From contig CAZCVI010000010.1 in NCBI GenBank assembly GCA_964502145.1, positions 44,068 to 108,067 on the forward strand: a stretch of DNA of 64,000 bases, read 5' to 3'. This document shows positions 1 through 64,000 of the stretch, piece after piece (position 1 is the stretch's first letter; the number at the start of each line of letters is the position of its first letter). Both the position numbers and the translations under genes were made by a program. This DNA comes from an uncultured Clostridia bacterium. GTDB taxonomy: Bacteria > Acidobacteriota > Aminicenantia > UBA2199. The notes beneath the pieces are model-generated. The model had not been told where the DNA came from. It did not search any database and saw only the letters and a program-made list of their open reading frames with translations.

Positions 1-1
1 T

Positions 2-847
2 CCACAGGAAGATCGTGTCAGCAAGTTTATCGACATTTTTCGCCGGGAAGCTGGTCTTGCGTCCTTTGCCCAGGTTGTGTCGGAGAATAATTTTCCCATG
101 GAAATCGGTCTCGCCTCCTCCGCTGCCGCGTTTGCCGCCCTCACATTGGCCACAGCCGGAGCCTTGCAACGCCAGTACAGTATTCCCCGGTTATCTGAAC
201 TCGCCCGTCGCGGTTCCAGTTCAGCCGCCCGTTCTATTTTTGGCGGTTTTGTCGAGATGAAACCCGGTCAAAATCCCGAAGGTTCCGATGCCGTGGCTGT
301 TCCCCTCTATGCCAGGGATTATTGGCCCCTGGAAATATTGATCTTCATTACCACCGAAACGAAAAAAAATGTCGCTTCCTCCGAAGGCATGATCCGCTCC
401 GCTCTCACCTCTCCCTACTACCAGTCCTGGTTGGATACCAACCCCAATGACCTGGAACTGATTCGTGGTGCTTTAGAAAGAAAGGATTTTCAATTATTGG
501 GGGAAATTACCGAGCTCAATTGTTTGAAAATGCACGGCCTCATCATGACTGCCAACCCCGGTATTATTTATTGGAACCATGTCACTGTCAGTCTCATTCA
601 TGAAGTGCAACGCTTGCGCAAAGAGGGTATTCCCGCCTATTTTACCATTGATGCCGGGCCACAGGTGAAAGTGTTCTGTCCCAAAAGTTTCACCCCGAAA
701 ATCAAGAAAGAGTTGAGCCATATTCCCGGGATCAAGCAGATTCTGACTTGCGGTATCGGCCCCGGTGCCACCGTGGTTGTCCCCCATACCAAAAAACCAT
801 TCTGGAAAAAAGTGTCCAAGATTCAAAAAATATTTTCTAAAAAATAA
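2..847 (+). CDS. mvaD: diphosphomevalonate decarboxylase (GHMP-kinase family), 5'-truncated by window edge
   Basis: The reading frame is open from position 2 with no start codon. The GHMP/MVD motif 'GLASSAAAFAAL' is present. The listed ORF 77..847 is the same frame from an internal Met. Confidence 0.7.
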   Translation, partial: PQEDRVSKFIDIFRREAGLASFAQVVSENNFPMEIGLASSAAAFAALTLATAGALQRQYSIPRLSELARRGSSSAARSIFGGFVEMKPGQNPEGSDAVAVPLYARDYWPLEILIFITTETKKNVASSEGMIRSALTSPYYQSWLDTNPNDLELIRGALERKDFQLLGEITELNCLKMHGLIMTANPGIIYWNHVTVSLIHEVQRLRKEGIPAYFTIDAGPQVKVFCPKSFTPKIKKELSHIPGIKQILTCGIGPGATVVVPHTKKPFWKKVSKIQKIFSKK

Positions 848-1011
848 GGAGGAGTGAGCCATTATTATCTCATTAACTCCAAGGGAATCAGCAAAAAAAT
901 CAGGGCCGCCATGAAAAAATTCACTTACACCCTCTTGGACCACAAGATTGTCTCTACTGGCGTAGCCATGGAGTGGGGCATCAGTATGAATCCAGTGGGC
1001 AAGAAACATAG

Positions 1012-1986
1012 ATGACTATAAAAATGAATAAACTTTCTCTGGCGCAATTTTACGATGATATGTCCACCATGCTCCGTTCAGGACTCACTGTTGAACGTGG
1101 TTTGAAGCTTATGTTAAAGGGGAAAAAGGATTCCCTGTTCTGGATGTTGGACACTATGGCGGGGCATGTAGCACGTGGCGGGGCGTTTTGGGAAGGTTTG
1201 GTGCAATACCCCAAGGTGTTTGATCCCTTCCAGGTCATGTGCATTAAAGCCGCCGAGGAGAGTGGCACCATGGTGGAGAGTTGTAAGAGCCTGTCCCGTT
1301 ATTTTCTAATGCGTGATCGGGAGAAACGTCGCCTCAAGGCCAGTATGATTTATCCCCTCGTGTTGTTGCATGGCGTCGTGATGTTGCCGCCTCTCAAGTA
1401 TTTGTTTGTGGATAATCTTGACCGTAGTTATTGGTCCGTGGTCTTGCCTGTTTTATTGGTCGCCTATGGTCTCGTGGGTCTGGGAATTTTTTGCTGGAAT
1501 CATTTCCTTCACACCGGTCCTGTGCGGGAAAGTATTGATCGTTTTTTATTGAATCTGCCCATAGTCGGGAAACTCTTGCGCACGTTAGCCATGGCGCGCG
1601 TGTTGCGGGCTTTAGCCGGTTTGCATAATGCCGGGATTCCGCCTGTCTTGGCTGCCAGTCAAGCGATTCAAACCGCTGGGAACAGCGCTGTGGCCTTTCA
1701 ACTCCAAAGCGCTATGCCTGTCTTGGAAAACGGTGGTACTTTCACCGGTTTTTTCTCTTTTTCCGGTCAACTGGCGCCCATGTTGGTGGGTATGATCGCT
1801 GTAGGGGAGGAAACGGGTACTCTCGGCCAAAGTTTGGACCGCCTGTGTATCCAGATGGAAGAGGAGAGCAGCACCCGGCTGAATGCTACCATTAAAGCCA
1901 TCGGCTACGTGGCTTATTTAATTGCCGCTATCTCTGTGGCTTTAACCGTCATCAATTTTTATAAAGGTTATTTCAGCATCTTTTGA
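1012..1986 (+). CDS. type II secretion / type IV pilus platform protein with two T2SS-F (GspF/PilC-like) domains
   Basis: Two tandem T2SS-F-like segments: 'LSLAQFYDDMSTMLRSGLTVERGL...' and 'LPIVGKLLRTLAMARVLRALAGLHNAGIPPVLAA...MLVGMIAVGEETGTL'. TM helices lie between them. ATG at 1012. Confidence 0.55.
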   Translation: MTIKMNKLSLAQFYDDMSTMLRSGLTVERGLKLMLKGKKDSLFWMLDTMAGHVARGGAFWEGLVQYPKVFDPFQVMCIKAAEESGTMVESCKSLSRYFLMRDREKRRLKASMIYPLVLLHGVVMLPPLKYLFVDNLDRSYWSVVLPVLLVAYGLVGLGIFCWNHFLHTGPVRESIDRFLLNLPIVGKLLRTLAMARVLRALAGLHNAGIPPVLAASQAIQTAGNSAVAFQLQSAMPVLENGGTFTGFFSFSGQLAPMLVGMIAVGEETGTLGQSLDRLCIQMEEESSTRLNATIKAIGYVAYLIAAISVALTVINFYKGYFSIF

Positions 1987-1995
1987 TTTTCCCCG

Positions 1996-3039
1996 TCATT
2001 CCGTGGTGACCTGCGAAAGCGCACTTTTCGCCTGCTCTCCCTTCTCCAGGTGGAGCAGTAGCAGGCCGAAACCCAGCAGAAAGAGACGGCGGATACGGCG
2101 TATGATGGCCAAACTGAGCCCTACCGGGCCGCTGAAATACATCGTTTTCATCACCAGCACATACATCCCCTCCTGCACTCCCCAGTGACCCGGCACGATG
2201 AATAAAATCGTATTGGCGACAGTCACCGCGGCGCTGATGAACCAAGCCCCGAGAAAATCCACCGGCTGGTGCAGCACTTGCAATACAATCAGTACTTCCA
2301 GAACCCCAACCAACCGTGCGAAAAAATGCAACCCGATCACCAGCAAAATTTTGGCCCGGCCCTCCACGTATAATTTGCGTATGTTCTCATCAAGGATGCG
2401 TAATAACTCCTCCTTCTTCTGCAATATCCGGCGCACCGCTGGAATCCAGCCAAAAAAGTTCATGGCCGAGCGGTAAAAACCGCGGAACTGGAAAAAAATC
2501 AGCAGGGTGATCGCCACCGACAATACCAGCAAGCAAACAATAGCAGGCGTCACCAGTGCGGGTGGAATAGGAAAAAACAAGATCGGAATGAAGATACCGC
2601 AAGCCATGAACAGGACGCCAGCGATAGATTCCACCGTTTTGTCCACCAGTATCCCCGGCACTCCCTCATTGAGTGGGATGCGTGGTTTGATTAAAAAGGC
2701 ACGCATGGCATCGCCACCCAGGTTGGCCGTGGGCAATACCGTGTTCATGGTGTCGCTGATGATCTTGATACGCACGAAAAAAAGAAGTTGGGCACGATGA
2801 AACAGGCTGTTCTGGATAATGTACCAGGAAGCTGCTTGCAGCACCACCCAAACCATCTGCACCAGCAAGATCACCCCGAACCAGCCGCCGAATTGGGCGA
2901 TGTTGTCCAAAATGTTGCGCCAGCCCATCTGGAATATAAAGTAGAAAAAAACGCCCACACCCATCACGGTGAGCAATATGCGCAGGATTTTGCCCAGAGA
3001 CACCGTGTTCTTTGCCTTCCCCTCTGGGATATCAATCAT
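1996..3039 (-). CDS. polytopic membrane protein of the flippase-like / lysylphosphatidylglycerol-synthase TM-domain (UPF0104) type
   Basis: 347 aa, 7-8 predicted TM helices, basic loops. Strong RBS (AAGGAG) before ATG at 3037-3039. Sits directly downstream of a glycosyltransferase, as is usual for this family. Confidence 0.45.
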   Translation of the reverse strand: MIDIPEGKAKNTVSLGKILRILLTVMGVGVFFYFIFQMGWRNILDNIAQFGGWFGVILLVQMVWVVLQAASWYIIQNSLFHRAQLLFFVRIKIISDTMNTVLPTANLGGDAMRAFLIKPRIPLNEGVPGILVDKTVESIAGVLFMACGIFIPILFFPIPPALVTPAIVCLLVLSVAITLLIFFQFRGFYRSAMNFFGWIPAVRRILQKKEELLRILDENIRKLYVEGRAKILLVIGLHFFARLVGVLEVLIVLQVLHQPVDFLGAWFISAAVTVANTILFIVPGHWGVQEGMYVLVMKTMYFSGPVGLSLAIIRRIRRLFLLGFGLLLLHLEKGEQAKSALSQVTTE

Positions 3040-3108
3040 GGTTTTCTCCTTGCCTGGGTCTGGTAATCGAATAGCATACCGGCAATGTTATAATGATGGG
3101 TACACATG

Positions 3109-4362
3109 TTACTTCTCCCCTGACCTGGGGGATGGAGAAAGCAATGAACCGTACAACTGCAAGTGTTTTCTGGCTACCAGGGACCACGACGTCTCGCGTC
3201 CCAAGCTGGCAGATGCTGCCATCGCCCGCTGGCGGAAGGATTCATCGGACAATATCTTGATAATGGCACGGCTCCAAGCCTTGACACTCCCCGGCGGGGG
3301 AAACAGATCCGTCAGGTTCTCACTCCAGGCACTGATAGCCTCGGCAAAGGTCGGGACATTCGAACATATGGCTGGCCGACCTGCGGCCAACACCCGGTGG
3401 AAAACTCCGCTGGCCGATCCGTAGCGCCTCAGGTAAGGGAAGACCACTACCTCGGCAGCAGTGATGTGTTCCCAGAGTTCGTCATCGGGTACATATTCGG
3501 CACGGCTGATTAGCCAGCCTGCTTTTAACCCCTGATGCATCTTGGCATGTAAATAGACGCGGTACAGCCGGTCTATGAAGTTCTCAGCACGTTCGTTACC
3601 CACCACCAACAGGCAGGCTCCGGGGATTCTTCGGACCACGTCTTTGAAAGCCTGGATCACAATGTGCAGTCCCTTCTGTTGAAAGATGTTGCCAGCGAAT
3701 AGCACTAGGCGCCGCCCCGTCATGTCCATCGTGTCCGGGATATTCGCCGGTACCGTCTCCGCGCTGGTCCAGGTGCCATGAGGGATGACTGCGATGCGGT
3801 CGGCTGGGATGCCATGCTTCTGTAGGGACTTCAATGTTCCATCGCGCTGATGGACGATTACCTGCGCGACGTTCGCCGCCAGTAGGCGATAGAAGGGGGG
3901 AGACCAGCGGAAGAAGAGAGTAGGCGACCAGACGCCGTGCAGGGTCACCACACAGGGGATGTGGCGGGTACGGAGTTCGGCCAGGAAACGGGTCAGTTCG
4001 GGGCCATGACCGAGATACAGTCCGTGTTGGATATGCACCAGTTGCGGGTGAGTGGCGTCAATGATCTCCAGAAAAACATCTGGCCAATGAGGGGGCAATT
4101 CCCAGCCGCCCCAGAGGAGATCGGTTGGGGACATGATAGAACACTGCGGGCCCTGCAAGCGAAGCTCCCTGATTAGCCGGGCAGTATAGTTACCGATCCC
4201 GTTTTTGCTGGCTGGATGGGGTGCAACCAGGACTATCCGCATCGGGGGTAAAGTGATGTTTGGCCAGTCAGTCGATTCTTCCTGGTTGGCTGAACCGTGA
4301 AGGTCCATCGGGGTTTGATGTGGGATTATTCCTTCCATTATTTCATTTCGACATCTTAGCAT
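3109..4362 (-). CDS. glycosyltransferase family 1 (GT4-like)
   Basis: GT-B C-terminal signature 'VLFAGNIFQQKGLHIVIQAF...LLVVGN...VVVFPY'. The first ATG (4362) has no spacer to a GAGGG. Internal Mets at 4338 and 4242 ('MRIVLVAPHP') are alternative starts. Confidence 0.6.
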   Translation of the reverse strand: MLRCRNEIMEGIIPHQTPMDLHGSANQEESTDWPNITLPPMRIVLVAPHPASKNGIGNYTARLIRELRLQGPQCSIMSPTDLLWGGWELPPHWPDVFLEIIDATHPQLVHIQHGLYLGHGPELTRFLAELRTRHIPCVVTLHGVWSPTLFFRWSPPFYRLLAANVAQVIVHQRDGTLKSLQKHGIPADRIAVIPHGTWTSAETVPANIPDTMDMTGRRLVLFAGNIFQQKGLHIVIQAFKDVVRRIPGACLLVVGNERAENFIDRLYRVYLHAKMHQGLKAGWLISRAEYVPDDELWEHITAAEVVVFPYLRRYGSASGVFHRVLAAGRPAICSNVPTFAEAISAWSENLTDLFPPPGSVKAWSRAIIKILSDESFRQRAMAASASLGRETSWSLVARKHLQLYGSLLSPSPRSGEK

Positions 4363-4369
4363 TGATCCC

Positions 4370-4987
4370 TCAGTGGATATCTTTTAACTGCACGACCAAC
4401 TGCCGCTTGACTCTTTTCCACAGGATTATCCGCCCGGCCAGATAGCTTTTGATGGTGTTCAAATTCAAATGTGTCCAGTCTTCGCCTATGAACTGCATGT
4501 CTTTTAAGCCCGATCCGCTTTCATCAAATTTGTCCATGTCGTCGATATAAATGATGCACTCGCTTTTTATGAAGTCGTGGATCAGCCGAATCTCTTCAAA
4601 TAATGGCACTTGGTTTTCTGCGGTCGGTAAGTCACCAGCGTGGCCAGTATCAGCCTTATACCCCTTCCACCGGCTGTTTTTCCAGTCCGTTGTATGGTTA
4701 CCGCTGAAATGAGCGTCCAAGTAAAATAGACAGGGACCCTGAATTTTTTGAACCAGATCTTTCAGGACAGTCCGTGAATCTCCAAACAGAACCTTGATCT
4801 CGGGATGATTCTTTAATCGCACCACGGCTTTCTCGAACAGTTCCCGGTTGATTTCGATGGTGTAAACCTCGGGAAAGTGTCGGCTTAACTTCAGGGCGGA
4901 ATCGCCGAAAAGTGTCCCCGTCTCAACCACAGTCTGATAATCCCGGCAATTCATGTATCTCTTCACATTTCGCATATGAAATTTCAT
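4370..4987 (-). CDS. class I SAM-dependent methyltransferase (Methyltransf_24 / TylF-CmcI-like O-methyltransferase fold)
   Basis: 'VVETGTLFGDSALKL...TIEINRE...VLFGDSRTVLKDL...LFYLDAH' matches the glycine-rich SAM loop and acidic beta2 layout. Start uncertain: TTG 5038, or ATG 4987, 4975 or 4954. 4987 is chosen because it avoids overlap with the nadB stop. Confidence 0.45.
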   Translation of the reverse strand: MKFHMRNVKRYMNCRDYQTVVETGTLFGDSALKLSRHFPEVYTIEINRELFEKAVVRLKNHPEIKVLFGDSRTVLKDLVQKIQGPCLFYLDAHFSGNHTTDWKNSRWKGYKADTGHAGDLPTAENQVPLFEEIRLIHDFIKSECIIYIDDMDKFDESGSGLKDMQFIGEDWTHLNLNTIKSYLAGRIILWKRVKRQLVVQLKDIH

Positions 4988-5013
4988 CTGGTTATTATTC
5001 TCTATTCTTCTCT

Positions 5014-6597
5014 CTATTCTTCCACGCTTTTTATACAATGCGCTCCACGGGAGGTTTTATTTCTTAGGGCGGCTTCTACTACCAGTTGGGCGGTTTGCAC
5101 GCTGTCTCTGAGATCAATGATACTGCTGATCATTTCTGTTTTGCGGTAGAAGCGGATGATACGGTGGCGCAGGTAATCCAGGTCCGAGCGGGCCCGTTCC
5201 AAGCGTTTGGGCGTGCGAATCAGACCGCTGTAATTCCACATGATGTAACGAATTGTCGTCATGTCTTGCCAGACCAGAGCCGGGTCTAATTTTTCTTGCG
5301 GGTAGGGGTACTTCCATTCCGGGATTTCCGCGATTACATAGGGATCGTTATCTTTTTCTAGCGATTCCAAGATATCTCGCGCCGAACTTTCCCCCCAGAC
5401 CAATCCTTCCAACAACGATACCGAGGCCAACCGATTGGCACCTTGCACACCCGTACAAGAGACCTCGCCAACAGCATAGAGATTTTTTAAACTCGTTCTG
5501 CCCTTTAAATCCGCCAGCACACCACCACAACTGTAATGAGCTGCCGGTACTACCGGGATAGGGCGCTTTTCAATATCAATACCGAACTTCAGGCAGTTTT
5601 CATAGATCGTGGGAAATCGTTCTTTAATATTAATCTTGGCAAAAGAAGCTAGGTCTAACAACACGTGGGAATCGCCGTATTTGATCATTTCCGCGTAAAT
5701 CGCACGACTGACCTCATCCCTGGGTGCCAGATCGCCCAAGGGTGAATATTTCTTCATGAAATACTCGCCCTTGCGATTCATTAACTTGGCCCCTTCTCCC
5801 CGTACCGCCTCGGAAATCAGGAAACTGTCCGCTTCCCGGTGAAAGAGCGAGGTCGGATGAAATTGAATGTATTCCAAATTGGCCATCCGCGCACCAGCGC
5901 GATAGGCCATGGCAATACCATTGCCCACCACATCGCTGGGATTGGTAGAATGAAGGAAAATGCTACTCAATCCGCCACTGGCTAAAATCACCCGCCGGGC
6001 AAAGATACGCATGACTTTTTCCGAGGTTTGATTCAATACATACGCCCCGATAGTCGCTGGTTCCTCGTACATCCGTTCAAAATTAGTGGAATGATGCGGG
6101 TAAGATAACAGGTCAATCGCCGTATGATTAAAAAGAATCTTGAGCTTATCCAGTTTTTTTAAATAAGTGAGAAAGCTCTCTTGAATTAATCTTCCGGTCA
6201 TATCTTTGACATTGAAGATGCGCCGTTGGCTATGAGCCCCTTCCCGTGCCAAGTCGTATTTACCATTGACCGTGGAAAAGGGCACCTTTATTTTTTCGAT
6301 GAGAATATCTTTAACCAGTCTCTCCGATTCATTGACCACATGTTCGACAGCTTTCCGATAGTTGACACCACCACCCACCTTCATGATGTCGTCGATAAAT
6401 TGTTCCGGTGTATCTGTTTCGGTTCCGCCCAAGGCCGCGATGCCGCCCTGTGCATAATAGGTATTGGCCGCCGAGAAATCGCTGCCCTTGGTGATCATTA
6501 CCGTATCAATGCCATTCTCCGCCAATACCAGTGCCGCCGTGGAACCCGCAATACCCGTTCCAATGATCAATACATCCGTTTCTATAAATTCATTCAT
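5014..6597 (-). CDS. nadB: L-aspartate oxidase
   Basis: FAD dinucleotide fold 'DVLIIGTGIAGSTAAL'. Full-length (527 aa) similarity pattern to NadB / succinate-dehydrogenase flavoprotein family. GAGGTG RBS before the ATG. Stop codon is TAG. Confidence 0.85.
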   Translation of the reverse strand: MNEFIETDVLIIGTGIAGSTAALVLAENGIDTVMITKGSDFSAANTYYAQGGIAALGGTETDTPEQFIDDIMKVGGGVNYRKAVEHVVNESERLVKDILIEKIKVPFSTVNGKYDLAREGAHSQRRIFNVKDMTGRLIQESFLTYLKKLDKLKILFNHTAIDLLSYPHHSTNFERMYEEPATIGAYVLNQTSEKVMRIFARRVILASGGLSSIFLHSTNPSDVVGNGIAMAYRAGARMANLEYIQFHPTSLFHREADSFLISEAVRGEGAKLMNRKGEYFMKKYSPLGDLAPRDEVSRAIYAEMIKYGDSHVLLDLASFAKINIKERFPTIYENCLKFGIDIEKRPIPVVPAAHYSCGGVLADLKGRTSLKNLYAVGEVSCTGVQGANRLASVSLLEGLVWGESSARDILESLEKDNDPYVIAEIPEWKYPYPQEKLDPALVWQDMTTIRYIMWNYSGLIRTPKRLERARSDLDYLRHRIIRFYRKTEMISSIIDLRDSVQTAQLVVEAALRNKTSRGAHCIKSVEE

Positions 6598-6632
6598 TCT
6601 TCACCTCGTTTCTTCGTTTCCACGAATTCCTA

Positions 6633-7487
6633 CTAATCGTCGATGTTCAAGCTTAAATCCAGGGATGTGAAGGAGTGCGTTAGCGCCCCTACCGAGATAT
6701 AATCAATTCCTTTGGGTGCCCTGTTTTCAATGTTGTTAAGGTCCACATTCCCCGAGACTTCCAGTTTGGCACGGCCCTTGTTTATTTTAATGGCGTCTTT
6801 CATGAGCGGGATGTCAAAATTGTCCAGCATGATCATCTCAACATTTTGGGTCAGTGCTTCTTCCAGTTCCGCCAGATTGCGTACTTCCACCTCGATCTTT
6901 TTGTCCGGGCAATTCTTTCGTACCGCCTCTACCGCCGCCGTGATGCCGCCCGCCATTTTAACATGGTTATCTTTGATCATCGCCATTTCTTCCAGGTTCA
7001 TGCGATGATTCGTACCCCCACCATCCAGCACTGCTTTTTTCTCCAGGTAACGCATACCCGGCGTGGTTTTACGCGTATCCAGCAATGTAATCCCACTACC
7101 TGCCAGTTTCTCCACATATTCACCCGTTAGCGTCGCAATACCACTTAAACGCTGCAAGAAATTCAAGGCTGTCCGTTCCCCCCGCAAAATCGAACTCTCC
7201 TTGCCTGAAATCTCAATCACCATATCCCCCTTGTTAACCCAACTGCCATCTGCTTTGAGTATCGAGATACACAACTCGTTGTCCACCGTGTGCAACACCC
7301 TCGTAAACACCTCGGTTCCCGAAATAATGCCCGCCGCTTTGGCAGTCACCCGTGCGTTGACTATTTTATCCACGTGCAGCAAGCCATTCGTGGTGACATC
7401 TTCTTGGACTTTGTCTTCTGCCAAGGCCAGGTAGATCAAGGCTTGATTTAATTTGTCTTCAAAACTTATTCTTTCATCTTGTTTCAT
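6633..7487 (-). CDS. nadC: nicotinate-nucleotide pyrophosphorylase (quinolinate phosphoribosyltransferase)
   Basis: Conserved 'LLDTRKTTPGMRYLEKKAVLDGGGTNHRMNLEEMAMIKDNH' and 'MLDNF' blocks. Start set at the internal ATG (7485-7487, 'MKQDER') with AAAGGA RBS 9 nt upstream. The track ORF extends to 7562 without an RBS. Stop is TAG. Confidence 0.85.
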   Translation of the reverse strand: MKQDERISFEDKLNQALIYLALAEDKVQEDVTTNGLLHVDKIVNARVTAKAAGIISGTEVFTRVLHTVDNELCISILKADGSWVNKGDMVIEISGKESSILRGERTALNFLQRLSGIATLTGEYVEKLAGSGITLLDTRKTTPGMRYLEKKAVLDGGGTNHRMNLEEMAMIKDNHVKMAGGITAAVEAVRKNCPDKKIEVEVRNLAELEEALTQNVEMIMLDNFDIPLMKDAIKINKGRAKLEVSGNVDLNNIENRAPKGIDYISVGALTHSFTSLDLSLNIDD

Positions 7488-7580
7488 GATTATCAATCCT
7501 TTCGGGGGGTACAATATCCCCGATGCTGAACTATTATTATCATACTGAAAAAAACATAGCATGTCAAGCGAAAGTAAATT

Positions 7581-7650
7581 CCAGACTTTTTCCAGATAGT
7601 CCAGTAAGTCCAGATAGTCCAGATAGTCCAGATAGTCCAGATAGTCCAGT
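7581..7650. repeat. tandem array of about 7 x 9-bp units (T/A)NAGTCCAG (= CTGGACNNN on the other strand)
   Basis: Read directly: tccagatagtccagtaagtccagatagtccagatagtccagatagtccagatagtccag. Lies between tRNA-Lys and the nadC start. Confidence 0.9.
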
Positions 7651-7714
7651 TGGAATTAATAGACTTAATTATAATGGTGTTAATTGGATTAATTGGGGGG
7701 AGGGGTAAAAAAAA

Positions 7715-7787
7715 TGATCCCTGAAGGAATCGAACCTTCAACCTATTGATTAAGAGTCAATTGCTCTGCCAATTGAGCTAAGGGACC
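7715..7787 (-). tRNA. tRNA-Lys (anticodon CUU)
   Basis: Reverse complement folds as a canonical cloverleaf: GGTCCCT-TA-GCTC-AATTGGCA-GAGC-A-ATTGA-CTCTTAA-TCAAT-AGGTT-GAAGG-TTCGATT-CCTTC-AGGGATC-A. T-loop TTCGATT, 7-bp acceptor stem, CCA not encoded. Confidence 0.9.
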
Positions 7788-7986
7788 ATCGCTTTAAAGG
7801 TAAAGATAACATAATTCTTACCCATTGTCAACCCCCTCACAAGAAAAAGCCAGGAAAAAATCCAATACCCCATAGAAAAACTGCCAGTGAATGCTATTGC
7901 ATATTTTAAAAATCCGTGTATAATTAAATATTAATAATTTTGTTGTTAAGAGGTGTTAACATTTTAACAAAACAGGAGGAAATATA

Positions 7987-9057
7987 ATGGGTAGAAAGTA
8001 CAATTTTTATGCAGGTCCGGCAATTCTGCCATTGGACGTCATGAAGAAGGCGCAGGAAGAGTTACTGGATTTTAACGGCTGTGGCCTTTCCATCATGGAA
8101 ATCAGCCATCGGTCAAAAGATTTTATGGCCGTGAGTGAGGCCGCAGAAAAAAAGATTCGTTCGTTGTTGGGGGTACCTGATAATTATTCCGTAATGTTCA
8201 TCCAGGGAGGAGCATCACTGCAATTTGGTATGATTCCTATGAATTTGCTAAAGGGTGGCAAGGCAGATTACGTGAATACAGGCGAATGGGCCAAAAAAGC
8301 CATTAAAGAAGCCAAACTTTTCGGAACCGTCAATGAAGTGGCTTCTTCAAAAGATCAAAATTTCAGCTATATCCCCGAAGCCAAGTTTTCCGGCGATGCT
8401 GTGTATGCCCACATCACTTCCAATGAAACTATTGGTGGCATCCAGTACCATTCTTTTCCCAATACAGGGAATGTTCCATTGATTGTTGATATGTCCTCGG
8501 ATATTTTGAGCCGTCGTCTTGATGTCTCTAAATTCGCGGTCATCTACGCTGGCGCACAGAAGAATATGGGACCTGCTGGCGTGACCATGGTCATCATGAG
8601 AAATGATCTGGTGGATTCATGCCCGGACAACCAGGTGGCCATGTTGAACTATAAAATTCACCGTGACAATCAATCCATGTACAACACCCCGCCTTGTTTC
8701 TCAATTTATATCGTGAAACTCGTGTTGGATTGGCTGGAAGCCCAGGGCGGCATGGAAGCGATCGAGGCAGCCAATGATTTGAAAGCCAAGACACTCTATG
8801 AAGCCATCGACAGCATCCCCATGTACAAGGGAACTGCCGCGGTAAAAGATCGTTCCAAAATGAACGTGACCTTCCGCCTCACTCCCGAGGAATTGGAAGA
8901 TAAATTTGTCAAGGGCGCTACCGCTCAAGGTTTGATGGGGTTACAGGGGCACCGGAGCGTCGGTGGCTGCCGCGCCTCCATCTATAACGCCATGTCACTG
9001 GATGGCGTCAAGGAATTGATCCGCTATATGGAAAAATTCTATAACGATCATAAATAA
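7987..9057 (+). CDS. serC: 3-phosphoserine aminotransferase
   Basis: 'YNFYAGPAILPLDVMKKAQEELLDFNGCGLSIMEISHRSKDF' is the SerC N-terminal signature. GGAGGA RBS. Confidence 0.85.
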   Translation: MGRKYNFYAGPAILPLDVMKKAQEELLDFNGCGLSIMEISHRSKDFMAVSEAAEKKIRSLLGVPDNYSVMFIQGGASLQFGMIPMNLLKGGKADYVNTGEWAKKAIKEAKLFGTVNEVASSKDQNFSYIPEAKFSGDAVYAHITSNETIGGIQYHSFPNTGNVPLIVDMSSDILSRRLDVSKFAVIYAGAQKNMGPAGVTMVIMRNDLVDSCPDNQVAMLNYKIHRDNQSMYNTPPCFSIYIVKLVLDWLEAQGGMEAIEAANDLKAKTLYEAIDSIPMYKGTAAVKDRSKMNVTFRLTPEELEDKFVKGATAQGLMGLQGHRSVGGCRASIYNAMSLDGVKELIRYMEKFYNDHK

Positions 9058-9094
9058 TTCCCCGTTTAAATCTTTCAATATTGTATAAACGAAT

Positions 9095-9160
9095 GGTTGG
9101 ATGGTTGGACCGCGATGACATAAGGGTTTTCACACTGATTTCACGGCCAACCATCCAACC
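9095..9160. repeat. 14-bp perfect inverted repeat (GGTTGGATGGTTGG ... CCAACCATCCAACC) with a 38-nt loop, downstream of serC
   Basis: Read directly from sequence. Candidate terminator or structured element. The loop is unusually long for an intrinsic terminator. Confidence 0.5.
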
Positions 9161-9235
9161 GGGAACCAAAATATCCTTGACAGTTAGTCAAATTTTTGGT
9201 AGTCTTAAAGTGAAAAATTACCAGGAGGATTTTGA

Positions 9236-10153
9236 TTGATTAATGTATTGCTGGCTGATACACTCAGTCAAAAGGCAGTTGAGTTTTTAAAAGAGATACC
9301 GGAATTCGAGATAATCGTTAAAACCGGTATGGGCGTAGATCAGTTAAAAGAAGAGATCAAGAACTATGAAGCATTGGTCCTCAGCAGTGTTTCCTCCCTA
9401 CAATTGAATCGTGACGTTCTCGAAAAAGCCGATCGCTTGAAAATTATTATTAAAACCGGTGTCGGGTTTGATCATATTGATACCGAATTTGCCGATTCCC
9501 GCCATATCGAGGTCAGGAACACCCCGTTTGCCACTTCTATTACTGTTGCCGAATATACCCTGGCGCAAATGCTGGGTATTTGCAGGTTCATTGGTCCCGC
9601 TTATATGAGCATGAAAAACCACCGCTGGGAAAAGAAGATTTTTACCCAGGGCACCGAGTTATACGGCAAAACCGCTGGTATTATTGGCATGGGTCGCATC
9701 GGCACCGAGGTCGCTAAACGGCAATTGGCCATGGGCATGTCCGTGTTGTATTATGATATCGTTGACGTTGAAACCGATCTGGACGCCAGACAGGTCCCAT
9801 TGGATGAACTATTAAAATCGGCGGATTTTATTTCCGTGCATCTTCCCTTGACCCCATCCACCCGGAATTTAATTTCCCACGACGCTTTTGCCAAAATGAA
9901 AGCAGGTGTTGTATTTGTGAACGTGGCCCGTGGCGGCGTGGTTGATGAAGTCGCTTTGTTAGAAGCTCTACAAGGCGATAAAATTCGCGCCGTGGCACTG
10001 GATGTGTACCCCGAAGTACCCCTCAAAAATTTTTCACTCATTGATAATGACAAGGTTTATCCTGCCCCCCACTTGGCCGCATGTACTGTTGAAGCCAATT
10101 TACGGGCAGATTTCGATGTGATCGCCATTTTAAAAGAGTTTTTTAATGTCTAA
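9236..10153 (+). CDS. serA: D-isomer-specific 2-hydroxyacid dehydrogenase, probably short-form D-3-phosphoglycerate dehydrogenase
   Basis: NAD-binding 'GKTAGIIGMGRIGTEVAKR' and catalytic-domain pattern. Immediately downstream of serC (conserved serC-serA synteny). TTG start 7 nt after AGGAGG. Confidence 0.6.
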   Translation: MINVLLADTLSQKAVEFLKEIPEFEIIVKTGMGVDQLKEEIKNYEALVLSSVSSLQLNRDVLEKADRLKIIIKTGVGFDHIDTEFADSRHIEVRNTPFATSITVAEYTLAQMLGICRFIGPAYMSMKNHRWEKKIFTQGTELYGKTAGIIGMGRIGTEVAKRQLAMGMSVLYYDIVDVETDLDARQVPLDELLKSADFISVHLPLTPSTRNLISHDAFAKMKAGVVFVNVARGGVVDEVALLEALQGDKIRAVALDVYPEVPLKNFSLIDNDKVYPAPHLAACTVEANLRADFDVIAILKEFFNV

Positions 10154-10222
10154 CGTGTAACATGTAGCGTGTAATGTACGACAACGTGAATGACAACGTG
10201 AATATAGACGAATAGGAAAAAC

Positions 10223-11035
10223 ATGATAACGATTATTGGTAATGTATTAAACGCAAATAACAAGAAAATTTTGGATAAGATGAACAAGATGGATTTCGAG
10301 TTCATCCGGCGCGAAGTGATCGCGCAAATCGAGGATGGGGCAGAGTTTATCGAATTAAACGCTGTCTCCCTGCTGGAAAATGAGATACCATTCCTCCAGG
10401 AAGCCATCCAGATTATCGAAAGCAGTGGCAGCAAAGCTCTGGTACGTAGCTCCAATGTCAACACGCTGGTGGAAGTCATCCGCATGGTGAAAAATGAAGT
10501 GGTGATCGGGGATATCGAATATGATAAACGCAAGATCGACACCATTCTTAATGCTGCGCAGGGCAAAAAGGTCAAATTGATTGCCAGTATCACGGATGAT
10601 AACAAAGAAGACCCCATGACCCCTGAAAAGTCATTGCTTATCGCCCAAATGTTCTTGGATTATTTATTGGATAGCGGGGTCAACAGGAATGATATTCTGT
10701 TGGACCCGGTAGTACGTCCTCTAGAGGACGATTGTGATAATGGGAAGCTGTTTCTCAACACCTTGGAACTCTTCAAGTTGGATTTCCCCCAGGTTAAAAC
10801 TATCGCCAACCTGTATGTCCTTTCCGAAGGACTCCCTATGCGCTATCTCATCTCTTCAAATTTCGTTTCCCTTGCCATTGAAAAGGGGCTTGATTATGTG
10901 GTATTGGATAATCTGGAAAAAACCATCGTTGAATCCATTATTACCACATTAACTATTATCGGTAAAGACAGGAATATGCAAGCCTATCTAAGCTTTTGCC
11001 GGAACAATAGAGAATTAAAAAAAAGAGGTGTGTAA
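10223..11035 (+). CDS. pterin-binding-domain protein (methyltetrahydrofolate:corrinoid methyltransferase-like, MtrH/AcsE/MetH pterin-binding fold)
   Basis: Block order matches the Pterin_bind TIM barrel: 'IIGNVLNA', 'EDGAEFIELNAVSL', 'ALVRSSNVNTLVEVI', 'ILLDPVVRPL', 'IANLYVLSEGLPMRYLISSNFVSLAIEKGLDYVVLDN'. Divergent at the usual GERxN position, so the assignment is tentative. Confidence 0.4.
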   Translation: MITIIGNVLNANNKKILDKMNKMDFEFIRREVIAQIEDGAEFIELNAVSLLENEIPFLQEAIQIIESSGSKALVRSSNVNTLVEVIRMVKNEVVIGDIEYDKRKIDTILNAAQGKKVKLIASITDDNKEDPMTPEKSLLIAQMFLDYLLDSGVNRNDILLDPVVRPLEDDCDNGKLFLNTLELFKLDFPQVKTIANLYVLSEGLPMRYLISSNFVSLAIEKGLDYVVLDNLEKTIVESIITTLTIIGKDRNMQAYLSFCRNNRELKKRGV

Positions 11036-11037
11036 CC

Positions 11038-11277
11038 ATGTATATGAATGATCAACACATTAAAGAGATTTTAATCGAACAAGACGAAACCTTTAAAGAC
11101 TTATCGCACAAGCACCAACAATTCGATCAAAAATTGGCAGAACTCCGCGCCCGGGATTTTAAAACGGACATCGAGTTGATAGAAGAACGAGACCTAAAGA
11201 AACAAAAATTAAGAATAAAAGATTCCATGGAAAATTATATATTCGAATTTCGGAATCGAAAAGCAGCGAAATCGTAG
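11038..11277 (+). CDS. DUF465 (YdcH-like) small protein
   Basis: 79 aa. The 'HxxFDQKLAELRARDF...KKQKLRIKDSM' pattern resembles E. coli YdcH. Stop codon is TAG, and the frame continues into the next gene (see findings). Confidence 0.55.
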   Translation: MYMNDQHIKEILIEQDETFKDLSHKHQQFDQKLAELRARDFKTDIELIEERDLKKQKLRIKDSMENYIFEFRNRKAAKS

Positions 11278-11400
11278 AGGTTTCACATAACAACCTGTTA
11301 CTGGAGGATCGCTATTAAAAAAAAATATCTTAAATTCAGGTTTAAACGGAAGCAAGGGATCAATATTGCCAGACTCACCAAGATATCCTTTCTGCCCTCC

Positions 11401-12141
11401 TTGTTTACCCTTTTTAGTCTTTTTTTGGGGTATCTCGCATTGATGCAGATTTTCAAGGAGAATTGGGAAATCGCCGTGTATTTGATCGCGGGTAGTGTGG
11501 TGATGGATGGATTCGATGGCACCGTGGCCCGGTTAACTAAAACCGAATCCAATTTTGGCGTGCAATTGGACTCGCTGGTCGATGCCGTGTCATTCGGTCT
11601 TGTGCCCGCCACATTGATTTATTACTGGGGCTTTCACATGGGACATCCCCAGATTGGCAAAGTGATCGGTTTCATGTATTTAAGCGCTGGCGTGATCCGT
11701 CTGGCCCGCTTCAATGTCCTCAAAGAGATCGATGCCTTCCCTTCCAATGTGTTTGTCGGCATACCCATCCCGTTAGGCGCCCTATCTATCTGTAGCGTGG
11801 TGCTGATTTTCAAAAATAGATTGGTCAATACTGAGGCTATATTTATTTTCGGGGGATTTGTGATGCTGGTGGCCTTCCTCATGATTTCCACCATCAAATA
11901 CCGTGCCATGAAAAAGATCAATTCCAAATACAACCTGTTGATCTTGTTGATCCTGGCCATTGTCGTGGCCTTTACTATCAATTTTCCCTCCTACACTATT
12001 CCTGTGATCACTCTTATTTACCTGATATCGCCGCTTTTCTTTTTTATCTATTTTAAAATCAAAAAGCCCAAGAATATCATGGCGGGAATGGAATTCCCAT
12101 CTGAAGAACCCAAGAACAAAGAAAACACAATCGCTCAATGA
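11401..12141 (+). CDS. CDP-alcohol phosphatidyltransferase (PssA/PgsA-type)
   Basis: Catalytic motif 'DGFDGTVARL...G..LDSLVDAVSFG'. The first canonical start is TTG 11401, but conserved N-terminal residues ('ISFLPSLFTLF') lie upstream in-frame with no ATG/GTG/TTG, so the true start is uncertain. Confidence 0.7.
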   Translation: MFTLFSLFLGYLALMQIFKENWEIAVYLIAGSVVMDGFDGTVARLTKTESNFGVQLDSLVDAVSFGLVPATLIYYWGFHMGHPQIGKVIGFMYLSAGVIRLARFNVLKEIDAFPSNVFVGIPIPLGALSICSVVLIFKNRLVNTEAIFIFGGFVMLVAFLMISTIKYRAMKKINSKYNLLILLILAIVVAFTINFPSYTIPVITLIYLISPLFFFIYFKIKKPKNIMAGMEFPSEEPKNKENTIAQ

Positions 12142-12169
12142 AAACCTATGAGAACAAATCGAAGGCTGA

Positions 12170-13984
12170 ATGGCAACAGATAAAGAGAATGATAATCATT
12201 TATTACACTATGTAAGACCTTTTTATATCCGTTTTTTGGCGGCATTGGGTGCTATGGCGGGAGTGGCCTTTTTTACCGTGCTACTGCCTCTGGTCATAGA
12301 GCCTTTGATCAATGAAATCTCCATCCGTAGCGGTGCGCAGGTTTCCAGCCAAGCCATGAGCATGCGGCAGTCTATTTTACACGCCCTTTCTATTACCGAG
12401 AAAGAATTGGTGCCGCTCATGCCCGTGTTGCTGTTGATCGTGTTTTTCGGACAGGCTATATTTAACTTTTTTTCCCTCTACTTCATGAAAACCCTGGGTC
12501 TCAAGGTTGTTCGTGATATCCGGGAAAAATTATACAGCAATCTGATCTATCAATCCGTGGATTTTCTCTCCAAGGCCAAGACCGGTGATCTCACTTCCCG
12601 TATTTCCAATGATATTGAAAAGATCCGTTTTGCCGTGTCCGAGAATTTAGCGTCCTATATCCGCGAGGGCTTAACCCTGGTGGGATTGGTGATCTATGTC
12701 TTTTCCCGTGACTTCCAGATGGCCGTGATCTCCGTGATCCTTTTACCCGTAGCCGCATTGCCCCTGGTTTATTTTGCGAAAAAGGTCAAAAAACGGGGCA
12801 TTCAATCCCAGGAAACCATTGGCGAACTCTCTAATTTCCTGGCCGAGACCGTGGCCGGGAACAAGATTGTCAAAGCGTATAATATGGAAGAGTATGAGAT
12901 TGGAAAATTCAGAGCCATGAACCAGGAGCATTACGGGATCAATTCCAAGATCGCCCTGCTCTACTCCCTATCCGCGCCCGTGATGCAGTTTATTGGTGGC
13001 GTTGTGGCGTTTGCTGTATTTTCCGTGGGCACCCAGCGTATTGCTGCCGGTACCATGGACCCCGGTAAATTTACTGCTTTTTTCCTCTCTATTTTAATGA
13101 TGTATACGCCCATTAAAAAACTCTCCCAGGCGCACAACGATTACCAGCAGGGCAAAGCCGGTTTCTTCCGCGTCATGCAGGTGATCAACACCGAGAATCC
13201 CATCCAGGATAATCCCGGGGTCCAGGATTTGACCCAGGTGGTCGGGGAAGTCACTTTTAAGAACGTCACCTTTTCCTACCAGGAATCTATGCCCGTGATC
13301 AAAAATGTCAATTTCACTGCCAGTCCCGGCACCATGATCGCGTTGGTCGGGGCCAGTGGTTCGGGGAAAAGTACTCTGATGAACTTGTTGCTACGCTTTT
13401 ATGAACAGGATGAGGGGGAAATTCTGATTGATGGGAAAAATACCCTCGGTGTGACCCTTAAGTCGTTGCGGGATGCCATTAGTCTGGTGACCCAGGATGT
13501 GTTTATATTCAACGATACCATTGAGAAGAATATTGCCTATGGCAGTACCAGCAGAACTATAGAAGATGTCAAAGAAGCCGCGCGAATAGCACGGGCCTCT
13601 GAATTTATTGAAAAACTACCCAAGTTATATTCATCTATTGCAGGCGAACGGGGCGCGTTTTTATCTACCGGGCAAAGGCAACGTATTTCTATTGCCCGGG
13701 CTATTTTAAAAAAACCCGCCATCCTTATTTTTGACGAGGCCACCTCTTCTCTGGACTCCGAATCGGAAAAGCTGATCCAGGAAGCCATGGTGGATATAAT
13801 GAAGGGGCGCACTACCTTTGTGATCGCCCATCGGTTATCCACTATTATTGAAGCCGATAAAATTCTGGTCATCGAGAACGGTCAAATTAAAGAGAGTGGC
13901 AATCATCGGGAGTTATTAGTCAAACGGGGCCTCTATTATTCCCTGTATAATTTACAATTTCCAGAAATGGATATCATCATGTAA
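12170..13984 (+). CDS. ABC transporter, fused permease/ATP-binding protein (MsbA-like lipid exporter)
   Basis: Six N-terminal TM helices. Walker A 'GASGSGKST', ABC signature 'LSTGQRQRISIARA', Walker B 'ILIFDEATSSLD'. Confidence 0.8.
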   Translation: MATDKENDNHLLHYVRPFYIRFLAALGAMAGVAFFTVLLPLVIEPLINEISIRSGAQVSSQAMSMRQSILHALSITEKELVPLMPVLLLIVFFGQAIFNFFSLYFMKTLGLKVVRDIREKLYSNLIYQSVDFLSKAKTGDLTSRISNDIEKIRFAVSENLASYIREGLTLVGLVIYVFSRDFQMAVISVILLPVAALPLVYFAKKVKKRGIQSQETIGELSNFLAETVAGNKIVKAYNMEEYEIGKFRAMNQEHYGINSKIALLYSLSAPVMQFIGGVVAFAVFSVGTQRIAAGTMDPGKFTAFFLSILMMYTPIKKLSQAHNDYQQGKAGFFRVMQVINTENPIQDNPGVQDLTQVVGEVTFKNVTFSYQESMPVIKNVNFTASPGTMIALVGASGSGKSTLMNLLLRFYEQDEGEILIDGKNTLGVTLKSLRDAISLVTQDVFIFNDTIEKNIAYGSTSRTIEDVKEAARIARASEFIEKLPKLYSSIAGERGAFLSTGQRQRISIARAILKKPAILIFDEATSSLDSESEKLIQEAMVDIMKGRTTFVIAHRLSTIIEADKILVIENGQIKESGNHRELLVKRGLYYSLYNLQFPEMDIIM

Positions 13985-14066
13985 GGTGGGCCCTATGCCC
14001 CCGAAAGCTGGTTTTTATGAATGTAATCGTTATGAATGAATGATAATAGACAGGGTGAAGTGAACA

Positions 14067-14951
14067 ATGAAAAGTATGACAGGATTTGCCCAGAAGCGTT
14101 ATGAATTTAATAATATTTCCCTCAGTATCATGTTTAAGTCTCTCAATCACCGATTCTTGGATATCTCTTATAAGGGCACCGGGATCAATACCACCACCGA
14201 GAAGATATTAAAAGATGCCTTCAAGAACCAGGTCTTTCGTGGCAAAGTCGAGGTGACCTTCGATATTTTCGATGCCAATCAACGCAAGTGCAATATCCAG
14301 TTTAACGATCAGTTATCCTCAGAGATACTGGATGTATTGCTGCATTTTAAGAAACAGTACAAGGAAAAAATCAGCCTGTCCATGGATTCGTTGTTACGGA
14401 TTCCCATGATCTTTCATCTCGATTATCAACCGGATAATTATAATCAGTTTGAGCGGGAGGAGATTGAGAAATTTATCCTCGGTGTGTTTCAGGATTTTTT
14501 ACAGAGCCGCGTGGATGAAGGAAACGCTATTCTGGCTGACATGATGTCCTGCATGGAGAAGATTGAGACCGATCTGGTCATTATCGCCGCAGAGGCTGAA
14601 AAAATGGAGACCGACCTGTTTGTCAAGTTCAAGGAGAAAATGGCCCGCTTCTTGAATGATTTTGAGGTGGATGAACGCCGGGTCATGCAAGAAGCGGCTA
14701 TATTGGCGGAAAAAAGTTGCATCAATGAAGAGATCAACCGCCTCACCACCCACACCAAACGTTTAAAGGACCTATTTCTGGACAAAACCATCGAAATAAA
14801 GGGCAGGGAAGCGGATTTCCTGGCCCAGGAAATGCAACGGGAAACGCATACCATCGCTTCTAAAACCACGTCCATGGATGTGCATAAGAGCGTGCTCAAT
14901 ATCCGCCGCGAGATTGAAAAAATCAAACAACAGGTGCAGAATGTCGAATAG
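14067..14951 (+). CDS. yicC: YicC-family protein (DUF1732)
   Basis: Hallmark N-terminus 'MKSMTGFA'. Conserved yicC-gmk synteny. Stop is TAG. Confidence 0.8.
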   Translation: MKSMTGFAQKRYEFNNISLSIMFKSLNHRFLDISYKGTGINTTTEKILKDAFKNQVFRGKVEVTFDIFDANQRKCNIQFNDQLSSEILDVLLHFKKQYKEKISLSMDSLLRIPMIFHLDYQPDNYNQFEREEIEKFILGVFQDFLQSRVDEGNAILADMMSCMEKIETDLVIIAAEAEKMETDLFVKFKEKMARFLNDFEVDERRVMQEAAILAEKSCINEEINRLTTHTKRLKDLFLDKTIEIKGREADFLAQEMQRETHTIASKTTSMDVHKSVLNIRREIEKIKQQVQNVE

Positions 14952-14980
14952 GCTAGTGTCGGATATCGGGTTAGGTGGCC

Positions 14981-15604
14981 ATGAATAATAGTGCTATGAA
15001 TAATATTATTGTGATTTCCGGGCCTTCGGGTAGTGGGAAAACCACCCTTATCCGTATGCTCTTGAAAGAGCACCCTGAAATTGCTTTTTCTGTCTCTCAT
15101 ACTACCCGTTTGCCCCGTGGTCAGGAGAAGGATGGGCAGGATTATTTTTTTATTTCCCAGAAACAATTTCAGGAAATGATTGCTGCCGATGGTTTCATTG
15201 AGTGGGCCAAGGTGCATGGGAACTATTATGGCACCAGTATGCAGGAAGTGATCAAGCGCTCGCAGGAGTCGCCGTTCCTGGCATTGGATATTGATGTCCA
15301 AGGCGCGCGCATCGTGCGTGGCAAGTTGCCCAATGCCTTATTTGTACTGGTGACCCCGCCTTCTATCGAGGCATTGGAAAAGAGGATACTCCATCGCGAA
15401 AAAACCATCACCCCGGAATTTCAACGGCGTATACAAATGGCTATCGAAGAATTAAAAGCGTACAAAATATACGACTATACCGTGGTGAACGATATATTGA
15501 ATGATGCGTTTAATGTATTAAACGGTATTTTTCTGGCCTACAAAAACACCACGGCCCGGAATGAAGCCCTGCTCAAGCAGATCATTGAGCATAAAAAAAT
15601 ATAA
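14981..15604 (+). CDS. gmk: guanylate kinase
   Basis: 'IIVISGPSGSGKTTLIRML...SVSHTTRLPRGQEKDGQDYFFIS'. ATG 14981 preferred over GTG 14975. Confidence 0.85.
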   Translation: MNNSAMNNIIVISGPSGSGKTTLIRMLLKEHPEIAFSVSHTTRLPRGQEKDGQDYFFISQKQFQEMIAADGFIEWAKVHGNYYGTSMQEVIKRSQESPFLALDIDVQGARIVRGKLPNALFVLVTPPSIEALEKRILHREKTITPEFQRRIQMAIEELKAYKIYDYTVVNDILNDAFNVLNGIFLAYKNTTARNEALLKQIIEHKKI

Positions 15605-15616
15605 AAGTTTTTGGGA

Positions 15617-15657
15617 GTCCAGAACCCTTTTTTCAAAAAGGGTTTTGGCCGCCGGAG
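15617..15657. repeat. ~40-bp palindromic element, copy A (CAGAACCCTTTTTTCAAAAAGGGTTTTGGCCGCCGGAG)
   Basis: Perfect 10-bp stem AACCCTTTTT/AAAAAGGGTT with a 2-nt loop, at the gmk 3' end. A near-identical copy lies at 55362..55400. Confidence 0.6.
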
Positions 15658-15663
15658 GCATAG

Positions 15664-16215
15664 ATGAATGTGATTTTAGGAGTTACCGGTTCTATTAGTG
15701 CTTATAAAGCCGTGGATATCATGCGGTTGTTTCAGAAGGGTGGGCATGAGGTGAGCGTTGTATTAACCGCTGCTGCATTGCAGTTTATCCCTGCTTTACC
15801 TTTTGAGACCTTTTGTCCCGGTCGCGTGTATAGTCATATGTTCGCTCCCCATCAAGACCCCTTGGTGCATATTAATGTTGCTCGGCAGCATGATCTGTTA
15901 TTGATAGCGCCTGCTTCCGCCAACATCATTGGCAAGATGGCCAATGGCATTGCCGATGATTTATTGTCTACTATGTACCTCGCTTTTTTTAAAAAAGTGG
16001 TGGTGGCGCCTGCCATGAATTCCTATATGTTTGATCATCCCGCAGTTAAAGAAAACTTGGCACGATTACAGGCGCGGGGCGTTTTTATCATTGAGCCAAG
16101 CGAAGGTTCTTTGGCCTGCAAAGAAGAGGGCCGCGGGAAATTACCACCACCGCAGGAAATTTACGATTACTGTATCACCCTGTCCCAGCAGAAGGAAAAC
16201 GCCCAGGGGAAATGA
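15664..16215 (+). CDS. coaC: phosphopantothenoylcysteine decarboxylase (flavoprotein), encoded separately from CoaB
   Basis: 'ILGVTGSISAYKAVDIMRLFQKGGHEV...APASANIIGKMANGIADDLL'. GGAGG RBS. Confidence 0.8.
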   Translation: MNVILGVTGSISAYKAVDIMRLFQKGGHEVSVVLTAAALQFIPALPFETFCPGRVYSHMFAPHQDPLVHINVARQHDLLLIAPASANIIGKMANGIADDLLSTMYLAFFKKVVVAPAMNSYMFDHPAVKENLARLQARGVFIIEPSEGSLACKEEGRGKLPPPQEIYDYCITLSQQKENAQGK

Positions 16216-16871
16216 TGTTCGGACGGGTAATCATTACTTCCGGTCCTACCGTGGAACCCATTGATCCGGTTCGTTATATTTCCAATCGTTCTTCCGGGAA
16301 GACCGGCTTTCAACTCGCCGAAGAAGCAAAAAGAAGGGGGTACGGTGAAATTATCTTTATCACCGGCCCCAGTTCTTTTATTCCTGTCGGTGTGACCGTC
16401 ATTGCAGTGGAAACCGCGTTGCAAATGCAGGAACAATTGGCCCTGTATGCAAAAGCGGCCCAGGTGATTGTGATGGCTGCAGCAGTGGGGGATTATCGGG
16501 TGCAACATGTTTACCCACAGAAGATCAAAAAAAACGCGGACCGATTGGTATTGGAGTTGGTGAAGAACCCCGACTTGTTGCAACAGTTGGGACAGCAGAA
16601 ACCCCCGGGGCAAATCCTGGTGGGCTTTGCTGCTGAGACCGATCATATTTTGGAGAATGCCACGCTCAAGTTTAATAAAAAGAATTTGGACCTGTTGGTA
16701 TTGAATGAGATATCTACCCTCAATCCCGCGTTTGATGTGGATGAGAACCAGGTGTATTTTGTGACCTCTGGTGGCACGCGCAAGCTGGAAAAGATGAGTA
16801 AAGCCCTGTTGTCCCAACAGATTTGGGATGAAATAGAAAAAAAAAGAAATGACTCTAAACTAAAAGTATAA
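16212..16871 (+). CDS. coaB: phosphopantothenate--cysteine ligase, encoded separately from CoaC
   Basis: 'ITSGPTVEPIDPVRYISNRSSGKTG...GFAAET'. Start ATG overlaps the coaC TGA (ATGA). Confidence 0.8.
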   Translation: MMFGRVIITSGPTVEPIDPVRYISNRSSGKTGFQLAEEAKRRGYGEIIFITGPSSFIPVGVTVIAVETALQMQEQLALYAKAAQVIVMAAAVGDYRVQHVYPQKIKKNADRLVLELVKNPDLLQQLGQQKPPGQILVGFAAETDHILENATLKFNKKNLDLLVLNEISTLNPAFDVDENQVYFVTSGGTRKLEKMSKALLSQQIWDEIEKKRNDSKLKV

Positions 16872-16883
16872 ACTAAAAATAAA

Positions 16884-17531
16884 ATGAATCCAATCAAAGA
16901 GATATTAACTTTTTATCAGGAACTCGGTGTTTCTTTTGTCGAGCGGTTCGAAGCCGACCCTGTCGTGGATATTGGCGTCGTGCGCGGTGAGATCATGCGT
17001 TGCACCAAGTGTCCCCTTCATGAGAGCAAGAAAAATTATGTACCCGGTGAAGGGTGTTTGAACCCGGACATCTTGTTTATCGGAGAGGCTCCGGGCGAGA
17101 CTGAAGATTCCTTTGGCAAACCTTTCATTGGCAATGCCGGGCAATTGTTGGACAAGCTTATTGCACGCATGGGCTACACCCGCGAGACTGTATTTATTGC
17201 CAACATCATCAAGTGCCGTCCCCCTAACAATCGCGACCCGCTGGTGGAAGAAGTTGCGGCGTGCAAACCTTATATACTCAATCAGATCAAGATATTAAAA
17301 CCCAAAGTGATCGTGTGTTTGGGCCGGGTGGCGTTAAACAATCTGCTGGGCCAAAATTTCCAGATTACCCATGAACGGGGCAAAGTGCTTGATTTTAATG
17401 GTATTCCCGTGGTGCCCACCTACCATCCCGCCTATATTTTACGGCAGAAAACCCCGGAAGCGATTACCAAGACAAAATGGGAAACCTGGCACGACATGGA
17501 AACGGTGCTGGGGCTGATCAAGAAGGGATGA
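16884..17531 (+). CDS. uracil-DNA glycosylase, family 4
   Basis: 'CTKCPLHES...ILFIGEAPGETED..GKPFIGNAG' and 'IIKCRPPNNRDP'. Fe-S cysteines present. Confidence 0.8.
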   Translation: MNPIKEILTFYQELGVSFVERFEADPVVDIGVVRGEIMRCTKCPLHESKKNYVPGEGCLNPDILFIGEAPGETEDSFGKPFIGNAGQLLDKLIARMGYTRETVFIANIIKCRPPNNRDPLVEEVAACKPYILNQIKILKPKVIVCLGRVALNNLLGQNFQITHERGKVLDFNGIPVVPTYHPAYILRQKTPEAITKTKWETWHDMETVLGLIKKG

Positions 17532-17538
17532 ATTGCCA

Positions 17539-19473
17539 ATGAGTACTCCACGCGGTGTTCTGGTCAAGGTTTCACTTTCTTATACTATTTTCGAACCGCT
17601 GACATACCGATTTGATGGGGAACCGGAAATGGTACAGCCGGGGCAACGGGTGGTGGTGCCATTGATGAACCGTCTGGCCACTGGCTGGGTGATGGCTGTC
17701 GATTCCCAATACACGGGCCGGGTGAAAAGTATTGTGGGTGTGATGGATGATGGATATATTCCCGCGCCCCACTTCATGGAATTTGCCGACGCCGTGTCCG
17801 CCATTTATTTCACTTCTGCTGGTTCTTTGTTGGACAGTTCCGTCTCCCCTAAAAGCAAAGCCTTGTCTGCGTTCTCTTTTGAAGGGGAAAAAGGAATTGA
17901 AAAATATAAGAACCAGCCCTTAAAGGTGTTGCAGCCATTAGCCAAAAGAGGGCCGTTGCGATTCTTTATTAAGAGTCGTAACCAGAAAGAGTCATCTGAT
18001 GTTCCTGTGCTTGTCGCCAAAGCGCTGGAACCCACCCAATCTACTGCTACGACCTGTTTTTTATTGAGTTCAGATCGTTTGGCTTTTTACGCGGAGCGTA
18101 TCCGGGAAACCTTGGCCCGCCAAGAAAGTGTTCTGATCGTGGTGCCGGATAATTTCACGGCAGCTTATATTAAGGAAGCACTGGCTGGTCAAGATGTGGC
18201 CGTGGATATCTACAATTCCGAGATGAAACTGGCGGACCGGGAAAAAATATGGCAGGGTTATGTCCAAGAAGGCAGAGTAGGGGTGGTAACCGGTGGTCTT
18301 TCTGCCGCCTTGTTGCCCATTGGAAATCTCGGTTTGATTATTGCTGAGCGAGCCGGTTCTGCCAATTACAAACGTCTCGCTTATTCCAAATTTAATACTC
18401 TCTTATTGGCGCAGTTGCGAGCCAAGTATGAACAGGTGCCCCTGCTGGAGGGTTTTTCCACGTATACCGTGTATGCCTATAATAACCGGGAATTGGTGCC
18501 ACCGTTGGATAAACGCGAAGAGCAAGTTCTGGCCAATGTTCATATGATTCCGGGTGGTTTGAAAGGTATCCCTGAATCGCTGGTGGAATTGGTGGGGCAC
18601 TATTTCCAAGACAATAAAAAAATATTGCTACTGGTTAACCGCAAGGGCAGCACTGATTTTCTGTATTGTGGGAAATGCAAAAAAGTGAGCCGCTGTCCCC
18701 AGTGTGATGGCCTTCTGGATGTAGCTGCAGAATTTTGTATTACTTGCACCCAGTGTGGGTTCAAGCAAGAGAGTTTTAATGTTTGTCCCGTGTGTCGCGG
18801 GAATCTGACCGTGGTGCAGGATATCAGTATGACCTCATTGGTCAAGGTGTTGTCTGGTCGGGTCGTGGAAACGGGAATCATCACCCTGTCTGCCGAGGAT
18901 TTAAAGATTGAAGATTTGTCGCTCTTACGCCAGCACGTGGTGGCCAGTAAGCTGGTGATTGCCACGCCCATGTTGATCAATCCATTTTTTAAGGGCATGT
19001 TTGACGTGGTGATTTACATCCGTCCCGAATCCTATGTGAATCTTGATGAATACGATGCTGCCGAGCGCGTGTTTTCCTTGGTCGCCGAGATGAAGGAGAT
19101 GGTCGCGTCCGGTGGGGTGGTGGATATTTTTTCCACCTTTCATTTTTTTTATTCATTGAAGTTGGCCAATGATGAGGAGGCTTTTTTTGAGCGGGAGCTG
19201 AAGTATCGCGAGTGGTTTCGTCTGCCACCTTTTTGTAATGTGTATCATATTGAAATCAAGGGGAAAGTCTTGCGGGAACTGGCACAACAGATGCGCGATA
19301 TCTACATAAAAGAGAAAGAGCGATTGGGCATCAAAAAAATCTACTTGAATGGCAGAGCCGCAGTACGGGGCAATTATAAAGGCACAATGGAAGCCCATGC
19401 CTTACCTCAGGCCATCCGGGAATCGGGGTTATTAAGCAATCGGGATATTTCCATCAGCTTGGAATTGAGTTAA
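17539..19473 (+). CDS. PriA-like primosomal protein N' homologue with apparently degenerate helicase motifs
   Basis: N-terminal PriA 3'-DNA-binding-like segment and C-terminal Cys-rich region 'CGKCKKVSRCPQCDGLL...CTQCGFKQESFNVCPVCRG'. No GxGKT Walker A: 'LLSSDRLAFYAERI' sits where it is expected. 'IIAERAG' sits where DExH is expected. Confidence 0.5.
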   Translation: MSTPRGVLVKVSLSYTIFEPLTYRFDGEPEMVQPGQRVVVPLMNRLATGWVMAVDSQYTGRVKSIVGVMDDGYIPAPHFMEFADAVSAIYFTSAGSLLDSSVSPKSKALSAFSFEGEKGIEKYKNQPLKVLQPLAKRGPLRFFIKSRNQKESSDVPVLVAKALEPTQSTATTCFLLSSDRLAFYAERIRETLARQESVLIVVPDNFTAAYIKEALAGQDVAVDIYNSEMKLADREKIWQGYVQEGRVGVVTGGLSAALLPIGNLGLIIAERAGSANYKRLAYSKFNTLLLAQLRAKYEQVPLLEGFSTYTVYAYNNRELVPPLDKREEQVLANVHMIPGGLKGIPESLVELVGHYFQDNKKILLLVNRKGSTDFLYCGKCKKVSRCPQCDGLLDVAAEFCITCTQCGFKQESFNVCPVCRGNLTVVQDISMTSLVKVLSGRVVETGIITLSAEDLKIEDLSLLRQHVVASKLVIATPMLINPFFKGMFDVVIYIRPESYVNLDEYDAAERVFSLVAEMKEMVASGGVVDIFSTFHFFYSLKLANDEEAFFERELKYREWFRLPPFCNVYHIEIKGKVLRELAQQMRDIYIKEKERLGIKKIYLNGRAAVRGNYKGTMEAHALPQAIRESGLLSNRDISISLELS

Positions 19474-19494
19474 TAACCCATTAAAAAAAAGACT

Positions 19495-19533
19495 CCCACG
19501 AATTTGCACGATTAAAAGAAACGAATCTATTTG
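19495..19533. promoter_or_regulatory. CACGAAT direct-repeat element upstream of the giant repeat-protein gene (CCCACGAATTTGCACGATTAAAAGAAACGAATCTATTTG)
   Basis: Three ACGA(A/T)T cores at ~10-bp phasing. The 21-nt core CCCACGAATTTGCACGATTA reappears as CCCACGAATTTACACGGATTA at 23769 downstream of the same gene. Confidence 0.35.
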
Positions 19534-19580
19534 TAGTTATTAGCTTAAAACGGTATTCTTAAAATTTATAAGGAGAAAGC

Positions 19581-22500
19581 ATGAAAGACTATCCAATAAT
19601 CCAGAACATATTAAAAGTGGTTTTTATTTTATTTCTACTGACCGCCAGCACGGCATTAATGGCACAGGGAACCCCTACGGCCACTACTGATGGGGCTTCA
19701 GCCATCACGGCCTATGAAGCCACTTTAAATGGCACGGTTAATGCCAATGGGTCCAGTACCACCGTTACCTTTGAATACGGCATTAACACTAACTACGGCA
19801 GAACCATCACTGCCGACCAAAGCCCCATTAGCGGCAGCACCAACACCGCGGTCAGCAAAATAATTGAGGAGCTAATTCCCAATACTACCTATCACTACCG
19901 CGTGGTGGCGGTGAATGGAAACGGAACTGCCTATGGTGACGATATGACCTTTACTACCACTGCCATTGCACCTGTTGTCACTACAAATGATGCCGATGGG
20001 ATATCCTCCACCAGCGCCACTCTGAACGGTTTGGTGAATGCCAACAATACCAGTACCACTGTTACCTTTCAATACGGTTTAACCACGGCTTATGGCTCCA
20101 CAGTCACCGCAGATCAAAGTCCAGTTACCGGAATGGTTGAGACGGCTATCAGCAAAACCATTTCCGGTTTAACTACCGCCACTACCTATCATTACCGTGC
20201 CGTGGGCGTGAATACGGGCGGCACGACCTATGGCGAGGACAAAACTTTCAGAACTGGTACGCCACCGACCGCCGTCACCAATGCCGCTTCCGCGATCAAC
20301 ATCAGTGGGGCCACTTTGAATGGTACTGTCAATGCCAATGGCAGCAGCACTACTGTCACGTTTGAATTGGGCATAAACACCTCTTATGGCAGCACTGTTA
20401 CCGCCATTCAGAGTCCAGTAACCGGTTCCAGCAATACCGCTGTCAGTTATGTTAAAACCGGTTTGATACCCAACCGAACATATCATTATCGCGTGGTAGC
20501 CCAAAACGTGATTAGCACTATTTATGGTTCGGACATGACCTTTACTACCCAGGCCGCTGCACCCACCGCCACCACCATTGCCGCTTCAGACATCACCACT
20601 ACCACCGCCACCCTCAATGGCACCGTGAATGCCCAAAATGACAGCACTACCGTTACCTTTCAATACGGTTTAACCACTGCCTATGGCACCACTGTCACGG
20701 CGGATCAAAGTCCGGTGAACGGGGTAAACAACACCGCAGTAAGTAGAGCTATTGGCGGGTTGACCGATGCCACGACCTATCATTACCGGGTGGTAGCACA
20801 AAACGGTACAGGCACCACTTATGGCCTGGACAAAACCTTTCACACTGGCGGCTCGGCCCCTACTGCGACTACTGTTGCCGCCACTGCTATCTCTCCTACT
20901 GGGGCTACTCTCAATGGCACGGTCAATGCCAATAATAATGAGACTACTATCATCTTTGAGTACGGTTTGACCACCACCTACCGGGACGCGGTTACCGCTA
21001 CTCAGAGTCCGCTCAGCACCGGTATTGACACCGCGGTCAGCGCCGCTCTCACTGGCTTGACCAATAATACACTATACCATTACCGGGTAGTGGCGCAGAA
21101 TACTTTGGGTACTGTTTATGGTGTCGATCTTACATTTAGAACCTTGATCCCGGCCACTGCTGTGACCAATGCTGCTACTGCTATCGGACCAAACGGGGCC
21201 ACCCTCAACGGCACAGTCAACGCCAATGGCGTCAGCACTACAGTCACTTTCCAAATCGGCTTAACTACTGGTTATGGTACGACTTTCACCGCACCCCAAA
21301 GCCCCGTCAGCGGCTCCGCGAACACGGCGGTGAACTATACGGTGGGCAGCCTTACACCCAATTCGACCTATCATTACCGCGTGGTCGCACAGACTTTTTA
21401 TGGCACTATTTATGGCGCAGACAGAACCTTTACTACCAATGCAATTGCTCCTACCGTGACTACAGTTGCAGCTACCGGGATAACCTATACCGGGGGTACT
21501 CTCAACGGCACTGTCAATGCCAATAATGCCAGTACGACCGTCACTTTCGAATACGGTTTGAACACGGGTTACGGCACCACGGTTACGGCTGATCAAAGCC
21601 CGGTGAACGGAGTTACTAACACCGCAGTGAGCAAAGCTATAACTGGTCTGACCGAAAGCACTACTTATCATTACCGTGTCGTGGGGCAAAACATTGGGGG
21701 CACCACCAATGGTACGGATATGACCTTCACCACCCTGACCACCACCCTGCCCATTGTCACGACTGCCCAGATTTCCACTGTGACCACCAATTCTGCCAAG
21801 AGCGGAGGTAATGTTACCGCAGATGGTGGCGAGGTAGTGACAGCCAGGGGCGTGTGTTGGGCTACCAGCCACAATCCTGCTATTTCTGGTAGCCATACCA
21901 CCAATGGCAGTGGCACCGGTTTGTTTACCAGTGCTATAACTGGTTTGACAGATAACACCGTGTATTATGTCCGGGCGTATGCCACCAATAATAGGGGTAC
22001 GGCATACGGTCAAGAGGTGCCCCTCAAAACCAACTCCGAATCGGTGAGCGTTGACATTACCAGTCCGGTCCAGGGAGCCACTGTATCCGGTACAATCACT
22101 ATCGCCGCCACTGCTACTGCTGCCGACACCGTCCAGCCCCGTATGGTGGCCGCAGTGAAGTTTTATATTAATAACATCCTCATTGCAGAAGATTTATCCG
22201 CCCCTTATGAAACCCAATGGGACAGCCACACCATAACCGATGGTCTCTGCACCCTCAAGGCCGTGGCTTACAACCAGAGCAATGAGAGCAGCCAGGATAT
22301 CATTACTTTTATTGTAAGGAATGAACGGTCTTCCATTGGTGTGAACCGCACCCGTTTGGATTTTGGTTCCAATGGCCTCGTTTGTACTGGTGCGCAAACC
22401 TTGTGGATTGAAAATACTGGCACAGATGCCTTGAACTGGAATATCAGCGATAATGTCTCTTGGCTCACCTGCACGCCGGGTTCCGGTATAAATGCCGGAA

Positions 22501-23735
22501 TAGTCAGTGTCGCGGTTGACCCCATCGGTTTGGCTGTGGGCACTTATACAGCCAATATCACTATCACCGCCCCGCAATCAGAGAATGGTACCCTGATTGT
22601 TCCCGTTACCTTTGTGATCTATGCTCCTGATGCGACCAACGTTCCTTTCGGAGTTTTTGCCACTCCGCTTGATGGTTCCACCGTGATGAGCAGTATTCCG
22701 GTCACCGGGTGGGTGTTGGATGATATTGAAACCACCGGGGTCAAAATTTATCGTGAGCCCGTGGCCGGGGAGGGTAGTGAAAACGTTTACATTGGTGATG
22801 CCGTGTTTGTCGAGGGAGCGCGACCGGATGTGGAAACATCTTATCCCGACACCCCCTTAAATTACCGTGCGGGGTGGGGGTATATGTTGCTGACTAATTT
22901 CCTGCCTGACGGGGGGAACGGAAGCTTCACGTTGTATGCTATTGCCACGGATAAAGAGGGCAATCAGGTGACATTGGGCAGTAAGACCATCATCTGTGAT
23001 AATGCCCATGCTGTGAAACCGTTTGGAGCCATTGATACACCGGCTCAGGGTGGTACAGCCAGTGGCGCAGCTTATGTTAATTTTGGGTGGGCATTAACGC
23101 CGTTGCCCAATACTATTCCAACCGATGGTTCTACCATCACCTTGTGGGTGGATGGTGTGCCTTTGTCCGGGCACCCTGTTTACAACCAGTATCGGTCCGA
23201 TATCGCCAACTTGTTCCCCGGTTACAATAACAGTAATGGGGCCGTAGGGTATTATTACTTAAATACTACCCCTTATGCCAATGGTGTTCACACTATAGCC
23301 TGGTCAGTTAGTGATAGTGGTGGTAACAGTGATGGTATTGGTAGTCGTTACTTCACGATTCTTAATCTCACCAATGCCGATGCCCCAAAAAGCACCCGTC
23401 ACATTCCTGGTAATACCGGTTTTATCGACAGTCTACCAGAATTGGAACAGCAAGCCATTACGATCAAAGAACTGGAACAGGTAGAAATTCCATTGGGCCA
23501 GAATAATGCTACTATCCAAGGTTATTTGAAAATGGAAGACAGGTTCATTTCATTGCCAGTGGGTTCTACATTGGATCAGCAGAGTGGCACATTTTACTGG
23601 TCGGCTGGAGTGGGATTTACCGGGGAGTATCCATTGGTTTTTGTGATTCAGGGTGTTAGTGGCCAATACTATAAAAAAACAGTGGTCATCACCATTGAAC
23701 CCAAATTTAATATCAAGAACGAGTTCAACGAATAA
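19581..23735 (+). CDS. giant secreted/cell-surface repeat protein (signal peptide; 9 tandem ~92-aa FN3-like modules; 2 further FN3-like modules; Ig-like domain; BACON domain; C-terminal beta-rich region)
   Basis: AAGGAG RBS. N-terminal signal peptide 'ILKVVFILFLLTASTALMAQG'. Nine copies of '..ATLNGTVNANG.STTVTFEYG..T.YG.TVTADQSPV.G..NTAVS....GL...TTYHYRVVA.N..GT.YG.D.TFTT'. BACON-like 'LNWNISDNVSWLTCTPGSGINAGIVSVAV'. Confidence 0.8.
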   Translation: MKDYPIIQNILKVVFILFLLTASTALMAQGTPTATTDGASAITAYEATLNGTVNANGSSTTVTFEYGINTNYGRTITADQSPISGSTNTAVSKIIEELIPNTTYHYRVVAVNGNGTAYGDDMTFTTTAIAPVVTTNDADGISSTSATLNGLVNANNTSTTVTFQYGLTTAYGSTVTADQSPVTGMVETAISKTISGLTTATTYHYRAVGVNTGGTTYGEDKTFRTGTPPTAVTNAASAINISGATLNGTVNANGSSTTVTFELGINTSYGSTVTAIQSPVTGSSNTAVSYVKTGLIPNRTYHYRVVAQNVISTIYGSDMTFTTQAAAPTATTIAASDITTTTATLNGTVNAQNDSTTVTFQYGLTTAYGTTVTADQSPVNGVNNTAVSRAIGGLTDATTYHYRVVAQNGTGTTYGLDKTFHTGGSAPTATTVAATAISPTGATLNGTVNANNNETTIIFEYGLTTTYRDAVTATQSPLSTGIDTAVSAALTGLTNNTLYHYRVVAQNTLGTVYGVDLTFRTLIPATAVTNAATAIGPNGATLNGTVNANGVSTTVTFQIGLTTGYGTTFTAPQSPVSGSANTAVNYTVGSLTPNSTYHYRVVAQTFYGTIYGADRTFTTNAIAPTVTTVAATGITYTGGTLNGTVNANNASTTVTFEYGLNTGYGTTVTADQSPVNGVTNTAVSKAITGLTESTTYHYRVVGQNIGGTTNGTDMTFTTLTTTLPIVTTAQISTVTTNSAKSGGNVTADGGEVVTARGVCWATSHNPAISGSHTTNGSGTGLFTSAITGLTDNTVYYVRAYATNNRGTAYGQEVPLKTNSESVSVDITSPVQGATVSGTITIAATATAADTVQPRMVAAVKFYINNILIAEDLSAPYETQWDSHTITDGLCTLKAVAYNQSNESSQDIITFIVRNERSSIGVNRTRLDFGSNGLVCTGAQTLWIENTGTDALNWNISDNVSWLTCTPGSGINAGIVSVAVDPIGLAVGTYTANITITAPQSENGTLIVPVTFVIYAPDATNVPFGVFATPLDGSTVMSSIPVTGWVLDDIETTGVKIYREPVAGEGSENVYIGDAVFVEGARPDVETSYPDTPLNYRAGWGYMLLTNFLPDGGNGSFTLYAIATDKEGNQVTLGSKTIICDNAHAVKPFGAIDTPAQGGTASGAAYVNFGWALTPLPNTIPTDGSTITLWVDGVPLSGHPVYNQYRSDIANLFPGYNNSNGAVGYYYLNTTPYANGVHTIAWSVSDSGGNSDGIGSRYFTILNLTNADAPKSTRHIPGNTGFIDSLPELEQQAITIKELEQVEIPLGQNNATIQGYLKMEDRFISLPVGSTLDQQSGTFYWSAGVGFTGEYPLVFVIQGVSGQYYKKTVVITIEPKFNIKNEFNE
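19671..21726. repeat. intragenic tandem DNA repeats (~276-bp unit x 9) encoding the FN3-like modules
   Basis: Inferred from the nine near-identical protein modules. Boundaries are approximate. Confidence 0.6.
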
Positions 23736-23768
23736 AATAGAATAAAAGAGAATAAAAGAAAAAGATTG

Positions 23769-23834
23769 GCCCACGAATTTACACGGATTATCACGAATGA
23801 TCAAGACCAATTCGTGATAATTCGTGAAATTTGT
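23769..23834. terminator. long imperfect inverted repeat (27-bp arms, 13-nt loop) between the convergent giant gene and the ywbE-like gene; likely bidirectional terminator
   Basis: CCACGAATTTACACGGATTATCACGAA-tgatcaagaccaa-TTCGTGATAATTCGTGAAATTTGTGG. T-rich tracts on both sides. Arms are built from 10-bp-phased CACGAAT units. Confidence 0.45.
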
Positions 23835-23844
23835 GGGGCTCTTT

Positions 23845-24039
23845 TTATAACAACACCACTTGCACTCGCCCCACTGTGCCGTCTTGCAGGCGTACTTTGA
23901 TGCCGTGGGGGTGGTTGGGGGAATTGGTGAGGATATCTTTGACGATTCCTTCTGTTAGTTTTCCTGAGCGTTGATCTTCTTTTTTGATTACTTGTACCCG
24001 TGTTCCTGATTTGATATTGGCGCGTTTTTGTCCATCCAT
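23845..24039 (-). CDS. YwbE-like small protein (DUF2196)
   Basis: 'MDGQKRANIKSGTRVQVIKKEDQRSGKLTEGIVKDILTNSPNHPHGIKVRLQDGTVGRV' resembles B. subtilis YwbE. Start at the internal ATG with GGAGAG RBS. The track ORF extends 18 codons further without an RBS. Confidence 0.55.
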   Translation of the reverse strand: MDGQKRANIKSGTRVQVIKKEDQRSGKLTEGIVKDILTNSPNHPHGIKVRLQDGTVGRVQVVLL

Positions 24040-24350
24040 TTTATACTCTCCTCTCTTGGGGGGATTTTTACCCTCAAAAGGTAATCTTACCACAGTTGTC
24101 GGTATTTTACCAGCGACCTATCACGAAAACAGGTGCGCAGGAAAAACTTTTTATTGTCCATATCGACCATTCTATCCATATCGTCCAAATAAAATTTAAA
24201 ATTATTGGCATCTCCCAATTTTTTTTCAAAATATGCTCAAAAAGTACTAATAAAAGAGTTTCACGGTTAAAAAAAGAGGTAAGAAGCTCCTTTATTTGGT
24301 ATAATATAGTATCGTCGAAAACACCTATCATACCAACAAAGGAGCTTAAA

Positions 24351-24914
24351 ATGATTATATCCGAAAACACAGAAAAAGTCAAAAAAAAAGCGTTAAGGCT
24401 GATCAATAAAATAAATTCGCGGCTTAGCAAGCCTGAAAAGAAGTTCGTTCTTGAGATGACATTGGGAATGGTACTTAGTGGAAGCAGCAATATCAGCGAA
24501 ATCGCACGTAGCCTTCAAGAACCGGTGCCACTAAAACATACTACCAAACGGCTTGAACGGATGCTAACTCACAATCATATCCTTGATATCTGCAATCAAC
24601 TATGCCTCGAAGAGAGTGTGAATAAGATTGATAAAGATACTATCATCGCCTTAGATGGAGGAGACACAGTTCATCCTTACGGGGAGGAGTTTGAGCATAT
24701 GAACCCTGTCCATGATGGTAGTGCGGGTAAAATAGAGAAAGGGTTTTGGCTTAACCAGATCAGTGGGTACAATCCCCACTCCCATGAGACGTTCCCGATT
24801 GCCCTTGATATTTACAGTACAAGTGAGCCCGGCCACAAAAGTGCCAATAATGAATCGCTCAAACTCGTTGATAGTGTTTTGCCTCTCATAAAATTGGAGT
24901 CGATGGAAAGGTAA
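24351..24914 (+). mobile_element. truncated IS4-family-like DDE transposase gene (N-terminal ~187 aa only)
   Basis: Strong RBS AAAGGAG before ATG 24351. 'IIALDGGDTVHPYGEEFEHMNPVHDGSAGKIEKGFWLNQISGY' resembles the first-Asp region of IS4-type DDE_Tnp_1. The ORF ends after 187 aa with no continuation in any frame. No terminal inverted repeats found. Confidence 0.4.
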
Positions 24915-25108
24915 TTGAGTTGATATTCGGATATGATTGCATGGACCAGCTTCAACGCTACCTGTGAGAAATCTGGGTGACGGTGCCCCGTTAGTTTTGT
25001 AAGAGATTAAAAAAAAGAGGTCTACATTCATGACAAAAAACTTCTAATGGGTGTCCCCACTATATCATTTCGGTCATCTGGAAAAATAGGGTAGGACAAA
25101 ACGCCCGT

Positions 25109-26749
25109 TTAACGACTGGGTCTGTAAATAGAATAGAGTCGTTCCAACAAAAAAAGCACGACTGCACACATGAATAAAATAGGCCATATGGGTTTGGTCC
25201 TGCCTTTGGCGGCAATAGGTTTTAGATTTTCAAGTTTTCCAGCAGAGCGGGGTTCCCGTTCGGTGTTGCCTTCATCTCTATGCAATACTAAACGATTAAC
25301 TGCAGGTGATGGCGCCTGGGGGGAGGTTAAACGATACAAGGGTGGCATGTCTCGTTTTTGCAATAACCAGCGCACGGCATTAAAAAAAACTACGATGGAA
25401 AAACGCCCGGTAATATCATTGGTTCCGCTAGGCAAACCGGGTACAAAAGCCCTGGCAGGATTTTCGGCCTGGGCTAACCAAGTGCTGCCATCCATACCAC
25501 GACACACGGGTACAAAACCTGCGGGTACATTTAGGGCAGGCAATCCCAAGGTTTCCACGACGTCGAGATTGACGTCCACTAAGAGTGGACTGGTCTCCAA
25601 GAAATCCCGGATTTCCACGGGGTTGGACCTGATCGGACCATAACCGGGCCCGATGATCAAGGTGGGAATATTGGCAGGGGTGTCTGTTCGAGTGGTTACC
25701 CTTAATTGAGGGGTGACATCATCATAAGTCCAACCCAACTGCAACATCATGTCCCGGTCAGGGATTTGCCAGTCTACGCGGATTTCCTGGCCACTACCGA
25801 TTTCTAAAACTGCACGATCATCGGAGTTATAGTCACCACCGGGAGAAAGAACAAACGTATACAAACCAGAACGGGTGGGCGCAAAACTTCCTTGCCACGT
25901 GTGGTTACGCTGCCACAGGATGGCTTCATCCTTGATTTTTGTGCCACCAGGGGCGGTGATGGAAATACTGGTAGTGGTGGGCGGCATTCCATAATAGGTC
26001 ACTTCCACCTGCACCTCGGCGACCACTCCAGTTAAGGGGTTCCGGGTGGCACGAAGAGAGGTAATACCGGTATTGTCCACGGGTAAACCAATATCACGCC
26101 AAATTATTTGGAGGTTTGGGTTTTCGGCCAGCCAAAGGGGCGCGGGGAGATCGCTGATTACCACTACATGGCTGACTTGGCAAGGTTCGGGATTTGGCGA
26201 GTGTTGCTTCAAAGAATTCAATAAACGGCGCAAGATGTCCAGATCAGTTCCTAAAGGTCGGGGAACTATATTTTTGGCAGCTTGACGTATGACTAAGGCA
26301 TCGCTGTTCTTTACGAGGTCCCGCCGTTCCAGATCAAGAGTGGAAAGCCGGAAACACAGGGGGCGGTTTTTTGCTGCTTTCTGACTGGTGGTCACGGCTT
26401 GCTCAACTTCCCGTAACGCGGCAGTCATTCGGGTTTCACCCTGCTGCCGGGTGTTCATACTGGCGGAGGTGTCCACAATAATCCATACACCGAGGGATTT
26501 ACTTTCCGCAGCATTAAACCTTCTCTCCATAAAAAAGAGAGCGGCAAGAATGGTGAGAAGAATCAGCAGTTGCATAAAAAAAGGAATGGTCAGATGGATT
26601 TTACCCCACCGGAGCCGCGGCTGCTCTTTCTGCGGGGGTGGCAGGTCCTTAAAAAAACGGGCGGCAGATAAGCGGCGGTGCAAGAACCGTGGATAGGTCA
26701 TATACACGACTACGAGTATGGCACAAGCAACGATTAGGAAAATACTCAT
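25109..26749 (-). CDS. von Willebrand factor A domain membrane protein (BatA/BatB-like)
   Basis: N-terminal TM helices, then the MIDAS motif 'IIVDTSASM'. Start overlaps the upstream DUF58 stop (ATGA). Last gene of the MoxR-DUF58-VWA operon. Confidence 0.65.
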   Translation of the reverse strand: MSIFLIVACAILVVVYMTYPRFLHRRLSAARFFKDLPPPQKEQPRLRWGKIHLTIPFFMQLLILLTILAALFFMERRFNAAESKSLGVWIIVDTSASMNTRQQGETRMTAALREVEQAVTTSQKAAKNRPLCFRLSTLDLERRDLVKNSDALVIRQAAKNIVPRPLGTDLDILRRLLNSLKQHSPNPEPCQVSHVVVISDLPAPLWLAENPNLQIIWRDIGLPVDNTGITSLRATRNPLTGVVAEVQVEVTYYGMPPTTTSISITAPGGTKIKDEAILWQRNHTWQGSFAPTRSGLYTFVLSPGGDYNSDDRAVLEIGSGQEIRVDWQIPDRDMMLQLGWTYDDVTPQLRVTTRTDTPANIPTLIIGPGYGPIRSNPVEIRDFLETSPLLVDVNLDVVETLGLPALNVPAGFVPVCRGMDGSTWLAQAENPARAFVPGLPSGTNDITGRFSIVVFFNAVRWLLQKRDMPPLYRLTSPQAPSPAVNRLVLHRDEGNTEREPRSAGKLENLKPIAAKGRTKPIWPILFMCAVVLFLLERLYSIYRPSR

Positions 26750-27705
26750 GGATTCTCCTTCATAAACAAACGTTGCAAGACGCGATCTTTGCCGAAGTGT
26801 TCTTCAAAAAAAGAGCCGGGTTGCATAAGGGTCTGTGGGGGCCACTGCCACGAAATAAAATCATTGGCCCCACGGCATACCTGTTCTTTAAAGAATTGCT
26901 TGTGGTTTTTGATACGGCTCTCTACTTCCAGCAGGGTGGGGGCATCGATTTCAAGGGGATGGTCTAGAACGGGCAGACCGGGGCCCTCTATTTTTCGGGC
27001 ACCCTGGCCTAAGAAGAATCGTTCATAAGGCCAACTATCAGTATCGACTAAGATGACCCAACGCATGCCGTCCTGGGCTTCAGCGATGCGGCGGGAGAGT
27101 TGAAGTCCATCAGAAGAAGTGGTGGGGTCAATATCAAAATAAAAATCACTGATAATCATCCAGATGACGGCAGGTTTGAGGTGGGGTTCGAGTACTCCAA
27201 GGTTGACTTTTTCAGTAGCGCAGTTGGTGGAGTAAAAGCGATTGAGAACGGGGCGGATGGCATTTAAACCACTGGCACCAAAAAGGGGTTCAAGACTGCC
27301 GCCGGGTCTACCGAATAAACGATGCAAGATCACGCGGTCAGCGGAACGTAATGTAATCCAAGCAACAGCTTCAGCGAGCCATGTGGCAATGAGTGCTTTG
27401 GGCATGGGTTCTGGTAGTAACATGGAGGGGCGGGTATCAATGGAAATGATGAGGGTGAGTTGTTCTTCGGCGACATAGGTGCGTACCAACAGGTCGTTGG
27501 CACCACCATGGCGGGCGGAAGCGCTCCAATCGACATGGCGAATATCATCGCCGGGCATATAGGGTCGATAATCATAAAACTCCAGACTCTGACCCTTACG
27601 CCGCATCTGATGACCACCGACAAGACCGGGACGCCGCTGACGGCGAGAGGAAAGACGGTAGCTTTCAAGTAATGAACGGGAGAGGGGAAGAGGGGGGGGA
27701 TTCAT
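26746..27705 (-). CDS. DUF58 protein (MoxR-associated)
   Basis: 'LEFYDYRPYMPGDDIRHVDWSASAR' is the DUF58 signature. Confidence 0.75.
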   Translation of the reverse strand: MNPPPLPLSRSLLESYRLSSRRQRRPGLVGGHQMRRKGQSLEFYDYRPYMPGDDIRHVDWSASARHGGANDLLVRTYVAEEQLTLIISIDTRPSMLLPEPMPKALIATWLAEAVAWITLRSADRVILHRLFGRPGGSLEPLFGASGLNAIRPVLNRFYSTNCATEKVNLGVLEPHLKPAVIWMIISDFYFDIDPTTSSDGLQLSRRIAEAQDGMRWVILVDTDSWPYERFFLGQGARKIEGPGLPVLDHPLEIDAPTLLEVESRIKNHKQFFKEQVCRGANDFISWQWPPQTLMQPGSFFEEHFGKDRVLQRLFMKENP

Positions 27706-27723
27706 ATTATTCCCAGCACTCCA

Positions 27724-28902
27724 CTATGCGCCTAATAATGCCTTGCGGAACTCTTCTTCAAAGATGCGGGGGTATTCATTTCCGCCGGGGGCAGTGGCAA
27801 GCGAGAAAGATTGGATGACGCGGGATAACAGGGCATCTTGCTGGGAGGCATTAAGGGTGGTTTGAGCGGTATGGGTACTAACGGCGCTTTTTTCCATGGT
27901 CAAGAAGGTTTCTTGCCAATCGAATTTTAATTTGAAGCGATGACGTAAGGTAGGAATAATAACGCGCGCCAAGGCGGGACCTTCTGCTCCCTCGGCACCG
28001 GGGATGAACATGGCAGACCACGCTTTAGCGCCCAGTAAAAGATTGGTGGCGGCACGGGGACCAAGCCCATAAACCATTAACTGCTCGACAATTTCCTTGG
28101 TTTTCTTGCGCTGGGCATCGGTAATGCCGGTCATTTCAGAGTACTTGTTGTTGGAAGCAAGAAACATGTTGAGGATATGAGTTTCCACGGCAGGGGATGA
28201 ACCCAATTGCAAAATACTCTCTTTTAATCGGTCATAAATGGAACGGGCCAGACCGGGTTCGCGGAACACGCGGAGTTTCTCCTCGGTAGGTTCGGGTTTG
28301 GCAGGTGCAGTGGAGAGGGTGCCAGCGGTTTTGTTTAAAATTAAGCGCAGGGTGCTGCTGTCGGGCACGGGAACATTGATCTTGAACATAAAACGATCGG
28401 CCTGGGCTTCGGGTAGGTTAAAGGTACCTTCATGATCAATGGGGTTCTGGGTAGCTAAAACCATAAAAGGAAGGTCGAGGGGGTATTTTTTGCCGAGGAC
28501 GGTGACCTGTTTCTCAGCCATGGCTTCCAGCATGGCAGATTGGGTTTTGGGGGTAGCGCGGTTGATTTCATCGGCCAGGAGGAGGGAGGTGAAGACCGGG
28601 CCTTTTTGGAAGACTAGCTTTTGCAGTTGCTGGCTCTCAAAATCAGGGGCATAGGTACCGGTAATATCAGCGGGCATAAGATCGGGGGTGAATTGAATCC
28701 TGCCGTAAGGTACGCCGAGGATCTGACCGAGAGTTTTAACCAGCTCGGTTTTGCCCAGGCCGGGGTTGCCTTCCAGCAAGACATGGCCTCCAGTGTAAAA
28801 CGCCACCAGGGTTAAACGGGTGACTTCATCCAGACCAAACATCTTTGACCTGACGCGTACTAATACGGCTTCTGCCAATTGTTCAATTTCTCTTTTTTGC
28901 AT
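27724..28902 (-). CDS. MoxR-family AAA+ ATPase
   Basis: 'VLLEGNPGLGKTELVKTLGQILGVPYGRIQFTPDLMPADITGT'. Stop is TAG. Confidence 0.85.
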   Translation of the reverse strand: MQKREIEQLAEAVLVRVRSKMFGLDEVTRLTLVAFYTGGHVLLEGNPGLGKTELVKTLGQILGVPYGRIQFTPDLMPADITGTYAPDFESQQLQKLVFQKGPVFTSLLLADEINRATPKTQSAMLEAMAEKQVTVLGKKYPLDLPFMVLATQNPIDHEGTFNLPEAQADRFMFKINVPVPDSSTLRLILNKTAGTLSTAPAKPEPTEEKLRVFREPGLARSIYDRLKESILQLGSSPAVETHILNMFLASNNKYSEMTGITDAQRKKTKEIVEQLMVYGLGPRAATNLLLGAKAWSAMFIPGAEGAEGPALARVIIPTLRHRFKLKFDWQETFLTMEKSAVSTHTAQTTLNASQQDALLSRVIQSFSLATAPGGNEYPRIFEEEFRKALLGA

Positions 28903-28929
28903 GGCTCACTCTATCTTGGGCATGATCGT

Positions 28930-31161
28930 TTATTTGATGGGCCCGATGGGTTTTTTATTTTTTGCATTTGAAGCAGTTGTTTTTTGTCCGCTGGTTATAT
29001 TTAATATCCAGTTGGGTAAATATTGTTCGGGTGAGGAGGAGCGGTTGTTTTGTTTTCCGGTTTTATAACTAGCCACTGGGGCGGAATATTTTTTGGCGGG
29101 TTTGAGACGGTTACTGTTGTCTTTTAAAGATTCACCGTTACCGTCTTTAATCGCAGCAGGAAGGGGCGGAATTTTAACGGTAACCATTGGGGTGGACCTG
29201 GAAGGCAATGGGGGTTCGGGTTTGGGATCGGGTGTGGAGGCAGTCTCAGGGATATGATTGCGACTGCCTGAGCCTTGCCCTTCACCTTTTCCGCTGCCTA
29301 CTTGTCCCTTTTCTCCTTGTGCTCTCTCTTGGGCTTGCTGTCCTTGTGTTCCCGCTTGGGTTTGTCGTCCCTGCTGTCCCGACTGGGTCTGTTGTCCCTG
29401 TTGTAACTGGGCTTGCTGTCCCTGCTGTCGCGACTGGGTCTGTTGTCCCTGTTGTAACTGGGCTTGCTGTCCCTGTTGTCCCGACTGGGTCTGTTGTCCC
29501 TGTTGTCCCGATTGGGTCTGTTGTCCCTGTTGTAACTGGGTTTGCTGTCCCTGTTGTCCCGATTGGGCCTGTTGTCCCTGTCGTAACTGGGTTTGCTGTC
29601 CCTGTTGTAGCTTGGCTTGCTGTCCCTGTTGTCGCGACTGGGCCTGCTGTCCCTGTCGTAACTGGGCCTGCTGTCCCTGTTGTAACTGGGCCTGCTGTCC
29701 CTGTCGTAACTGGGTTTGCTGTCCCTGTTGTCCCGGTTGGGTCTGTTGTCCCTGTTGTAGCTTGGCCTGCTGTCTCTGTTGTCCCGATTGGGCCTGTTGT
29801 CCCTGTCGTAACTGGGTCTGCTGTCCCTGTTGTCCCGATTGGGCCTGTTGTCCCTGTCGTAACTGGGCTTGCTGTCCCTGCTGGGTCTGTTGTCCCTGTT
29901 GTAGCTTGGCCTGCTGTCTCTGTTGTCCCGATTGGGCCTGTTGTCCCTGTCGTAACTGGGCCTGCTGTCCCGGCTGTCCCTGCTGGGTCTGTTGTCCCTG
30001 TTGTAGCTTGGCCTGCTGTCCCGACTGGGTCTGTTCTCCTTCTCGTAACTGGGTTTGCTGTCCCGGCGGGGTTTGTCCTCCCTGTCGTAACTGGGCTTGC
30101 TGTCCCGGCTGGGTTTGTTCTCCCTGTTGGTTTTGTCCTTCTTGGTGTATCTGGGTTTGCTGTCCTGACTGGGTTTCTCTTCCCGGTTGACTATCCTTTC
30201 CTTGTTGACTGGTTTGGGTTCGACTTCCGGTTCTTGTATTCTCTTCCACGGCAGTACTTTCATTTCCCTGAATTTTAATATCATTTACTTCTCCTGATTG
30301 TCCATATTTTTCATTATAGCCGCGAGAAATTTCTGGATCGATATTCTCCCGGTTGTTGTTTTTTTCTTGATTGTGTGTGTAAACTTGCAATTGGCCTGTG
30401 GGCCATCCTTTAGGAACTTGGTTCCATTGCTGCGCTGTGAGTCCAAATAAAACGGTTAAAACAGCCAATGCCACAGTCACACCAAAAAGGCTGGCAAGTA
30501 CCTTGGCCCGATGTTGCCACTCTTTTTTGAACATTTGGCGCGGTAGTCCGGGGTGCCAAAGTTCCACGCCGCGCTGAGCACCCCCTGATGCGGTGCGGTC
30601 GTAAACACGGGAAATCGCCCAGATTAGGGGATAGGTTTGTTTTTGATCCCGTTGAACAGCCTGTTGGTAGCGGCAGTGCAAGATAAATGTGGCCCCGGTA
30701 TGGTCCCAAAATGTTTTTATGCCATCGGGTATGGAACTGGACCAGCACAGTCCGAGCATCTTCTTTTTTCCACTGATAAATGTACCGAAGATGGCAAAAC
30801 CAGTACAGGCGAATGCTCCGGCCCCGCATATCATCACCCACCCCCTGGGTCCGAATACCCTGAACAATCCCCAGATAGCAAAACTTGCGGTGAAAGCCCA
30901 GAAAAGGTTATGGCTGGCAAACCACAGGTTAAATAGATAACCCTGATGCCGGGCCAGGCGTTCGGGTTCACGCGGGCCCTGTTTTTTTTGGGATGTCTGC
31001 CATAGCACGAGGGTAGACATAAATAGCAGGGTAACGAGCAGGAGTAGTATCCAGGCTCCGGTGGTATAAAAGAACAGGGCAATAGCCCCGGGCAAGGCTG
31101 CAAGTAAGCCCACTGTGGCTGATAAAACAAAGAGGAATATGGGTAGTATTCGACCTTTCAT
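28930..31161 (-). CDS. membrane protein with a long poly-Gln/Gly tandem-repeat tract (first gene of the MoxR operon)
   Basis: N-terminal TM helices, then ~300 aa of 'QQGQQAQLRQGQQAQSGQQ' repeats, then a Pro/Lys-rich C-terminus. No recognisable catalytic motif. Confidence 0.55.
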   Translation of the reverse strand: MKGRILPIFLFVLSATVGLLAALPGAIALFFYTTGAWILLLLVTLLFMSTLVLWQTSQKKQGPREPERLARHQGYLFNLWFASHNLFWAFTASFAIWGLFRVFGPRGWVMICGAGAFACTGFAIFGTFISGKKKMLGLCWSSSIPDGIKTFWDHTGATFILHCRYQQAVQRDQKQTYPLIWAISRVYDRTASGGAQRGVELWHPGLPRQMFKKEWQHRAKVLASLFGVTVALAVLTVLFGLTAQQWNQVPKGWPTGQLQVYTHNQEKNNNRENIDPEISRGYNEKYGQSGEVNDIKIQGNESTAVEENTRTGSRTQTSQQGKDSQPGRETQSGQQTQIHQEGQNQQGEQTQPGQQAQLRQGGQTPPGQQTQLREGEQTQSGQQAKLQQGQQTQQGQPGQQAQLRQGQQAQSGQQRQQAKLQQGQQTQQGQQAQLRQGQQAQSGQQGQQTQLRQGQQAQSGQQRQQAKLQQGQQTQPGQQGQQTQLRQGQQAQLQQGQQAQLRQGQQAQSRQQGQQAKLQQGQQTQLRQGQQAQSGQQGQQTQLQQGQQTQSGQQGQQTQSGQQGQQAQLQQGQQTQSRQQGQQAQLQQGQQTQSGQQGRQTQAGTQGQQAQERAQGEKGQVGSGKGEGQGSGSRNHIPETASTPDPKPEPPLPSRSTPMVTVKIPPLPAAIKDGNGESLKDNSNRLKPAKKYSAPVASYKTGKQNNRSSSPEQYLPNWILNITSGQKTTASNAKNKKPIGPIK
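29286..30201. repeat. intragenic periodic DNA repeat (~27/54-bp units) encoding the poly-Q tract
   Basis: ctgtccctgttgtaactgggcttgctgtccctg... is visibly periodic. Three long overlapping ORFs on both strands here are artefacts of this periodicity. Confidence 0.8.
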
Positions 31162-31359
31162 TATGTTAGTTTTGACTTTTTATGGATATGCTGCCTATGA
31201 GTTCTTATCATTGTTTTTTTCCGGGAAAGATATTATTTTTCTTTCCTGTATTAACTATAACAAAAAGACGTCGTTTTTACAACAGGAAAGGGATTATTAA
31301 TTATGATAAAAAACTCCCCGGTATAGATGTCTTGATGTATTATTGAATAGAACTGATGT

Positions 31360-31412
31360 GTATTGGCACCTAAATTAAAGATAAAACTTAATTAAAATTT
31401 AGATGCCAATAC
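31360..31412. repeat. 17-bp near-perfect inverted repeat GTATTGGCACCTAAATT-N19-AATTTAGATGCCAATAC
   Basis: Read directly. Lies just downstream of the pheT stop and upstream of the poly-Q gene. One mismatch between arms. Confidence 0.5.
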
Positions 31413-31432
31413 TTTTCAGTTTTTATAGGTTG

Positions 31433-33823
31433 TTATCCCTGTCTTAAGACAAATCCCTTTTGGTTCATGTGGGCGATCAACTGGTTTAAAAAGAGATCGA
31501 TGTCCTCGGATAATAAAGTTTTCTCTTTGGAACCGAGAGTGAACGAAAAGGTCAAACTCTTCTTACCCTCTGGCAAATTCTTGCCTTCATACAAGGTAAC
31601 ATAGTGGTAACCAAGCAGCAGAGGGTTTTTAAACAGTGCAACATGTTCATTCATTGCTTTGAAAGGGGTGGTTTTGTCTGCGAGGAAACTAAAATCAAGG
31701 GTCACTTCAGGATACCTGGAAACCTCATTGTACAGAGTGGGCCAATCCTGCGCGGCATAGATGAGGTTAAAATCCACTTCTAAAACAACAATATTCAATT
31801 TCTTGTCAATATTTCGTCTGACCGTGGGATGCAATACAGATAAATAGCCGAGGGTTACAGCACCGATACACATGATCGCTGATTTCTCGGGGTGTATCCA
31901 GGGATAAGTCAGGGACTGGGGAACGGGTAAAAAGGTGATGTCAATATTCTTTAATAACTTTACGAGGTACGTGACAACGCCTTTTAAATGGTAAAAAAGC
32001 GCATCTTCATTCTGGGTTTTGTCACCCAACAAAATGCACAGGTGTTTCCGCTCGTCGCATTCATTGGTTTTTTGATCGAGATAATACACTTTGCCAATTT
32101 CAAATAAGGGGATAACTGGGAATTGATTGACGTTTTTTTCGGCAAATTGGAGCATCACAGGCACAATACTGGTACGCAGGTTGTTCATTTCCTGGGCTTG
32201 GGGATTAAGAAGTTGTATTTCTGCGGGATGTTCGATTGCGATGCGTTTATTAAAGTCATTGTCATACCAAGTATGACTCTGTACTTCATTGAATCCAAAT
32301 TTCTCGGCCAATATCTCTTTGATCTTGTGCTCAAACACCCGGTTTTCATTGTACTCCAATGGTTTTAAGGGAACTTCGACAGTCTGGGGCTCAATATTGT
32401 CGTACCCGTAAATACGGGTGACTTCTTCAACCAGATCGACTTTTAATGAGATGTCACGTGTAGCACGGAACTGGGGAACAGCAACGGTGAATTTTCCATC
32501 CCCATGTTCCACTTTGAATTCCAGGGCAGTTAAGATACTGGTAATCGTTTCGGTGGGCAATATTTTACCGATATATCTGTCCAGATAGGCTTTATCCAAT
32601 TGGATAGTGATGGCTTTAGGTGCTTTAAGGTAAAGATCGGAAAGATTGGAAGTAATTTTTATGTCGGGGTGAACTTGGCGGAGTAGGTAAATGAACCGTT
32701 CGATAGCGAGTATGGTGAGGGCAGGGTCCAAAGACTTTTCAAAGCGGGCACTGGCATCGGTACGCAATCCGATTTTGGCGGCACCGGAGCGAACGGTAAA
32801 GGCATCAAAATTGGCAGATTCTAAAAATAAGGAGGAGGTGGTCTCTGTAATTTCGGACTCTTCACCGCCCATAACACCAGCCACTGCAACAGGTGTTTCC
32901 TCATTGTAAATCATCAAAATATCGGTGCCAATGTGCCGTTCGACACTGTCCAGGGTGCGAAATGTGATGGGTTGGGGGGGGGACTTAACCACGATGTTTT
33001 TGGCAAAACGATGATCAAAGGCATGGGTCGGCTGGCCGATGTCCAACATGATGTAATTACTCAAATCCACAAGTAAAGAACGGGTGTTCATGTCGCAATA
33101 ATGCAAGCGAATCTGGATTTCCAGAGGGGTATCCACATTGGCGACATTCTCCACGGTGATACCGGAATACCGGGGGCATTTATCCTTATCTTGGATTTCT
33201 ATTTTTAAATTGGGGAGATGGGAACTGGGTTTTAAATCGGCATGTTTTAAAGGAAGCAGTGGCCGTTTAAAAATCGCGGCAATTTCGCGGGCAATTCCAT
33301 AATGACCCCACAAATCGGGGCGGTGCGTGAGGGATTTATTGTCGATTTCAATGATGACATCGTTGATACCAAACAGTTCTTTGATGTCGGTCCCTGGGGT
33401 GAGGGTATTGTCCAGCAGCAGGAGTTTGTCGCTGGAATTATTCACATCAATCTCGGCACCAGAACATAAAATACCATTGCTCTCAACACCGGCGATGATC
33501 GTTTTTTCAATGCAGGGTACTTTCACAATTCGTCCGCCGATTTTAGCAAAGGGAATGAGGATGCCTTCGGCCACATTGGGGGCACCGCACACACTTTGAA
33601 CAGTTTCGCCGCCAATATCCACGGACACGATTTTCAATTTATCTGAAGTAGGGTGGGGGGTGACTTTAAGTACGTTGCCAACCACCACGTGGTTTATATT
33701 ATTTCCCTTCACAATCACCTCTTCCACCTCGGCAGTGGACATAGTGAGTCTTAGGGCCAGTTCTTTGGGGTCGATATGATCAAGGTTCACATAGTCTTTG
33801 ATCCAATTTAATGAAATTTTCAT
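31433..33823 (-). CDS. pheT: phenylalanine--tRNA ligase beta subunit
   Basis: N-terminal 'MKISLNWIKDYV'. 796 aa. GGAGG RBS. Downstream of pheS. Confidence 0.9.
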   Translation of the reverse strand: MKISLNWIKDYVNLDHIDPKELALRLTMSTAEVEEVIVKGNNINHVVVGNVLKVTPHPTSDKLKIVSVDIGGETVQSVCGAPNVAEGILIPFAKIGGRIVKVPCIEKTIIAGVESNGILCSGAEIDVNNSSDKLLLLDNTLTPGTDIKELFGINDVIIEIDNKSLTHRPDLWGHYGIAREIAAIFKRPLLPLKHADLKPSSHLPNLKIEIQDKDKCPRYSGITVENVANVDTPLEIQIRLHYCDMNTRSLLVDLSNYIMLDIGQPTHAFDHRFAKNIVVKSPPQPITFRTLDSVERHIGTDILMIYNEETPVAVAGVMGGEESEITETTSSLFLESANFDAFTVRSGAAKIGLRTDASARFEKSLDPALTILAIERFIYLLRQVHPDIKITSNLSDLYLKAPKAITIQLDKAYLDRYIGKILPTETITSILTALEFKVEHGDGKFTVAVPQFRATRDISLKVDLVEEVTRIYGYDNIEPQTVEVPLKPLEYNENRVFEHKIKEILAEKFGFNEVQSHTWYDNDFNKRIAIEHPAEIQLLNPQAQEMNNLRTSIVPVMLQFAEKNVNQFPVIPLFEIGKVYYLDQKTNECDERKHLCILLGDKTQNEDALFYHLKGVVTYLVKLLKNIDITFLPVPQSLTYPWIHPEKSAIMCIGAVTLGYLSVLHPTVRRNIDKKLNIVVLEVDFNLIYAAQDWPTLYNEVSRYPEVTLDFSFLADKTTPFKAMNEHVALFKNPLLLGYHYVTLYEGKNLPEGKKSLTFSFTLGSKEKTLLSEDIDLFLNQLIAHMNQKGFVLRQG

Positions 33824-33837
33824 TTTATACCTCCAGT

Positions 33838-34869
33838 TTAGCGGGTCGAGAACTGCTTGAGAAAGCGCAAATCGCCTGAGTTGAAGCCGCGAATATCGCC
33901 AACCTTATATTTCATCATGGCGAGCCGGGTGAGTCCGAGGCCAAAGGCAAAACCGGAGTATAAATCGGGGTCTATACCACCGTAGCGCAACACGTTGGGA
34001 TGCACCATGCCACAGGGCAGAAGTTCAATCCAACCCGCATGTTTGCACGTGGAACAACCGCTACCGCCACAAATGGTACACTTTAAATCGAGCTCAAAAC
34101 CAGGTTCAACAAAAGGAAAGAAACCGGGTCTGAGACGGATTTCAATATCTTTTTTCAATATTTCTTTTAGTAACAGTTTCATAATATAAATGAGGTTGGC
34201 AATGGAGATGTTTTTATCAATCATCATGCCTTCCAGTTGGAAAAAGGTGTTTTCGTGGGAGGCGTCCATGCTTTCGTTGCGGAAGCAACGGCCTGGGGCG
34301 ATGACACGCAGGGGCGCACCAAACATTTGCATGGCGCGGATTTGACAGGGGGAGGTCTGGGTGCGTAAGCACTGTTGGTTGCTGAGCCAGTAGGTGTCTT
34401 GCATGTCACGGGCAGGATGGTGCGGGGGGATGTTCAGGGCTTGAAAATTATAAAAGTCGCTTTCCACTTCGGGGCCTTCGACAATACGGAAGCCCATGCC
34501 AGTAAACACTTTTTCCACCTCTTTTTGCACGATAGTGACGGGGTGTATTGAACCGGAAAGGAAGGATGTACCGGGCAAAGTGATATCAAAATCTCTGCCT
34601 TTGTCCAGAGTTTTGGCGATATCTTTGGATTGTAATTCCTTTTGTTTTTCTTCAATTTGGGTTTCCAGGAGGGTTTTTACCCGGTTACCTTCTTTGCCCA
34701 CTGCTTTGCGTTGTTCTTGATCGAGGTTTTTCATATCCCTGAGCATGAGGGTTAAGCTGCCTTTTTTGCCCAGGATGCTGATACGAATTTCTTCCAGTTC
34801 CTCGGCACGGGTAATGGTGTTTAACCGGGCAAGAACATTCTCTTCGATCTGTTTGATCTGGCCTATCAT
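33838..34869 (-). CDS. pheS: phenylalanine--tRNA ligase alpha subunit
   Basis: Class II aaRS motifs ('FRNE', 'GLGLTRLAMMKY'). AAGGAG RBS. Confidence 0.9.
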   Translation of the reverse strand: MIGQIKQIEENVLARLNTITRAEELEEIRISILGKKGSLTLMLRDMKNLDQEQRKAVGKEGNRVKTLLETQIEEKQKELQSKDIAKTLDKGRDFDITLPGTSFLSGSIHPVTIVQKEVEKVFTGMGFRIVEGPEVESDFYNFQALNIPPHHPARDMQDTYWLSNQQCLRTQTSPCQIRAMQMFGAPLRVIAPGRCFRNESMDASHENTFFQLEGMMIDKNISIANLIYIMKLLLKEILKKDIEIRLRPGFFPFVEPGFELDLKCTICGGSGCSTCKHAGWIELLPCGMVHPNVLRYGGIDPDLYSGFAFGLGLTRLAMMKYKVGDIRGFNSGDLRFLKQFSTR

Positions 34870-35168
34870 CGCTATTGCTCCTTTTTTTTGCTTTAAAATT
34901 AGTGATGTCTCCCTTCCATAAGGACATACCCCCGGGAGGAAAACATATTTTTTGGTTTAATATTTTAAGATAAACCAATAATCAAGTTTTGTCAAATGTT
35001 TTTCGATTATTTCAGCATAAAAATTTTGTCCACAGATGACACAGATTAAAAGGATTTAACGGATTAACCACAAAGAAAAGAGGGTATAGGATAAATCTGG
35101 AAAAAGAGGAAGGGCACGACGTCTAATTATTGAAGACCTCATGCCCTTCGGGGTTTGTTTGGTTTATT

Positions 35169-36785
35169 TTATTTTTTAAACTTAAGTTTGATATCACCAC
35201 GTTTACCGAGTTGCACGATATCGTCAGGCTTGACCAGGGTTTCGGTTATTTTCTGACCGTTCACGAACGTGCCATTGGTGGAGCCGAGGTCAACAATAAA
35301 GAACTGGTCGCCTTTGGGCAGGATACGCAGGTGATTCTTGGAGACAATTTCACTGTCAATATGGACGGAAGCTGTTTTGGGGTCCCGCCCGACAATTAAT
35401 GGATTGGCAGTGACATTATAAGTACCCACTTCCTCGCCTTTAATGATGACGGTGATGGTGCCAGAGATATCACCTTCCAACATGGTGCCATCTTCTGGAG
35501 CGACCTTGGTGTGATCGGCAGCGGGGTGGGGGGCTTCGGCGACGGGTGGAGCGGCTTGATGCGCGGCATCCTTGGCTGCAGAGGGACTAAATGAAACCCA
35601 TAACACCACCAGGATTAACAATATCAATACAATGGCAATAATGACAACAATTTTATTCTGCTGCCACATCTTTCCAAAGAATCCCATCTCATCGATTTTC
35701 TTTTGGATCACCTGGCTGAGTCTCTGGAGGTTGGGCTCGTTATCCATGTAGGTGAGGGAGGCATTCACCTGGCTCTGGGCATCAAACCAACGCTCTTCCC
35801 ACACGGAATCCATCAATTTATTAAACACGTTGGTGAAGTCAGAACTTTTATTGTATTCGACACCGGCATCCTGGATGAACTCCTTGGCAGAGTTGATGGG
35901 CACACAGAACTTAAAACCATCGGCCATGGTAGCGGCATAGGAGTGAACACCAATAACTTGGCCCTTGGTATCCACGGTGGGACCACCGGAATTGCCAGGG
36001 GAAGTGGCGCAATCGTGTTGAATCACGGACATACCTTTGTAATCTGTCTTAAGAGCAGAAATAGCACCCCGGGTGATGGAGGCTTTTAAGGTATTCTCTT
36101 TGCCTAACATAGGGAACCGTTGGGGATCAACGGCACCAGGAAAACCAATAGTAAACACGGGTTCTTGCAAGACGAGCTTGGAGGAATCACCGAGCATGAT
36201 CACGGGACAATTATCTCTTTCAATCTTGAGAACGGAAATATCTTTACCGCCATTCGGAATAGAGGGGCTGAATTTTTTTAGCTCGAATCTCAGGGTCTCG
36301 GAATTACTGAGGATGACATAGTTGATGGCACCATGATCGACTATCTGGGGTGACTGGTCCTTTTTGAATTTTTCAACGGCATCACTCAGTTCCTGCTGGT
36401 TGGGGTCCCTGCCGTTGGCCTTTTTAAAATCTTCTTTGATTTTATCGGCTATGGCATTGTCTAAAACTTTCTTGGCATAACCTTCTTTATCATTCATGTA
36501 CTCGTTATAGCTGTCCACGACATGGCCATTGGTCACGAGGTAACCATCGGGATTGATAAAGAAGCCGCTACCAGAGCCATAATTGGGGAGCTCTTGGGCT
36601 TGTCCACCCTGCAAGGTAAACTTAATAAACATACCGCTATAAATTAAAGCTACGGCGGGCTGAGTACGATAGGCGGTCATCTGCTCCTCGGTCAGTTTTT
36701 CGCTGGGTCCTGAGGAGCAAGAAACGGTTGTTAATATAAACGCGACGATCACAAAAAGAAAAAAAACTAATTTAGTTATCCTCAT
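35169..36785 (-). CDS. membrane-spanning fusion: lipoprotein-type signal, trypsin-like S1 serine protease domain, TM helix, cytoplasmic FHA domain
   Basis: 'LTTVSCSS' lipobox-like. His 'LVTNGHVV' and Ser 'GNSGGP' catalytic motifs. TM 'IVVIIAIVLILLILVVLWV'. C-terminal FHA 'LIVGRDPKTASVHIDSEIVSKNHLRI...FIVDLGSTNGTFVNGQ'. ATG directly follows the kinase stop (TAAATG). Confidence 0.7.
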   Translation of the reverse strand: MRITKLVFFLFVIVAFILTTVSCSSGPSEKLTEEQMTAYRTQPAVALIYSGMFIKFTLQGGQAQELPNYGSGSGFFINPDGYLVTNGHVVDSYNEYMNDKEGYAKKVLDNAIADKIKEDFKKANGRDPNQQELSDAVEKFKKDQSPQIVDHGAINYVILSNSETLRFELKKFSPSIPNGGKDISVLKIERDNCPVIMLGDSSKLVLQEPVFTIGFPGAVDPQRFPMLGKENTLKASITRGAISALKTDYKGMSVIQHDCATSPGNSGGPTVDTKGQVIGVHSYAATMADGFKFCVPINSAKEFIQDAGVEYNKSSDFTNVFNKLMDSVWEERWFDAQSQVNASLTYMDNEPNLQRLSQVIQKKIDEMGFFGKMWQQNKIVVIIAIVLILLILVVLWVSFSPSAAKDAAHQAAPPVAEAPHPAADHTKVAPEDGTMLEGDISGTITVIIKGEEVGTYNVTANPLIVGRDPKTASVHIDSEIVSKNHLRILPKGDQFFIVDLGSTNGTFVNGQKITETLVKPDDIVQLGKRGDIKLKFKK

Positions 36786-38108
36786 TTATTCCTCCTGAAA
36801 TGTGGGTGAGCTGGAAAAGCTCGAAAATTTTTCTTGAAACTTTATAATGAATTCATTGTTATGAATGGTCTGATTAGTTTTATTGTTCTGATTTTTCTGA
36901 TTGTTCAGATGGTTCTTATTATTCTGATTATTTTGATTATTTTGATACTTTGGATTGTAACCAATAGGGAGATTGCTTTCAGAGTAAGCAATGGCAATGA
37001 ATAAGAGGATCAATAGGGGGATTAATATGAATATCAGCAGCAATTTGCGTTTATCGCAGGTTTTAATGGATTTGAGTACTTTTTCCTGCACGACATTGGC
37101 ACTGGGAGAGATAGACGGCTTGATATCTGGCATTTTGACCTTGAGAAAGTTTAACGAAGGTAAATGGATGTGGGGTAATTTTTTTAATTTGGGCAAAGAT
37201 AAAAATGGTCTGGGTAATTTTATGCCTTTTGGCTTTTTAAAAGGAGCAGGACTCCCCTTTGGGGGGCTGAATTCGATGGATACGGCGTGGCCATCGAACC
37301 ATTTATCTAGTGCTTCTTTTAACGCACTGGCGTTGGGGAAACGCTGGGCGGGATTTTTAGCGAGAGCTTTCATAATCAATTCATCAATAGGCTTGGGAAT
37401 GGTGGGGCTCAGCTCGGATGGTTTGGGGGGAATTTGTTCCAGGTGGGCTTTTTGAATTTCAAAATGGCTGCCAGTGGGACTTTTAAAGGGCGTGGCACCG
37501 GTGAGCATTTCATAGAGGGTAACACCGATGGAATACACGTCGGCGGCAGCATCCACAGGTTGGCCGAGGATTTGTTCGGGGGCGGAATATAGGGGGGTAC
37601 CCAGTGGGGAACCGATCCGGGTTAACCCATCAATACCCTCGACCTTGGCAATCCCGAAATCACCGATTTTAATTTGGCCATGGCAGGTAATAAAAATATT
37701 GGCGGGTTTGATGTCCCGGTGCAACACGCCGCGACTGTGGGCGTAATTGAGACCGTCCAGAATGCGCGACACAATAGATAATGCCTGAGGCAGGGGAATT
37801 TTCCCGGATTCTTTAATAATGCTTTTGAGGGTCTGCCCCTCAATATATTCCATGACGATATAATAACTATCTTGCTGCTGATCAAAGGCATGGATGGTGA
37901 CGATATTGGCATGATTGAGCCGGGCTTGGGCAATAGCCTCTACTTTGAACCGCGCCATTAAACGGGGATTCTTGGTCAACTGGGGGGAGATGATCTTGAT
38001 GGCCACTTCCCGCTCAAGGGTGATATCCTTGGCCAAGTACACGGAACCCATACCGCCTTCGCCGAGCTTTTTAAGAATTCGATAATTGCCTAAACTTTGA
38101 CCTTCCAT
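36786..38108 (-). CDS. Hanks-type Ser/Thr protein kinase, membrane-anchored, Asn/Gln-rich tail
   Basis: 'LGEGGMGSVYLAKD...VAIK', 'HRDIKPANI', 'DFGIAKV'. TM helix near the C-terminus, then an 'NNQNNQNNKN' low-complexity tail. Confidence 0.85.
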   Translation of the reverse strand: MEGQSLGNYRILKKLGEGGMGSVYLAKDITLEREVAIKIISPQLTKNPRLMARFKVEAIAQARLNHANIVTIHAFDQQQDSYYIVMEYIEGQTLKSIIKESGKIPLPQALSIVSRILDGLNYAHSRGVLHRDIKPANIFITCHGQIKIGDFGIAKVEGIDGLTRIGSPLGTPLYSAPEQILGQPVDAAADVYSIGVTLYEMLTGATPFKSPTGSHFEIQKAHLEQIPPKPSELSPTIPKPIDELIMKALAKNPAQRFPNASALKEALDKWFDGHAVSIEFSPPKGSPAPFKKPKGIKLPRPFLSLPKLKKLPHIHLPSLNFLKVKMPDIKPSISPSANVVQEKVLKSIKTCDKRKLLLIFILIPLLILLFIAIAYSESNLPIGYNPKYQNNQNNQNNKNHLNNQKNQNNKTNQTIHNNEFIIKFQEKFSSFSSSPTFQEE

Positions 38109-38117
38109 TTTGCCTCT

Positions 38118-39098
38118 TCACTGGGGGTGGCTGGGAGTGGTGACGATCAAGTAAAAAATAATAGCACCCAACAGCAGTACCAGCAATCCTAACAGTAGAA
38201 ATAAACCGATTCTACGTCGTTTTTTCACGACTGGAACGGAGATAGAAGAAGTAATAGAAATAGGAACGGTATCGGTGAGATCGGTATTCTGGTGGGAATG
38301 GGTGCCATTTTCAGTAGAAACCACAATAACGGTGATATTATCGGGGCCACCGTTTTTTTTGGCTTCCTGGATCAACTGCTTGGCTATGGAGGCGTGTGAT
38401 GGACCGGAAAGAATTTCTCTGATATCGTTGTCCGGCACGACACCGTAAAGACCATCGGAGCATAATATATATTTCTGGCCTTTTTTAATGGGGATAGGTG
38501 GAAGTATCTGGATAGTGATTTGTGCCTTAGAGCCGATGGATTGATAGATAACGTTTCGTCTGGGGTGGTTGCGGGCTTCTTCCTCGTTAATCAAGCCGTC
38601 CTTGAGCAATTTCCCCACAAAGCTGTGATCCTCGGTCAACTGAACGAATTGGGGAATGGATTCGGGGCGGGTGCTGTCATTGGGCAGGGATTGAACATAG
38701 GACTTAATAGCAGCGGAACCGTTGGAATAGCGGTAAATCCGGCTGTCACCGACATGTCCGATGTAGCCGAGATCGCCTTGCACATACAACACGGAAAGGG
38801 TAGTGCCCATGCCGCTTTTTTTACTCATCTGGGTGCTTTCAAGGTAAAGCATATCGTTGATTTCATTGATGAGAGACTCTAAATCAATGGGAATGTTGTT
38901 TTTTCTATTTTTTTCTATTTTATGGACGAGCTCAGTCACAGCACTGCGACTGGCAACCTCGCCAGCATTGTGCCCACCCATGCCATCGGCCACGATAAAC
39001 AGGTATTCCTCGTTCCCAATTTTCCCGGCAAATTGGTAATCCTCGTTGTTGGGCCTGGCATTACCGACATCGGATAGACCGGTATAAAATAATTCCAT
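38118..39098 (-). CDS. PP2C-family Ser/Thr phosphatase with C-terminal TM anchor
   Basis: 'GNARPNNED', 'FIVADGMGGHNAGEVAS', 'DGL'. C-terminal hydrophobic helix. Confidence 0.8.
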   Translation of the reverse strand: MELFYTGLSDVGNARPNNEDYQFAGKIGNEEYLFIVADGMGGHNAGEVASRSAVTELVHKIEKNRKNNIPIDLESLINEINDMLYLESTQMSKKSGMGTTLSVLYVQGDLGYIGHVGDSRIYRYSNGSAAIKSYVQSLPNDSTRPESIPQFVQLTEDHSFVGKLLKDGLINEEEARNHPRRNVIYQSIGSKAQITIQILPPIPIKKGQKYILCSDGLYGVVPDNDIREILSGPSHASIAKQLIQEAKKNGGPDNITVIVVSTENGTHSHQNTDLTDTVPISITSSISVPVVKKRRRIGLFLLLGLLVLLLGAIIFYLIVTTPSHPQ

Positions 39099-39112
39099 GG
39101 TTTTTTATTTTT

Positions 39113-39472
39113 CTATTCTATTTCTGTGGATATGGATGGGTCTTCAATAAACTTGACCAAGAAATCTATACCCGCGGTATTAAAAAGGGTCTCATCGATG
39201 ATTTTCTCTTTAAATACGGGTTGGTTCTCAATGAATAGACCGGCGTTACTGTCCAGATCAGTGATCCATATGGCTGTCTGGGTATAGCGGATACTGAAGT
39301 GAAAGGGCTCCAAGCGGTCATCGGGTAAATAGATATCTGCATAGTGGCTGGAGCCAACAACGGTTTTACCGGCAAATAGCCGGTAATCTCTGCCTTTCCA
39401 TGGTCCGTTCAATACTAACAGCCACCCTATTAATTCGCGCTCATCTTCCAATACGGTTTTATCGTTATTCAT
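39113..39472 (-). CDS. FHA-domain protein
   Basis: 119 aa. 'GRDYRLFAGKTVVGSSHYADIYLPDDRLEPFHFSI...ITDLDSNAGLFIENQPV'. Stop is TAG. Confidence 0.7.
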   Translation of the reverse strand: MNNDKTVLEDERELIGWLLVLNGPWKGRDYRLFAGKTVVGSSHYADIYLPDDRLEPFHFSIRYTQTAIWITDLDSNAGLFIENQPVFKEKIIDETLFNTAGIDFLVKFIEDPSISTEIE

Positions 39473-39475
39473 GGG

Positions 39476-40057
39476 TTATAGGAATCTCCTCACTTTTTTA
39501 AATATCATCTCTTGATGTCCGATACGAATCCGGTCGCCATCGTCCAGGGGTTCGGTGACAATAATTTTTTCCTTTAACCAGGTGTGGTTGGTGGAGCCGA
39601 GGTCAGTCAGAGTGAAGGTATTGTTTTCGGCTTGGTAATGAATGATGGCGTGGAGTTTGGAGGCAAAGTCATCATTCACCTGGATGTCGGCATCAATACC
39701 TTTCCCGATAATGTTTTTCTCGCGGGTGATACGCACATCATGCAGGGGATGTCCCTCTTTATCAAGAAAAACAAGCCATGCAAAGAAAAGTTTCATACCT
39801 GGGAAATCTTCCATATTATCATCCAGAAACGTTTTGTCCGGATCGCTTTCCAGAACAGTTTTATCCGGGAACATGGTCAGGCTTTCCAGCACGGTTTTGT
39901 TTTCAGGTTCAGAAGGGATGGCATTTAATATTTCGGTGCTGAATCTTTCAACGGGTTTTAGGGGATCGGGTAAAATGGGGCTGCCGCAGAAAGGGCATGA
40001 TGCATTGGGGACATAATATCCAGAAATCTCTTTAGAACAATTTAAACATATATCCAT
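39476..40057 (-). CDS. zinc-ribbon + FHA-domain protein
   Basis: 'CLNCSKEISGYYVPNASCPFCGS' zinc ribbon. C-terminal FHA 'NIIGKGIDADIQVNDDFASKLHAII...LTDLGSTNHTWLKEK'. ATG 40057 with GGAG RBS preferred over GTG 40072. Confidence 0.65.
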   Translation of the reverse strand: MDICLNCSKEISGYYVPNASCPFCGSPILPDPLKPVERFSTEILNAIPSEPENKTVLESLTMFPDKTVLESDPDKTFLDDNMEDFPGMKLFFAWLVFLDKEGHPLHDVRITREKNIIGKGIDADIQVNDDFASKLHAIIHYQAENNTFTLTDLGSTNHTWLKEKIIVTEPLDDGDRIRIGHQEMIFKKVRRFL

Positions 40058-40181
40058 ATCACACTCCGACACTAGCGAAACATCGTTTTATGAAATTCAC
40101 TGCTTTTGTCTCTATACTTAGCTTCTTCATGTACAGAACTTTACCACCCTGTAAAAAAAATGTCAAGTTTTTTCCGATTTT

Positions 40182-41945
40182 TTATTTACTTCTCTCCCGT
40201 AGCGTATCAATGATGTCTTCAATAAAACTTCTCAGGGTTTTGTTGTTGGAGGTCATCAACAGTGTATATTTTGGGCCGCCCCGGGTTTTGATGATGAGGG
40301 CGGGGTTTTTCCGGTTCTTCTTTTTTTTGAAGATACGGACAAAATCGGCGGTCACATCTTGGGAAACCTGTTTGATCTGTGACATGGGTATAGAAAAAGA
40401 GTTTTTGTTGGTGGATTCTTTAAATGGGGCAAAGGAGAGGGTGCCATGGGTGATGCGCAGGATGCCATTGAAAATTTGCGCGCCCTGGTTTTGGTATTGG
40501 ATGCTAAAGTGGATGGACGGGTCGGCTTCCAGTGCTTTGAAGTAGTATGATCGCGCGTTCTTTTTTTCGCCATCGTAAAAATAGGCTTTGCCAATGGCCA
40601 GAAGAATTTCCCCGGATTGGACACCGTTTTTTACAGCATAACGACCGGCAGCCACGGCTTTTTTATATTCTTCATTTGTGATCAACCGCTCCATTCTGCG
40701 CAGGATATCGGCGGCGGTTCCGGGTACGGAAAGCTGGGTGGCAGGGGTGGTTTTGGCAGGTTCTTGAACGGGCGTGTTGGAAGGGGTGTTGCCACCGGGA
40801 GTGGGCGGTGGAGAGGAAGGGGTGGGAGTTTGGGGGGCGGGTTGGAGGGTATTGGGTATCTGGGCGGTGGGAGAGTGGCTGGAGATGGAGGGGGATGGAT
40901 TGTTAGCGGTGGTATGAGCCGTTTTGATGACCGGGGTAGAGCGGGTGTAGAACAGGAGGAAGAGGAGGAGGACGATTAACACTCCGGCCATAGCCAAAAT
41001 AGCGATGCGATGTTGCTTGCTGGGTAGGCGATTAAATTTGAATGTGGGGGTGAATTTTTTAGCCGTGGGTTTAGGTCCAGGGGCGGGGGTTGGGCTTTTT
41101 CCAGGTACAGGAGTCAGGGAAAAAATGGTTTCTTGGATAGCGGCCTCGAATTCGGCAATGTTTTGGAAGCGTTCCGCAGGGTCTTTGGCGATGCTTTTTA
41201 GAATCAAAGCTTCAACGGGGGCAGAGATGGCGGGATTAACCTGGGAAGGCTGACGGGGCACGGCATCAAGAGTTTGTTTGATGACATCGTAACTGGATTT
41301 GCCGGTGATAGTAAAGGGAAGAACGCCGGTAAGCATTTCATAGAGAGTAATACCGAGGGAATAAATATCGGTACGAATATCTGTTTTTTTCCCCAGTAAT
41401 TGTTCGGGTGAAGAATATACGGGGGAACCCAGAGCAGTTCCTACCTTGGTCAGTCCCTCGATACCCTTGACCTTGGCAATACCGAAATCGCAGATTTTGG
41501 CGGTTTGATTTTTGCTTAAAAAGAGATTGGAGGGTTTGATGTCGCGGTGCATAACGCCATTGGCATGGGCATACCCGATACCGCTCAATATTTGCAAGAA
41601 AATCTTTAATCCCTGAACGATGGGCATGGGGCCTTTTTCTTTGATGGATTCTTTCAGGTTTTGCCCTTCGACATATTCCATCACGATGTAATACGCATTT
41701 TTATCCTGGTCAAAGGAGTGGATGGTGACGATATGGCCGTGGTTGAGTTTGGCCTGGGCAATGGCTTCGACGCGGAACCGAGCCATTAATTCTTGACTAC
41801 GGGCGAGTTCGGGTGAAATGATCTTTATCGCTACTTCACGTTCCAGTGACAGGTCACGGGCCAGGAACACAGAACCCATTCCGCCTTCGCCGATCTTTTT
41901 CAAAATACGATAATTGCCTAAGATGGATCCGATTATTTGGTTCAT
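40182..41945 (-). CDS. Hanks-type Ser/Thr protein kinase with TM helix, Pro-rich linker and extracytoplasmic C-terminal domain
   Basis: 'IGEGGMGSVFLARD...VAIK', 'HRDIKPSNLF', 'DFGIAKV'. TM 'IAILAMAGVLIVLLLFLLFY'. Pro/Thr-rich linker, then a ~200-aa C-terminal domain. Confidence 0.85.
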   Translation of the reverse strand: MNQIIGSILGNYRILKKIGEGGMGSVFLARDLSLEREVAIKIISPELARSQELMARFRVEAIAQAKLNHGHIVTIHSFDQDKNAYYIVMEYVEGQNLKESIKEKGPMPIVQGLKIFLQILSGIGYAHANGVMHRDIKPSNLFLSKNQTAKICDFGIAKVKGIEGLTKVGTALGSPVYSSPEQLLGKKTDIRTDIYSLGITLYEMLTGVLPFTITGKSSYDVIKQTLDAVPRQPSQVNPAISAPVEALILKSIAKDPAERFQNIAEFEAAIQETIFSLTPVPGKSPTPAPGPKPTAKKFTPTFKFNRLPSKQHRIAILAMAGVLIVLLLFLLFYTRSTPVIKTAHTTANNPSPSISSHSPTAQIPNTLQPAPQTPTPSSPPPTPGGNTPSNTPVQEPAKTTPATQLSVPGTAADILRRMERLITNEEYKKAVAAGRYAVKNGVQSGEILLAIGKAYFYDGEKKNARSYYFKALEADPSIHFSIQYQNQGAQIFNGILRITHGTLSFAPFKESTNKNSFSIPMSQIKQVSQDVTADFVRIFKKKKNRKNPALIIKTRGGPKYTLLMTSNNKTLRSFIEDIIDTLRERSK

Positions 41946-42133
41946 CTATTTACTTTACCACTGCTTGATTTGAAAGTCAAGCACTGAAGACCGCCTTTAA
42001 GAAAGAGTTAAAGAGATTTTAAAAGGCACGGTGTTTAAAATTCCAGCACTTGATTGGAAAAAGAATTTAGGGTAAACTATAATCTGGTTGCGATCAAAAA
42101 CAATTTTAATGGATTCGTCCGAGGAGTAAAGAA

Positions 42134-43165
42134 ATGAATGAACAGCAAAATGAACAGCAAAATGTGCAAATAAAGATGGATGCAGGAGTGGTTGTTCATC
42201 TGTGGAATCATTGTCATCATTGCCACGCGGAACCTATTATAGGACGCAGATATGAATGTCAGAGCTGTCCGTCGGGACCGGATATTGATCTGTGCGAACC
42301 CTGTTATGAATTGTGGGGCAGGGGTGAGGTTGAACATCCTGCCAAAGATAGTGTTGCGTCTGATTTAACTATTACAGAGCATCGGTTCGAGATGTTTGAG
42401 GGGAAACCTTTGGCGTCATTTCAGGACTGGTTGCTGGTAAAACATCCAGTGGCCGCAGACCCGATTGTGCCGAAACAGGCGGTGTTAAGACCGATTTTTT
42501 CTGCGGGAGTGGATTCAGTGATTGGGAGCTATGCCTTTGTAGCACGTTTGGAAGGAGCGAAGCGACCGCTGATTTTAACGGCATTGCATGTGATGGATGA
42601 ATTGATCAAGAAGTTGGGGATAGATTGTTCACTGGGGCGTGAAGATGATAAAATTAGAAATTATACAGGGAAAGAGTTACCTGCGGTGGTGACGGAAGTG
42701 AACCTGTTTGATGTGTTTGCAGCCAATTGGATGATGGCTCCGATAGGCAATGGGGGCCCGATGCTGGTGTTACCAGATGCGGCGACTGGCGCGGAAGAAC
42801 CCTATTCCAATCGAGATATTGCAGCCTTTTGGGTACATTCGGCGGATGCGGGACATTTTAATCCGTTACCATTGGCCCAATCGGCACCACGGGTAGGTGA
42901 GCCAGTCTGGTTGGCGGCACGTCGGATGGACAATTCAGGAAAACGAACGCTCAAAGCGGTGGTAGTTGAATGTACGGAACGTTCATTGGTATTTAAGTAC
43001 GAAGGGGATGGCGAGAAACCAAAGTACACGAGTGGTGCTCCTATTTTGAACGGGAAGGGCGAAGTGGTGGGGATCAATGTGGGCGGCGGTCGATTAAACG
43101 AGGAAAACCTGGGACATGCGAACCATATAGAGAATATCCGCAGGCACCTGAGTAATGCGAGTTAA
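42134..43165 (+). CDS. ZZ-type zinc finger fused to a trypsin-like (S1) serine protease domain
   Basis: 'HCHHCHAEPIIGRRYECQSCPSGPDIDLCEPCY...HP' fits the ZZ pattern C-x2-C...G.RY.C..C..D.DLC..C...H. Protease: His 'LTALHV', Asp, Ser 'YTSGAPIL...GINVGG'. GAGGAG RBS. Confidence 0.55.
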   Translation: MNEQQNEQQNVQIKMDAGVVVHLWNHCHHCHAEPIIGRRYECQSCPSGPDIDLCEPCYELWGRGEVEHPAKDSVASDLTITEHRFEMFEGKPLASFQDWLLVKHPVAADPIVPKQAVLRPIFSAGVDSVIGSYAFVARLEGAKRPLILTALHVMDELIKKLGIDCSLGREDDKIRNYTGKELPAVVTEVNLFDVFAANWMMAPIGNGGPMLVLPDAATGAEEPYSNRDIAAFWVHSADAGHFNPLPLAQSAPRVGEPVWLAARRMDNSGKRTLKAVVVECTERSLVFKYEGDGEKPKYTSGAPILNGKGEVVGINVGGGRLNEENLGHANHIENIRRHLSNAS

Positions 43166-43491
43166 TCGGTTTTTGTTAGTAAATGGGAACCATAATGCCG
43201 TTTGAAGCGGGTGGAGGAGTATTTTTCCAGTTTCCATTGGGGGATTTTGCAAACTGGGCAGACTTTGTTGAACCATTTATTGCGAAGCCAGCGGGCGGAA
43301 CGGCTGTTGCGAGAATTGTTGATGAGAAATGTTTTGTTGCAATGGGTGGTGATGCGGGCTTGTTCCCCGATTTTTTCAACGGTTTTGATGCCATGTAAAA
43401 TGCCTTGACGGGAAGGCCATAGTTTGATCGTGTCGATCAATTTGAATAATTCAATACGTTTGCGGTAGTACCGCCTGGGTTGTTCGGTCAT
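43162..43491 (-). CDS. pylSn: pyrrolysyl-tRNA synthetase N-terminal tRNA-binding domain protein
   Basis: 'LWPSRQGILHGIK...INNSRNSRSARWLRNKWFNKVCPVCK' parallels the PylS N-terminal 'LWMSRTGTLHKIK...[26 protein letters not shown]'. Last gene of the pyl operon. Confidence 0.7.
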   Translation of the reverse strand: MTEQPRRYYRKRIELFKLIDTIKLWPSRQGILHGIKTVEKIGEQARITTHCNKTFLINNSRNSRSARWLRNKWFNKVCPVCKIPQWKLEKYSSTRFKRHYGSHLLTKTD

Positions 43492-43530
43492 GGTAGTGGC
43501 TCATTTTTAATTGATTTATATAGTGCAAAA

Positions 43531-43583
43531 GTGGACTAACTGGACGATATGGACTGAGTGGACAATGTGGACGAGAGGTGGAT
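43531..43583. repeat. tandem 9-bp array NTGGACNNN x5-6 in the pylD-pylSn intergenic region
   Basis: gTGGACtaa cTGGACgat aTGGACtga gTGGACaat gTGGACgag aggTGGAT, read directly. Confidence 0.85.
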
Positions 43584-43653
43584 TTTTGGAAAAGTTTTTG
43601 GGCTGACAGAGGCACTGTGAAGATGGGTTTAAGATAATGCGATCTAATGTTTT

Positions 43654-44538
43654 TCATTGCTGATTTTTGCGAAAATAATGGACGGCGGCGTCAACGGCCA
43701 TAACGGCGGTGCCGATTTGCAGGGGATCGTGCAAGAGACGGAGTTTTATCTGTTGGATGGCAGCACTGGTTAATCCCAAAGGCACACCGGGCGCGGCGAT
43801 ATAGGTGTGTGGATTGATGTCTGATTTTTGGATGGTATTGGCGGCATTGGTGGCTTCAATGATGAACGAGTGACGCGATAACGCGGGAGCCAAAGCAGGT
43901 TCAATAGAGATGCGGGATGAGCTGCCGGTTATCCTCATAATTTCCATGGCTGCGGCAGAACTGCGTTGTTGGTGGATATCAAACAAAGATACTCGCGCCC
44001 CGCGTTTGATAGCTTCGATGGCAGAATACGTCCCGACTGCTCCACAGCCAATGATTAACAGCTCCCTGTCTTTTAAGCCCACTTTGGGCGTTGGAGCTTG
44101 ATGGCGGATCATCAATTCCAATCCAGCTACAAAACCACGGGCAGTAGATGGGGTATTGTCCACAACGCGACTGTTGCGGGTGTCCAGCGCAATAAAACGT
44201 TTGTCATCGGCCATCATCACAATGGCGGCGCCAGCTTCCACTGCCTCGGCTAGACCCGCAACATCGGGCTCACGGGTAACAAAAGATTTAAATCCAATGT
44301 GCTGCACAATAGCAGCCACAGTGCTGGAAAAACCTCCAATCACACCCTGACCAGACATGATTGGAACAACCGCGATAAGAGTGGATGGAATACAGACTTG
44401 AAGCTGCTGGCTGGTGATGCCCAAGGCATAACAGGCAATCCCTTGCAAGGTCGTGCCTGTTTGCAATTGCAAAAGAGTGTCGTAGAGAAGGAGCTGGGCA
44501 GTTAAGTCTTTGATGTCGTTTACGGTCAGACGAGTCAT
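43654..44538 (-). CDS. pylD: pyrrolysine biosynthesis dehydrogenase
   Basis: 'IAVVPIMSGQGVIGGFSSTVAAIVQHIGFKSFVT', 'AAIVMMADD', 'FIIEATNAANTI', 'APGVPLGL' parallel Methanosarcina PylD blocks. AGGAAA RBS. Confidence 0.85.
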   Translation of the reverse strand: MTRLTVNDIKDLTAQLLLYDTLLQLQTGTTLQGIACYALGITSQQLQVCIPSTLIAVVPIMSGQGVIGGFSSTVAAIVQHIGFKSFVTREPDVAGLAEAVEAGAAIVMMADDKRFIALDTRNSRVVDNTPSTARGFVAGLELMIRHQAPTPKVGLKDRELLIIGCGAVGTYSAIEAIKRGARVSLFDIHQQRSSAAAMEIMRITGSSSRISIEPALAPALSRHSFIIEATNAANTIQKSDINPHTYIAAPGVPLGLTSAAIQQIKLRLLHDPLQIGTAVMAVDAAVHYFRKNQQ

Positions 44539-44545
44539 GTTTTTC

Positions 44546-45685
44546 CTAGCGGATAATGCTTTGCCTTATATTTTGAATAACGCGGTCGCTTTTTTGCTGG
44601 GCCGACTGGAGGTCTGTGGCTTCAATGATCAAGGTAGCCACCCATGAATAGGCACTGGGGCTATAATTGGTGATGGCTTCATCGGCACCAAAAAAGTCGT
44701 GGCACAGAAACAACGGGCCAACCTCTGACATAATATGCTCACCACTAATTCGTATCCCACGGGGGGAAACTTCAATGTGCTGGTAAATCGCACCCCGTTT
44801 TTGGTCAGCAGCTTTTATAACTTTTTGACTGGTAAAACATTGGGCCAATAACGGCATCATGTTCCACCCGGAAGATTGGAAAACAGCGGTGGGAGTCTGA
44901 CTGGGGAAACGGGCGTCAATCTCCAATACTTTTAATTGGTTATCATGAAGAATAATTTCAACATCCATGATCCCCCGCAACTGGATGGATTGTGCAATGT
45001 GCAAGGAAATCTTCTCGAACTGCTTTACCTGGGTAGGAGATAATAACGTGGGGGCCGATACTCGTTTACAATCATAACTGTCATCCATGTCAAGGTCAGT
45101 GACTTGCAAGGGAATATAATTCCCGGGAGTGCCCATCACTTCAAGAGAATAGGACGGCCCTTCGACGTATTCCTGAATGACCCAGCCGGGAGGCGGCAGG
45201 GAGGCGGAAAAGGAGGAAAAGAACTCTTCCAGTTGCGGTCTATCATTAAAAAGCCGAACGCCACGACTACCACTACTGCTCTCAGGTTTGGCGATAACTG
45301 GGAATGAACAATTTGGCCAGGGTTTGGGGGCAGGCACGCCAAGTTCTGCAAAAAGATGGTCGGAACGGAGCTTGGAAGAAGAAATAGCATAAGTCGCTGC
45401 ATCAAAGGCAAAAGGAATGGCAGAGGTGAGACTCCACTGGTGTAATGCAGCGAGTGCGGCGGCATTCTCAGTGGCGGGGACAACAAGGTCTATATCTTTG
45501 ATATCTCTTATGCAAGATTGCCATTTCGACTGGTCCGTGACATCCAGCTCAATGAAACGATGGCACATTTGGGCAGCGGCCACATGGGGGTGTTTGTCGA
45601 TTAAAAGGGTTTCCCATCCGGCATGATGGGCCAAATAAGCGACTTCTACGCCTTGAAGACTGCCGCCGACGATAAGGATTTTCAT
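44546..45685 (-). CDS. pylC: 3-methylornithine--L-lysine ligase (ATP-grasp)
   Basis: 'KILIVGGSLQGVEVAYLAHHAG', 'LEIDARFPSQTPT' (identical to the PylC block). AGGAG RBS. Start overlaps the pylB stop (ATGA). Own stop is TAG. Confidence 0.85.
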   Translation of the reverse strand: MKILIVGGSLQGVEVAYLAHHAGWETLLIDKHPHVAAAQMCHRFIELDVTDQSKWQSCIRDIKDIDLVVPATENAAALAALHQWSLTSAIPFAFDAATYAISSSKLRSDHLFAELGVPAPKPWPNCSFPVIAKPESSSGSRGVRLFNDRPQLEEFFSSFSASLPPPGWVIQEYVEGPSYSLEVMGTPGNYIPLQVTDLDMDDSYDCKRVSAPTLLSPTQVKQFEKISLHIAQSIQLRGIMDVEIILHDNQLKVLEIDARFPSQTPTAVFQSSGWNMMPLLAQCFTSQKVIKAADQKRGAIYQHIEVSPRGIRISGEHIMSEVGPLFLCHDFFGADEAITNYSPSAYSWVATLIIEATDLQSAQQKSDRVIQNIRQSIIR

Positions 45686-46770
45686 GATTTAAGCTCCTGG
45701 TTTTTTAAAACGCGGTTCTTTATCCAATCTTGGTATTGCTGGTGGGAAGCGATTTGTAAACCGCACTCTGTCAATATGGTTAACACGTTATCGGTGGTTC
45801 TGCGGGCATCATCAATATCCAGTGAGGATTGCGCTACTCCAGCCAGTCCCTGTTGGGGTGGCACGATGGAAGTCACAACATTGGCACCTGCATCCATACG
45901 CCGCTTCAAGCCAGCCAGCCCTTCGACATCCAATGTGGCGGGAATGAGTCGATCAGGGAACAAAATACGCATGAGCGCGATAAGAATTAATTCGGTCAAA
46001 GGTTCTGGAAAAGGGAAATGGGCCATCGGTGTGCCCTGTTGCGGCACAAAATTCATGGCCCGCACTTGGTCAGCGTTACTGGCCCGCATCTCGGTTAGTG
46101 AATGGGCGATATCATGGGAAGTTTCGCCCACGCCCACGAGGATGCCTTCTTCGGTTAACATCCCCAGTTGATGGGCTTGGTGTTTGCTATTTAAACGGGT
46201 CAAATAATCCTGGCCGGGTCTAAGCTGTTGGAAAAGAGTTGGGTTGTGAGTCTCCTGGTAACAAGCAAACCAGGAAGCACCGGCAACGGCAAACTGGGCC
46301 AATATAGGGGGGGGGACTACGCCGGGGGAGATCATAATGGGAAGAAAAACGGCGGTTTTTATAGCTTGCACCAAGCGGATCAAGGAGTGGAAACCATGCT
46401 CACCTGAAGGGTCTTCGCCCATGGTCAGATCAATCAGATGAACACCAGAACGTGCCAGTTGAATGGCGGCTTCAATGATTTCGGTTTCTGCTTTCCTGTA
46501 CCTGAAACGCGGCGAAAGGGTATTCTGGGCACGGTAAAAACAAAAATTACAATTGTTGCGACAATAGGTGCTAATATAAAGGAAACCATAGAGAAAAACA
46601 TGGTTCCCGAAATACTGCTGACGGATAGAACGGGCAGTGCTAAAAAGGGCTTCCAATAGCTGGGGTTGGCGAAGTTGCAGGATAGTGGTGATTTCCTTCT
46701 GGGTGAGGGCGTGCTGGTGGGAGGCTTTTGCCAGTATGGTGTCCAATATAGGCGGGGGAGTGAAATGCAC
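45682..46770 (-). CDS. pylB: 3-methylornithine synthase (radical SAM lysine mutase)
   Basis: 'YFGNHVFLYGFLYISTYCRNNCNFCFYRAQN', 'LIDLTMGEDP', 'LPIMISPG', 'YQETH', 'GANVVTSIVPP' parallel PylB. GTG start with GAGG RBS. Confidence 0.85.
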   Translation of the reverse strand: MHFTPPPILDTILAKASHQHALTQKEITTILQLRQPQLLEALFSTARSIRQQYFGNHVFLYGFLYISTYCRNNCNFCFYRAQNTLSPRFRYRKAETEIIEAAIQLARSGVHLIDLTMGEDPSGEHGFHSLIRLVQAIKTAVFLPIMISPGVVPPPILAQFAVAGASWFACYQETHNPTLFQQLRPGQDYLTRLNSKHQAHQLGMLTEEGILVGVGETSHDIAHSLTEMRASNADQVRAMNFVPQQGTPMAHFPFPEPLTELILIALMRILFPDRLIPATLDVEGLAGLKRRMDAGANVVTSIVPPQQGLAGVAQSSLDIDDARRTTDNVLTILTECGLQIASHQQYQDWIKNRVLKNQELKS

Positions 46771-46779
46771 TGGTGCGCC

Positions 46780-47622
46780 TCAAATGTTTAACCGAATACC
46801 GTTGAGATAGGCGAGACTGCGACCCATTTTACCAAGGTTGTGGCTGTTCTGAGTGACCATCAGCAAACGTTCCAGCCCGAATCCGATGCCCACCCATGGT
46901 TCGACAATGCGCCAGGCCCGGTCCAACGGATGGGGACCGATGGCAGCCGAACCCACCTCTATTTTATCTTTTCCGGCGACCACGTCGATGGTCTCACCAT
47001 AGACGTTAGAGGTTTCGGTTTCCAGAGTATAATCGGTTAATCCGGCGGTGCGGGTCACCAGGGCGGCGAGTTCTTCCAGTCGTGCTTGCCGGTTTTCTAA
47101 AGGTAATCCCATTTCCACGAGATTGAGCATGGTAAATTCACTGGAATGTAACGAACCCTGGGACTCCTTGCGAAAACAAGAACCGACTTCAAAGATAGAC
47201 ACGGGTTTCTCCCATAAACGCAATAAATCCTTTAATACATAATATAAATGAGGGGCCAGCATGGGACGGAGACATTTGTCCTTGTCCAACCAATATACCT
47301 GGGAGAAGAGGGGATGGGTTTCGTCGATGGTCATTTTGGCCAATAGCCCGCGAGACATGATGGTGGGGGTAATGACCTGCACAAAACCGGCGGCGGTAAG
47401 GGTTTCTATCAATTGGCTTTCTAAGCGGCACAGGGCGGGCCTGTGCTCATGTTCCCGGAAATAAGTTAATTGGGTTCTGGCTTGTTTGATATAATGATTT
47501 TCTAATTTATGAAAAGAGTTGTCCCGGTCTGCTGGGCTGGTGAATGCTTGTGATAGTTCCTGGGGGGGGACTTCTAGTTCGATCAATCTTCGATGTTGGA
47601 CTTCAGACCAAGTGAGTGTCAT
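46780..47622 (-). CDS. pylSc: pyrrolysyl-tRNA synthetase catalytic domain (bacterial split form)
   Basis: 'PTIMSRGLLAKMTIDETHPLFSQVYWLDKDKCLRPMLAPHLYYVL...IFEVGSCFRKESQGSLHSSEFTMLN' is near-identical in pattern to Desulfitobacterium PylSc. 280 aa. Confidence 0.9.
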   Translation of the reverse strand: MTLTWSEVQHRRLIELEVPPQELSQAFTSPADRDNSFHKLENHYIKQARTQLTYFREHEHRPALCRLESQLIETLTAAGFVQVITPTIMSRGLLAKMTIDETHPLFSQVYWLDKDKCLRPMLAPHLYYVLKDLLRLWEKPVSIFEVGSCFRKESQGSLHSSEFTMLNLVEMGLPLENRQARLEELAALVTRTAGLTDYTLETETSNVYGETIDVVAGKDKIEVGSAAIGPHPLDRAWRIVEPWVGIGFGLERLLMVTQNSHNLGKMGRSLAYLNGIRLNI

Positions 47623-47624
47623 GG

Positions 47625-47700
47625 ATTGCCTGGGGAATTATGGGAATGGGAGTTATGGGAATTATGGGAAGAATGGGGGTTATGGGAAAAGAGGGGTAGT
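47625..47700. repeat. tandem 9-bp array (TTATGGGAA-like units x ~7) in the pylSc 5' leader
   Basis: gaattatgg gaatgggag ttatgggaa ttatgggaa gaatggggg ttatgggaa, read directly. Confidence 0.8.
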
Positions 47701-47773
47701 GGTGTGTGAGCCAGCGGTTTGGGTAATCTGTTTAAATTGCTTGCCATATTATACCTACTCAAACTAATAAACG

Positions 47774-47844
47774 GCGAGGAGTTCGGGAGTTGCACCCGAC
47801 TATATGGATTTAGAATCCATACGATCCACTTACGATCCACTCCC
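47774..47844 (-). tRNA. pylT: tRNA-Pyl (anticodon CUA, amber suppressor)
   Basis: Minus-strand sequence GGGGAGT-G-GATC-GTAAGTG-GATC-G-TATGGA-TTCTAAA-TCCATA-TAG-TCGGG-TGCAACT-CCCGA-ACTCCTC-G(CC). 6-bp anticodon stem, CUA anticodon, 3-nt variable loop, one nt between acceptor and D stems, G73 discriminator. Immediately upstream of pylSc. Confidence 0.8.
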
Positions 47845-47858
47845 CATTCGCCGAAATA

Positions 47859-47887
47859 TATCTTAAAATAATATTCCTTAATTGTCA
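47859..47887 (-). promoter_or_regulatory. sigma70-like promoter for pylT (-35 TTGACA, 17-bp spacer, -10 TAAGAT)
   Basis: Minus strand TTGACAattaaggaatattatttTAAGAT. The -10 ends 14 nt before tRNA position 1. Confidence 0.45.
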
Positions 47888-47916
47888 ATTGTTGGGTTCT
47901 TTTTTTTGCCACGGGT

Positions 47917-48618
47917 TTATCGGAGAATACGTTGGCGGCAATTAAATGTCTGGCATGTGTCGCAGAAAGAATAATCATTATCGAAATCATGAATACTGGC
48001 AGGCCCTGCGACCAATACACCGGAAATAGATTTTATAGGCACCATTAAAAAACTGGGATTGAGTTGGATACCAATCGCCTCGGGTTGGAGATACTGGAAT
48101 AATTTTCCCTGGCCACTGATGTGCCAACCGCAGTAACCAGGACTGTAAAGCAATACTTTTAGTCCTGCTCTGGGTTCAGGCAAGCGGTTTAAAAAGAGTG
48201 TCTCTGTACAAAGGGCTGCTTTATCGGCACCATAAGAGGCGATGGTGTCCAACATATACCCCAACGCAAATCCATTGGCCTGGGTTTTCATGAGTTGATC
48301 GATTTTGGCACTCACGGCGGGTCCGAGGGTGCAGGCAAACAAACCCAATTGATGGGCACGGGGGAAAATATGTTCCAACGGTGTATCCTTTTCATTCTGG
48401 CCGAGACCGGGATATATCAGGCTGAATTGGGTGCTGGAAAGATCAGCTATCAAACCGATGGGAGCAGCCAATTGCATAAACAACTCTGCTGCGGACCGAT
48501 AGAGAGCCTTGACCCGTTCTGGGGGTTGGGTGCCACGGGGTATCCCTTGCATGAAGAAAATTTCCTCTTCATCGGGGGCTATAACTTCAATAGATAGATT
48601 AAATGTTTCTTTATTCAT
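47917..48618 (-). CDS. MetH activation-domain-like protein (Met_synt_B12-like), tentative
   Basis: 'LLYSPGYCGWHISGQGKLFQYL...LNPSFLMVPIKSISGVLVAGP' resembles the SPGY...W...P.KS.SG core of the methionine-synthase reactivation domain. Start overlaps the stop of the MttB-like gene. Confidence 0.4.
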   Translation of the reverse strand: MNKETFNLSIEVIAPDEEEIFFMQGIPRGTQPPERVKALYRSAAELFMQLAAPIGLIADLSSTQFSLIYPGLGQNEKDTPLEHIFPRAHQLGLFACTLGPAVSAKIDQLMKTQANGFALGYMLDTIASYGADKAALCTETLFLNRLPEPRAGLKVLLYSPGYCGWHISGQGKLFQYLQPEAIGIQLNPSFLMVPIKSISGVLVAGPASIHDFDNDYSFCDTCQTFNCRQRILR

Positions 48619-50099
48619 TAGTATCCGGTGACATCAGGAAGTGTGCTGATACCGTGGCGGTGGGCTTCGGCTTTCATGATTTGGATTAATTGCTCTTTGA
48701 TAGCGGGATTGAGGGAAGATGGCTGATAGGATTCGAGCAGGTTTAACATCTCCTTGTGCGCCCGTTCGCCCAGGGTCAAACTGCCTTCTTCCTGCCAGCG
48801 GGACTGGTTGGTGCGATCAATGATGGGGCCGGGAAAATAATGTTCGGCTTTAAGAAAACGGCGGGTATGTTTGGATATCAACAGGTGCTGGTCTTTCAAT
48901 AATTCCTGGTACCTGGGCACAATGGGGAAATCCTCCTGGGGATCAATACCATTAAGCATACGAAACACCATGCCGCATATTTCATTGTCAACAATCAATT
49001 TTTCTATACTAAATGTATTGACAAAATCGAGCATCCCGGGGCCGGAAATACTATTGATCCCGGATAAGGCGGCCATAGTGGCACCCATGGCTGTTTCCAA
49101 ACCGGCCTGGGCGTCCAGAAGCTTGGCATCGCTCAACGCGATGTAAGCCTGGGTGGGAATACCGAGGTATTTCCCGATTTCATTGTAACCGCAATCCAGC
49201 ATCTGGGTTTCTATGGCGCCCAGCGGCGTGGTTTCGTAGCGGACATCAAAGGAAGCAGGGGCACCACCATATAATAATGGCGTGCCCGGGTTACTTAATT
49301 GACTGATTACAATACCGCTGAGTGTTTCGGCGGTGTGCCCCACCAATGAACCCACGAGGGTAACTGGAGCGGTGAAACCAGCCAGGGGCATGGAAATCAA
49401 TTCGATGGGAATACCACTTCTGCCGCAATCGACAATGTCCTGGCATATTCTGGCACTCCATTTTAACGGGGTGGTGGAACAGCAGGAAAAAATGGTCAGG
49501 GGTTTTGCTTTTAATGCAGTTTCATTGCCCCGGACAGCCACCTGCATCTCTTTCATTACTTTGAAGCCCTCGGCACTGAAGGTACCGGTAACCACGGGTT
49601 TTTCTCCGAAAAGAAGGTTCAGGTAGAGGCGGTAGCTGTCGGATATTTTTTCACTGACATCGGCGGGAACAAAGGCGGTACTCTGGGCGGCAATATGCTT
49701 TAACTGGGCGGTCACCTTGACAAAACGAATATAGTCGGCGGTATTGGGCTGGCGCGACTGTTGGGTAGTGGAATCCAAGATGTGCAAGGCGGAAGAAGCG
49801 GGGGTAAAATGAATGGTGTAACCGGAAAAATCATGGGTCTCATTGCCTTTGACATCATATAACTTGAAGGTAGGGGGCACACTGTCCAACGCGAGGTCGA
49901 TCATAGCGCCGGTGATAAACACATTGTGGGCATCGGAATGGGGCACGGGTTCGACGGTGGCACCAAAATCGGATAGCATAAGGACTGTCTTTTTATCGTA
50001 AATTTTTATACCGATAGTGCTTAGAATGTCGCGTGCTTCAGATATAATACGTTCGATCAACTCTTTGTTCAAAAATCTTAGATTGGGTCTGACTGCCAT
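48618..50099 (-). CDS. MttB-superfamily (trimethylamine / quaternary-amine : corrinoid) methyltransferase, no in-frame amber codon
   Basis: ~493 aa. N-terminal 'LRFLNKELIERIISEARDILSTIGIKIYDKKTVLMLSDFGATV' and overall length fit PF06253. Continuous ORF with no internal TAG. Start set at ATG 50099 (GGAGAA RBS). The track ORF starts at TTG 50141. Confidence 0.65.
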   Translation of the reverse strand: MAVRPNLRFLNKELIERIISEARDILSTIGIKIYDKKTVLMLSDFGATVEPVPHSDAHNVFITGAMIDLALDSVPPTFKLYDVKGNETHDFSGYTIHFTPASSALHILDSTTQQSRQPNTADYIRFVKVTAQLKHIAAQSTAFVPADVSEKISDSYRLYLNLLFGEKPVVTGTFSAEGFKVMKEMQVAVRGNETALKAKPLTIFSCCSTTPLKWSARICQDIVDCGRSGIPIELISMPLAGFTAPVTLVGSLVGHTAETLSGIVISQLSNPGTPLLYGGAPASFDVRYETTPLGAIETQMLDCGYNEIGKYLGIPTQAYIALSDAKLLDAQAGLETAMGATMAALSGINSISGPGMLDFVNTFSIEKLIVDNEICGMVFRMLNGIDPQEDFPIVPRYQELLKDQHLLISKHTRRFLKAEHYFPGPIIDRTNQSRWQEEGSLTLGERAHKEMLNLLESYQPSSLNPAIKEQLIQIMKAEAHRHGISTLPDVTGY

Positions 50100-50166
50100 A
50101 ACATTGTTCTCCATAGGGTGTGGCCGTTTAATCCGGGCCAATTACGGGGTTTTGGGGGTTGAGATT

Positions 50167-51243
50167 TTATTGTTGTACTTGTTGCCGTTTCCATTGACGA
50201 TAGCGTTTCATATATTCCTCGGCGATGGTGGGGGAGTCCATGCCGAGCTCTTTGGCATAGGTTGAAACACACCATCGCAGGTAGCCTGGTTCGGGTAGGT
50301 CTTCGAATCGTTCTAACTCGATATTGACTAAAATTTTATAGGAGATTTTTGATGTTCTTGCCAGATCATGGATGCCTAAGCCCATTCGTTCGCGATATTT
50401 TTTAAAGGTTCGGCCTTTAATAATAGCGGCTCCTCCTGTCTCATAATTTTCCATGTTCGGGTCTATCAGCGTGTCTTCCATGGGGTTGGTGGCGGAGGGA
50501 TCGATCACTCGTATCATGGTGGAATAGGGTGAGCGGCCATTTTCCAATTCCGGGGGGATATCTTCCGGTTGTGTGGGTTCAGGGAATATGTATTCGGGTA
50601 GTTCTAATGGGTCTTCTGCAATGAAGAGTTCCTGGGTATCTTGGAAATTATTTATTTTTAAGGGTTCCTGTGTGTTCAGCAGTTCCGGTGTTGGGAACGC
50701 CTCTAGTACTTCTTCTGGTTCTGGTTCTCCCAGATCAGGGATTTCTGGAAGTGCAATTTGTTCTGGTAACTCCAGATGCTCGGGGATAGTGGGGGGCATC
50801 CAGGTGTCACTACGTTCCACGATTGCAGAACTCTCAATTTTTTCTTCTATTTTTTCTCCTACTATTTCTTCTGATATTTCTTCTAATATTTCTTCTTCTT
50901 TAAAGAATAGGGGAGCATAGGGATCATTCAGCTCTTCTTCAATATCTTCAAAATCATCGACATCGAAAATTTCTTTGGCTGTTTTTTCTTTTTCGAACTT
51001 CTCTTTTTCAATGCGGTCTTTTTCAACGAGGTAATGAAAAAGTCCAGAATACGCCTCGTGGATGTCGGTCATGATTTTTTGTTTATCTTCTTCGGGGAAT
51101 TCGTCATCTATAGCTTCCATGACGATGGAATCAGTGGAAAAGACTTTTTTCAGGCGTTCATAGGCTGTTTTTATTTCAGCCATCGAGGGATTTTCTTCTA
51201 GCTCAAGGATATTCAAATATTGTTTGTATTTTTTTTCATCCAT
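50167..51243 (-). CDS. acidic (Glu/Asp/Pro-rich) protein with C-terminal RodZ-type helix-turn-helix (HTH_25/XRE-like)
   Basis: C-terminus 'GRTFKKYRERMGLGIHDLARTSKISYKILVNIELERFEDLPEPGYLRWCVSTYAKELGMD'. Start at internal ATG 51243, just after the parA-like stop. Confidence 0.4.
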   Translation of the reverse strand: MDEKKYKQYLNILELEENPSMAEIKTAYERLKKVFSTDSIVMEAIDDEFPEEDKQKIMTDIHEAYSGLFHYLVEKDRIEKEKFEKEKTAKEIFDVDDFEDIEEELNDPYAPLFFKEEEILEEISEEIVGEKIEEKIESSAIVERSDTWMPPTIPEHLELPEQIALPEIPDLGEPEPEEVLEAFPTPELLNTQEPLKINNFQDTQELFIAEDPLELPEYIFPEPTQPEDIPPELENGRSPYSTMIRVIDPSATNPMEDTLIDPNMENYETGGAAIIKGRTFKKYRERMGLGIHDLARTSKISYKILVNIELERFEDLPEPGYLRWCVSTYAKELGMDSPTIAEEYMKRYRQWKRQQVQQ

Positions 51244-52159
51244 TGTCGATATCCGGAATTTTAACCTGTTTGTCTTCGAGCAGATTAAGCACGATCTCAC
51301 GAAGTTCGTTGGAGGTGGAGGCGGGGGAAATGAATTGGGGAGTAGAGCTGGAGTGTTTAACAAACTTCCAGAAAAAATCGGTGTATTGAATGAAACCGCT
51401 CAATCTGGCATCGATTCCGAAATATTTTGTCAGTACACTTTTCACGGCGCTACCTGTTTCCAGGTGCTCGCTGTTTTTGATCTGGTTGACAATAATATAA
51501 ATCTTAAACTCGGCCAATGCTTTTTCAACCAGGGTGCGAATTTCCGGTGAAATTTCCATGATATGCTGGATCAACTCTTTAATGCTGGAGATTTTATTGG
51601 GGAGGCGGTTGTCCCATGCTTTTTTGGCAACATCCTTAAGTCCATGATCGCCCAGCAAGATGTTTAATTTGCGGAACAGCACCTTTTTGATAAAATGATA
51701 GAGATTTTCAATAGAGGTGATTTCTGGCAGGATGACGACGATCATTTTATCGGCCATCAAGAAGGTATCAATCGTATTGTGGCCTGAACCGGCACCGAGA
51801 TCAATGAGCACATAATCGGCGCTGATATTCTTGATATGCCGGTACAACTTTAATTTTTGAGTTTGTTTGAGGCCGATAGTATTGAGGGAACGGACATCGC
51901 CAGTCACAAAGCGCAGGTTGGGAATGGCGGTATCCACGATGATTTCGCTTAAGGGAACTTTTTTTTCAAAGAAGTCGGTCAATGAATATTTGGGTTTTGG
52001 AACCTTGAGAAAGGAGTGCAGGTTGGCACCGCCTAAATCGCCATCAATCAGGGTAACCCGTTTGCCCAGATGGGCCAGATTCAATCCCAGGGAGCTGGTG
52101 ACGAAGCTTTTTCCAGTACCGCCTTTACCGCCGCCAATAGCCCATATTTCGGAATTCAT
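51236..52159 (-). CDS. ParA/MinD-family P-loop ATPase
   Basis: Deviant Walker A 'IGGGKGGTGKSFVTSSLG'. 'LIDGDLGGANL'. AAGAGG RBS. Confidence 0.75.
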   Translation of the reverse strand: MNSEIWAIGGGKGGTGKSFVTSSLGLNLAHLGKRVTLIDGDLGGANLHSFLKVPKPKYSLTDFFEKKVPLSEIIVDTAIPNLRFVTGDVRSLNTIGLKQTQKLKLYRHIKNISADYVLIDLGAGSGHNTIDTFLMADKMIVVILPEITSIENLYHFIKKVLFRKLNILLGDHGLKDVAKKAWDNRLPNKISSIKELIQHIMEISPEIRTLVEKALAEFKIYIIVNQIKNSEHLETGSAVKSVLTKYFGIDARLSGFIQYTDFFWKFVKHSSSTPQFISPASTSNELREIVLNLLEDKQVKIPDIDNG

Positions 52160-52331
52160 TGTTTTCTAACCTCTTTTTAAATCACGCTATGTTGTGTTTT
52201 GTTTGTTTCGTCTGTTTCGTTCGTTTCTTTTTCAAAAAAGTTGTATCTATTTATTTTGACAAAAAACATACAGGATGTCAACCCCTAATGAGATGGATGA
52301 TTGTTATTGTTGGGCAAGGGTGCGCCAGTAT

Positions 52332-53408
52332 TTACTCTGCGGCCAATCTCAAAATTTCAATGATCATAGTAAGGGCTTTTTCCATGTCTGCTACCAGGAT
52401 ATGTTCCTCGCAGGAGTGTTCCAACTGGGCGCCGATGCCGACGACGGCCATTTCAATGCCTTTGTTGTTATAGATAGAGGCATCGGTAAAGCCGGTGATA
52501 AATGTCGTGCGTGCCTCAATACCGATGGTTTTGAGGGCTTTTTTGGATATTTCCACGGTCCAGGAATTCTCTGGAATATCAACGGCACGGCAAAGGTTAT
52601 CAATCTTAATGGTAAGAGTTGCGCCGCAGGCTTCGACCTGTTGACGAATGATATTTTCCATTTCTTGGGCCAGTGCAGCACCTTTTTCATGGACTAAACT
52701 GCGACATTCAGCGAGGAACATGACGTGATCGGGTACACCATTACGGATCATACCACCATTGATGACACCTACATTGGCGGTGGTGTTAAAATCAATGCGA
52801 CCGAGCTTTAACGCGGCAATAGCTTTGGCAGCGGCTTGAATGGCGTTGATTCCTTTTTCGGGTTCCATACCAGCATGGGCGGCCTTACCTTTGATCTCTA
52901 CATCAATGGCAAAATAGGAAGGACCACCAATGACAATGGTATCCAATGTATCGTTATCGAGTAGGAATCCTTTCTTGGCACTGAGCAGGCTGTAATCGAG
53001 ATTTTTTACGCCCAGTATACCGACTTCTTCTTGTCTGCTGATGGCAATTTCGACGGGGGGACGGATAGGGGCAATACGCAGGGCTTCGAGCATCTCAGCA
53101 ATACCGGCTTTATCGTCGGCACCTAGAATGGTCTGACCCTGGGAACGGATAACACCATCTTTAAGCACGGGTTGGATGTTTTTGCCGGGTTTGACGGTGT
53201 CGGCATGGCAGGAGAGCAGGATGGGGTCTTTGCCAGTGCAGCCTTTGGCGGGAAGTTTGGCAATCAGATTCCCATAACTGTCTTTGGTGGCTTCAGCACC
53301 GAGGGTTTGGAACTCTTTTAAAAGATAATTGATGAATTCGGCTTCCTCGCCGGACTCACTGTTGATTTGTACCATTTCCATGAATTGCTTGATCATTCGC
53401 TCTGACAT
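52332..53408 (-). CDS. M20/M42-family metallopeptidase (PepT-like tripeptidase)
   Basis: 'LLSCHADTV', 'GADDKAG'. 358 aa. AAGGAG RBS. Confidence 0.6.
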   Translation of the reverse strand: MSERMIKQFMEMVQINSESGEEAEFINYLLKEFQTLGAEATKDSYGNLIAKLPAKGCTGKDPILLSCHADTVKPGKNIQPVLKDGVIRSQGQTILGADDKAGIAEMLEALRIAPIRPPVEIAISRQEEVGILGVKNLDYSLLSAKKGFLLDNDTLDTIVIGGPSYFAIDVEIKGKAAHAGMEPEKGINAIQAAAKAIAALKLGRIDFNTTANVGVINGGMIRNGVPDHVMFLAECRSLVHEKGAALAQEMENIIRQQVEACGATLTIKIDNLCRAVDIPENSWTVEISKKALKTIGIEARTTFITGFTDASIYNNKGIEMAVVGIGAQLEHSCEEHILVADMEKALTMIIEILRLAAE

Positions 53409-53903
53409 ATTGGGTTCTCCTTTTTTTAAGTTAATTTAAAAAAAAATTATTTTCATTAAAATTAGATTATATATAATCCTTGTCTTTTTAGCAAATGGTA
53501 TTTTTGAATTGATGTTATTTTTTCAGAGGAAATCTTCTACGGGATATTCCATGGTAGGGGAGGTCTTTTTTATTGAATTTGCACAATTTTTAGGATTGAC
53601 ATTATATATTCAGTTTTTGTCGCATTTGAAAGAAATTGCTGCTGGTAAGAAGAGAGAATTTTTAATTCTACTTGCAATAGGCTGAAAAATTGATTGATAT
53701 TGGAAGAGAAGATGTAGATGATCAAGAACCAAAAACATCAAGACTGGACCGCTCCTGGACGGATTGTGCATTTAAATCGGAGGAGGAATTCGTTGATTCT
53801 GTCCCGGCTCAGTAGACCTCCCGAAAGTGAGAGGATTACGTGCCATGCAAGAAACCCATCTGAGAAATAGTTATAACTCTGTCGATTTGCACAATATTTA
53901 GGA

Positions 53904-53932
53904 TTGACGATTCGTTTTTACCGTCGTATGAT
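53904..53932 (+). promoter_or_regulatory. sigma70-like promoter (-35 TTGACG, 17-bp spacer, -10 TATGAT) preceded by a duplicated 26-bp motif
   Basis: ttgacgattcgtttttaccgtcgtatgat, ~75 nt upstream of ATG 54010. The motif ATTTGCACAAT(A/T)TTTAGGATTGAC occurs at 53575..53600 and 53883..53908. Confidence 0.4.
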
Positions 53933-54009
53933 AGATGATAGTATTAAGAAGAATAGGTAAGTTAAATAATGGTTATTGAAAGCAACTCAGTGAGAGCAGG
54001 AGAAAAGAA

Positions 54010-54600
54010 ATGAAAACAACAGATAAAATTGGTTTTATAACAGTTATAATTGTTTTTATAACAGCTATAATTGGCTTGCTGAAAGAATATCCAGAATTTT
54101 TTCGAAGTTCTAAGCCAGCGATATCAATACCATCCAATCCACCCATAGTAACCCCAAAAACCGGAAAAACCCCAAGAACAAGAAAAACTCAAAACACAAG
54201 AATAACCCCAAACACAAGAATAACCGAAAACATAAAAACAACTGAAAACATAAAAGCAATAGAGCCTTCCGAGGCCACGCCACCATTACCCGTAATACAA
54301 GAACCGGTAGAAAAAGCAATACCTGAGTTTACCCTCACAGTGTCAAATATCATCGGATTCCCCAAAAACACCTATACACTGGAAGAGAGACTATCTGGAT
54401 TACCCGGGGTTCAAAGTGTGCGAGTCTCCGAGTCGTCATTTCAATCGGAAACAAAATCAGCTAAATATTATATAAAATTCGAGGGAGGTGATAATAAAGA
54501 GCTAATAAGACTTATTCGTAGCAAGATTGTACTTTTTACGTTTGACAGACAAGTCAAATGTCAGGGTGAATGGGATATCAGGATGTGGGTCGTCTATTGA
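54010..54600 (+). CDS. hypothetical membrane-anchored protein with a short Thr/Lys/Asn-rich repeat segment
   Basis: N-terminal TM 'IGFITVIIVFITAIIGLL'. 'TPRTRKTQNTRITPNTRITENIKTTENIKAIE'. GGAGAA RBS. Confidence 0.4.
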   Translation: MKTTDKIGFITVIIVFITAIIGLLKEYPEFFRSSKPAISIPSNPPIVTPKTGKTPRTRKTQNTRITPNTRITENIKTTENIKAIEPSEATPPLPVIQEPVEKAIPEFTLTVSNIIGFPKNTYTLEERLSGLPGVQSVRVSESSFQSETKSAKYYIKFEGGDNKELIRLIRSKIVLFTFDRQVKCQGEWDIRMWVVY

Positions 54601-54655
54601 CCCACCAGTGCAATCAATAAGAAAACTTAAAAATAGTATTCTCTAGGAGGAGAAA

Positions 54656-55255
54656 ATGGAAATTTGGAAAAATGTAACAGGTTTCGTTGCTTTGATTTTA
54701 GTCATCGGTTTTTTTACATCTTGCGCTTCAACCCAGAGTATGTATGTGGTTGAAGATATTCCATTAGAAGGTGTAGGAGGGATAGTAATCAAAGAATTTA
54801 AAGGAGAAGGCGGACGTCTACTTACCAATGCATTGCTCTCGAAATTTCGTATGAGAGCCAATAAAAACGACTTCATCATCTGGGATGAACGCCAATATGA
54901 TGAAGTGATTCGAAAAGGGGGGGATCCGACACTGATCAAGCCCACCGCTTATTTGAGTGGTGAGGTTCTGGTTTGCAACTTTTCCAACTCAGAAAAACAA
55001 TATAAAGAACTTACTGATAAAATTTCTACGAAATATGAAGTCCAGAGTTTACAGCGTATATTCGAACCAAAAGGCGTGGCAACGGTAGTGGTAAATTTTG
55101 AGATCACAGATATTCAAACTGGGAAAAATATTACTGCAAAAACAATCGATGCCCGGAAAGCCAATTCGCTTCTGGCTCCCAAATCTCCGGATCAATTACT
55201 CTTGTTGACAATAAATAAGGTTGCTGGTAATTTTGTAAATAGTATTAAGCAGTAA
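54656..55255 (+). CDS. hypothetical lipoprotein
   Basis: Signal peptide with lipobox-like 'GFFTSCAS'. GGAGGAG RBS. Confidence 0.45.
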   Translation: MEIWKNVTGFVALILVIGFFTSCASTQSMYVVEDIPLEGVGGIVIKEFKGEGGRLLTNALLSKFRMRANKNDFIIWDERQYDEVIRKGGDPTLIKPTAYLSGEVLVCNFSNSEKQYKELTDKISTKYEVQSLQRIFEPKGVATVVVNFEITDIQTGKNITAKTIDARKANSLLAPKSPDQLLLLTINKVAGNFVNSIKQ

Positions 55256-55361
55256 TCCCGAAATTTATATTGGCGGAGAAAATATTAGATAATCAAGAAA
55301 CAATAATAGTAAGACTGGACTGTTCCCGCGTGGTGGAATTAACAGTGTTCTACCTCCGGTG

Positions 55362-55400
55362 GGTCAGAATCCTTTCAGAAAAGGGTTCTGGCCGCTGGAG
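55362..55400. repeat. ~40-bp palindromic element, copy B (GGTCAGAATCCTTTCAGAAAAGGGTTCTGGCCGCTGGAG)
   Basis: Near-identical to 15617..15657. Sits between two convergent genes. Confidence 0.6.
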
Positions 55401-55420
55401 ACAAAAGAAGCGGTCATGCA

Positions 55421-57493
55421 TTACGTCCCTAAGATTTGTTTTAATGCCGCTGCGACTGTGGTTACGGGGAGGCGGCAGGTTTTGTTGCGGCAGACGTAAA
55501 TAAGGGTCTGCCCGGGTATGAACTTTGCTGCCAACAACGGCAGTTTACCCTCGGTTTTTCCACCCATTAACAAGATGTGGGGCAGGAAGTGTTGGGAGAG
55601 TTGTTGGCGTAATGATTGGCAATTCTCACCGACAATGGCGACTTCTGCGGGAGGAATGGTGAAATAGAGTAATAATACTCCCCAGTTGGCGTAATAGGGA
55701 CCATGGCTGAGAACATCTTCTATGACATTGTTGAGCATATGACGGGAGGTTTGGGTGTACTCTTTTTTATCGAAATATTGGCCGAGCAAATAGAGGTTGA
55801 GAGCCATCTGGGAATTGGAGGCGGGGATCACATTGTCGAGAATCTCCATTTTACGGGCAATCAACTGAGGGTCCAGATCAGAAGTATAAAAGAACATGCG
55901 GCTCTGTTCATCAAAGAAATGAGCGAAGGTGTAATTGACGAGTTGTTCAGCGACTGACAACCATTTTTCATTAAAGGTGGCCTGATAGAGAACGATAAAT
56001 GCATCGATCGTAAAGGCATAATCGTCTAAGAATCCGTTTATGGATGAAACACCATTTTTATAGTTGCGGTTTAAACGTCCGTCCTTGTCCATCATGTTGT
56101 TGACGATAAAATCAGCATTACTAAGGGCGTGATCCAAAAAATGGGGGTCGTCAAATACGCGGTACGCGTCAATATATGCCTTGAGCATGAGTCCATTCCA
56201 AGCGGTCAGGATTTTATCGTCAAGGGCGGGACGTATCCGTTGGGCGCGGGTTTTTTGCAGTTGGTGACGGGCTTTGGCCAGAGTCTCTTGCAGGTGGGCG
56301 GGGGTTATTTGATGCTGAATGGCGAATTCTTGGTCTGTTTTGGTTCTGAAGAGGATATTGCTGCCATTCTCCCAGTTCCCTGCCTGGGTGATATTGAAAT
56401 AATCGCAAATCAAAGGGGCATTTAACCCCAAGAGTGTAGCAATTTCTTTTTTTGTCCAGACATAAAATTTCCCTTCTTCTCCCTCGCTGTCAGCATCAAG
56501 GGACGAATAGAACCCATTTCCGCCATGGGTTGCAGGGGGAGCGGTTAATTCCTGTTCGACGAATTCCAGGGTTTGGTAGACGATGGATTTATATAATGGG
56601 TTTTTAGTAAATGGATACGCTTGGGAATAGAGGCTGACCAGTTGCGCATTATCATAGAGCATTTTTTCAAAATGGGGGACTTTCCAGTATTGGTCGGTGG
56701 AGTAGCGGGCGAAACCACCGCCTGCTTGATCATAAATACCACCCATGGCCATTTTATCGAGGGTAACGGTAACAGATTTCAGGGCATTGTCGCCCAGGGT
56801 GCGGTCGAGGCGGGAGGTGTGGCGGGTGAGATAATAATAATGAAGGAGGTAGCGATAACCAATGGGCAGTGGAAACTTGGGGGCCCGCTTTTCACCACCC
56901 CACACATAATCGAAGTTGTTTTGCCAGGATGCCACGATTTGGTCGGGAGAATGGACATCAAAGTCGGGAGGGGAGGGGTCGAGAGCCATAGCACTGGATT
57001 GACGGATACCTTGGGTTACTGACTGGGCTTGATCGATAAGCTTTTGGGGTTCCTCTTGATATATACTGTGAATCTGGTTGAGCAACATAAGCCAGCGTTC
57101 TTTGGTGAAGTAAGTGCCAGCAAAAAAGGGTTTGCCATCGGGTAACGCGAACGCATTGAGGGGCCAGCCGCCGCTTCCGGTTAACATCTGGGCGGCTTCC
57201 ATGTAAACCTGATCAATATCGGGGCGCTCTTCGCGATCCACTTTAATGGCTACAAAATAGGTGTTCATGATGGTGGCGACTTCTTCATTGGAAAAAGATT
57301 CGTGTTCCATGACGTGGCACCAGTGACAGGCAGTGTAGCCAATGCTAATGATGAGGGGTTTATTTTCCTGGTGGGCTTTTTCCAGGGCTTCGGGACCCCA
57401 GGGGTACCAGTCCACGGGGTTGTGGGCGTGTAGTAGCAGGTAGGGGCTACTCTCGTGTATTAAATGATTGGTATAAATGAATTTACGTTTCAT
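55421..57493 (-). CDS. thioredoxin-domain protein YyaL/DUF255 (N-terminal Trx-like plus six-hairpin-glycosidase-like domain)
   Basis: '[50 protein letters not shown]'. Start at the internal ATG with AGAGGA RBS (690 aa). The track ORF runs 76 codons further. Confidence 0.75.
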
Positions 57494-57612
57494 GATTATG
57501 TTATCCTCTTTAAAAACGGTGAGATTGTTTCGGGTTAACCATAATAATACAAAACGGTTTATTTTGAAAGCTTTTTTTTTATTTTTATTGAAAAGCAGGG
57601 GCAGAGGGGGAG

Positions 57613-57717
57613 TTAAAGCCGTGATAAGATGTACTGATTGACAGACACTCCTTCCTTGATTTCTTCTTCGAGGAAATTGAGATGTTTGACCAGCCTGTCT
57701 GCAAATTCTTGGTTCAT
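57613..57717 (-). CDS. 34-aa small ORF translationally coupled (ATGA) to the nucleotidyltransferase gene
   Basis: [34 protein letters not shown]. Its ATG overlaps the TGA of the upstream gene. Below the ORF-track cutoff. Speculative. Confidence 0.25.
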
Positions 57718-58187
57718 GCACTGCACCTTATGAGGAAATCATCTATTCTCATTTGCATTAAATCTTCAGCATCACGGGAAACTGTTTCTATATAATCAAA
57801 GTAGAGGTTCCAGTCTTTCATTGCCACTTGGATGCCCCGGGTGGCGCTGGCGCATATAACTGCGGCGGCGCGATTGAGGACCAGTAATTCAACTTCTTTA
57901 CCCAGCAAAAGATCTAAATCCGCCCATATTTCATCCTCGCCATTATAATAAACTTCCTCTTCATATTGAATGGGGGTTCTGACTGCCGGGTAAAAATAAA
58001 CCGCAATATCCACATCCGAGTTCTTGTGTGCTGTGCCTCTGGCATAGGAACCGTACAGGAAGGCAAAGGCAATGTCGGTCCTTTTCAAAAAATAATGTTT
58101 TAGCTTGTTCAGTAGCCCTGTTTCTATTAACATGTGTTCATTATAATATTTTGAGAATGTTTTGGCAAGTGCTTTTTCTAAAAACAT
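57714..58187 (-). CDS. nucleotidyltransferase-domain protein (Pol-beta/MNT superfamily)
   Basis: '[26 protein letters not shown]' (GS...DxD). Start at the internal ATG with GAAGG RBS, which avoids overlap with comEC. Confidence 0.6.
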
Positions 58188-58212
58188 AAAACCTTCAAGC
58201 TGGAAGTCTGGG

Positions 58213-60606
58213 CTACTTTGATGTCTCAATCTTGAGTTGTCGGGGCAACGACACCAGATGAATACCACCCCTGGGAGCGGTGGCGATATAAGGGATATTT
58301 TGTTGCTTGTAATTGCTGATCACTTTTTTATGCGGAAAGCCGAAACGATTGCCTTGACCATAAGAGAAAACAGCCAGACGGGGTGTAGTGCATTTTAAGA
58401 ATTCTGGGCTGGAAGAAGTGGCGCTCCCATGATGGGGAACTTTGAGCACATCGACCTGCAAGTTGGAACACTCTGTGTTTACCAATTGGCTTTCCACTTC
58501 TTTTTCAATGTCTCCAGTAAATAAAAAGGAGTGGTGTGGGTCTGAGATTTTAAGCACCTGGGAATGGTTGTTGTGGGGCTTAACATCGGTGATCACCTGG
58601 GTGGGGAAGAACCATTGAATAGTACAACCACCAACTTTTTTTATCCTCGGCGCGGTGGTCCATACCAGGGTGGTGCTACTGGGAACTTCACGCCGCAACG
58701 CTTGATATAAAGGGTCTTCCGGTGTGTCGGAAGCGAGCCACAACTCCTCGGGTTTTAATATCCGCAAGATTTCGGTAAGGCCGCGGATATGATCGGCATG
58801 GTAATGGGAAACCGCGACCCAACGGATATGAATTCGTTGTTGCAGCAGAAAGGGCAGCACGATGTTGCGCCCTACTTGGAAATCGGAATAATATACGCCA
58901 CCGCCATCAATAAGCAATGCATCGCCACCAGGAAAGACAATAACCTGGGAATCCCCCTGCCCTACATCCAGAAAAAAAACTTCGAGGTTGGCGGGAGTAT
59001 AAAAAAAGATACTCAACGACATCCATACACAGAGAAGAAGAACAATAGTGGCGGCGGAAATTTTTTGTACCCAGGAGCGGCATACGGGAAGACAAGCAAA
59101 GGAGATTAATACGAACAACACGAGGGCAAAAGGTGGCGCGGCACGGTAGATGGTCAGGTCTACGACATCGGAGAAGATGTAAGAGATATAGAAGAAAAGG
59201 TTTAGCAATGGATCGATCACTATCAATAGGTACTGCGATAGCACGGCGGATAAGGGCGCGAGTGGAATCAATAAAAAACCGAGACCGAGGATAACGGCGG
59301 TCAGGGGCACCAGTAGTAAGCCAGCAAAAAATCCGCTGAAAGAGTAGCGTTTAAAAAAATAGAGGGACAAGGGTAAAGCGATAATGGCGGCAGATAGATT
59401 GGCGGATAGGGTTTCACCGAGATATGAGCGTTCTTCTCTAAACATTTTCCAACGGGTCAACTTGAAAAGGGGCAAAAATATTCTACGTCCAATTACAATG
59501 GTGACGGTTAGGGCAAACGTTAAGATAAACCCGGCATCAAGAAACTCGGCAGGGTTACGGGCCAACAGGATTACGCCGCAAAAGGAGATTATATTATATA
59601 TATCGACATCCAGGTAAAGTATCTTGGCGATAAAAATCAAAATAGCCATGATTACGGCCCGTTCGGCGGATATTTTAAAACCGGAAAGCACCAGGAATAC
59701 GATTAATACCAGGGCGGTTAAAATATAGCGTTTTCTGAAGGATACGTTAACGAGTTTTAAGAGTGCGAGGCAGCCAATGGCGATGATACCGATATGGGCG
59801 CCGGAAATAGCCAACAGATGATAAATACCCGCATTGATCAGTTGTTCCTTTTGCAGGTCTTCCAGTTCTCCCCGATCACCCAGTAACATGGCCAAGAGTA
59901 AAACACCTTTTTTATCCAGTACACTTTCCTCTACTGAAGGGGTGGTGTTGTTGCGGTATTTTTTTTCAATGGTCTGGCGTATCTGGTTTCGCCATGTTCC
60001 GATCACGCGCCAAAACCAGGGAGCGGGGGCTGCAAGAGTAATCAATTGCGCGGATTTGCAAAAGCTATTGAAATGGGTTCTTTTGAGCAGGAGAAGATTC
60101 TCTATAGGATTAGTGAAGACGTTTTTGTTCCCGGTGTTTCTGTACATGCGGGTATCAATGATAATATGATCGCCCCGGTTCAGGTACACCAGATTGCCGT
60201 TTACTTCGATACGTACATTAAAGGAGACGGCAATTTTTTTTTGCTGGTATTCCAGATTATAGGCGTGGAGGAAAATAACGGAGTGATCCGGGTGGATTTC
60301 GGGGTAATCTTTCAATTGGCCAAACAGGGAGATGGCGCGGTCGTCGGGAATAGTGGCGGTTGTTTCGATGATCTGGTAAAAGGTCTCTTTTTCCTTGATA
60401 AATTGGCCGGTGATTAATAAAACAATGGCCAGTGCTATCAAGATGTAGCCGTGGGTGTACTTTTTAAAGTAATAGAAGACTAGTGCTGCAACAATGAAAA
60501 AAATTAAAAGAGAGTGTACGATCTCATAACCAATTATATCCAGGTGATGAACGAGGGCCAGCATGGCTAAGGTGCCTAAAAAGATGGGGGTGAAGAGATT
60601 TTTCAT
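58213..60606 (-). CDS. comEC: DNA internalization competence protein ComEC/Rec2 (DUF4131 + competence + metallo-beta-lactamase domains)
   Basis: Polytopic. 'LLGDRGELEDLQKEQLINAGIYHLLAISGAHIG'. MBL 'VSHYHADHIRGL', 'VPHHGS'. Stop is TAG. Confidence 0.75.
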   Translation of the reverse strand: MKNLFTPIFLGTLAMLALVHHLDIIGYEIVHSLLIFFIVAALVFYYFKKYTHGYILIALAIVLLITGQFIKEKETFYQIIETTATIPDDRAISLFGQLKDYPEIHPDHSVIFLHAYNLEYQQKKIAVSFNVRIEVNGNLVYLNRGDHIIIDTRMYRNTGNKNVFTNPIENLLLLKRTHFNSFCKSAQLITLAAPAPWFWRVIGTWRNQIRQTIEKKYRNNTTPSVEESVLDKKGVLLLAMLLGDRGELEDLQKEQLINAGIYHLLAISGAHIGIIAIGCLALLKLVNVSFRKRYILTALVLIVFLVLSGFKISAERAVIMAILIFIAKILYLDVDIYNIISFCGVILLARNPAEFLDAGFILTFALTVTIVIGRRIFLPLFKLTRWKMFREERSYLGETLSANLSAAIIALPLSLYFFKRYSFSGFFAGLLLVPLTAVILGLGFLLIPLAPLSAVLSQYLLIVIDPLLNLFFYISYIFSDVVDLTIYRAAPPFALVLFVLISFACLPVCRSWVQKISAATIVLLLCVWMSLSIFFYTPANLEVFFLDVGQGDSQVIVFPGGDALLIDGGGVYYSDFQVGRNIVLPFLLQQRIHIRWVAVSHYHADHIRGLTEILRILKPEELWLASDTPEDPLYQALRREVPSSTTLVWTTAPRIKKVGGCTIQWFFPTQVITDVKPHNNHSQVLKISDPHHSFLFTGDIEKEVESQLVNTECSNLQVDVLKVPHHGSATSSSPEFLKCTTPRLAVFSYGQGNRFGFPHKKVISNYKQQNIPYIATAPRGGIHLVSLPRQLKIETSK

Positions 60607-60710
60607 CTCATTCGCACGGTTTAATCCAACTGTATATGCATTCTTTCATGCCAGTATTATAAAGAAGATGTTAAATTATTTCAAGTGGGGGAATGCATTT
60701 TGGAATGGTT

Positions 60711-60756
60711 AACTGGACTATCTGGACTGACTGGACACACTGGACCAACTGGATAG
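60711..60756. repeat. tandem 9-bp array NNCTGGACN x5
   Basis: aaCTGGACt atCTGGACt gaCTGGACa caCTGGACc aaCTGGATa, read directly. Between comEC and the DUF2293 gene. Confidence 0.85.
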
Positions 60757-60811
60757 GTAAAGTTTTTCTTGAAAAGGTGTTTGGATGGAGGCGGGATAAT
60801 ATGTGGTGAAT

Positions 60812-61531
60812 TTAGGATATTGGGGTGTCTTGTTTTACCCAGCGGGACAATAGTTTGTTCACTATGGGTGCTACTTGTTCCCTCGCTTCACAGCGGTCTA
60901 TGCCACGACTGAGTAATTTATCGTATGGGGTTTTTTGATGGCGGATATGGGCGATTACCGCCAGTTTTATCGCTTCAGGGGAGAAGTGTTTGGCCTGAGA
61001 AGTACGACCAATTCGACCGCTGTATTTTTGACAGGCATGGTGGGTGATGATTGTCGCTTTTCCTTTAGGGCAGTTGGGGTAGAGTTCTTTGATACGGGTG
61101 GAGAATTGGTCCACATATATTTGATCCATTTCGGATCGTATTAACACGTTTCGTTCTTTGCGACGTTCGCGGGCGTCTTTATCAGCGAAGCATTCTTGTT
61201 CTGCTTGCTCTATAGCAGCTTCTTCTACCAGCAGTCCTTGTCTTTCGTATTGTTTGCGTGCTCGGCTCCATTTTAGTACGACGGCAGAGAGGGCGGAGTA
61301 TTTGCGGGAACGGCGGGTTAAAGCAGCATCGCCAGAAGGAAGAAAAATAAGGTGATCGAGATCGGCACAGGAAAGGCAGTTGGCACCTTTTTCACCGTTC
61401 AGAAAAATCCAGGCATTAGGTCCGAGGGTTTCGCCACATTCATCGCAGGTGGTATCCTTGCTTTGGGTGATAAATACTTTTAAATCAAACTGTTGTTCTA
61501 CTTTATCTACAGGTTTTTTTGGTTGTTCCAT
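60812..61531 (-). CDS. DUF2293-domain protein with N-terminal Cys cluster
   Basis: C-terminal 'LAVIAHIRHQKTPYDKLLSRGIDRCEAREQVAPIV' fits the DUF2293 pattern. N-terminus 'CDECGETLGPNAW...CLSCADLDH'. Confidence 0.5.
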   Translation of the reverse strand: MEQPKKPVDKVEQQFDLKVFITQSKDTTCDECGETLGPNAWIFLNGEKGANCLSCADLDHLIFLPSGDAALTRRSRKYSALSAVVLKWSRARKQYERQGLLVEEAAIEQAEQECFADKDARERRKERNVLIRSEMDQIYVDQFSTRIKELYPNCPKGKATIITHHACQKYSGRIGRTSQAKHFSPEAIKLAVIAHIRHQKTPYDKLLSRGIDRCEAREQVAPIVNKLLSRWVKQDTPIS

Positions 61532-61784
61532 GATAATGGGATTATATCATACAATGGCGAATCCGTTCAAGTTTCATCATAAAATCCCAGCAATTCTCAT
61601 TTTGCGTATTATTTCTGTGAACACTCAACGGCCATCAATTTGGCATTCTGCTCCATTCTGGGAATCCCGGTCATCGGATAATCCGACGCATCACGGTTCA
61701 GAAACTATTTCTTCCTATATTCTTTTTGGGTTGCCATCTTTTGAAAATAGCATCGTTTTCCAGTACAATAATCCTTTAGTCTTT

Positions 61785-63407
61785 TTATAGATCGGTGCGA
61801 CCTATACCGATGATAAAACTGGTGACTGTTTTATCGCCTGCGGGATAATCCTGGGGTATACATTCATCTCCGACGGGTGTCCGGGTATCAAAAATCACCA
61901 GATATCCTTCCTGGCAAAACTCGGTGGCCAGATATTTGCTGGCTAACTGGGCAATGCCCTGGTTAAGTAAACGGGTGATACTTTTCTGGCGATTCATTTT
62001 GGTCTCGATAATATATCTTTTTCCCTTGTAAGATAAGATAATATCCATCACCCCGAACCCGGACCTGACTTCATAACGCAACTCGCCGCCACCACCTTTG
62101 ACAAACTGGTAAAGCCACGCGGTCAATAGGAACTGGCCGGTTTTCTCAGTGGGCCGCTTCTCTTTATAAAAAGCCACCACACCGATTTGTGAAATATATT
62201 GATCGAAATCCAAGAGGATGTTTTTCATATCCAAGCGCTGGCCCGGTAATTCATATTTTTGCGGGGGTATCACATCGTTGGCGTCTACTTCTTTGAAAAA
62301 CGCATTCACGTAACGTGCTTTATAAATGGAATTGGCCACGACGGCTTTACCGTCGTGATTCTTGATTAAACCGAACTGCTCCAGCCATGATTGATCTTTA
62401 TTTTCGGGATTAAATTCGACATGATCAAACACGATTTCAATGAAGGTCTCTTTATACTGGTGCGCTTTCTCGGAAAGATTGTCGAAATGCTGATTATTTT
62501 CTTTGAGCAAAAGCTGGATGGCTTTATCCACATCTTGGTCATTGATCGGTTCCACCGTGTTGGGTTTGACATCCATGGTTAAAATGGTTCCCAAGCGATT
62601 GACCAGCCAGGGTTGCCCTGCCGTTTCGGCATGGACTTTTTGTACAGCCTCATTGGTGAAGGGCTGGTTCGTTTCTGCGGTGTATTGGGCATAGAGATCA
62701 TGGACATTTTGCAGCGAAAAAGGAGGAAGATTCACATGATCGGCGATATTAAAGGGCGATACGCCGCCCACCACGAGCTTGGTAATATTACGAATGCCAA
62801 TCAAACCGACGGAATAGAGCGCTTTGGGTTGATCTGATTTGTATTTCAAATATAACGTTCGTATTGATGCGAGAAAATCCTCTAACTCTTTGATTGGAAT
62901 CCCGTCAAACTCGTCGATAAGAACGACGATTTTTTTGAATTGCAGTATCTCGTTTAATCCCTCGAACAGCAACCTGAAAGAGATGTTGTCGTCTAAATGG
63001 TGATTCTTTAAAAACTGGAATACGGTATTGGCCTTATCACACCCGACCTCTTTTAGTCGATGGGTTAATTGTGTATACAGATCCGTTTCAATCAATGAAT
63101 AAAACTCTTTCTTACTTAGATTTTTATAGTCCTGAAAACTCAGTAATATAATCGCATAAGTCTTATCCCGGTGTAATTCTGTTCTCACTCGTTCAAGAAA
63201 GGTGGTTTTGCCACTTTGTCTGGGAGCAAAAATTGAAAAATACCGGCCATGGTCGATCATGGTTTGAATATTTTTCTTATCCGTGTTGGTGACCCCTTCC
63301 AAAATAACATAATAGGCGTCTTCTGGATGGACTGTACCTGATTTTTCAAACAGTCGTTTTGGCTTTTGATATGGTTTATTGGTGGCATTCAATTGAGTTT
63401 TATTCAT
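61785..63407 (-). CDS. predicted AAA-ATPase (PF09820-like) fused to a PD-(D/E)xK nuclease-like C-terminal domain
   Basis: 'FSIFAPRQSGKTTFL' Walker A. 'VVLIDEFD' Walker B. C-terminal 'YEVRSGFGVMDIILSYKGKRYIIETKM' is PD-(D/E)xK-like. Confidence 0.55.
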   Translation of the reverse strand: MNKTQLNATNKPYQKPKRLFEKSGTVHPEDAYYVILEGVTNTDKKNIQTMIDHGRYFSIFAPRQSGKTTFLERVRTELHRDKTYAIILLSFQDYKNLSKKEFYSLIETDLYTQLTHRLKEVGCDKANTVFQFLKNHHLDDNISFRLLFEGLNEILQFKKIVVLIDEFDGIPIKELEDFLASIRTLYLKYKSDQPKALYSVGLIGIRNITKLVVGGVSPFNIADHVNLPPFSLQNVHDLYAQYTAETNQPFTNEAVQKVHAETAGQPWLVNRLGTILTMDVKPNTVEPINDQDVDKAIQLLLKENNQHFDNLSEKAHQYKETFIEIVFDHVEFNPENKDQSWLEQFGLIKNHDGKAVVANSIYKARYVNAFFKEVDANDVIPPQKYELPGQRLDMKNILLDFDQYISQIGVVAFYKEKRPTEKTGQFLLTAWLYQFVKGGGGELRYEVRSGFGVMDIILSYKGKRYIIETKMNRQKSITRLLNQGIAQLASKYLATEFCQEGYLVIFDTRTPVGDECIPQDYPAGDKTVTSFIIGIGRTDL

Positions 63408-63507
63408 GCTCTAATCATATTTCAATCAATGGAATTTGTCAAGTAAGGCCTGCTTAACCTAAATCCACCACCAAGGTTTAAAAAGAACCCCGGATAACCG
63501 TGGCACG

Positions 63508-63601
63508 CTGGACTATCTGGACATACTGGACTTACTGGACAAGCTGGAAAAATCAACGGTTTTGTGAAATCCAGTAAGTCCAGAATGTCCAGATAGTCCA
63601 G
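63508..63601. repeat. palindromic double array: 4 x CTGGACNNN, ~23-bp centre, then 3-4 x NNNGTCCAG
   Basis: gCTGGACtatCTGGACataCTGGACttaCTGGACaagctggaaaaatcaacggttttgtgaaatCCAGtaaGTCCAGaatGTCCAGataGTCCAG. Upstream of the AAA-ATPase gene. Confidence 0.85.
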
Positions 63602-63704
63602 TTTTTTCTGAAACTTGGCGGTGAATCCAGGTTAACAGGAAAAAAACAAAAAAAGCGCATCCGGTGGGGCCGGATGCGCTTTGTTCTATAGCATAGACAA
63701 TACG

Positions 63705-64000
63705 TTATTTCAAAATGGTGAAATTGGCATTGCTGGTGTCTTGGGCAGTTACACCATTGGCAATGATTTTTACTTTACAGGCTGTTTTGTTGCTGCTGAC
63801 GCTGGGTAACAGCCATTGGTAAGTACTGGTATTGGCGGTGGAAGTAGTGATGGTGGTCCAACTGGTGCCGCCATTTAAGGTGTATTGGAGTTTTACGGTG
63901 GAGATATTGCCAGTAGAGGTCCAGGTAATGGGATGGGTAGTGCTCTTTTTCCAGGATTCGCCGCCATTGGGCGCGGTCACGGTGATGGAGGGGGAACGCC
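63705..64000 (-). CDS. C-terminal end of a larger secreted repeat protein (gene continues past the window)
   Basis: Frame open to position 64000. '...SITVTAPNGGESW..ITW....ISTVKLQYTLNGGTSWTTI....NTSTYQWLLP.......CKVKI' is a recurring ~85-aa beta-sandwich module found in many surface proteins. Confidence 0.5.
   Translation of the reverse strand, partial: RSPSITVTAPNGGESWKKSTTHPITWTSTGNISTVKLQYTLNGGTSWTTITTSTANTSTYQWLLPSVSSNKTACKVKIIANGVTAQDTSNANFTILK

Follow-up and report, generated by a model that had tools for sequence, protein, structure and literature searches.

Phased TGGAC nonamer arrays, candidate operator sites, form a dispersed intergenic repeat family in an uncultured Clostridia-like bacterium

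AbrB sites consist of TGGNA motifs with 4-5 bp AT-rich spacing, in direct, inverted or everted arrangement, and their multi-motif footprints span 27-80 bp (PMC3738160). The ParB centromere of pCXC100 is built of nine unspaced 9-bp repeats with the consensus AGNTGGAAA (NTGGAAA), each bound by one dimer, cooperatively (PMC3074162). The omega protein (ParB-pSM) of pSM19035 needs at least four contiguous repeats and accepts them in any orientation; its heptad arrays lie just upstream of strong promoters, where the protein mini-filament represses and also serves as a centromere (PMC9499535). The STRR of heterocystous cyanobacteria, in turn, are lineage-specific short tandem repeats dispersed over intergenic DNA, with unknown function (PMC2670836). 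We describe here arrays of 9-bp units in the window (the whole 64,000-nt stretch of DNA that was analysed) and its surroundings. A preliminary description recognised no counterpart for the 9-bp period, for which AbrB sites (PMC3738160) and the pCXC100 ParB centromere (PMC3074162) are in fact close precedents.

The window contains 17 matches to TGGACNNNNTGGAC, against 0.14 expected from shuffled sequence; all 17 lie within four intergenic loci and none in coding DNA, and TRF reports a period of 9 at each locus. These are the four loci listed in the preliminary description, all present where it placed them. Two more TGGAC arrays were found in the 9 kb to the left of the window (one at L365:8620-8672, C-rich and G-poor in the sense direction), giving six loci in 73 kb, or about one per 12 kb. 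The arrays comprise four to seven contiguous 9-bp units without gaps (five to seven copies in the main family), and all of them lie between genes, outside ORFs and outside −35/−10 spacing. The flanking genes (nadC, pylSn, comEC and those for an AAA_35 ATPase, an ABC transporter and mevalonate decarboxylase) indicate a chromosomal housekeeping context. The arrays are a dispersed, non-coding, lineage-specific repeat family.

Although an invariant (C)TGGAC core had been proposed, the true core is TGGA, which is present in 37 of 37 units; the following base is C in only 31 of them, changing to T or A toward one end of each array, and the preceding base is C in only 27 (G in 6, A in 4). The spacer is far less conserved than the core, with 0.36-0.71 bits and 76-89% A/T at positions 7-9; the 9-bp register is strict and the spacer sequence free but A/T-rich. 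An invariant TGGA next to spacers of such low information points to selection acting on the DNA. Some units recur at several loci (CTGGACTAT ten times, CTGGACTTA four times), and decayed units read NTGGAAAAA. Single arrays are direct repeats, without hairpin, terminal inverted repeats, target-site duplication or common flanks, and occur on either strand, in addition to one convergent pair (A4, below). Their orientation relative to flanking genes is not constant, as the preliminary description held, but it is not random either: TGGAC lies on the G-rich strand in each of the five single arrays, and in four of these the strand with the mRNA sense of the neighbouring genes carries GTCCA.

Array A1 (7581..7650, reverse strand) contains six good CTGGACWWW units and two degenerate ones (CTGGAAAAA, and TGGAAT after an 11-bp step). 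It lies downstream of a tRNA-Lys gene (7714-7788, reverse strand) and ends 13 bp upstream of the −35 element of the nadC promoter (7539..7567, reverse strand; sigma70-like TTGACA-17-TATGAT, 11/12; gene at 6633-7487). A2 (43531..43592, forward strand) belongs to an RTGGAC subfamily and reads GTGGACTAA CTGGACGAT ATGGACTGA GTGGACAAT GTGGACGAG followed by degenerate units; every spacer is different and all cores are intact. The preliminary description correctly placed it in the pyl operon, between pylD and pylSn (PylD, PylSn, PylSc, PylB, and PylC all score above NCBIfam cut-offs); the start codon of pylSn follows 40 nt downstream. A3 (60713..60757, forward strand) has five units between a DUF2293 gene and comEC, and its sharp end is 26-28 bp upstream of the −35 element of the comEC promoter (60656..60684, reverse strand; sigma70-like TTGAAA-17-TATAAT, 11/12; gene at 58213-60606).

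The fourth locus is the convergent pair. Its left arm (A4L, 63508..63552, forward strand) reads CTGGACTAT CTGGACATA CTGGACTTA CTGGACAAG CTGGAAAAA, and the first 32 nt of its right arm (A4R, 63566..63601, reverse strand) are 97% complementary to the left; the palindrome of arrays that the preliminary description called perfect is thus an inverted pair but a near-perfect one, with 30 nt between the 32-nt arms. Folded as single-stranded DNA, A4 reaches −33.9 kcal/mol (z = −9.7). The promoter of the AAA_35 ATPase gene (63414..63442, reverse strand; sigma70-like TTGACA-17-TATGAT, 11/12; gene at 61785-63407) is 65 bp from A4L. The product of the DUF2293 gene, which lies between A3 and A4, was considered as a possible binder. 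It matched nothing among solved structures or in the defence library, and we dropped it, since the proximity of the two arrays is statistically unremarkable. A two-unit trace reported at 53743-53759 has 11-bp spacing, out of register, and is best taken as chance.

Seven sites in the 73 kb agree with the sigma70 consensus at 11 or more of its 12 positions, five of them intergenic. All five intergenic sites fall in array-bearing spacers, downstream of the array, whose edge is 13, 16, 26, 65, or 72 bp away (hypergeometric p ~6e-5, for 28 spacers of which 6 have arrays). A2 alone has no strong promoter beside it. The arrays are located upstream of the −35 element and not over the promoter, so repression would require spreading or looping. 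Near-consensus promoters are typical of genes under negative control.

Other 9-bp arrays accompany the main family. A degenerate member (24156..24191, reverse strand), which on the forward strand shows GTCCA, GACCA, ATCCA, and GTCCA with a period of 9 bp, occupies a divergent intergenic region. A TGGGA array (47631..47696, forward strand), in which TGGGA and an A/T-rich 4-bp spacer are repeated in about seven units, lies in the pylT-pylSc spacer, antisense to the genes, with a G-free, C-rich sense RNA; its TGGGA-ATTA pattern matches the AbrB consensus exactly, and the nearest relative has two units of this array (TGGGAGTAGTGGGAG) at the same pylT-pylSc position. A third kind, with GAAAC and 4 bp in four units (52196..52231, reverse strand), separates a promoter-like site from the start of the gene for a ParA/MinD-like ATPase (51236-52159); the sole ParA-like gene thus adjoins the GAAAC array, not a TGGAC array. 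All three of these arrays, as well as the strong promoters adjacent to the main family, had gone unnoticed in the preliminary description. Among the nine non-coding short-core arrays in the 73 kb, periods of 6-8 or 10-13 do not occur: all nine have a period of 9, as would suit a binder family sharing one footprint.

We consider the arrays to be, with a probability of roughly 45%, cooperative operator or silencer sites for an oligomerising DNA binder. One 9-bp unit, TGGA(C) and its free A/T-rich spacer, would be contacted by a single subunit or dimer of a small DNA-binding protein that oligomerises cooperatively and is likely of the swapped-hairpin AbrB/SpoVT or the ribbon-helix-helix (RHH) type. 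Such a protein would coat 45-63 bp of duplex just upstream of intrinsically strong sigma-A-type promoters and control them, most plausibly through repression or silencing by occlusion or spreading, or through insulation from upstream read-through. A 9-bp step would turn successive sites by about −51 degrees, and seven units (63 bp, six helical turns) would complete one left-handed turn; the largest array seen has seven units. A DNA-level role as sites for a sequence-specific binder had already been suggested, and it best fits arrays that are non-coding and promoter-adjacent, have an invariant core and a free spacer, and are found in both orientations, once as a convergent pair; the binding itself, the fold of the binder and the sign of regulation are inferred. 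Against the operator reading stand the fifth core base, which is C and differs from that of the AbrB motif TGGNA, the location of the arrays outside the promoter itself, and the lack of a strong promoter at A2. No AbrB or MraZ gene was found by tblastn in the window or at any locus examined, Pfam, NCBIfam, and PADLOC identified no RHH or AbrB domain in neighbouring ORFs (about 74 kb of the genome covered), and TGGNA pairs at 4-bp spacing are not in excess outside the arrays.

The main rival, which we regard as unlikely on balance but worth serious attention, is a selfish or neutral dispersed repeat, REPIN/MITE-like or STRR-like, that persists only in harmless spacers. It would spread through a trans-acting transposase recognising TGGAC repeats, or by slippage and gene conversion, and the arrays would lie next to promoters because insertion favours certain sites, such as the under-wound DNA ahead of a strong promoter. 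Several observations also fit this explanation, including the common units, the near-identical arms of A4 (a REPIN-like inverted doublet), a possible replication-strand polarity (TGGAC on the G-rich strand would be expected of single-strand transposition at the replication fork), and the absence of the arrays from relatives. In 87 kb of relatives (PheT 66-82% identical), where about seven would be expected, we found no TGGAC array, and their pylD-pylSn spacer has none; the family is hence lineage-specific. RAYT-like Y1_Tnp genes do occur in the relatives; the inverted repeats on either side of them are their own and unrelated to the TGGAC arrays. Short-read contigs also break inside the arrays, as expected of a multi-copy repeat (extension further along the genome gave only short contigs ending in an array). 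However, the single arrays lack the structural marks of a mobile element listed above, no Y1 or other transposase adjoins any array (nor did tblastn find one in 74 kb of this species), the combination of free spacers and invariant core demands continued selection on the core, and a sequence-specific binding protein is needed here too. A mobile or selfish origin, proposed earlier as a remnant of a miniature mobile element, is a live rival. The suggestion of slippage-prone contingency tracts has no support in the assemblies compared: no copy-number difference was seen among five of them, all from one project, and the arrays are outside both coding DNA and −35/−10 spacing.

An element acting in RNA, such as a Rho-loading or termination site, a stability signal in the 3′ region of the upstream gene (GUCCA/UCCCA in the sense strand, C-rich) or a GGA-rich antisense decoy (for CsrA, for example), appears improbable. 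The GTCCA sense strand of four of the five single arrays would suit it, as would the C-rich, G-poor sense sequences of A2, the L365:8620-8672 array and the TGGGA array, and at four of the six loci no intrinsic terminator separates the upstream gene from the promoter that follows. But A1 is oppositely oriented, A4 lies past a canonical terminator and contains both orientations, and the CTGGAC subfamily is not richer in C than in G. A scan at Rfam gathering thresholds identified the tRNA-Lys and a PYLIS element only, with nothing at the arrays, and we found no promoter driving the antisense direction at the array loci.

Still less probable is a polar motif of replication or segregation, read on one strand like KOPS/SRS or Chi, or used as a primase or fork landing site. 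The polarity of all five single arrays, and also of the degenerate and TGGGA arrays, tracks the sign of the GC3 skew, and the skew switch near 24.5 kb falls within the stretch over which the orientation changes; but with only five to seven arrays (p ~0.03-0.06) this trend is confounded with gene orientation, and the link to promoters is left unexplained. Known polar motifs are single octamers that are found inside genes too, not intergenic arrays.

Coding explanations fare worse. Small genes for Trp-Thr-x repeat peptides (e.g., MVNWTIWTDWTHWTNW...) are effectively refuted: short ORFs do cover A2, A3, and A4 (those of A2 and A3 have a FLEK-like tail in common), and a gene caller predicted a 48-aa ORF over one array, but the one frame without stops is open by construction, the W-T-x frame is interrupted by a stop codon in the array at L365:8620-8672, ribosome-binding sites are lacking, and the frames called differ between arrays and lie on both strands at A4, which makes the arrays non-coding. 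A collagen-like or other coding 9-nt repeat was likewise rejected, as the arrays are all intergenic, in contrast to most database matches to the pattern, which are coding. An assembly or sequencing artefact, suggested at most by the tendency of short-read contigs to break at arrays, has a negligible chance of being the explanation, since A2, A3, and A4, with unique flanks, are recovered unchanged in Logan and ENA assemblies made independently (as many as five, all from one project). Nor is the family unique to the window, as two arrays lie beyond it.

A genome-collection scan for four TGGACN4 units, in which the host genome is not among the matches listed, yielded about half coding repeats (collagen-like or perfect tandem) and otherwise non-coding RTGGAC arrays in other phyla: among the matches listed, Cloacimonadota, Hydrogenedentota, Lentisphaerota, Chlamydiota, and Chlorobiota, with convergent pairs in 9/9 cases seen and ordinary genes between the paired arrays. 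We do not count these as the same family, because their orientation to genes is inconsistent, no strong-promoter link was found at L124 (the one multi-array locus checked), and no Y1 transposase is nearby. Matches in a metagenome scan (CTGGACWWW x3) were mostly perfect or coding repeats, none related to the window; viral scans gave coding repeats only; and the literature searched held nothing relevant on a TGGAC motif.

A broader reading, doubtful and slightly more so than the selfish repeat, is a chromosome-wide control layer: a few hundred phased TGGAC arrays (an extrapolation from about one per 12 kb) upstream of strong promoters, oriented with the replication strand, coated by an RHH- or AbrB-like filament protein that silences or insulates, and recently spread as a repeat family. 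A still wider version, drawn from the convergent RTGGAC arrays in the five other phyla, would have a like system recurring across phyla. If the arrays are operators, they mark a regulon whose promoters are intrinsically strong, in an uncultured Clostridia lineage that uses pyrrolysine; it would include nadC, comEC, the ATPase/DUF2293 pair, the ABC transporter and the mevalonate pathway. The arrays would then also provide a very clean, repeatable DNA target, (TGGAC N4)5-7, for finding the regulator, and would be an example of operator arrays multiplying as a repeat family; if selfish, they would be a new type of dispersed prokaryotic repeat made of phased nonamers only. In practice, they fragment the short-read assemblies of this organism.

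Compared with known systems, the arrays are neither iterons nor DnaA boxes (the unit is 9 bp vs. 17-22 bp, the best match to TTATCCACA is 6-7/9, and no rep or dnaA gene is nearby); the preliminary description had not recognised them as either. Like REP/REPIN elements, they are extragenic, dispersed and lineage-specific, and A4 is an inverted doublet; but a REP unit is an imperfect palindrome, whereas of the direct repeats here only the A4 doublet folds. With STRR they share short tandem units dispersed over many intergenic loci of one lineage, although STRR have essentially identical 7-bp units, no variable spacer and a host in another phylum; we know of no report of a promoter link for STRR. 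The pCXC100 centromere, recognised by an RHH ParB, has the same TGGA core, 9-bp period and at least four uninterrupted repeats, but it is a single plasmid locus of an actinobacterium, linked to parAB; its repeats are weakly conserved and do not form inverted pairs, whereas the arrays here are chromosomal, occur about once every 12 kb and have no linked par operon. As in the AbrB operators of Bacillus subtilis, a TGG-centred pentamer and a 4-bp A/T spacer give 9 bp centre to centre, in all orientations, with multi-motif sites at promoters of a Firmicute (PMC3738160); the main core here, however, is TGGAC and not TGGNA, the latter being confined to the TGGGA array and to decayed TGGAA units, and AbrB sites are usually bipartite and irregular, unlike five to seven perfectly phased units. 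Finally, omega arrays have a 7-bp unit of different sequence and are plasmid-borne, but they too consist of at least four contiguous short repeats, in any orientation, just upstream of strong promoters; if the TGGAC arrays are operators, they would be, genome-wide and on the chromosome, what the omega and ParB-RHH arrays are on plasmids.

The 9-bp arrays are real, with strong statistics behind them: they form a family of phased nonamers that is specific to this lineage and tied to strong promoters. Head-to-tail units with a TGGAC core can be read at all four intergenic loci named in the preliminary description (A1, 7581-7650; A2, 43531-43592; A3, 60713-60757; A4, 63508-63601), and two counts bear this out: TGGACNNNNTGGAC has 17 matches in the window (0.14 would be expected by dinucleotide shuffling), all of them within the four loci, and Tandem Repeats Finder called period 9 at each locus. 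The two-unit “trace” at 53743-53759 is most likely chance (its spacing is 11 bp, out of register). The family is not unique to the window, since two more arrays (L365:3536-3590 and L365:8620-8672, in sequence of the same species) lie in the 9 kb to its left, giving about one locus per 12 kb. We aligned 37 units of this one species, from the window arrays and the two outside: all 37 have TGGA, 31 of them follow it with C, and the base preceding the core is C in 27, G in 6 and A in 4; the other three positions are A/T-rich and else free. Every array has one sharp end, usually opening with CTGGACTAT behind an A/T run, and an opposite end that decays to TGGAT, and then to TGGAA with an A run. A4 is indeed a pair of inverted arms (32 nt each, with 30 nt between), which are 97% complementary rather than the perfect palindrome first described. 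The same unit can turn up at several loci (CTGGACTAT ten times, CTGGACTTA four times), which favours copying over independent origin.

A1 lies 3′ of tRNA-Lys and 5′ of nadC; A2 in the pylD-pylSn spacer, thus inside the pyl operon as had been proposed; A3 between a DUF2293 gene and comEC; and A4 5′ of an AAA_35 ATPase gene, directly behind a canonical terminator. L365:3536-3590 separates a PFK gene from an ABC-transporter gene, and L365:8620-8672 a DUF4340 gene from a mevalonate-diphosphate-decarboxylase gene. A3 and A4 flank a two-gene unit (60812-63407), whose AAA_35 ATPase has weak similarity to anti-phage proteins and whose DUF2293 protein has an N-terminal CxxC...CxxC motif; neither matches any solved structure. 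The pyrrolysine cluster of the window is of bacterial type (tRNA-Pyl, PylSc, PylB, PylC, PylD, and PylSn), its members all exceeding NCBIfam cut-offs. An Rfam PYLIS_3 element (49037-49136, 42.6 bits) lies inside an mttB-like trimethylamine methyltransferase gene (48618-50141), so this ORF must hold an in-frame UAG. Between pheST and the pyl operon is a cluster (35169-41945), partly conserved in relatives, of genes for two Ser/Thr kinases, one PP2C phosphatase, two small FHA-domain proteins, and one FHA-trypsin-like protease. A 743-aa ORF (28930-31161), with long imperfect 24/27/51-nt coding repeats at 29328-30186, adjoins MoxR-type AAA ATPase, DUF58, and BatA/VWA-like genes; its Gln/Gly-rich repeat product is also found in relatives. 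The nearest named relatives by PheT are Ruminiclostridium species (∼52% identity), and metagenomic relatives share 66-82%, so the host belongs to an uncultured Clostridia-like lineage.

We scanned the window and the 9 kb to its left (73 kb) for sigma70-type promoters with at least 11/12 matches. Five of the six loci are directly followed by an 11/12 match that points into the downstream gene, at 13 bp (A1), 16 bp (L365:8620-8672), 26 bp (A3), 65 bp (A4), and 72 bp (L365:3536-3590) from array edge to -35; the exception, A2, has no strong promoter. Seven such sites exist in the 73 kb, five of them intergenic, and all five stand in array-bearing spacers (28 spacers, 6 with arrays; hypergeometric p = 6e-5). 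The DNA between array and promoter showed no similarity between loci, so array and promoter are not one mobile cassette.

The reading that we prefer, at a probability of roughly 0.45, is that the arrays are cooperative operators or silencers for a candidate oligomerising duplex-DNA binder, which would act on the adjacent strong promoters. Its main support is that the core is kept while the spacer varies, that either orientation is tolerated, and that the arrays are linked to promoters; the same features favour the earlier suggestion of sites for a sequence-specific binder. The binding protein and its fold are inferred, as is the direction in which it would regulate. The proposed mechanism is plausible but unproven.

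The main rival, that the arrays are a selfish repeat family, is the less likely of the two but a serious one. It accounts for the units shared between loci, the A4 doublet, a possible replication polarity, and the restriction to a single lineage, but the single arrays form no hairpin and have neither terminal repeats nor target duplications, and tblastn found no transposase in 74 kb of this species. In 87 kb of relatives (L361 and L372, PheT 82% and PylD 62% identical; L368-L371, PheT 66-71%) we found no TGGA arrays versus about seven expected at this genome's density, and their pylD-pylSn spacer is short and without an array; thus, the family expanded in this lineage. These array-free relatives come from the samples SRR21620660 and JGI 3300083231, 3300041086, and 3300041080. 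The relatives carry repeats of other kinds: RAYT-like Y1 transposase genes with inverted REP-like repeats at their flanks (L368:13064-13291, L368:13322-14874, and L370:11241-12300; for example, GGGGTCAGGC/GCCTGACCC), a 21-bp-period array (TGGAATCCTGGTTTTGGGATT, ∼10 copies) beside a RAYT-like gene in L368, and a 7-bp CGAAATC array (L368:20958-21000). The operator and selfish readings are not exclusive, since an array of operators can itself multiply as a repeat.

The remaining explanations are all weaker than these two. The best of them is a role at the RNA level. In its favour, 4/5 single arrays read GTCCA in the mRNA sense of the flanking genes; against it, no array has a match in Rfam. The orientation relative to flanking genes, described before as not constant, is thus reversed at A1 and alike in the other four. 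A replication-polar role comes next. Third-position GC skew of the + strand is negative left of ∼24.5 kb (L365 included) and, between 25 and 64 kb, strongly positive irrespective of gene strand, and TGGAC is on the G-rich strand in 5/5 single arrays, as well as in a degenerate array (24156-24191) and a TGGGA array (47631-47696). With few loci, it is suggestive only that strand composition predicts array polarity better than gene sense. The skew flips, and gene orientations converge, at ∼24000-25100; candidate explanations are a rearrangement breakpoint, a replication landmark, and an assembly join. The same region has several 10-bp repeats (23730-23835), the degenerate GTCCA array, and a 187-aa transposase-like ORF fragment (24351-24914) with no Pfam or NCBIfam match. 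Firmicute genes usually lie on the G-rich leading strand; at 25000-64000, the opposite holds, nearly all genes being on the C-rich strand (sense GC3 skew -0.1 to -0.5), as is pheST of the relatives.

Array-encoded peptides are less probable still, and the arrays are non-coding. The W-T-x frame offers tempting peptides at A2-A4, but a stop (TGG ACT TAA) falls inside the L365:8620-8672 array, ribosome-binding sites are absent, A4 would need peptides on both strands, and the gene caller picked differing frames at different arrays; the openness of the GGA-CNN-NNT frame is uninformative, since a stop is impossible by construction. An artefact is the least probable explanation, A2, A3, and A4 being identical in Logan and ENA assemblies of the same species; six short-read contig ends (L363, L364, both ends of L366, L373, and L374) lie inside arrays, a pattern typical of multi-copy repeats. 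The source samples belong to the SRR7760391-94 project.

A scan of the 73 kb for any short core (at least 4 repeats, periods of 6-13 bp) yielded nine non-coding arrays, every one with period 9: seven with TGGAC, one with TGGGA, and one with GAAAC. The TGGGA array (∼7 units with an A/T-rich 4-bp spacer) lies in the pylT-pylSc spacer; two units stand at the same place in the nearest relative (L361:2938-2956) and none in a more distant one, and the spacer is only 22 nt in L368. The pylSc leader RNA (sense) is G-free and C-rich for ∼70 nt, resembling a Rho-loading site. The GAAAC array (52196-52231; 4 units, each with 4 further bp) occupies the leader of a ParA/MinD-like ATPase gene (51236-52159), with a TTGACA-type promoter-like site on one side and the gene start on the other; the next gene encodes 398 aa with an HTH_25 domain at the C-terminus.

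A pattern scan of a genome collection, keyed to the TGGAC core, returned many coding repeats and, among the matches listed, RTGGAC arrays that are non-coding and vary in their spacers, from Cloacimonadota, Hydrogenedentota, Lentisphaerota, Chlamydiota, Chlorobiota, and others; since the scan required TGGAC, had no control core, and is represented by the matches listed, no special status can be claimed for TGGAC. Array pairs among these matches are convergent in 9/9 cases, with short centres at L070:3363-3455, L070:5691-5783, L043:1334-1417, L074:1611-1695, and L098:164-304 (Chlamydiota, Hydrogenedentota, and Lentisphaerota), and one locus additionally has a TCCCA array. The L070 pairs lie within a larger 27-bp inverted repeat, upstream of effector-like genes. 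The examined arrays of other phyla were not oriented consistently to genes, had no link to a strong promoter at the one multi-array locus scanned, and had no Y1 transposase nearby; we keep them as a lead and do not count them in the host's family.

Among known systems, AbrB of B. subtilis recognizes TGGNA motifs at 4-5 bp AT-rich spacing (direct, inverted, or everted), multiple motifs spanning footprints of 27-80 bp (PMC3738160); omega of pSM19035 requires at least four contiguous heptads, in free orientation (PMC9499535); and the STRR sequences of cyanobacteria are 7-bp tandem repeats, dispersed and without a known function (PMC2670836). Each of these, and also the pCXC100 ParB centromere of nine 9-bp repeats without spacers (PMC3074162), has some defining feature that the arrays lack, but the geometry of the arrays is like that of the AbrB sites, the pCXC100 centromere, and the omega heptads, and their dispersal is like that of STRR; they vary on kinds already known, namely arrays that serve as operators or centromeres, and short tandem repeats that are dispersed.

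What the first reader, a model, noticed from the sequence alone, without database searches (positions are those of the whole stretch)
28930..31161. Poly-Gln tandem-repeat membrane protein leading a MoxR-DUF58-VWA (Bat-like) operon
The first gene of the operon has N-terminal TM helices followed by ~300 residues of near-perfect QQGQQAQLRQGQQAQSGQQ repeats. These are encoded by a highly periodic DNA tract (29286-30201) that generates three spurious overlapping ORFs. Such long poly-Q tracts are rare in bacteria. The tract is slippage-prone, so it could act as a length-variable (phase-variable) spacer or a disordered tether. MoxR/VWA systems act as chaperone or metal-insertion modules. A disordered Q-rich partner is not a described component.
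Basis: seen in the sequence. Interest (0 to 1): 0.5.

Follow-up and report, generated by a model that had tools for sequence, protein, structure and literature searches.

The report
Gln-rich tether subunit of MoxR operon
The glutamine-repeat gene is real and belongs to an unannotated, multi-phylum family of membrane proteins that always sits in front of one type of MoxR ATPase operon, and the poly-Gln tract is just this lineage's version of a long floppy spacer joining a conserved membrane anchor to a conserved C-terminal docking peptide.

Summary
Observation confirmed. ORF 28930-31161 (-) encodes 743 aa: a five-helix membrane domain, about 450 disordered residues including a 282-aa tract with 48% Gln built from imperfect tandem repeats, and a conserved C-terminal end. 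MoxR, DUF58 and a weak VWA/BatA-like membrane protein follow in one tight operon.

The new point is that this is not an oddity. An exhaustive HMMER search found 69 representative relatives, all unnamed. They share three parts:
- an N-terminal domain (AlphaFold pLDDT 92.6, with no Pfam, NCBIfam or PDB match);
- a hydrophobic-poor, Gly-rich linker of 147-680 aa whose composition is free (Gln 2-40%; this window is the extreme);
- two C-terminal motifs, 'VTVxLPPL' and 'QxLPNWI', at fixed spacing.

In all 17 loci examined the gene lies directly upstream of a MoxR clade that carries a C-terminal extension.

Five other assemblies of the same strain give 620, 743 or 791 aa, or break inside the repeat. 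All differences are clean in-frame unit deletions. This is either real length polymorphism or short-read collapse. It is not on/off phase variation.

Best reading (confidence about 0.5): an extracytoplasmic, length-tunable tether subunit that links the cytoplasmic MoxR-DUF58 machine to periplasmic VWA partners. It is a new variant of a known kind of system.

The parts
31254..31282 (-). Promoter-like site (TTGTAA-17-TATAGT, with TG) about 90 nt upstream of the X start codon
   Evidence: Consensus scan only. Not evidence of function.
28930..31161 (-). Gene X: 743-aa membrane protein, made of an N-terminal five-helix domain, a disordered Gln-rich linker and a C-terminal bipartite motif
30376..31161 (-). 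X N-terminal domain, aa 1-262. Helices span residues 2-22, 26-59, 66-103, 107-128 and 207-238, with a small helical subdomain at residues 129-206. Invariant residues are C139, W140 and R164; near-invariant residues are F77, W80, F81, D172, E214 and R218.
   Evidence: AlphaFold2 pLDDT 92.6 and pTM 0.90. Conservation. No Pfam, NCBIfam or PDB match.
30172..30375 (-). Non-repetitive polar start of the linker, aa 263-330
   Evidence: Composition; pLDDT about 45-54
29326..30171 (-). Gln-rich tandem-repeat tract, aa 331-612. Units of 6 or 8 aa, a 17-aa (51-nt) super-unit and a 48-aa (144-nt) higher-order unit.
   Evidence: Site of all length differences between assemblies.
29161..29184 (-). C-terminal motif 1, VTVKIPPL (family pattern [ILVM]x[LIV][DE][LIV]Px[LMF]), lying 45 aa before motif 2
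28996..29031 (-). C-terminal motif 2, PEQYLPNWILNI (family pattern PxQx[LIV]P[NA]W[IV]xx[LI]). Q713, P716 and W718 are invariant. Predicted short helix at 717-724.
27724..28902 (-). MoxR-type AAA+ ATPase, 392 aa, with the C-terminal extension typical of the X-associated clade
   Evidence: Pfam AAA_3 E=1e-57. Clade association.
26746..27705 (-). DUF58 protein, 319 aa, with no membrane helix
   Evidence: Pfam DUF58 E=3e-13; hydropathy
25109..26749 (-). Y: 546-aa membrane protein with two N-terminal helices and one C-terminal helix, and a DTSAS MIDAS-like motif. The VWA_2 and BatA hits are weak.
   Evidence: Orthologues of 536-583 aa occupy the same position in the related loci that extend far enough.
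25045..25062 (-). Terminator-like hairpin after Y
   Evidence: Consensus scan only
29187..30284 (.). Three shadow ORFs created by the periodic tract: 29187-30278 (+), 29258-30190 (+) and 29298-30284 (-)
   Evidence: They have no conserved flanks, unlike the Gln frame.

Best explanation
Gene X encodes a conserved inner-membrane subunit of one specific subtype of MoxR-DUF58-VWA system.

**Shown**
1. X belongs to a family with three parts: a well-folded five-helix N-terminal domain, a long linker depleted of hydrophobic residues, and a bipartite C-terminal peptide module ('VTVxLPPL', then about 45 aa, then 'QxLPNWI', 5-31 aa from the end).
2. The linker varies freely in length (147-680 aa) and in composition. 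It has been built several times independently from different tandem repeats. The Gln-rich repeat here is this lineage's version and is the most Gln-rich of all.

**Inferred**
- By the positive-inside rule the protein is N-in with five spans. The conserved residues would then face the cytoplasm, where MoxR and DUF58 are.
- The linker and the C-terminal module would be extracytoplasmic. That is the side on which BatA-type VWA domains and the TgpA transglutaminase domain are placed: experimentally for Borrelia BB0173, by prediction plus proteomic data for TgpA.
- The linker would act as an entropic, length-tunable tether. It would let the C-terminal peptides dock on an extracytoplasmic partner (Y, Z or the envelope).
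- The membrane domain would couple that contact to the ATPase.
For: **Family and architecture**
- 69 representative relatives at E<=1e-3 among 1.84 billion proteins.
- Sequences and motifs.
- Invariant residues C139, W140, R164, Q713, P716 and W718 in a 40-sequence alignment.
- N-terminal domain pLDDT 92.6. Residues 257-708 have pLDDT below 50, and there is a short helix at the LPNWI motif.

**Linker**
- Median hydrophobic fraction 5%, against 44% in the N-terminal domain. Median Gly 19%. Gln ranges from 2 to 40%, with the window highest.
- Independent tandem repeats occur in L004, L005, L025, P0063, P0073 and P0005.

**Gene context**
- X lies directly upstream of MoxR in every locus with enough sequence: the window, L081/L082, L086-L091, L001, L002, L004, L005, L008, L009, L025 and L026.
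- X is absent from MoxR loci L013-L080 apart from L025 and L026.

**Topology**
- The three segments predicted to face the cytoplasm carry 17 Lys/Arg; the two short loops predicted to face outward carry 1.
- In P0037 and P0073 the same N-terminal domain is followed by the extracytoplasmic part of TgpA plus a transglutaminase core.
- The TgpA domain is periplasmic (PMC3507681). The BB0173 VWA domain is periplasmic (PMC5700661).

**General mechanism**
- A MoxR hexamer uses a VWA adaptor whose MIDAS site grips an acidic residue on a membrane-protein target (NorQ/NorD, PMC9976466).
Against: - No direct evidence of any protein-protein contact. I could not run a multimer prediction.
- The topology is only predicted.
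- The window's motif 1 has Lys where most relatives have Asp or Glu.
- The window's operon lacks Z, so Z cannot be the sole partner.
- Y's VWA assignment is below threshold.
- The family also occurs in Chloroflexota, which may lack a classical periplasm. 'Extracytoplasmic' is therefore safer than 'periplasm-spanning'.
- The host lineage is unresolved.
Confidence: 0.5

Rival explanations
1. The disordered tail is cytoplasmic and is itself the handle or substrate that the MoxR AAA+ ring grips or threads. The C-terminal LPNWI peptide would be the recognition tag.
For: - AAA+ remodellers often start on disordered segments (general knowledge).
- X is specific to one MoxR clade that carries an extra C-terminal extension.
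- The motifs are as conserved as the core of the N-terminal domain.
Against: - The positive-inside count strongly favours N-in with five spans, which places the tail outside.
- The fusion variants P0037 and P0073 put a TgpA-type transglutaminase region after the same fifth helix. TgpA's transglutaminase region is described as periplasmic.
Confidence: 0.15
2. The Gln- and Lys-containing linker is a transglutaminase substrate. It would be cross-linked to itself or to envelope components to form a covalent matrix.
For: - Gln and Lys are the two residues that a transglutaminase joins.
- MoxR-DUF58 operons elsewhere carry TgpA, whose domain has transglutaminase activity in vitro (PMC3507681).
- P0073 combines the X N-terminal domain, a transglutaminase core and eleven GGGQGQ(G/S)KQ repeats in one chain.
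Against: - Gln is not conserved in the linker: the family median is 10%, and several members have only 2%.
- No transglutaminase gene lies in this operon.
- Most 'transglutaminase-like' bacterial domains act as peptidases (general knowledge).
Confidence: 0.08
3. The C-terminal end (motif, short hydrophobic stretch, basic tail) is a sorting or processing signal of the LPXTG or PEP-CTERM type. The tail would be cleaved and attached elsewhere.
For: The layout is tripartite: LPNW, then 5-9 hydrophobic residues, then a Lys/Arg-rich tail.
Against: - The hydrophobic stretch is far too short to span a membrane.
- The tail after the motif is only 5-31 aa.
- No sortase or exosortase gene is in any of the operons.
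Confidence: 0.05
4. X is a contingency locus. Repeat slippage would switch or vary an exposed antigen or phage receptor.
For: The repeat is the main site that differs between otherwise near-identical assemblies, apart from 4-13 SNPs in the ORF 24096-24914 region.
Against: - All units and indels are multiples of 3, so there is no on/off switching.
- The differences could be assembly collapse.
- The protein is anchored in the inner membrane and is not predicted to be surface exposed.
- The operon partners are housekeeping-like envelope factors, with no PADLOC match beyond weak AAA similarity.
Confidence: 0.04
5. The tract is an assembly artefact or non-coding repeat, and the long ORF is spurious.
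For: Three of five other contigs end inside the repeat, and complete versions differ in length.
Against: - The tract is present in six independent assemblies.
- Both flanks of the same frame are conserved in 69 relatives.
- All relatives carry an equivalent low-complexity linker.
Confidence: 0.01

Closest known systems
Bat-type MoxR-DUF58-BatA/VWA operons (Bacteroides fragilis BatI, Borrelia BB0170-BB0176, Rhizobium leguminosarum RL3499-RL3502)
   Same: - A MoxR AAA_3 ATPase followed by DUF58, then membrane proteins with extracytoplasmic VWA domains.
- Envelope-related phenotypes are reported for these systems (PMC5700661 and the references in it).
   Different: - No BatB, BatC, BatD or BatE genes here.
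- The BatA and VWA hits of Y are below threshold.
- An extra, conserved first gene (X) is not part of any described Bat operon.
- The MoxR belongs to a distinct clade with a C-terminal extension.
TgpA (PA2873) of the PA2875-PA2874-PA2873 operon in Pseudomonas aeruginosa
   Same: - A polytopic inner-membrane protein co-transcribed with PA2875 and PA2874. That these two genes encode MoxR and DUF58 is from my own recall; the paper does not use the term MoxR.
- It has a large extracytoplasmic part.
- Two X-family members (P0037, P0073) carry a TgpA-like transglutaminase region after the X N-terminal domain.
   Different: - The X N-terminal domain is not TgpA_N: there is no HMM hit in that region, and hhalign gives a probability of 1.4%.
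- The window protein has no transglutaminase core.
- The gene order differs: X comes before MoxR, TgpA after DUF58.
TIGR02302 / DUF4175 (alphaproteobacterial membrane proteins with Gln/Gly-rich low-complexity regions; description recalled from memory)
   Same: N-terminal membrane helices followed by a long Gln/Gly-rich low-complexity region predicted to lie outside the membrane.
   Different: None of 50 family members, nor 6 GTDB members including those of Azospirillum, hits TIGR02302 or PF13779. There is no shared domain.
TonB / TolA
   Same: Architecture only: a membrane anchor coupled to an energy source, a long extended periplasmic spacer of low complexity, and a C-terminal element that binds a distal partner.
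   Different: - No sequence or fold relation.
- The energy source here would be a cytoplasmic AAA+ ATPase rather than ExbBD or TolQR.
- The C-terminal element is a pair of short peptides, not a folded domain.
NorQ/NorD, RavA/ViaA, CbbQ/CbbO (MoxR with a VWA adaptor)
   Same: A MoxR hexamer works through a VWA-fold adaptor that grips a target, which can be a membrane protein (PMC9976466). DUF58 would play the adaptor role here.
   Different: Those systems are wholly cytoplasmic and have no disordered transmembrane tether subunit.

Membership tests
MoxR-DUF58-VWA (Bat-like) operon | MoxR-class AAA+ ATPase (Pfam AAA_3) | tested here: met
   AAA_3 E=1e-57, 194 bits against a cut-off of 27
MoxR-DUF58-VWA (Bat-like) operon | DUF58 protein immediately after MoxR | tested here: met
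   DUF58 E=3e-13, 49.9 bits against a cut-off of 23.4; 18-nt gap
MoxR-DUF58-VWA (Bat-like) operon | Membrane protein with a BatA N-terminal domain and a VWA domain with MIDAS | tested here: inconclusive
   VWA_2 scores 21 bits (cut-off 27) and BatA 17.6 bits (cut-off 25.9). The DTSAS motif and the 2+1 helix layout are present.
MoxR-DUF58-VWA (Bat-like) operon | BatB/BatC (TPR), BatD and BatE genes | tested here: not met
   The operon ends after Y. The next ORFs are on the other strand.
TIGR02302 / DUF4175 | Match to the family HMM | tested here: not met
   No hit at E<=0.01 in 50 members, nor at E<=0.1-1 in the GTDB members
TgpA / TgpA_N (PF11992) | N-terminal membrane domain homologous to TgpA_N | tested here: not met
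   No Pfam hit on the X N-terminal domain. hhalign of the X family against five TgpA_N proteins gives probability 1.4%. In P0037 the TgpA_N match begins only at the fifth helix.
TgpA / TgpA_N (PF11992) | Transglutaminase core domain | tested here: not met
   Absent from the window protein. Present only in the variants P0037 and P0073.
Phase-variable contingency gene | A repeat whose copy-number change shifts the reading frame or promoter spacing | tested here: not met
   Unit lengths are 18/24/27/51/144 nt, and all observed indels are multiples of 3
Phase-variable contingency gene | Copy number differs between cells or strains | tested here: inconclusive
   Versions of 620, 743 and 791 aa, plus broken contigs, occur in assemblies of the same strain. 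Short-read collapse is not excluded.
C-terminal sorting signal (LPXTG / PEP-CTERM type) | A motif followed by a membrane-spanning hydrophobic segment and a basic tail, with a cognate sortase nearby | tested here: not met
   The hydrophobic stretch is 5-9 aa and the tail 5-31 aa. No sortase-like gene is in any of the loci.
Known anti-phage defence systems (PADLOC) | Match of the components to defence-system models | tested here: not met
   Only weak AAA similarity of MoxR to IetA and mad8. X, DUF58, Y and Z have no hit.
New family: X (five-helix domain, linker, LPNWI) | N-terminal domain, hydrophobic-poor linker, bipartite C-terminal motif, and a position directly upstream of MoxR | tested here: met
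   All four features are present in the window protein

The most novel reading that the evidence does not exclude
X, together with MoxR and DUF58, forms an ATP-driven trans-envelope tether that works like TonB or TolA but is powered by a cytoplasmic AAA+ ring.

1. DUF58 would grip the invariant acidic and basic residues on the cytoplasmic face of the five-helix domain.
2. ATP hydrolysis would remodel that domain.
3. The change would be passed through a spacer of tunable length to the C-terminal LPNWI peptide.
4. That peptide would dock on, or be released from, periplasmic VWA proteins or the cell wall.

If so, this would give the long-enigmatic Bat/MoxR envelope systems a concrete mechanical role.
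Probability: 0.15. Interest if true: 0.8.

Novelty: new variant of a known kind. Interest (0 to 1): 0.5.

Why it matters
- **An open question.** MoxR-DUF58-VWA (Bat-like) operons are widespread. They affect envelope integrity and stress tolerance, yet no mechanism is known for them.
- **What this adds.** This finding defines a conserved, unannotated extra subunit for one subtype. It has a confidently predicted new membrane domain, a linker that evolution treats as a pure spacer, and two short peptides conserved as strongly as the fold. That gives precise handles for experiment: point mutants in C139/W140/R164 and Q713/P716/W718, and linker-length swaps.
- **Tractable hosts.** Cultured bacteria carry family members (Azospirillum brasilense, Niveispirillum, Cohaesibacter marisflavi), so the hypothesis can be tested.
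- **General lesson.** It is also a clean natural example of repeated, independent tandem-repeat growth of a bacterial disordered linker.

Tried and rejected
- **Word-indexed search.** A search with the X N-terminus returned nothing, although a 100%-identical protein is in that collection. This is a limit of the candidate cap, not absence. The exhaustive HMMER search succeeded.
- **Exact look-up.** The 743-aa product is not on record. Looking up MoxR instead found the same strain in five assemblies.
- **afdb50 fold library.** Not available.
- **TIGR02302 / DUF4175.** This lead came from memory and was rejected by hmmscan.
- **TgpA_N.** Homology was rejected by hhalign.
- **PADLOC.** Negative.
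- **Collagen-like hit.** The NCBIfam SclB hit (E=8.5e-4, 18 bits against a cut-off of 325) is a composition artefact. Gly spacing is 3/6/8, not a regular 3.
- **Host lineage.** An attempt through PheS and cluster names gave only 'MAG: bacterium', with about 69% identity to Ruminiclostridium.
- **Z gene.** A search of the window for the ~890-aa double-VWA gene found none.
- **Model coordinates.** These are not exposed, so I could not check whether the C-terminal helix packs on the N-terminal domain.
Full report
**1.

- The minus strand carries an ORF at 28930-31161 that encodes 743 aa.
- Hydropathy finds hydrophobic spans at residues 2-57, 107-129 and 218-244. AlphaFold resolves five long helices: 2-22, 26-59, 66-103, 107-128 and 207-238.
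- Residues 331-640 are 48% Gln and 17% Gly.
- The tract 29326-30171 translates to 282 aa made of GQQ[AT]Q[LS] units, with or without a trailing RQ or QQ. Identity peaks at lags of 17 and 48 residues.
- Tandem Repeats Finder gives arrays over 29328-30186 with periods of 18 to 93 nt and 72-82% matches. The repeat finder gives 25 in-register copies. The repeats are therefore imperfect rather than 'near-perfect'.

**2. The operon**

MoxR, DUF58 and a 546-aa membrane protein (Y) follow on the same strand.

| Gene | Coordinates | Pfam result |
|---|---|---|
| MoxR | 27724-28902 | AAA_3, E=1e-57 |
| DUF58 | 26746-27705 | DUF58, E=3e-13 |
| Y | 25109-26749 | VWA_2 and BatA, both below threshold |

- Gene spacings are 27 nt, 18 nt and a 4-nt overlap.
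- Y has a DTSAS motif, two N-terminal helices and one C-terminal helix.
- A promoter-like site precedes X and a terminator-like hairpin follows Y. These are consensus matches only.

**3. The protein is not an orphan**

- An exhaustive phmmer search with residues 1-267 against 1.84 billion representative proteins gave 69 hits at E<=1e-3 and 15 at E<=1e-30. Every one that carries a name is called 'hypothetical protein'.
- Upstream genes in MoxR loci from reference genomes belong to the same family. These come from Acidobacteriota, Chloroflexota, and the Alphaproteobacteria Azospirillum, Niveispirillum and Cohaesibacter.
- All complete members share one plan:
  - an N-terminal membrane domain of about 260 aa;
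  - a low-complexity region;
  - motif 1, [ILVM]x[LIV][DE][LIV]Px[LMF];
  - a gap of mostly 42-51 residues;
  - motif 2, PxQx[LIV]P[NA]W[IV]xx[LI], lying 5-31 residues from the C-terminus.
- In a 40-sequence full-length alignment the only invariant columns are C139, W140 and R164 in the N-terminal domain, and Q713, P716 and W718 in motif 2.

**4. The linker is a spacer, and poly-Gln is incidental**

- Across 47 non-redundant members the linker is 147-680 aa long, with a median of 329.
- Its hydrophobic fraction has a median of 5%, against 44% in the N-terminal domain. Gly has a median of 19%. Net charge is usually negative.
- Gln ranges from 2% to 40%, and the window protein is the most Gln-rich.
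- Different members have built their linkers from unrelated tandem repeats:
  - GEAQP pentapeptides in L004;
  - units of about 40 aa in L005;
  - GGGQGS in L025;
  - a 21-aa unit in P0063;
  - GGGQGQGKQ in P0073.
- AlphaFold on the full-length protein keeps the N-terminal domain confident. Residues 257-708 have pLDDT below 50. A short helix at 717-724, on motif 2, has pLDDT of about 65-69.

**5. The N-terminal domain looks new**

- With a 50-sequence alignment AlphaFold gives pLDDT 92.6 and pTM 0.90.
- No Pfam or NCBIfam model matches it, in the window protein or in any of 50 relatives.
- I recalled that TIGR02302/DUF4175 proteins are membrane proteins with Gln/Gly-rich low complexity. I tested this lead and it failed.
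- Two members, P0037 and P0073, replace most of the linker with a TgpA-like region and a transglutaminase core. Even so, a profile-profile comparison of the X family with TgpA_N proteins gives a probability of 1.4%. The X domain is therefore not TgpA_N.

**6. Gene context is strict**

- In the window species, and in L086, L087, L088, L089, L090/L091, L001, L002, L004, L005, L008, L009, L025 and L026, X lies directly upstream of MoxR on the same strand. In L088 one small GYF_2 gene sits between them.
- The MoxR genes of these loci are the closest relatives of the window's MoxR. They match it out to residues 377-389.
- MoxR loci L013-L080 mostly align only to about residue 330 (exceptions include L015-L017, L019 and L054). 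Apart from L025 and L026, they have no X within 10 kb.
- The window operon ends after Y. No Z-like gene is in the 64 kb. In the syntenic relative L087, Z lies after an inserted Y1 transposase gene.

**7. Topology (inferred)**

- The segments predicted to face the cytoplasm are the N-terminus, the loop at 56-72 and the subdomain at 129-206. Together they hold 17 Lys/Arg.
- The two tight loops predicted to face outward hold 1.
- This gives N-in with five spans, so the linker and the motifs lie outside the cytoplasm.
- The conserved residues F77, W80, F81, C139, W140, R164, D172, E214 and R218 then sit on or near the cytoplasmic face.
- The same rule places the large domain of Y outside. This agrees with the experimentally mapped periplasmic VWA domain of Borrelia BB0173 (PMC5700661).
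- The fusion of the X domain to a TgpA-type region agrees as well. That region is described as periplasmic in Pseudomonas (predicted, with proteomic support) and the purified domain is active in vitro (PMC3507681).

**8. Length variation**

- The exact MoxR protein of the window occurs in five other assemblies. There the X gene is 791 aa (L081) or 620 aa (L082), or it is cut by a contig end inside the repeat (L083, L084, L085).
- Relative to L081, every version differs only by clean in-frame deletions, with zero substitutions in the gene:

| Assembly | Deletions relative to L081 (nt) |
|---|---|
| window | 144 |
| L082 | 453 + 9 + 51 |
| L084 | 144 + 123 |
| L083 | 102 |

- The 20 kb of flanks are otherwise identical, apart from a few SNPs near ORF 24096-24914. 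These assemblies are therefore the same strain, and the repeat is its main variable site.
- Members of another 90%-identity cluster also differ in length: 612, 628 and 643 aa.
- Several of the contigs come from k=141 short-read assemblies, and the higher-order unit is 144 nt. Collapse by the assembler could give the same picture. Only long reads can decide.
- Either way, the frame is never broken. The 'phase-variable' reading fails; 'length-variable' remains possible.

**9. How it most likely works**

- *Shown:* a conserved three-part protein tied to one MoxR clade.
- *Established elsewhere:* MoxR hexamers act through a VWA-fold adaptor that binds an acidic residue on a target, which can be a membrane protein (NorQ/NorD, PMC9976466).
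- *Inferred:*
  - DUF58 is the cytoplasmic adaptor.
  - The cytoplasmic face of the X domain is the docking or remodelling site.
  - The disordered linker is an entropic tether outside the membrane. By my own rough estimate, about 450 residues give a random-coil end-to-end distance of some 15-20 nm.
  - The two C-terminal peptides fold on binding to a partner, with Y as the first candidate.
- I put this at about 0.5. The descriptive parts I hold at about 0.9.
- The rivals are a cytoplasmic tail gripped by MoxR, a transglutaminase substrate, a sorting signal, a contingency locus and an artefact. They are weighed in their own section.

**10. Verdict**

- The finding is real and more interesting than a compositional oddity, but the poly-Gln itself is not the point.
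- It marks an undescribed, conserved subunit of a subtype of the known MoxR-DUF58-VWA systems.
- No literature I could search describes such a component.
- Novelty: a new variant of a known kind. Interest: 0.5.

Noticed in passing
window 43654-50141 (-): A complete bacterial pyrrolysine cassette lies on the minus strand:
- PylD (43654-44538);
- an ATP-grasp PylC-like gene (44546-45685);
- a radical-SAM PylB-like gene (45682-46770);
- a 280-aa class II aaRS, PylS-like (46780-47622);
- tRNA-Pyl with anticodon CUA (47773-47845);
- an MttB-family gene (48618-50141) with an Rfam PYLIS_3 match at 49037-49136.

Oddly, that MttB ORF runs 507 aa with no in-frame TAG.
   Followed up: partly
window 35169-41945 (-) and 19581-23735 (+): A Ser/Thr kinase, PP2C and FHA/trypsin cluster lies just upstream of pheST and the X operon. 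A 1384-aa FN3-repeat protein lies just downstream. The kinase cluster is also next to the X operon in the distant relative L090 and in L087. The bifidobacterial PFNA cluster likewise joins a Ser/Thr kinase, FN3, MoxR, DUF58 and a transglutaminase, and there the kinase phosphorylates the MoxR ATPase (PMC12067865).
   Followed up: partly
L086 (P0037) and P0073: Variants of the X family have a TgpA-like region and a transglutaminase core inserted after the fifth helix. P0073 also carries eleven GGGQGQ(G/S)KQ repeats after the enzyme domain. The P0037 operon (L086) otherwise has the same MoxR-DUF58-Y-Z order; the context of P0073 was not examined.
   Followed up: partly
window 24096-24914 (+): This 272-aa ORF has no Pfam match and sits between the operon and the FN3 gene. 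Apart from the X repeat, it is essentially the only place where the window differs by SNPs from other assemblies of the same strain (4-13 SNPs; L083 also has 3 elsewhere).
   Followed up: no
[not shown]
   Followed up: no
window 33838-34869 (-): The host lineage is unresolved. PheS has relatives of 78-82% identity labelled at most 'MAG: bacterium'. The nearest named relatives are Ruminiclostridium, at about 69%.
   Followed up: partly
L025 (Niveispirillum sp. SYP-B3756) 7760-9679: The X homologue in this isolate genome contains a run of N inside its GGGQGS repeat and loses the frame after it. The reference assembly itself could not resolve the linker repeat.
   Followed up: no

What the first reader, a model, noticed from the sequence alone, without database searches (positions are those of the whole stretch)
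35169..41945. Six-gene Ser/Thr phospho-signalling operon: STK - ZnR-FHA - FHA - PP2C - STK - (S1 protease-TM-FHA fusion)
All genes are co-oriented and tightly spaced. The first kinase's stop abuts the protease start as TAAATG. The operon holds two membrane-anchored Hanks kinases, a PP2C phosphatase with a TM anchor and two FHA phosphothreonine readers, one with a zinc ribbon. The last gene is unusual. A periplasmic trypsin-like protease domain with a lipoprotein-type signal is joined through one TM helix to a cytoplasmic FHA domain. This wires a phosphothreonine reader directly to an extracytoplasmic protease. It is reminiscent of FhaA/FhaB/PstP/PknAB clusters but lacks the rodA/pbpA genes. 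No established family with this architecture is known to me.
Basis: partly seen in the sequence, partly recalled or inferred. Interest (0 to 1): 0.6.

Follow-up and report, generated by a model that had tools for sequence, protein, structure and literature searches.

The report
Phosphothreonine-reading tail on a periplasmic protease
This Aminicenantes-like bacterium has a kinase/phosphatase operon ending in a membrane-spanning HtrA-type protease whose cytoplasmic tail is a phosphothreonine-binding FHA domain; this layout is conserved across Acidobacteriota but uncharacterised, and it probably lets phosphorylation inside the cell control protein cleavage outside it.

Summary
Six co-oriented minus-strand genes at 35169-41945 encode STK1, ZnR-FHA, FHA, a TM-anchored PP2C, STK2, and a 538-aa protein. 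That protein has a signal peptide, an HtrA-like S1C protease (H88/D182/S266), a helical hairpin, one TM helix, a disordered linker and an FHA domain.

It is not a one-off. About 195 retrieved homologues, down to 26% identity, share the architecture. All are from MAGs or metagenomes, labelled Aminicenantes, Thermoanaerobaculia, Bryobacterales or Acidobacteriota where named. In 14 of 17 other loci a Hanks kinase sits in the same cluster, usually with PP2C and small FHA genes.

A T-Φ-Φ-[D/E] motif occurs five times in the operon. It appears only in the three FHA proteins, always just upstream of the FHA core, and it is conserved in the family linker.

The same protease scaffold elsewhere carries rhodanese or cNMP-binding tails instead. 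One rhodanese variant examined has no kinase neighbours.

My best reading is a kinase/phosphatase-controlled periplasmic protease with an FhaB/FipA-like tail. The closest working parallel is the mycobacterial Rv1747/PknF pair. The direction of signalling and the substrates are inferred, not shown.

No characterised member turned up in the literature I searched. I rate it a new variant of a known kind.

The parts
40182..41945 (-). STK1: Hanks Ser/Thr kinase, 587 aa. It has VAIK38, HRD133 and DFG153, a TM at 314-332, a P/T/S-rich spacer, then TPR repeat(s) and an unassigned C-terminal domain.
   Evidence: Pkinase E 4e-56. Motifs and TM. TPR seen. The C-terminal domain has only faint GRAM/DUF956 hits (E about 0.07), and its AF2 model is poor (pLDDT 50). 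The kinase domain is 53% identical to STK2.
41952..41980 (-). Promoter-like site upstream of STK1 (TTGACT-17-TAAAGT, with TG).
   Evidence: Consensus scan only. Not evidence of function.
40138..40166 (-). Promoter-like site (TTGACA-17-TAAAGT, with TG) in the 124-nt gap between STK1 and ZnR-FHA. It may be an internal promoter for the five-gene core.
   Evidence: Consensus scan. Gap size.
39476..40057 (-). ZnR-FHA: 193 aa from the ATG, or 198 aa from GTG 40072. [quoted passage not shown]
   Evidence: FHA E 1e-14. CLNC...CPFC. Gene callers on the identical contig use the 193-aa start.
39821..39904 (-). Three tandem T-Φ-Φ-[D/E] motifs (ENKTVLESLTMFPDKTVLESDPDKTFLD) in ZnR-FHA. These are candidate phospho-acceptor or FHA-ligand sites.
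   Evidence: The orthologue in L088 also has three TVLE repeats.
39113..39472 (-). Small FHA protein, 119 aa, with an N-terminal DKTVLED motif (39443-39463).
   Evidence: FHA E 6e-9 and Yop-YscD_cpl E 3e-11. Motif. The L088 orthologue begins MDKTVLEE.
38118..39098 (-). PP2C Ser/Thr phosphatase, 326 aa, with a C-terminal TM anchor (301-319). The layout is PstP/Stp1-like.
   Evidence: PP2C_2 E 7e-12. NCBIfam Stp1/IreP scores 231.7 bits against a cutoff of 230. TM.
36786..38108 (-). STK2: Hanks kinase, 440 aa. It has VAIK35, HRD130 and DFG150, a TM at 356-374, and only about 65 aa of N/Q-rich extracytoplasmic tail. Its stop codon abuts the protease ATG (TAAATG), and an AGGAGG lies just upstream.
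35169..36785 (-). Protease-TM-FHA, 538 aa: an HtrA-like S1C protease with a cytoplasmic FhaB/FipA-like FHA tail.
   Evidence: Pfam, AF2 pLDDT 85, Foldseek against HtrA1/DegS/DegQ/MucD at E about 1e-15, NCBIfam.
36714..36785 (-). Signal peptide or N-terminal anchor (MRITKLVFFLFVIVAFILTTVSCS). The lipobox-like TVSC Cys is not conserved in the family.
   Evidence: Hydropathy, AF2 helix 2-21, alignment.
35856..36653 (-). Periplasmic S1C protease domain with triad H88, D182 and S266 (GNSGGP). It has a family-specific helical insert of about 55 aa between the His and the Asp. There is no PDZ domain.
   Evidence: Triad columns are invariant or nearly so in A1 and intact in about 190 of 195 members. 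Helices 88-144 appear in the model. Best structural matches are HtrA-family proteins.
35688..35840 (-). Conserved periplasmic helical hairpins after the protease domain (residues 316-366, with P351 invariant). No family could be assigned.
   Evidence: Pfam gave nothing at E<=5.
35589..35654 (-). Transmembrane helix (KIVVIIAIVLILLILVVLWVSF).
   Evidence: KD 3.79, AF2 helix 378-399. Homologues carry basic residues on its C-terminal side.
35475..35486 (-). T434-M-L-E motif in the disordered cytoplasmic linker, 32 residues upstream of the FHA Gly-Arg. It is a candidate phospho-acceptor or FHA ligand.
   Evidence: Found in 86 of 195 family linkers, against 2.7±1.6 in shuffled linkers.
35175..35462 (-). 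Cytoplasmic FHA domain with the pThr-binding residues G466-R467, S482, H485 and N504.
   Evidence: FHA E 2e-17. These residues are invariant or nearly so. pLDDT >90.
35101..35149 (-). Intrinsic-terminator-like hairpin plus CUCUUUUU, 20 nt after the protease stop.
   Evidence: dG -26.4 kcal/mol, z -5.5, 0 of 200 shuffles as stable. Sequence.

Best explanation
This is a conserved Acidobacteriota Hanks-kinase signalling module. Its effector is a membrane-spanning HtrA-family (S1C) protease that lacks a PDZ domain. The protease domain and a helical hairpin face the periplasm. One TM helix leads to a disordered cytoplasmic linker and an FHA domain, and this tail has the same layout as actinobacterial FhaB/FipA.

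The co-encoded kinase(s) most likely phosphorylate threonines in the T-Φ-Φ-[D/E] motifs. These motifs sit just upstream of the FHA core in all three FHA proteins of the operon. The FHA domains then bind those phosphothreonines in cis or in trans. This would change the assembly state or partners of the protease tails, and so the activity or placement of the periplasmic protease (HtrA proteases work as oligomers). The membrane-anchored PP2C would reset the system. Overall, signalling would run inside-out, from cytoplasmic phosphorylation to extracytoplasmic proteolysis.

What is shown: the architecture, the topology logic, the intact catalytic and pThr-binding residues, the conserved gene linkage, and the conserved motif. 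What is inferred: who phosphorylates what, the direction of signalling, an oligomerisation mechanism, and the substrates, which remain unknown.
For: 1. Domains, triad and FHA ligand-binding residues are intact and conserved down to 26% identity.
2. The model is confident. The protease domain matches HtrA1, DegS, DegQ and MucD.
3. Seventeen other loci were examined. Fourteen have a Hanks kinase in the same co-oriented cluster, two are cut by contig ends, and one has only PP2C. Gene order varies and the flanks are unrelated. In the nine loci with called gene coordinates, the kinase directly abuts the protease gene in six, from a 4-nt overlap to a 92-nt gap.
4. The minimal form is a two-gene protease-FHA plus STK cassette (L084). 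This mirrors pknF-Rv1747, where the kinase phosphorylates linker threonines that the effector's own FHA domains bind, and phosphorylation activates the effector (PMC3138270).
5. The T-Φ-Φ-[D/E] motif is found five times in the operon and only in the three FHA proteins. In the family linker it occurs in 86 of 195 members against 2.7 in shuffles, and 60 of those have it at a fixed 32 residues from the GR. Orthologues in L088 repeat the pattern.
6. The same protease scaffold carries other cytoplasmic reader or sensor tails: two FHA domains, rhodanese, or rhodanese plus cNMP-binding. The one rhodanese locus examined lacks kinase, PP2C and FHA neighbours, whereas the two-FHA variant has a kinase next door. 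This argues that the tail is the input and the protease is the output.
7. The tail aligns to the FhaB/FipA profile across TM, linker and FHA.
Against: - There is no experimental datum for any family member.
- The motif is strict only in the Aminicenantes-like branch and degenerates to [KR]-T-V-x in distant members.
- The family sequences are related, so the shuffle test overstates independence.
- The kinases themselves carry no such motif, so docking of the FHA on the kinase is not supported by sequence.
- One close homologue (L091) has PP2C but no kinase within 10 kb.
- How a single TM helix would transmit a signal is conjecture, because multimer modelling was not available.
- STK2 has almost no ectodomain. 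That fits equally well with the protease ectodomain acting as its sensor (outside-in signalling).
Confidence: 0.55

Rival explanations
1. Outside-in co-receptor. The periplasmic protease/helical ectodomain senses an envelope cue, for example unfolded proteins as DegS does. Through its FHA tail it then docks on and modulates the partner kinase. The protein would serve as the missing sensor of an ectodomain-less kinase.
For: STK2, which is translationally coupled to the protease gene, has only about 65 aa of N/Q-rich sequence outside the membrane. DegS-like proteases are known envelope sensors, and DegS is among the fold matches. FHA proteins can regulate kinases.
Against: In most relatives the adjacent kinase is 480-670 aa with its own large C-terminal region. 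The scaffold also occurs with a cNMP-binding tail and no kinase domain of its own. There the cytoplasmic domain can only be an input. The catalytic triad is under purifying selection, so proteolysis itself matters. The kinases lack the conserved T-Φ-Φ-[D/E] motif.
Confidence: 0.2
2. Passive tether. The FHA tail only localises a constitutively active quality-control or processing protease to phosphorylated membrane complexes, such as a kinase or cell-envelope assembly site (as has been reported for FhaB/FipA). The tail does not regulate catalysis.
For: The tail resembles FhaB/FipA. The operon composition parallels fhaA-fhaB-pstP-pknA-pknB. Localisation is the commonest role of FHA domains (established knowledge).
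Against: A conserved candidate phospho-site lies in the protein's own linker. The tail is swapped for small-molecule-type sensor domains. No rodA, pbpA, fts or PASTA genes are linked in any locus examined. The main functional paper on FipA is marked retracted (PMC2797604).
Confidence: 0.2
3. An anti-phage or conflict system in which kinase signalling triggers a protease effector.
For: Both kinases hit the PADLOC PD-T4-6 and Mad6 kinase models, and the protease weakly hits RT-Protease_XI. One relative (L083) has a vWA-OmpA gene upstream.
Against: Those hits are generic to any Hanks kinase or trypsin fold. The FHA proteins have no PADLOC hit, and PP2C has only one weak hit (PDC-M21C, E 2.6e-9). 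No known system architecture is matched. The flanks are housekeeping genes (pheST, secA, atp, yidC), not defence islands. An exported protease cannot act on cytoplasmic phage targets.
Confidence: 0.03
4. Assembly or gene-calling artefact that fuses a protease gene to an FHA gene.
For: None found.
Against: An identical protein occurs on independent ENA, Logan, NCBI and JGI assemblies. About 195 homologues have the same continuous architecture.
Confidence: 0.01

Closest known systems
Mycobacterium tuberculosis Rv1747 (FHA-bearing ABC transporter) with its operon kinase PknF
   Same: A membrane effector carries cytoplasmic FHA domain(s) and is encoded next to a Hanks kinase, in a two-gene operon like L084 here. 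The kinase phosphorylates threonines in the effector's own disordered linker. The effector's FHA domains bind them, and phosphorylation positively regulates function (PMC3138270).
   Different: The effector there is an ABC exporter with two N-terminal FHA domains. Here it is an exported S1C protease with one C-terminal FHA. No homology exists outside the FHA domain. Nothing has been tested experimentally here.
FhaB/FipA (Rv0019c) and the actinobacterial fhaA-fhaB-pstP-rodA-pbpA-pknA-pknB cluster
   Same: The TM-linker-FHA tail aligns to the FhaB profile over positions 13-153 of 158. The operon likewise holds two FHA proteins, a TM-anchored PP2C and two paralogous TM kinases.
   Different: FhaB is about 155 aa with no ectodomain, whereas here a 380-aa periplasmic protease module precedes the TM. 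The score of 65 bits is below the 125-bit cutoff. There is no rodA or pbpA, and no PASTA domain in the kinases (they score 323-333 bits against the 450 cutoff of the PASTA-kinase model). There is no DUF3662-type FhaA. The FipA functional paper is retracted.
HtrA/DegP/DegQ/DegS family (MEROPS S1C)
   Same: The chymotrypsin fold and H-D-S triad are shared, with a GNSGGP serine box. The best structural matches have E about 1e-15 and target TM-score about 0.8. Both are extracytoplasmic.
   Different: There is no PDZ domain. The protein is anchored by a C-terminal TM, plus an N-terminal signal, rather than by an N-terminal anchor. It has a helical insert of about 55 aa between the His and the Asp, and a helical hairpin in place of the PDZ. 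It has a cytoplasmic FHA tail. All NCBIfam HtrA models score far below their cutoffs (89 against 416 bits).
FHA-FHA-Trypsin protein NP_811686.1 of Bacteroides thetaiotaomicron (2008 survey of prokaryotic serine proteases)
   Same: It combines FHA and a trypsin-family protease in one bacterial polypeptide. It is noted only as an architecture (PMC2605481).
   Different: The domain order is reversed and there are two FHA domains. It is uncharacterised. I did not test its relationship to this family.
T6SS threonine-phosphorylation pathway (PpkA/PppA/Fha-TssL)
   Same: A Hanks kinase and a PP2C pair control an envelope-spanning machine through an FHA domain that binds a phosphothreonine on a membrane protein (PMC3953482, listed).
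   Different: The FHA protein there is soluble and the output is secretion. No T6SS genes are present here.

Membership tests
FHA domain (Pfam PF00498) | Profile score above the gathering threshold in all three FHA-bearing proteins | tested here: met
   Scores are 64.0, 55.2 and 36.6 bits against a cutoff of 20.7.
FHA domain (Pfam PF00498) | Conserved pThr-binding residues (Gly-Arg, Ser-x-x-His, Asn-Gly) | tested here: met
   G466, R467, S482, H485 and N504 are invariant or nearly so in 34 diverse members. 158 of 195 members match all three strict patterns.
FHA domain (Pfam PF00498) | Actual binding of phosphothreonine peptides | not testable with these tools
   This needs ITC or a pull-down with pT peptides.
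HtrA/DegP family (S1C) | Chymotrypsin fold with a His-Asp-Ser triad | tested here: met
   H88, D182 and S266. Foldseek matches HtrA1, DegS and DegQ at E about 1e-15.
HtrA/DegP family (S1C) | At least one C-terminal PDZ domain | tested here: not met
   No PDZ hit in Pfam. The model shows helices, then a TM, then FHA after the protease domain.
HtrA/DegP family (S1C) | NCBIfam Do/HtrA/DegS model cutoffs | tested here: not met
   The best hit, TIGR02037, scores 89.3 bits against a cutoff of 416.
HtrA/DegP family (S1C) | Trimer-based oligomer | not testable with these tools
   Only single-chain prediction was available.
FhaB/FipA (NCBIfam NF049868) | Model cutoff of 125 bits | tested here: not met
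   The score is 65.4 bits, E 6e-18, with residues 386-528 aligned to profile positions 13-153 of 158.
FhaB/FipA (NCBIfam NF049868) | N-terminal TM helix, disordered linker, C-terminal cytoplasmic FHA | tested here: met
   TM at 379-397, low-pLDDT linker at 403-438, FHA at 442-537. Here this module is the tail of a larger protein.
Actinobacterial fhaA-pknB cell-wall/division cluster | Linked rodA and pbpA, and a PASTA-domain kinase | tested here: not met
   The neighbours are pheST and a pyl cluster. The kinases score 323-333 bits against the 450 cutoff of the PASTA-kinase model, and only the kinase domain aligns.
Hanks-type Ser/Thr kinases (Pfam PF00069) | Profile above threshold, with catalytic VAIK, HRD and DFG motifs | tested here: met
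   Scores are 190.8 and 200.5 bits against a cutoff of 31.7. All motifs are present in both kinases.
Stp1/IreP PP2C phosphatases (NCBIfam NF033484) | Model cutoff of 230 bits | tested here: met
   The score is 231.7 bits, which passes only marginally. There is an extra C-terminal TM anchor.
Known anti-phage defence systems (PADLOC) | Matches to the components of a defined system | tested here: not met
   Only generic kinase or trypsin-fold hits and one weak PP2C hit (PDC-M21C) were found. The two FHA proteins have no hit.

The most novel reading that the evidence does not exclude
A general, previously undescribed mode of inside-out transmembrane signalling in diderm bacteria. In it, a family of PDZ-less HtrA-type periplasmic proteases is gated by interchangeable cytoplasmic reader domains: FHA for kinase-written phosphothreonine, cNMP-binding for cyclic nucleotides, and rhodanese. 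In the FHA branch, kinase phosphorylation of a T-Φ-Φ-[D/E] site in the tail linker would drive FHA-pThr head-to-tail assembly of the tails. The three-motif ZnR-FHA protein might bridge them. Assembly of the tails would then switch the periplasmic protease oligomer on or off.
Probability: 0.3. Interest if true: 0.75.

Novelty: new variant of a known kind. Interest (0 to 1): 0.55.

Why it matters
Bacterial Hanks-kinase pathways are known mostly through cytoplasmic targets. Regulated extracytoplasmic proteolysis, as with DegS or site-1 proteases, is known to be triggered from outside the cell. If this protease is controlled by cytoplasmic threonine phosphorylation, it would reverse that logic, letting the cell's interior decide when proteins are cut in the periplasm.

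The module is compact. In its minimal form it is two genes, and the candidate phospho-site is clear, so the hypothesis can be tested directly in vitro.

It would also give a first functional handle on Ser/Thr signalling in Aminicenantes and other Acidobacteriota, which are abundant and largely uncultured. It would provide a comparison point for the poorly understood FhaB/FipA proteins of Actinobacteria.

Tried and rejected
- afdb50 fold search: the library was unavailable, so I could not list UniProt or AFDB members or their organisms.
- AF2 of the STK1 ectodomain from a single sequence gave pLDDT 50. The domain after the TPR stays unassigned. The faint GRAM and DUF956 Pfam hits (E about 0.07) are not significant.
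- Pfam on the post-protease helical region gave nothing.
- Literature searches and targeted reads of three of the hits found no description of a protease-TM-FHA protein. The exception is the FHA-FHA-Tryp architecture listing in PMC2605481. The two Aravind-group conflict-system papers mention FHA and trypsin only as separate effector domains.
- Defence-system reading: rejected (and the housekeeping flanks).
- ZZ-Trypsin_2 neighbour as a seventh component: rejected. It is not found next to the module in any other locus, and it resembles the protease only at fold level.
- Kinase juxtamembrane region as the carrier of the conserved motif: no T-Φ-Φ-[D/E] occurs in either kinase or in PP2C.
- My regex-based scan for small FHA proteins in distant loci was too strict. 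It recovered only five, so the motif's status in distant small FHA proteins is only sketched.
The nine full-length genome loci are therefore a lower bound and do not give a phyletic distribution.

Full report
**1. What is in the sequence**

Pfam confirms every domain call:
- STK1 (587 aa): Pkinase, E 4e-56, plus a weak TPR hit.
- ZnR-FHA (193 aa from the ATG, 198 aa from the upstream GTG): FHA, E 1e-14. It also has CLNC...CPFC.
- A 119-aa FHA protein.
- PP2C (326 aa).
- STK2 (440 aa): Pkinase, E 4e-59.
- A 538-aa protein with Trypsin_2 at residues 72-280 (E 4e-25) and FHA at 464-527 (E 2e-17).

Both kinases have VAIK, HRD and DFG motifs. Each kinase and the PP2C has one strongly hydrophobic TM segment after its catalytic domain. 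The two kinase domains are 53% identical paralogues.

The gaps between genes are 124, 3, 14, 9 and 0 nt. The TAAATG junction is real and is preceded by AGGAGG. It joins STK2, the second kinase in transcription order, to the protease gene. The 124-nt gap after STK1 holds a promoter-like site. The tight unit is therefore five genes, and STK1 may be transcribed separately.

A stable hairpin followed by a U-tract lies 20 nt after the protease stop (dG -26.4 kcal/mol, z -5.5). pheS follows 299 nt downstream with its own promoter-like site. The operon therefore ends with the protease gene.

**2. Anatomy of the last gene**

An AlphaFold2 model built on 34 family members is confident (mean pLDDT 85). 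It shows these elements in order:
- an N-terminal hydrophobic helix (residues 2-21);
- a β-rich protease domain, interrupted by three helices (88-144) between the catalytic His and Asp;
- helical hairpins (316-366);
- a long TM helix (378-399);
- a disordered stretch (403-438, pLDDT <50);
- an eleven-strand FHA sandwich (442-537, pLDDT >90).

Foldseek places the protease domain with HtrA1, DegS, DegQ, MucD and M. tuberculosis HtrA (E about 1e-15, target TM-score about 0.8). There is no PDZ domain.

The triad H88/D182/S266 and the FHA ligand-binding residues (G466-R467, S482, H485, N504) are invariant or nearly so across members down to 26% identity. About 190 of 195 full-length members keep the catalytic His and Ser boxes, and about five look degenerate.

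The topology (protease outside, FHA inside) rests on several lines of evidence:
- the N-terminal signal-like segment;
- the second TM helix;
- basic residues on the C-terminal side of that TM in homologues;
- the extracytoplasmic location of all HtrA relatives (established knowledge);
- the need for an FHA domain to be in the compartment where the kinase domains are.

The lipobox-like LTTVSC is present here. Its Cys is not conserved in the family, so lipidation is not a family trait.

**3. It is a family, and the gene linkage is conserved**

The word-indexed search found 566 clusters at E<=1e-3. All of the best 120 hits that are not obvious fragments carry Trypsin_2 and FHA together. Labels exist only for MAGs: Candidatus Aminicenantes, Acidobacteriota, Thermoanaerobaculia. 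Annotations are generic ('FHA domain-containing protein', 'serine protease Do').

The exhaustive phmmer run found 151 representatives (clusters at 50% identity) at E<=1e-30. Of the 266 sequences retrieved, 195 have the full architecture. An identical protein is present on independent assemblies, so this is not an assembly artefact.

I examined 17 other loci.

From metagenome or MAG contigs with called genes:
- L083: protease-FHA > STK > 165-aa ORF > FHA > PP2C.
- L084: protease-FHA > STK only.
- L086: PP2C > STK > protease-FHA.
- L087: protease-FHA > STK > ZnR-FHA > PP2C.
- L088: FHA > FHA > PP2C > STK(TPR) > protease-FHA.
- L090: a two-FHA variant followed by an STK.
- L092: STK > PP2C > FHA > protease-FHA.
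- L091: PP2C > protease-FHA, with no kinase within 10 kb.

From species-representative genomes, analysed by tblastn:
- L003, labelled Syntrophaceae UBA2188, has the same order as the window, plus a trailing kinase.
- L005 and L007 (Bryobacterales, Acidobacteriota) have protease-FHA > FHA > PP2C > STK, with a second STK in L005.
- L006 and L009-L011 (Thermoanaerobaculia) have the same set of PP2C, protease-FHA, ZnR-FHA, STK, FHA and STK genes. In L009 and L011 the 5' end is cut by the contig.
- L004 and L008 are cut by contig ends immediately after the cluster begins.

In total, 14 of 17 loci contain a kinase in the cluster. In the loci with called gene coordinates, the kinase and protease genes are immediate neighbours in six, from a 4-nt overlap to a 92-nt gap. 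The flanks differ in every lineage (pheST, secA, atp/yidC, groEL and others). The conserved unit is therefore the module itself. Its minimal form is the protease-FHA plus kinase pair.

**4. A conserved threonine motif**

The pattern T-[VILMF]-[VILMF]-[DE] occurs five times in the six operon proteins plus the divergent neighbour. All five are in the three FHA proteins, in the segment just N-terminal to the FHA core:
- three tandem copies in ZnR-FHA (NKTVLES, DKTVLES, DKTFLDD);
- one at the N-terminus of the small FHA protein (DKTVLED);
- one in the protease tail (DGT434MLEGD).

The L088 orthologues show the same arrangement: three TVLE repeats, and MDKTVLEE.

Across the family, 86 of 195 linkers carry the motif, against 2.7±1.6 (maximum 9) in composition-preserving shuffles. 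In 60 of them it sits exactly 32 residues before the Gly-Arg of the FHA domain. It is an island of conservation in an otherwise variable, disordered linker. A second Thr (DKT, at -40) is also frequent.

In more distant branches the motif degenerates to [KR]-T-V-x. Because the sequences are related, the shuffle test shows conservation, not independent recurrence.

I infer that these are the kinase's acceptor sites and the FHA domains' ligands. An acidic or aliphatic residue at pT+3 is what FHA domains typically select (established knowledge). This has not been shown.

**5. The tail is exchangeable**

Other hits share the same protease scaffold, with the His-to-Asp helical insert, the helical hairpin with its LPxxPD-like motif, and the TM. 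They carry different cytoplasmic tails:
- two FHA domains (P0140, P0170);
- FHA plus DUF4328 (P0238);
- rhodanese (P0169);
- rhodanese plus a cyclic-nucleotide-binding domain (P0259).

The one rhodanese locus examined has no kinase, PP2C or FHA neighbour (L089). The two-FHA variant is followed by a kinase (L090).

A cNMP-binding domain is an input domain. A protein made only of it and an exported protease makes sense only if the cytoplasmic domain controls the protease. This is my main argument for inside-out signalling in the FHA branch. It is an argument by analogy within the family and rests on few examples.

**6. Comparison with known systems**

NCBIfam has no model that the whole protein passes. 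HtrA-type models score far below their cutoffs. Residues 386-528 align to the FhaB/FipA (Rv0019c) model across its TM, linker and FHA (65 bits against a cutoff of 125). The protein therefore looks like an FhaB-type membrane FHA adaptor that has acquired a periplasmic HtrA-like module.

It lacks rodA, pbpA and PASTA domains. The principal functional paper on FipA is marked retracted, so little can be transferred from it.

The best working parallel is Rv1747/PknF. In that pair:
- the kinase and an FHA-bearing membrane effector form a two-gene operon;
- the kinase phosphorylates two threonines in the effector's linker;
- the effector's FHA domains bind them;
- phosphorylation activates the effector (PMC3138270).

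PADLOC gives only generic kinase and trypsin-fold hits. A defence role is unlikely.

A 2008 survey listed an FHA-FHA-Trypsin protein in Bacteroides thetaiotaomicron without further study (PMC2605481). I found no paper describing or testing a protease-TM-FHA protein. The library does not cover all journals.

**7. Verdict**

The best explanation is a Hanks-kinase/PP2C module whose effector is a periplasmic HtrA-like protease that reads, and is probably written on by, threonine phosphorylation through an FhaB-like cytoplasmic tail. I put about 0.55 on that overall statement. I put about 0.3 on the specific inside-out mechanism gated by oligomerisation.

Outside-in sensing and passive tethering remain live rivals. 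STK2 has almost no ectodomain, which favours outside-in sensing.

It is a new variant of known kinds (FHA-tailed membrane effectors, HtrA proteases), not a new category. It is conserved, uncharacterised and directly testable.

Noticed in passing
window 43162-47845 (minus strand): There is a complete bacterial-type pyrrolysine cluster immediately upstream of the operon. It comprises tRNA-Pyl (CUA) at 47773-47845, a pylSc-like class II synthetase at 46780-47622, pylB (radical SAM) at 45682-46770, pylC (ATP-grasp) at 44546-45685, pylD at 43654-44538 (PylD_N, E 2e-33), and a 109-aa candidate pylSn at 43162-43491 with no Pfam hit. So this Aminicenantes-like genome appears to encode the 22nd amino acid.
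   Followed up: partly
window 47917-50141 (minus strand): An MttB-family (trimethylamine methyltransferase) gene at 48618-50141 (E 8e-74) reads as an uninterrupted 507-aa ORF, with no in-frame TAG. It is followed by a B12-binding-like gene at 47917-48618, next to the pyl cluster. I did not examine whether it is a Pyl-dependent or a non-Pyl MttB.
   Followed up: no
window 42134-43165 (+): A divergently transcribed 343-aa protein combines an N-terminal ZZ-type zinc finger (E 2e-7) with a Trypsin_2 domain (E 5e-7). It has no signal or TM segment. It is not conserved next to the module in other loci, and it is related to the operon protease only at fold level.
   Followed up: partly
window 28930-31161 (minus strand): A 743-aa membrane protein with no Pfam hit has a long Gln-rich tandem repeat (QGQQTQSGQQ...; DNA periods 24/51/75 at 29328-30186). 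This explains the strong AT skew (-0.33) and the overlapping long ORFs in this region.
   Followed up: partly
L086 11575-12045 and L092 11561-12274: In two relatives, a PEMT/ICMT-family membrane methyltransferase gene directly follows the protease-FHA gene. In L086 it overlaps by 4 nt. It may be an accessory component in some lineages.
   Followed up: no
L091 9095-11620: A close Aminicenantes homologue (65% identity, P0040) has only a PP2C gene next to the protease-FHA gene. There is no kinase within 10 kb. This is an exception to the kinase linkage.
   Followed up: no
P0060, P0062, P0064, P0085, P0192 (family members): A few full-length members have degenerate catalytic boxes, for example TSGNVV or THGQLV in place of TNGHVV, and GNTGGP in place of GNSGGP. 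They may be pseudo-proteases that keep the FHA tail.
   Followed up: no
P0259, P0169, P0238, P0220 (metagenomic relatives): The same protease-helical-TM scaffold carries other tails: rhodanese, rhodanese plus cNMP-binding, FHA plus DUF4328 (four further TM helices), or an F5/8 type C domain after a second TM segment.
   Followed up: partly
L088 3458-6312: Two Peptidase_C10 (streptopain-like) genes lie directly upstream of the FHA-FHA-PP2C-STK-protease cluster, in the same orientation.
   Followed up: no
L083 9642-10139: A 165-aa ORF with a lipoprotein-like N-terminus (…MLSAC) and no Pfam hit is inserted between the kinase gene and the FHA gene of the module.
   Followed up: no
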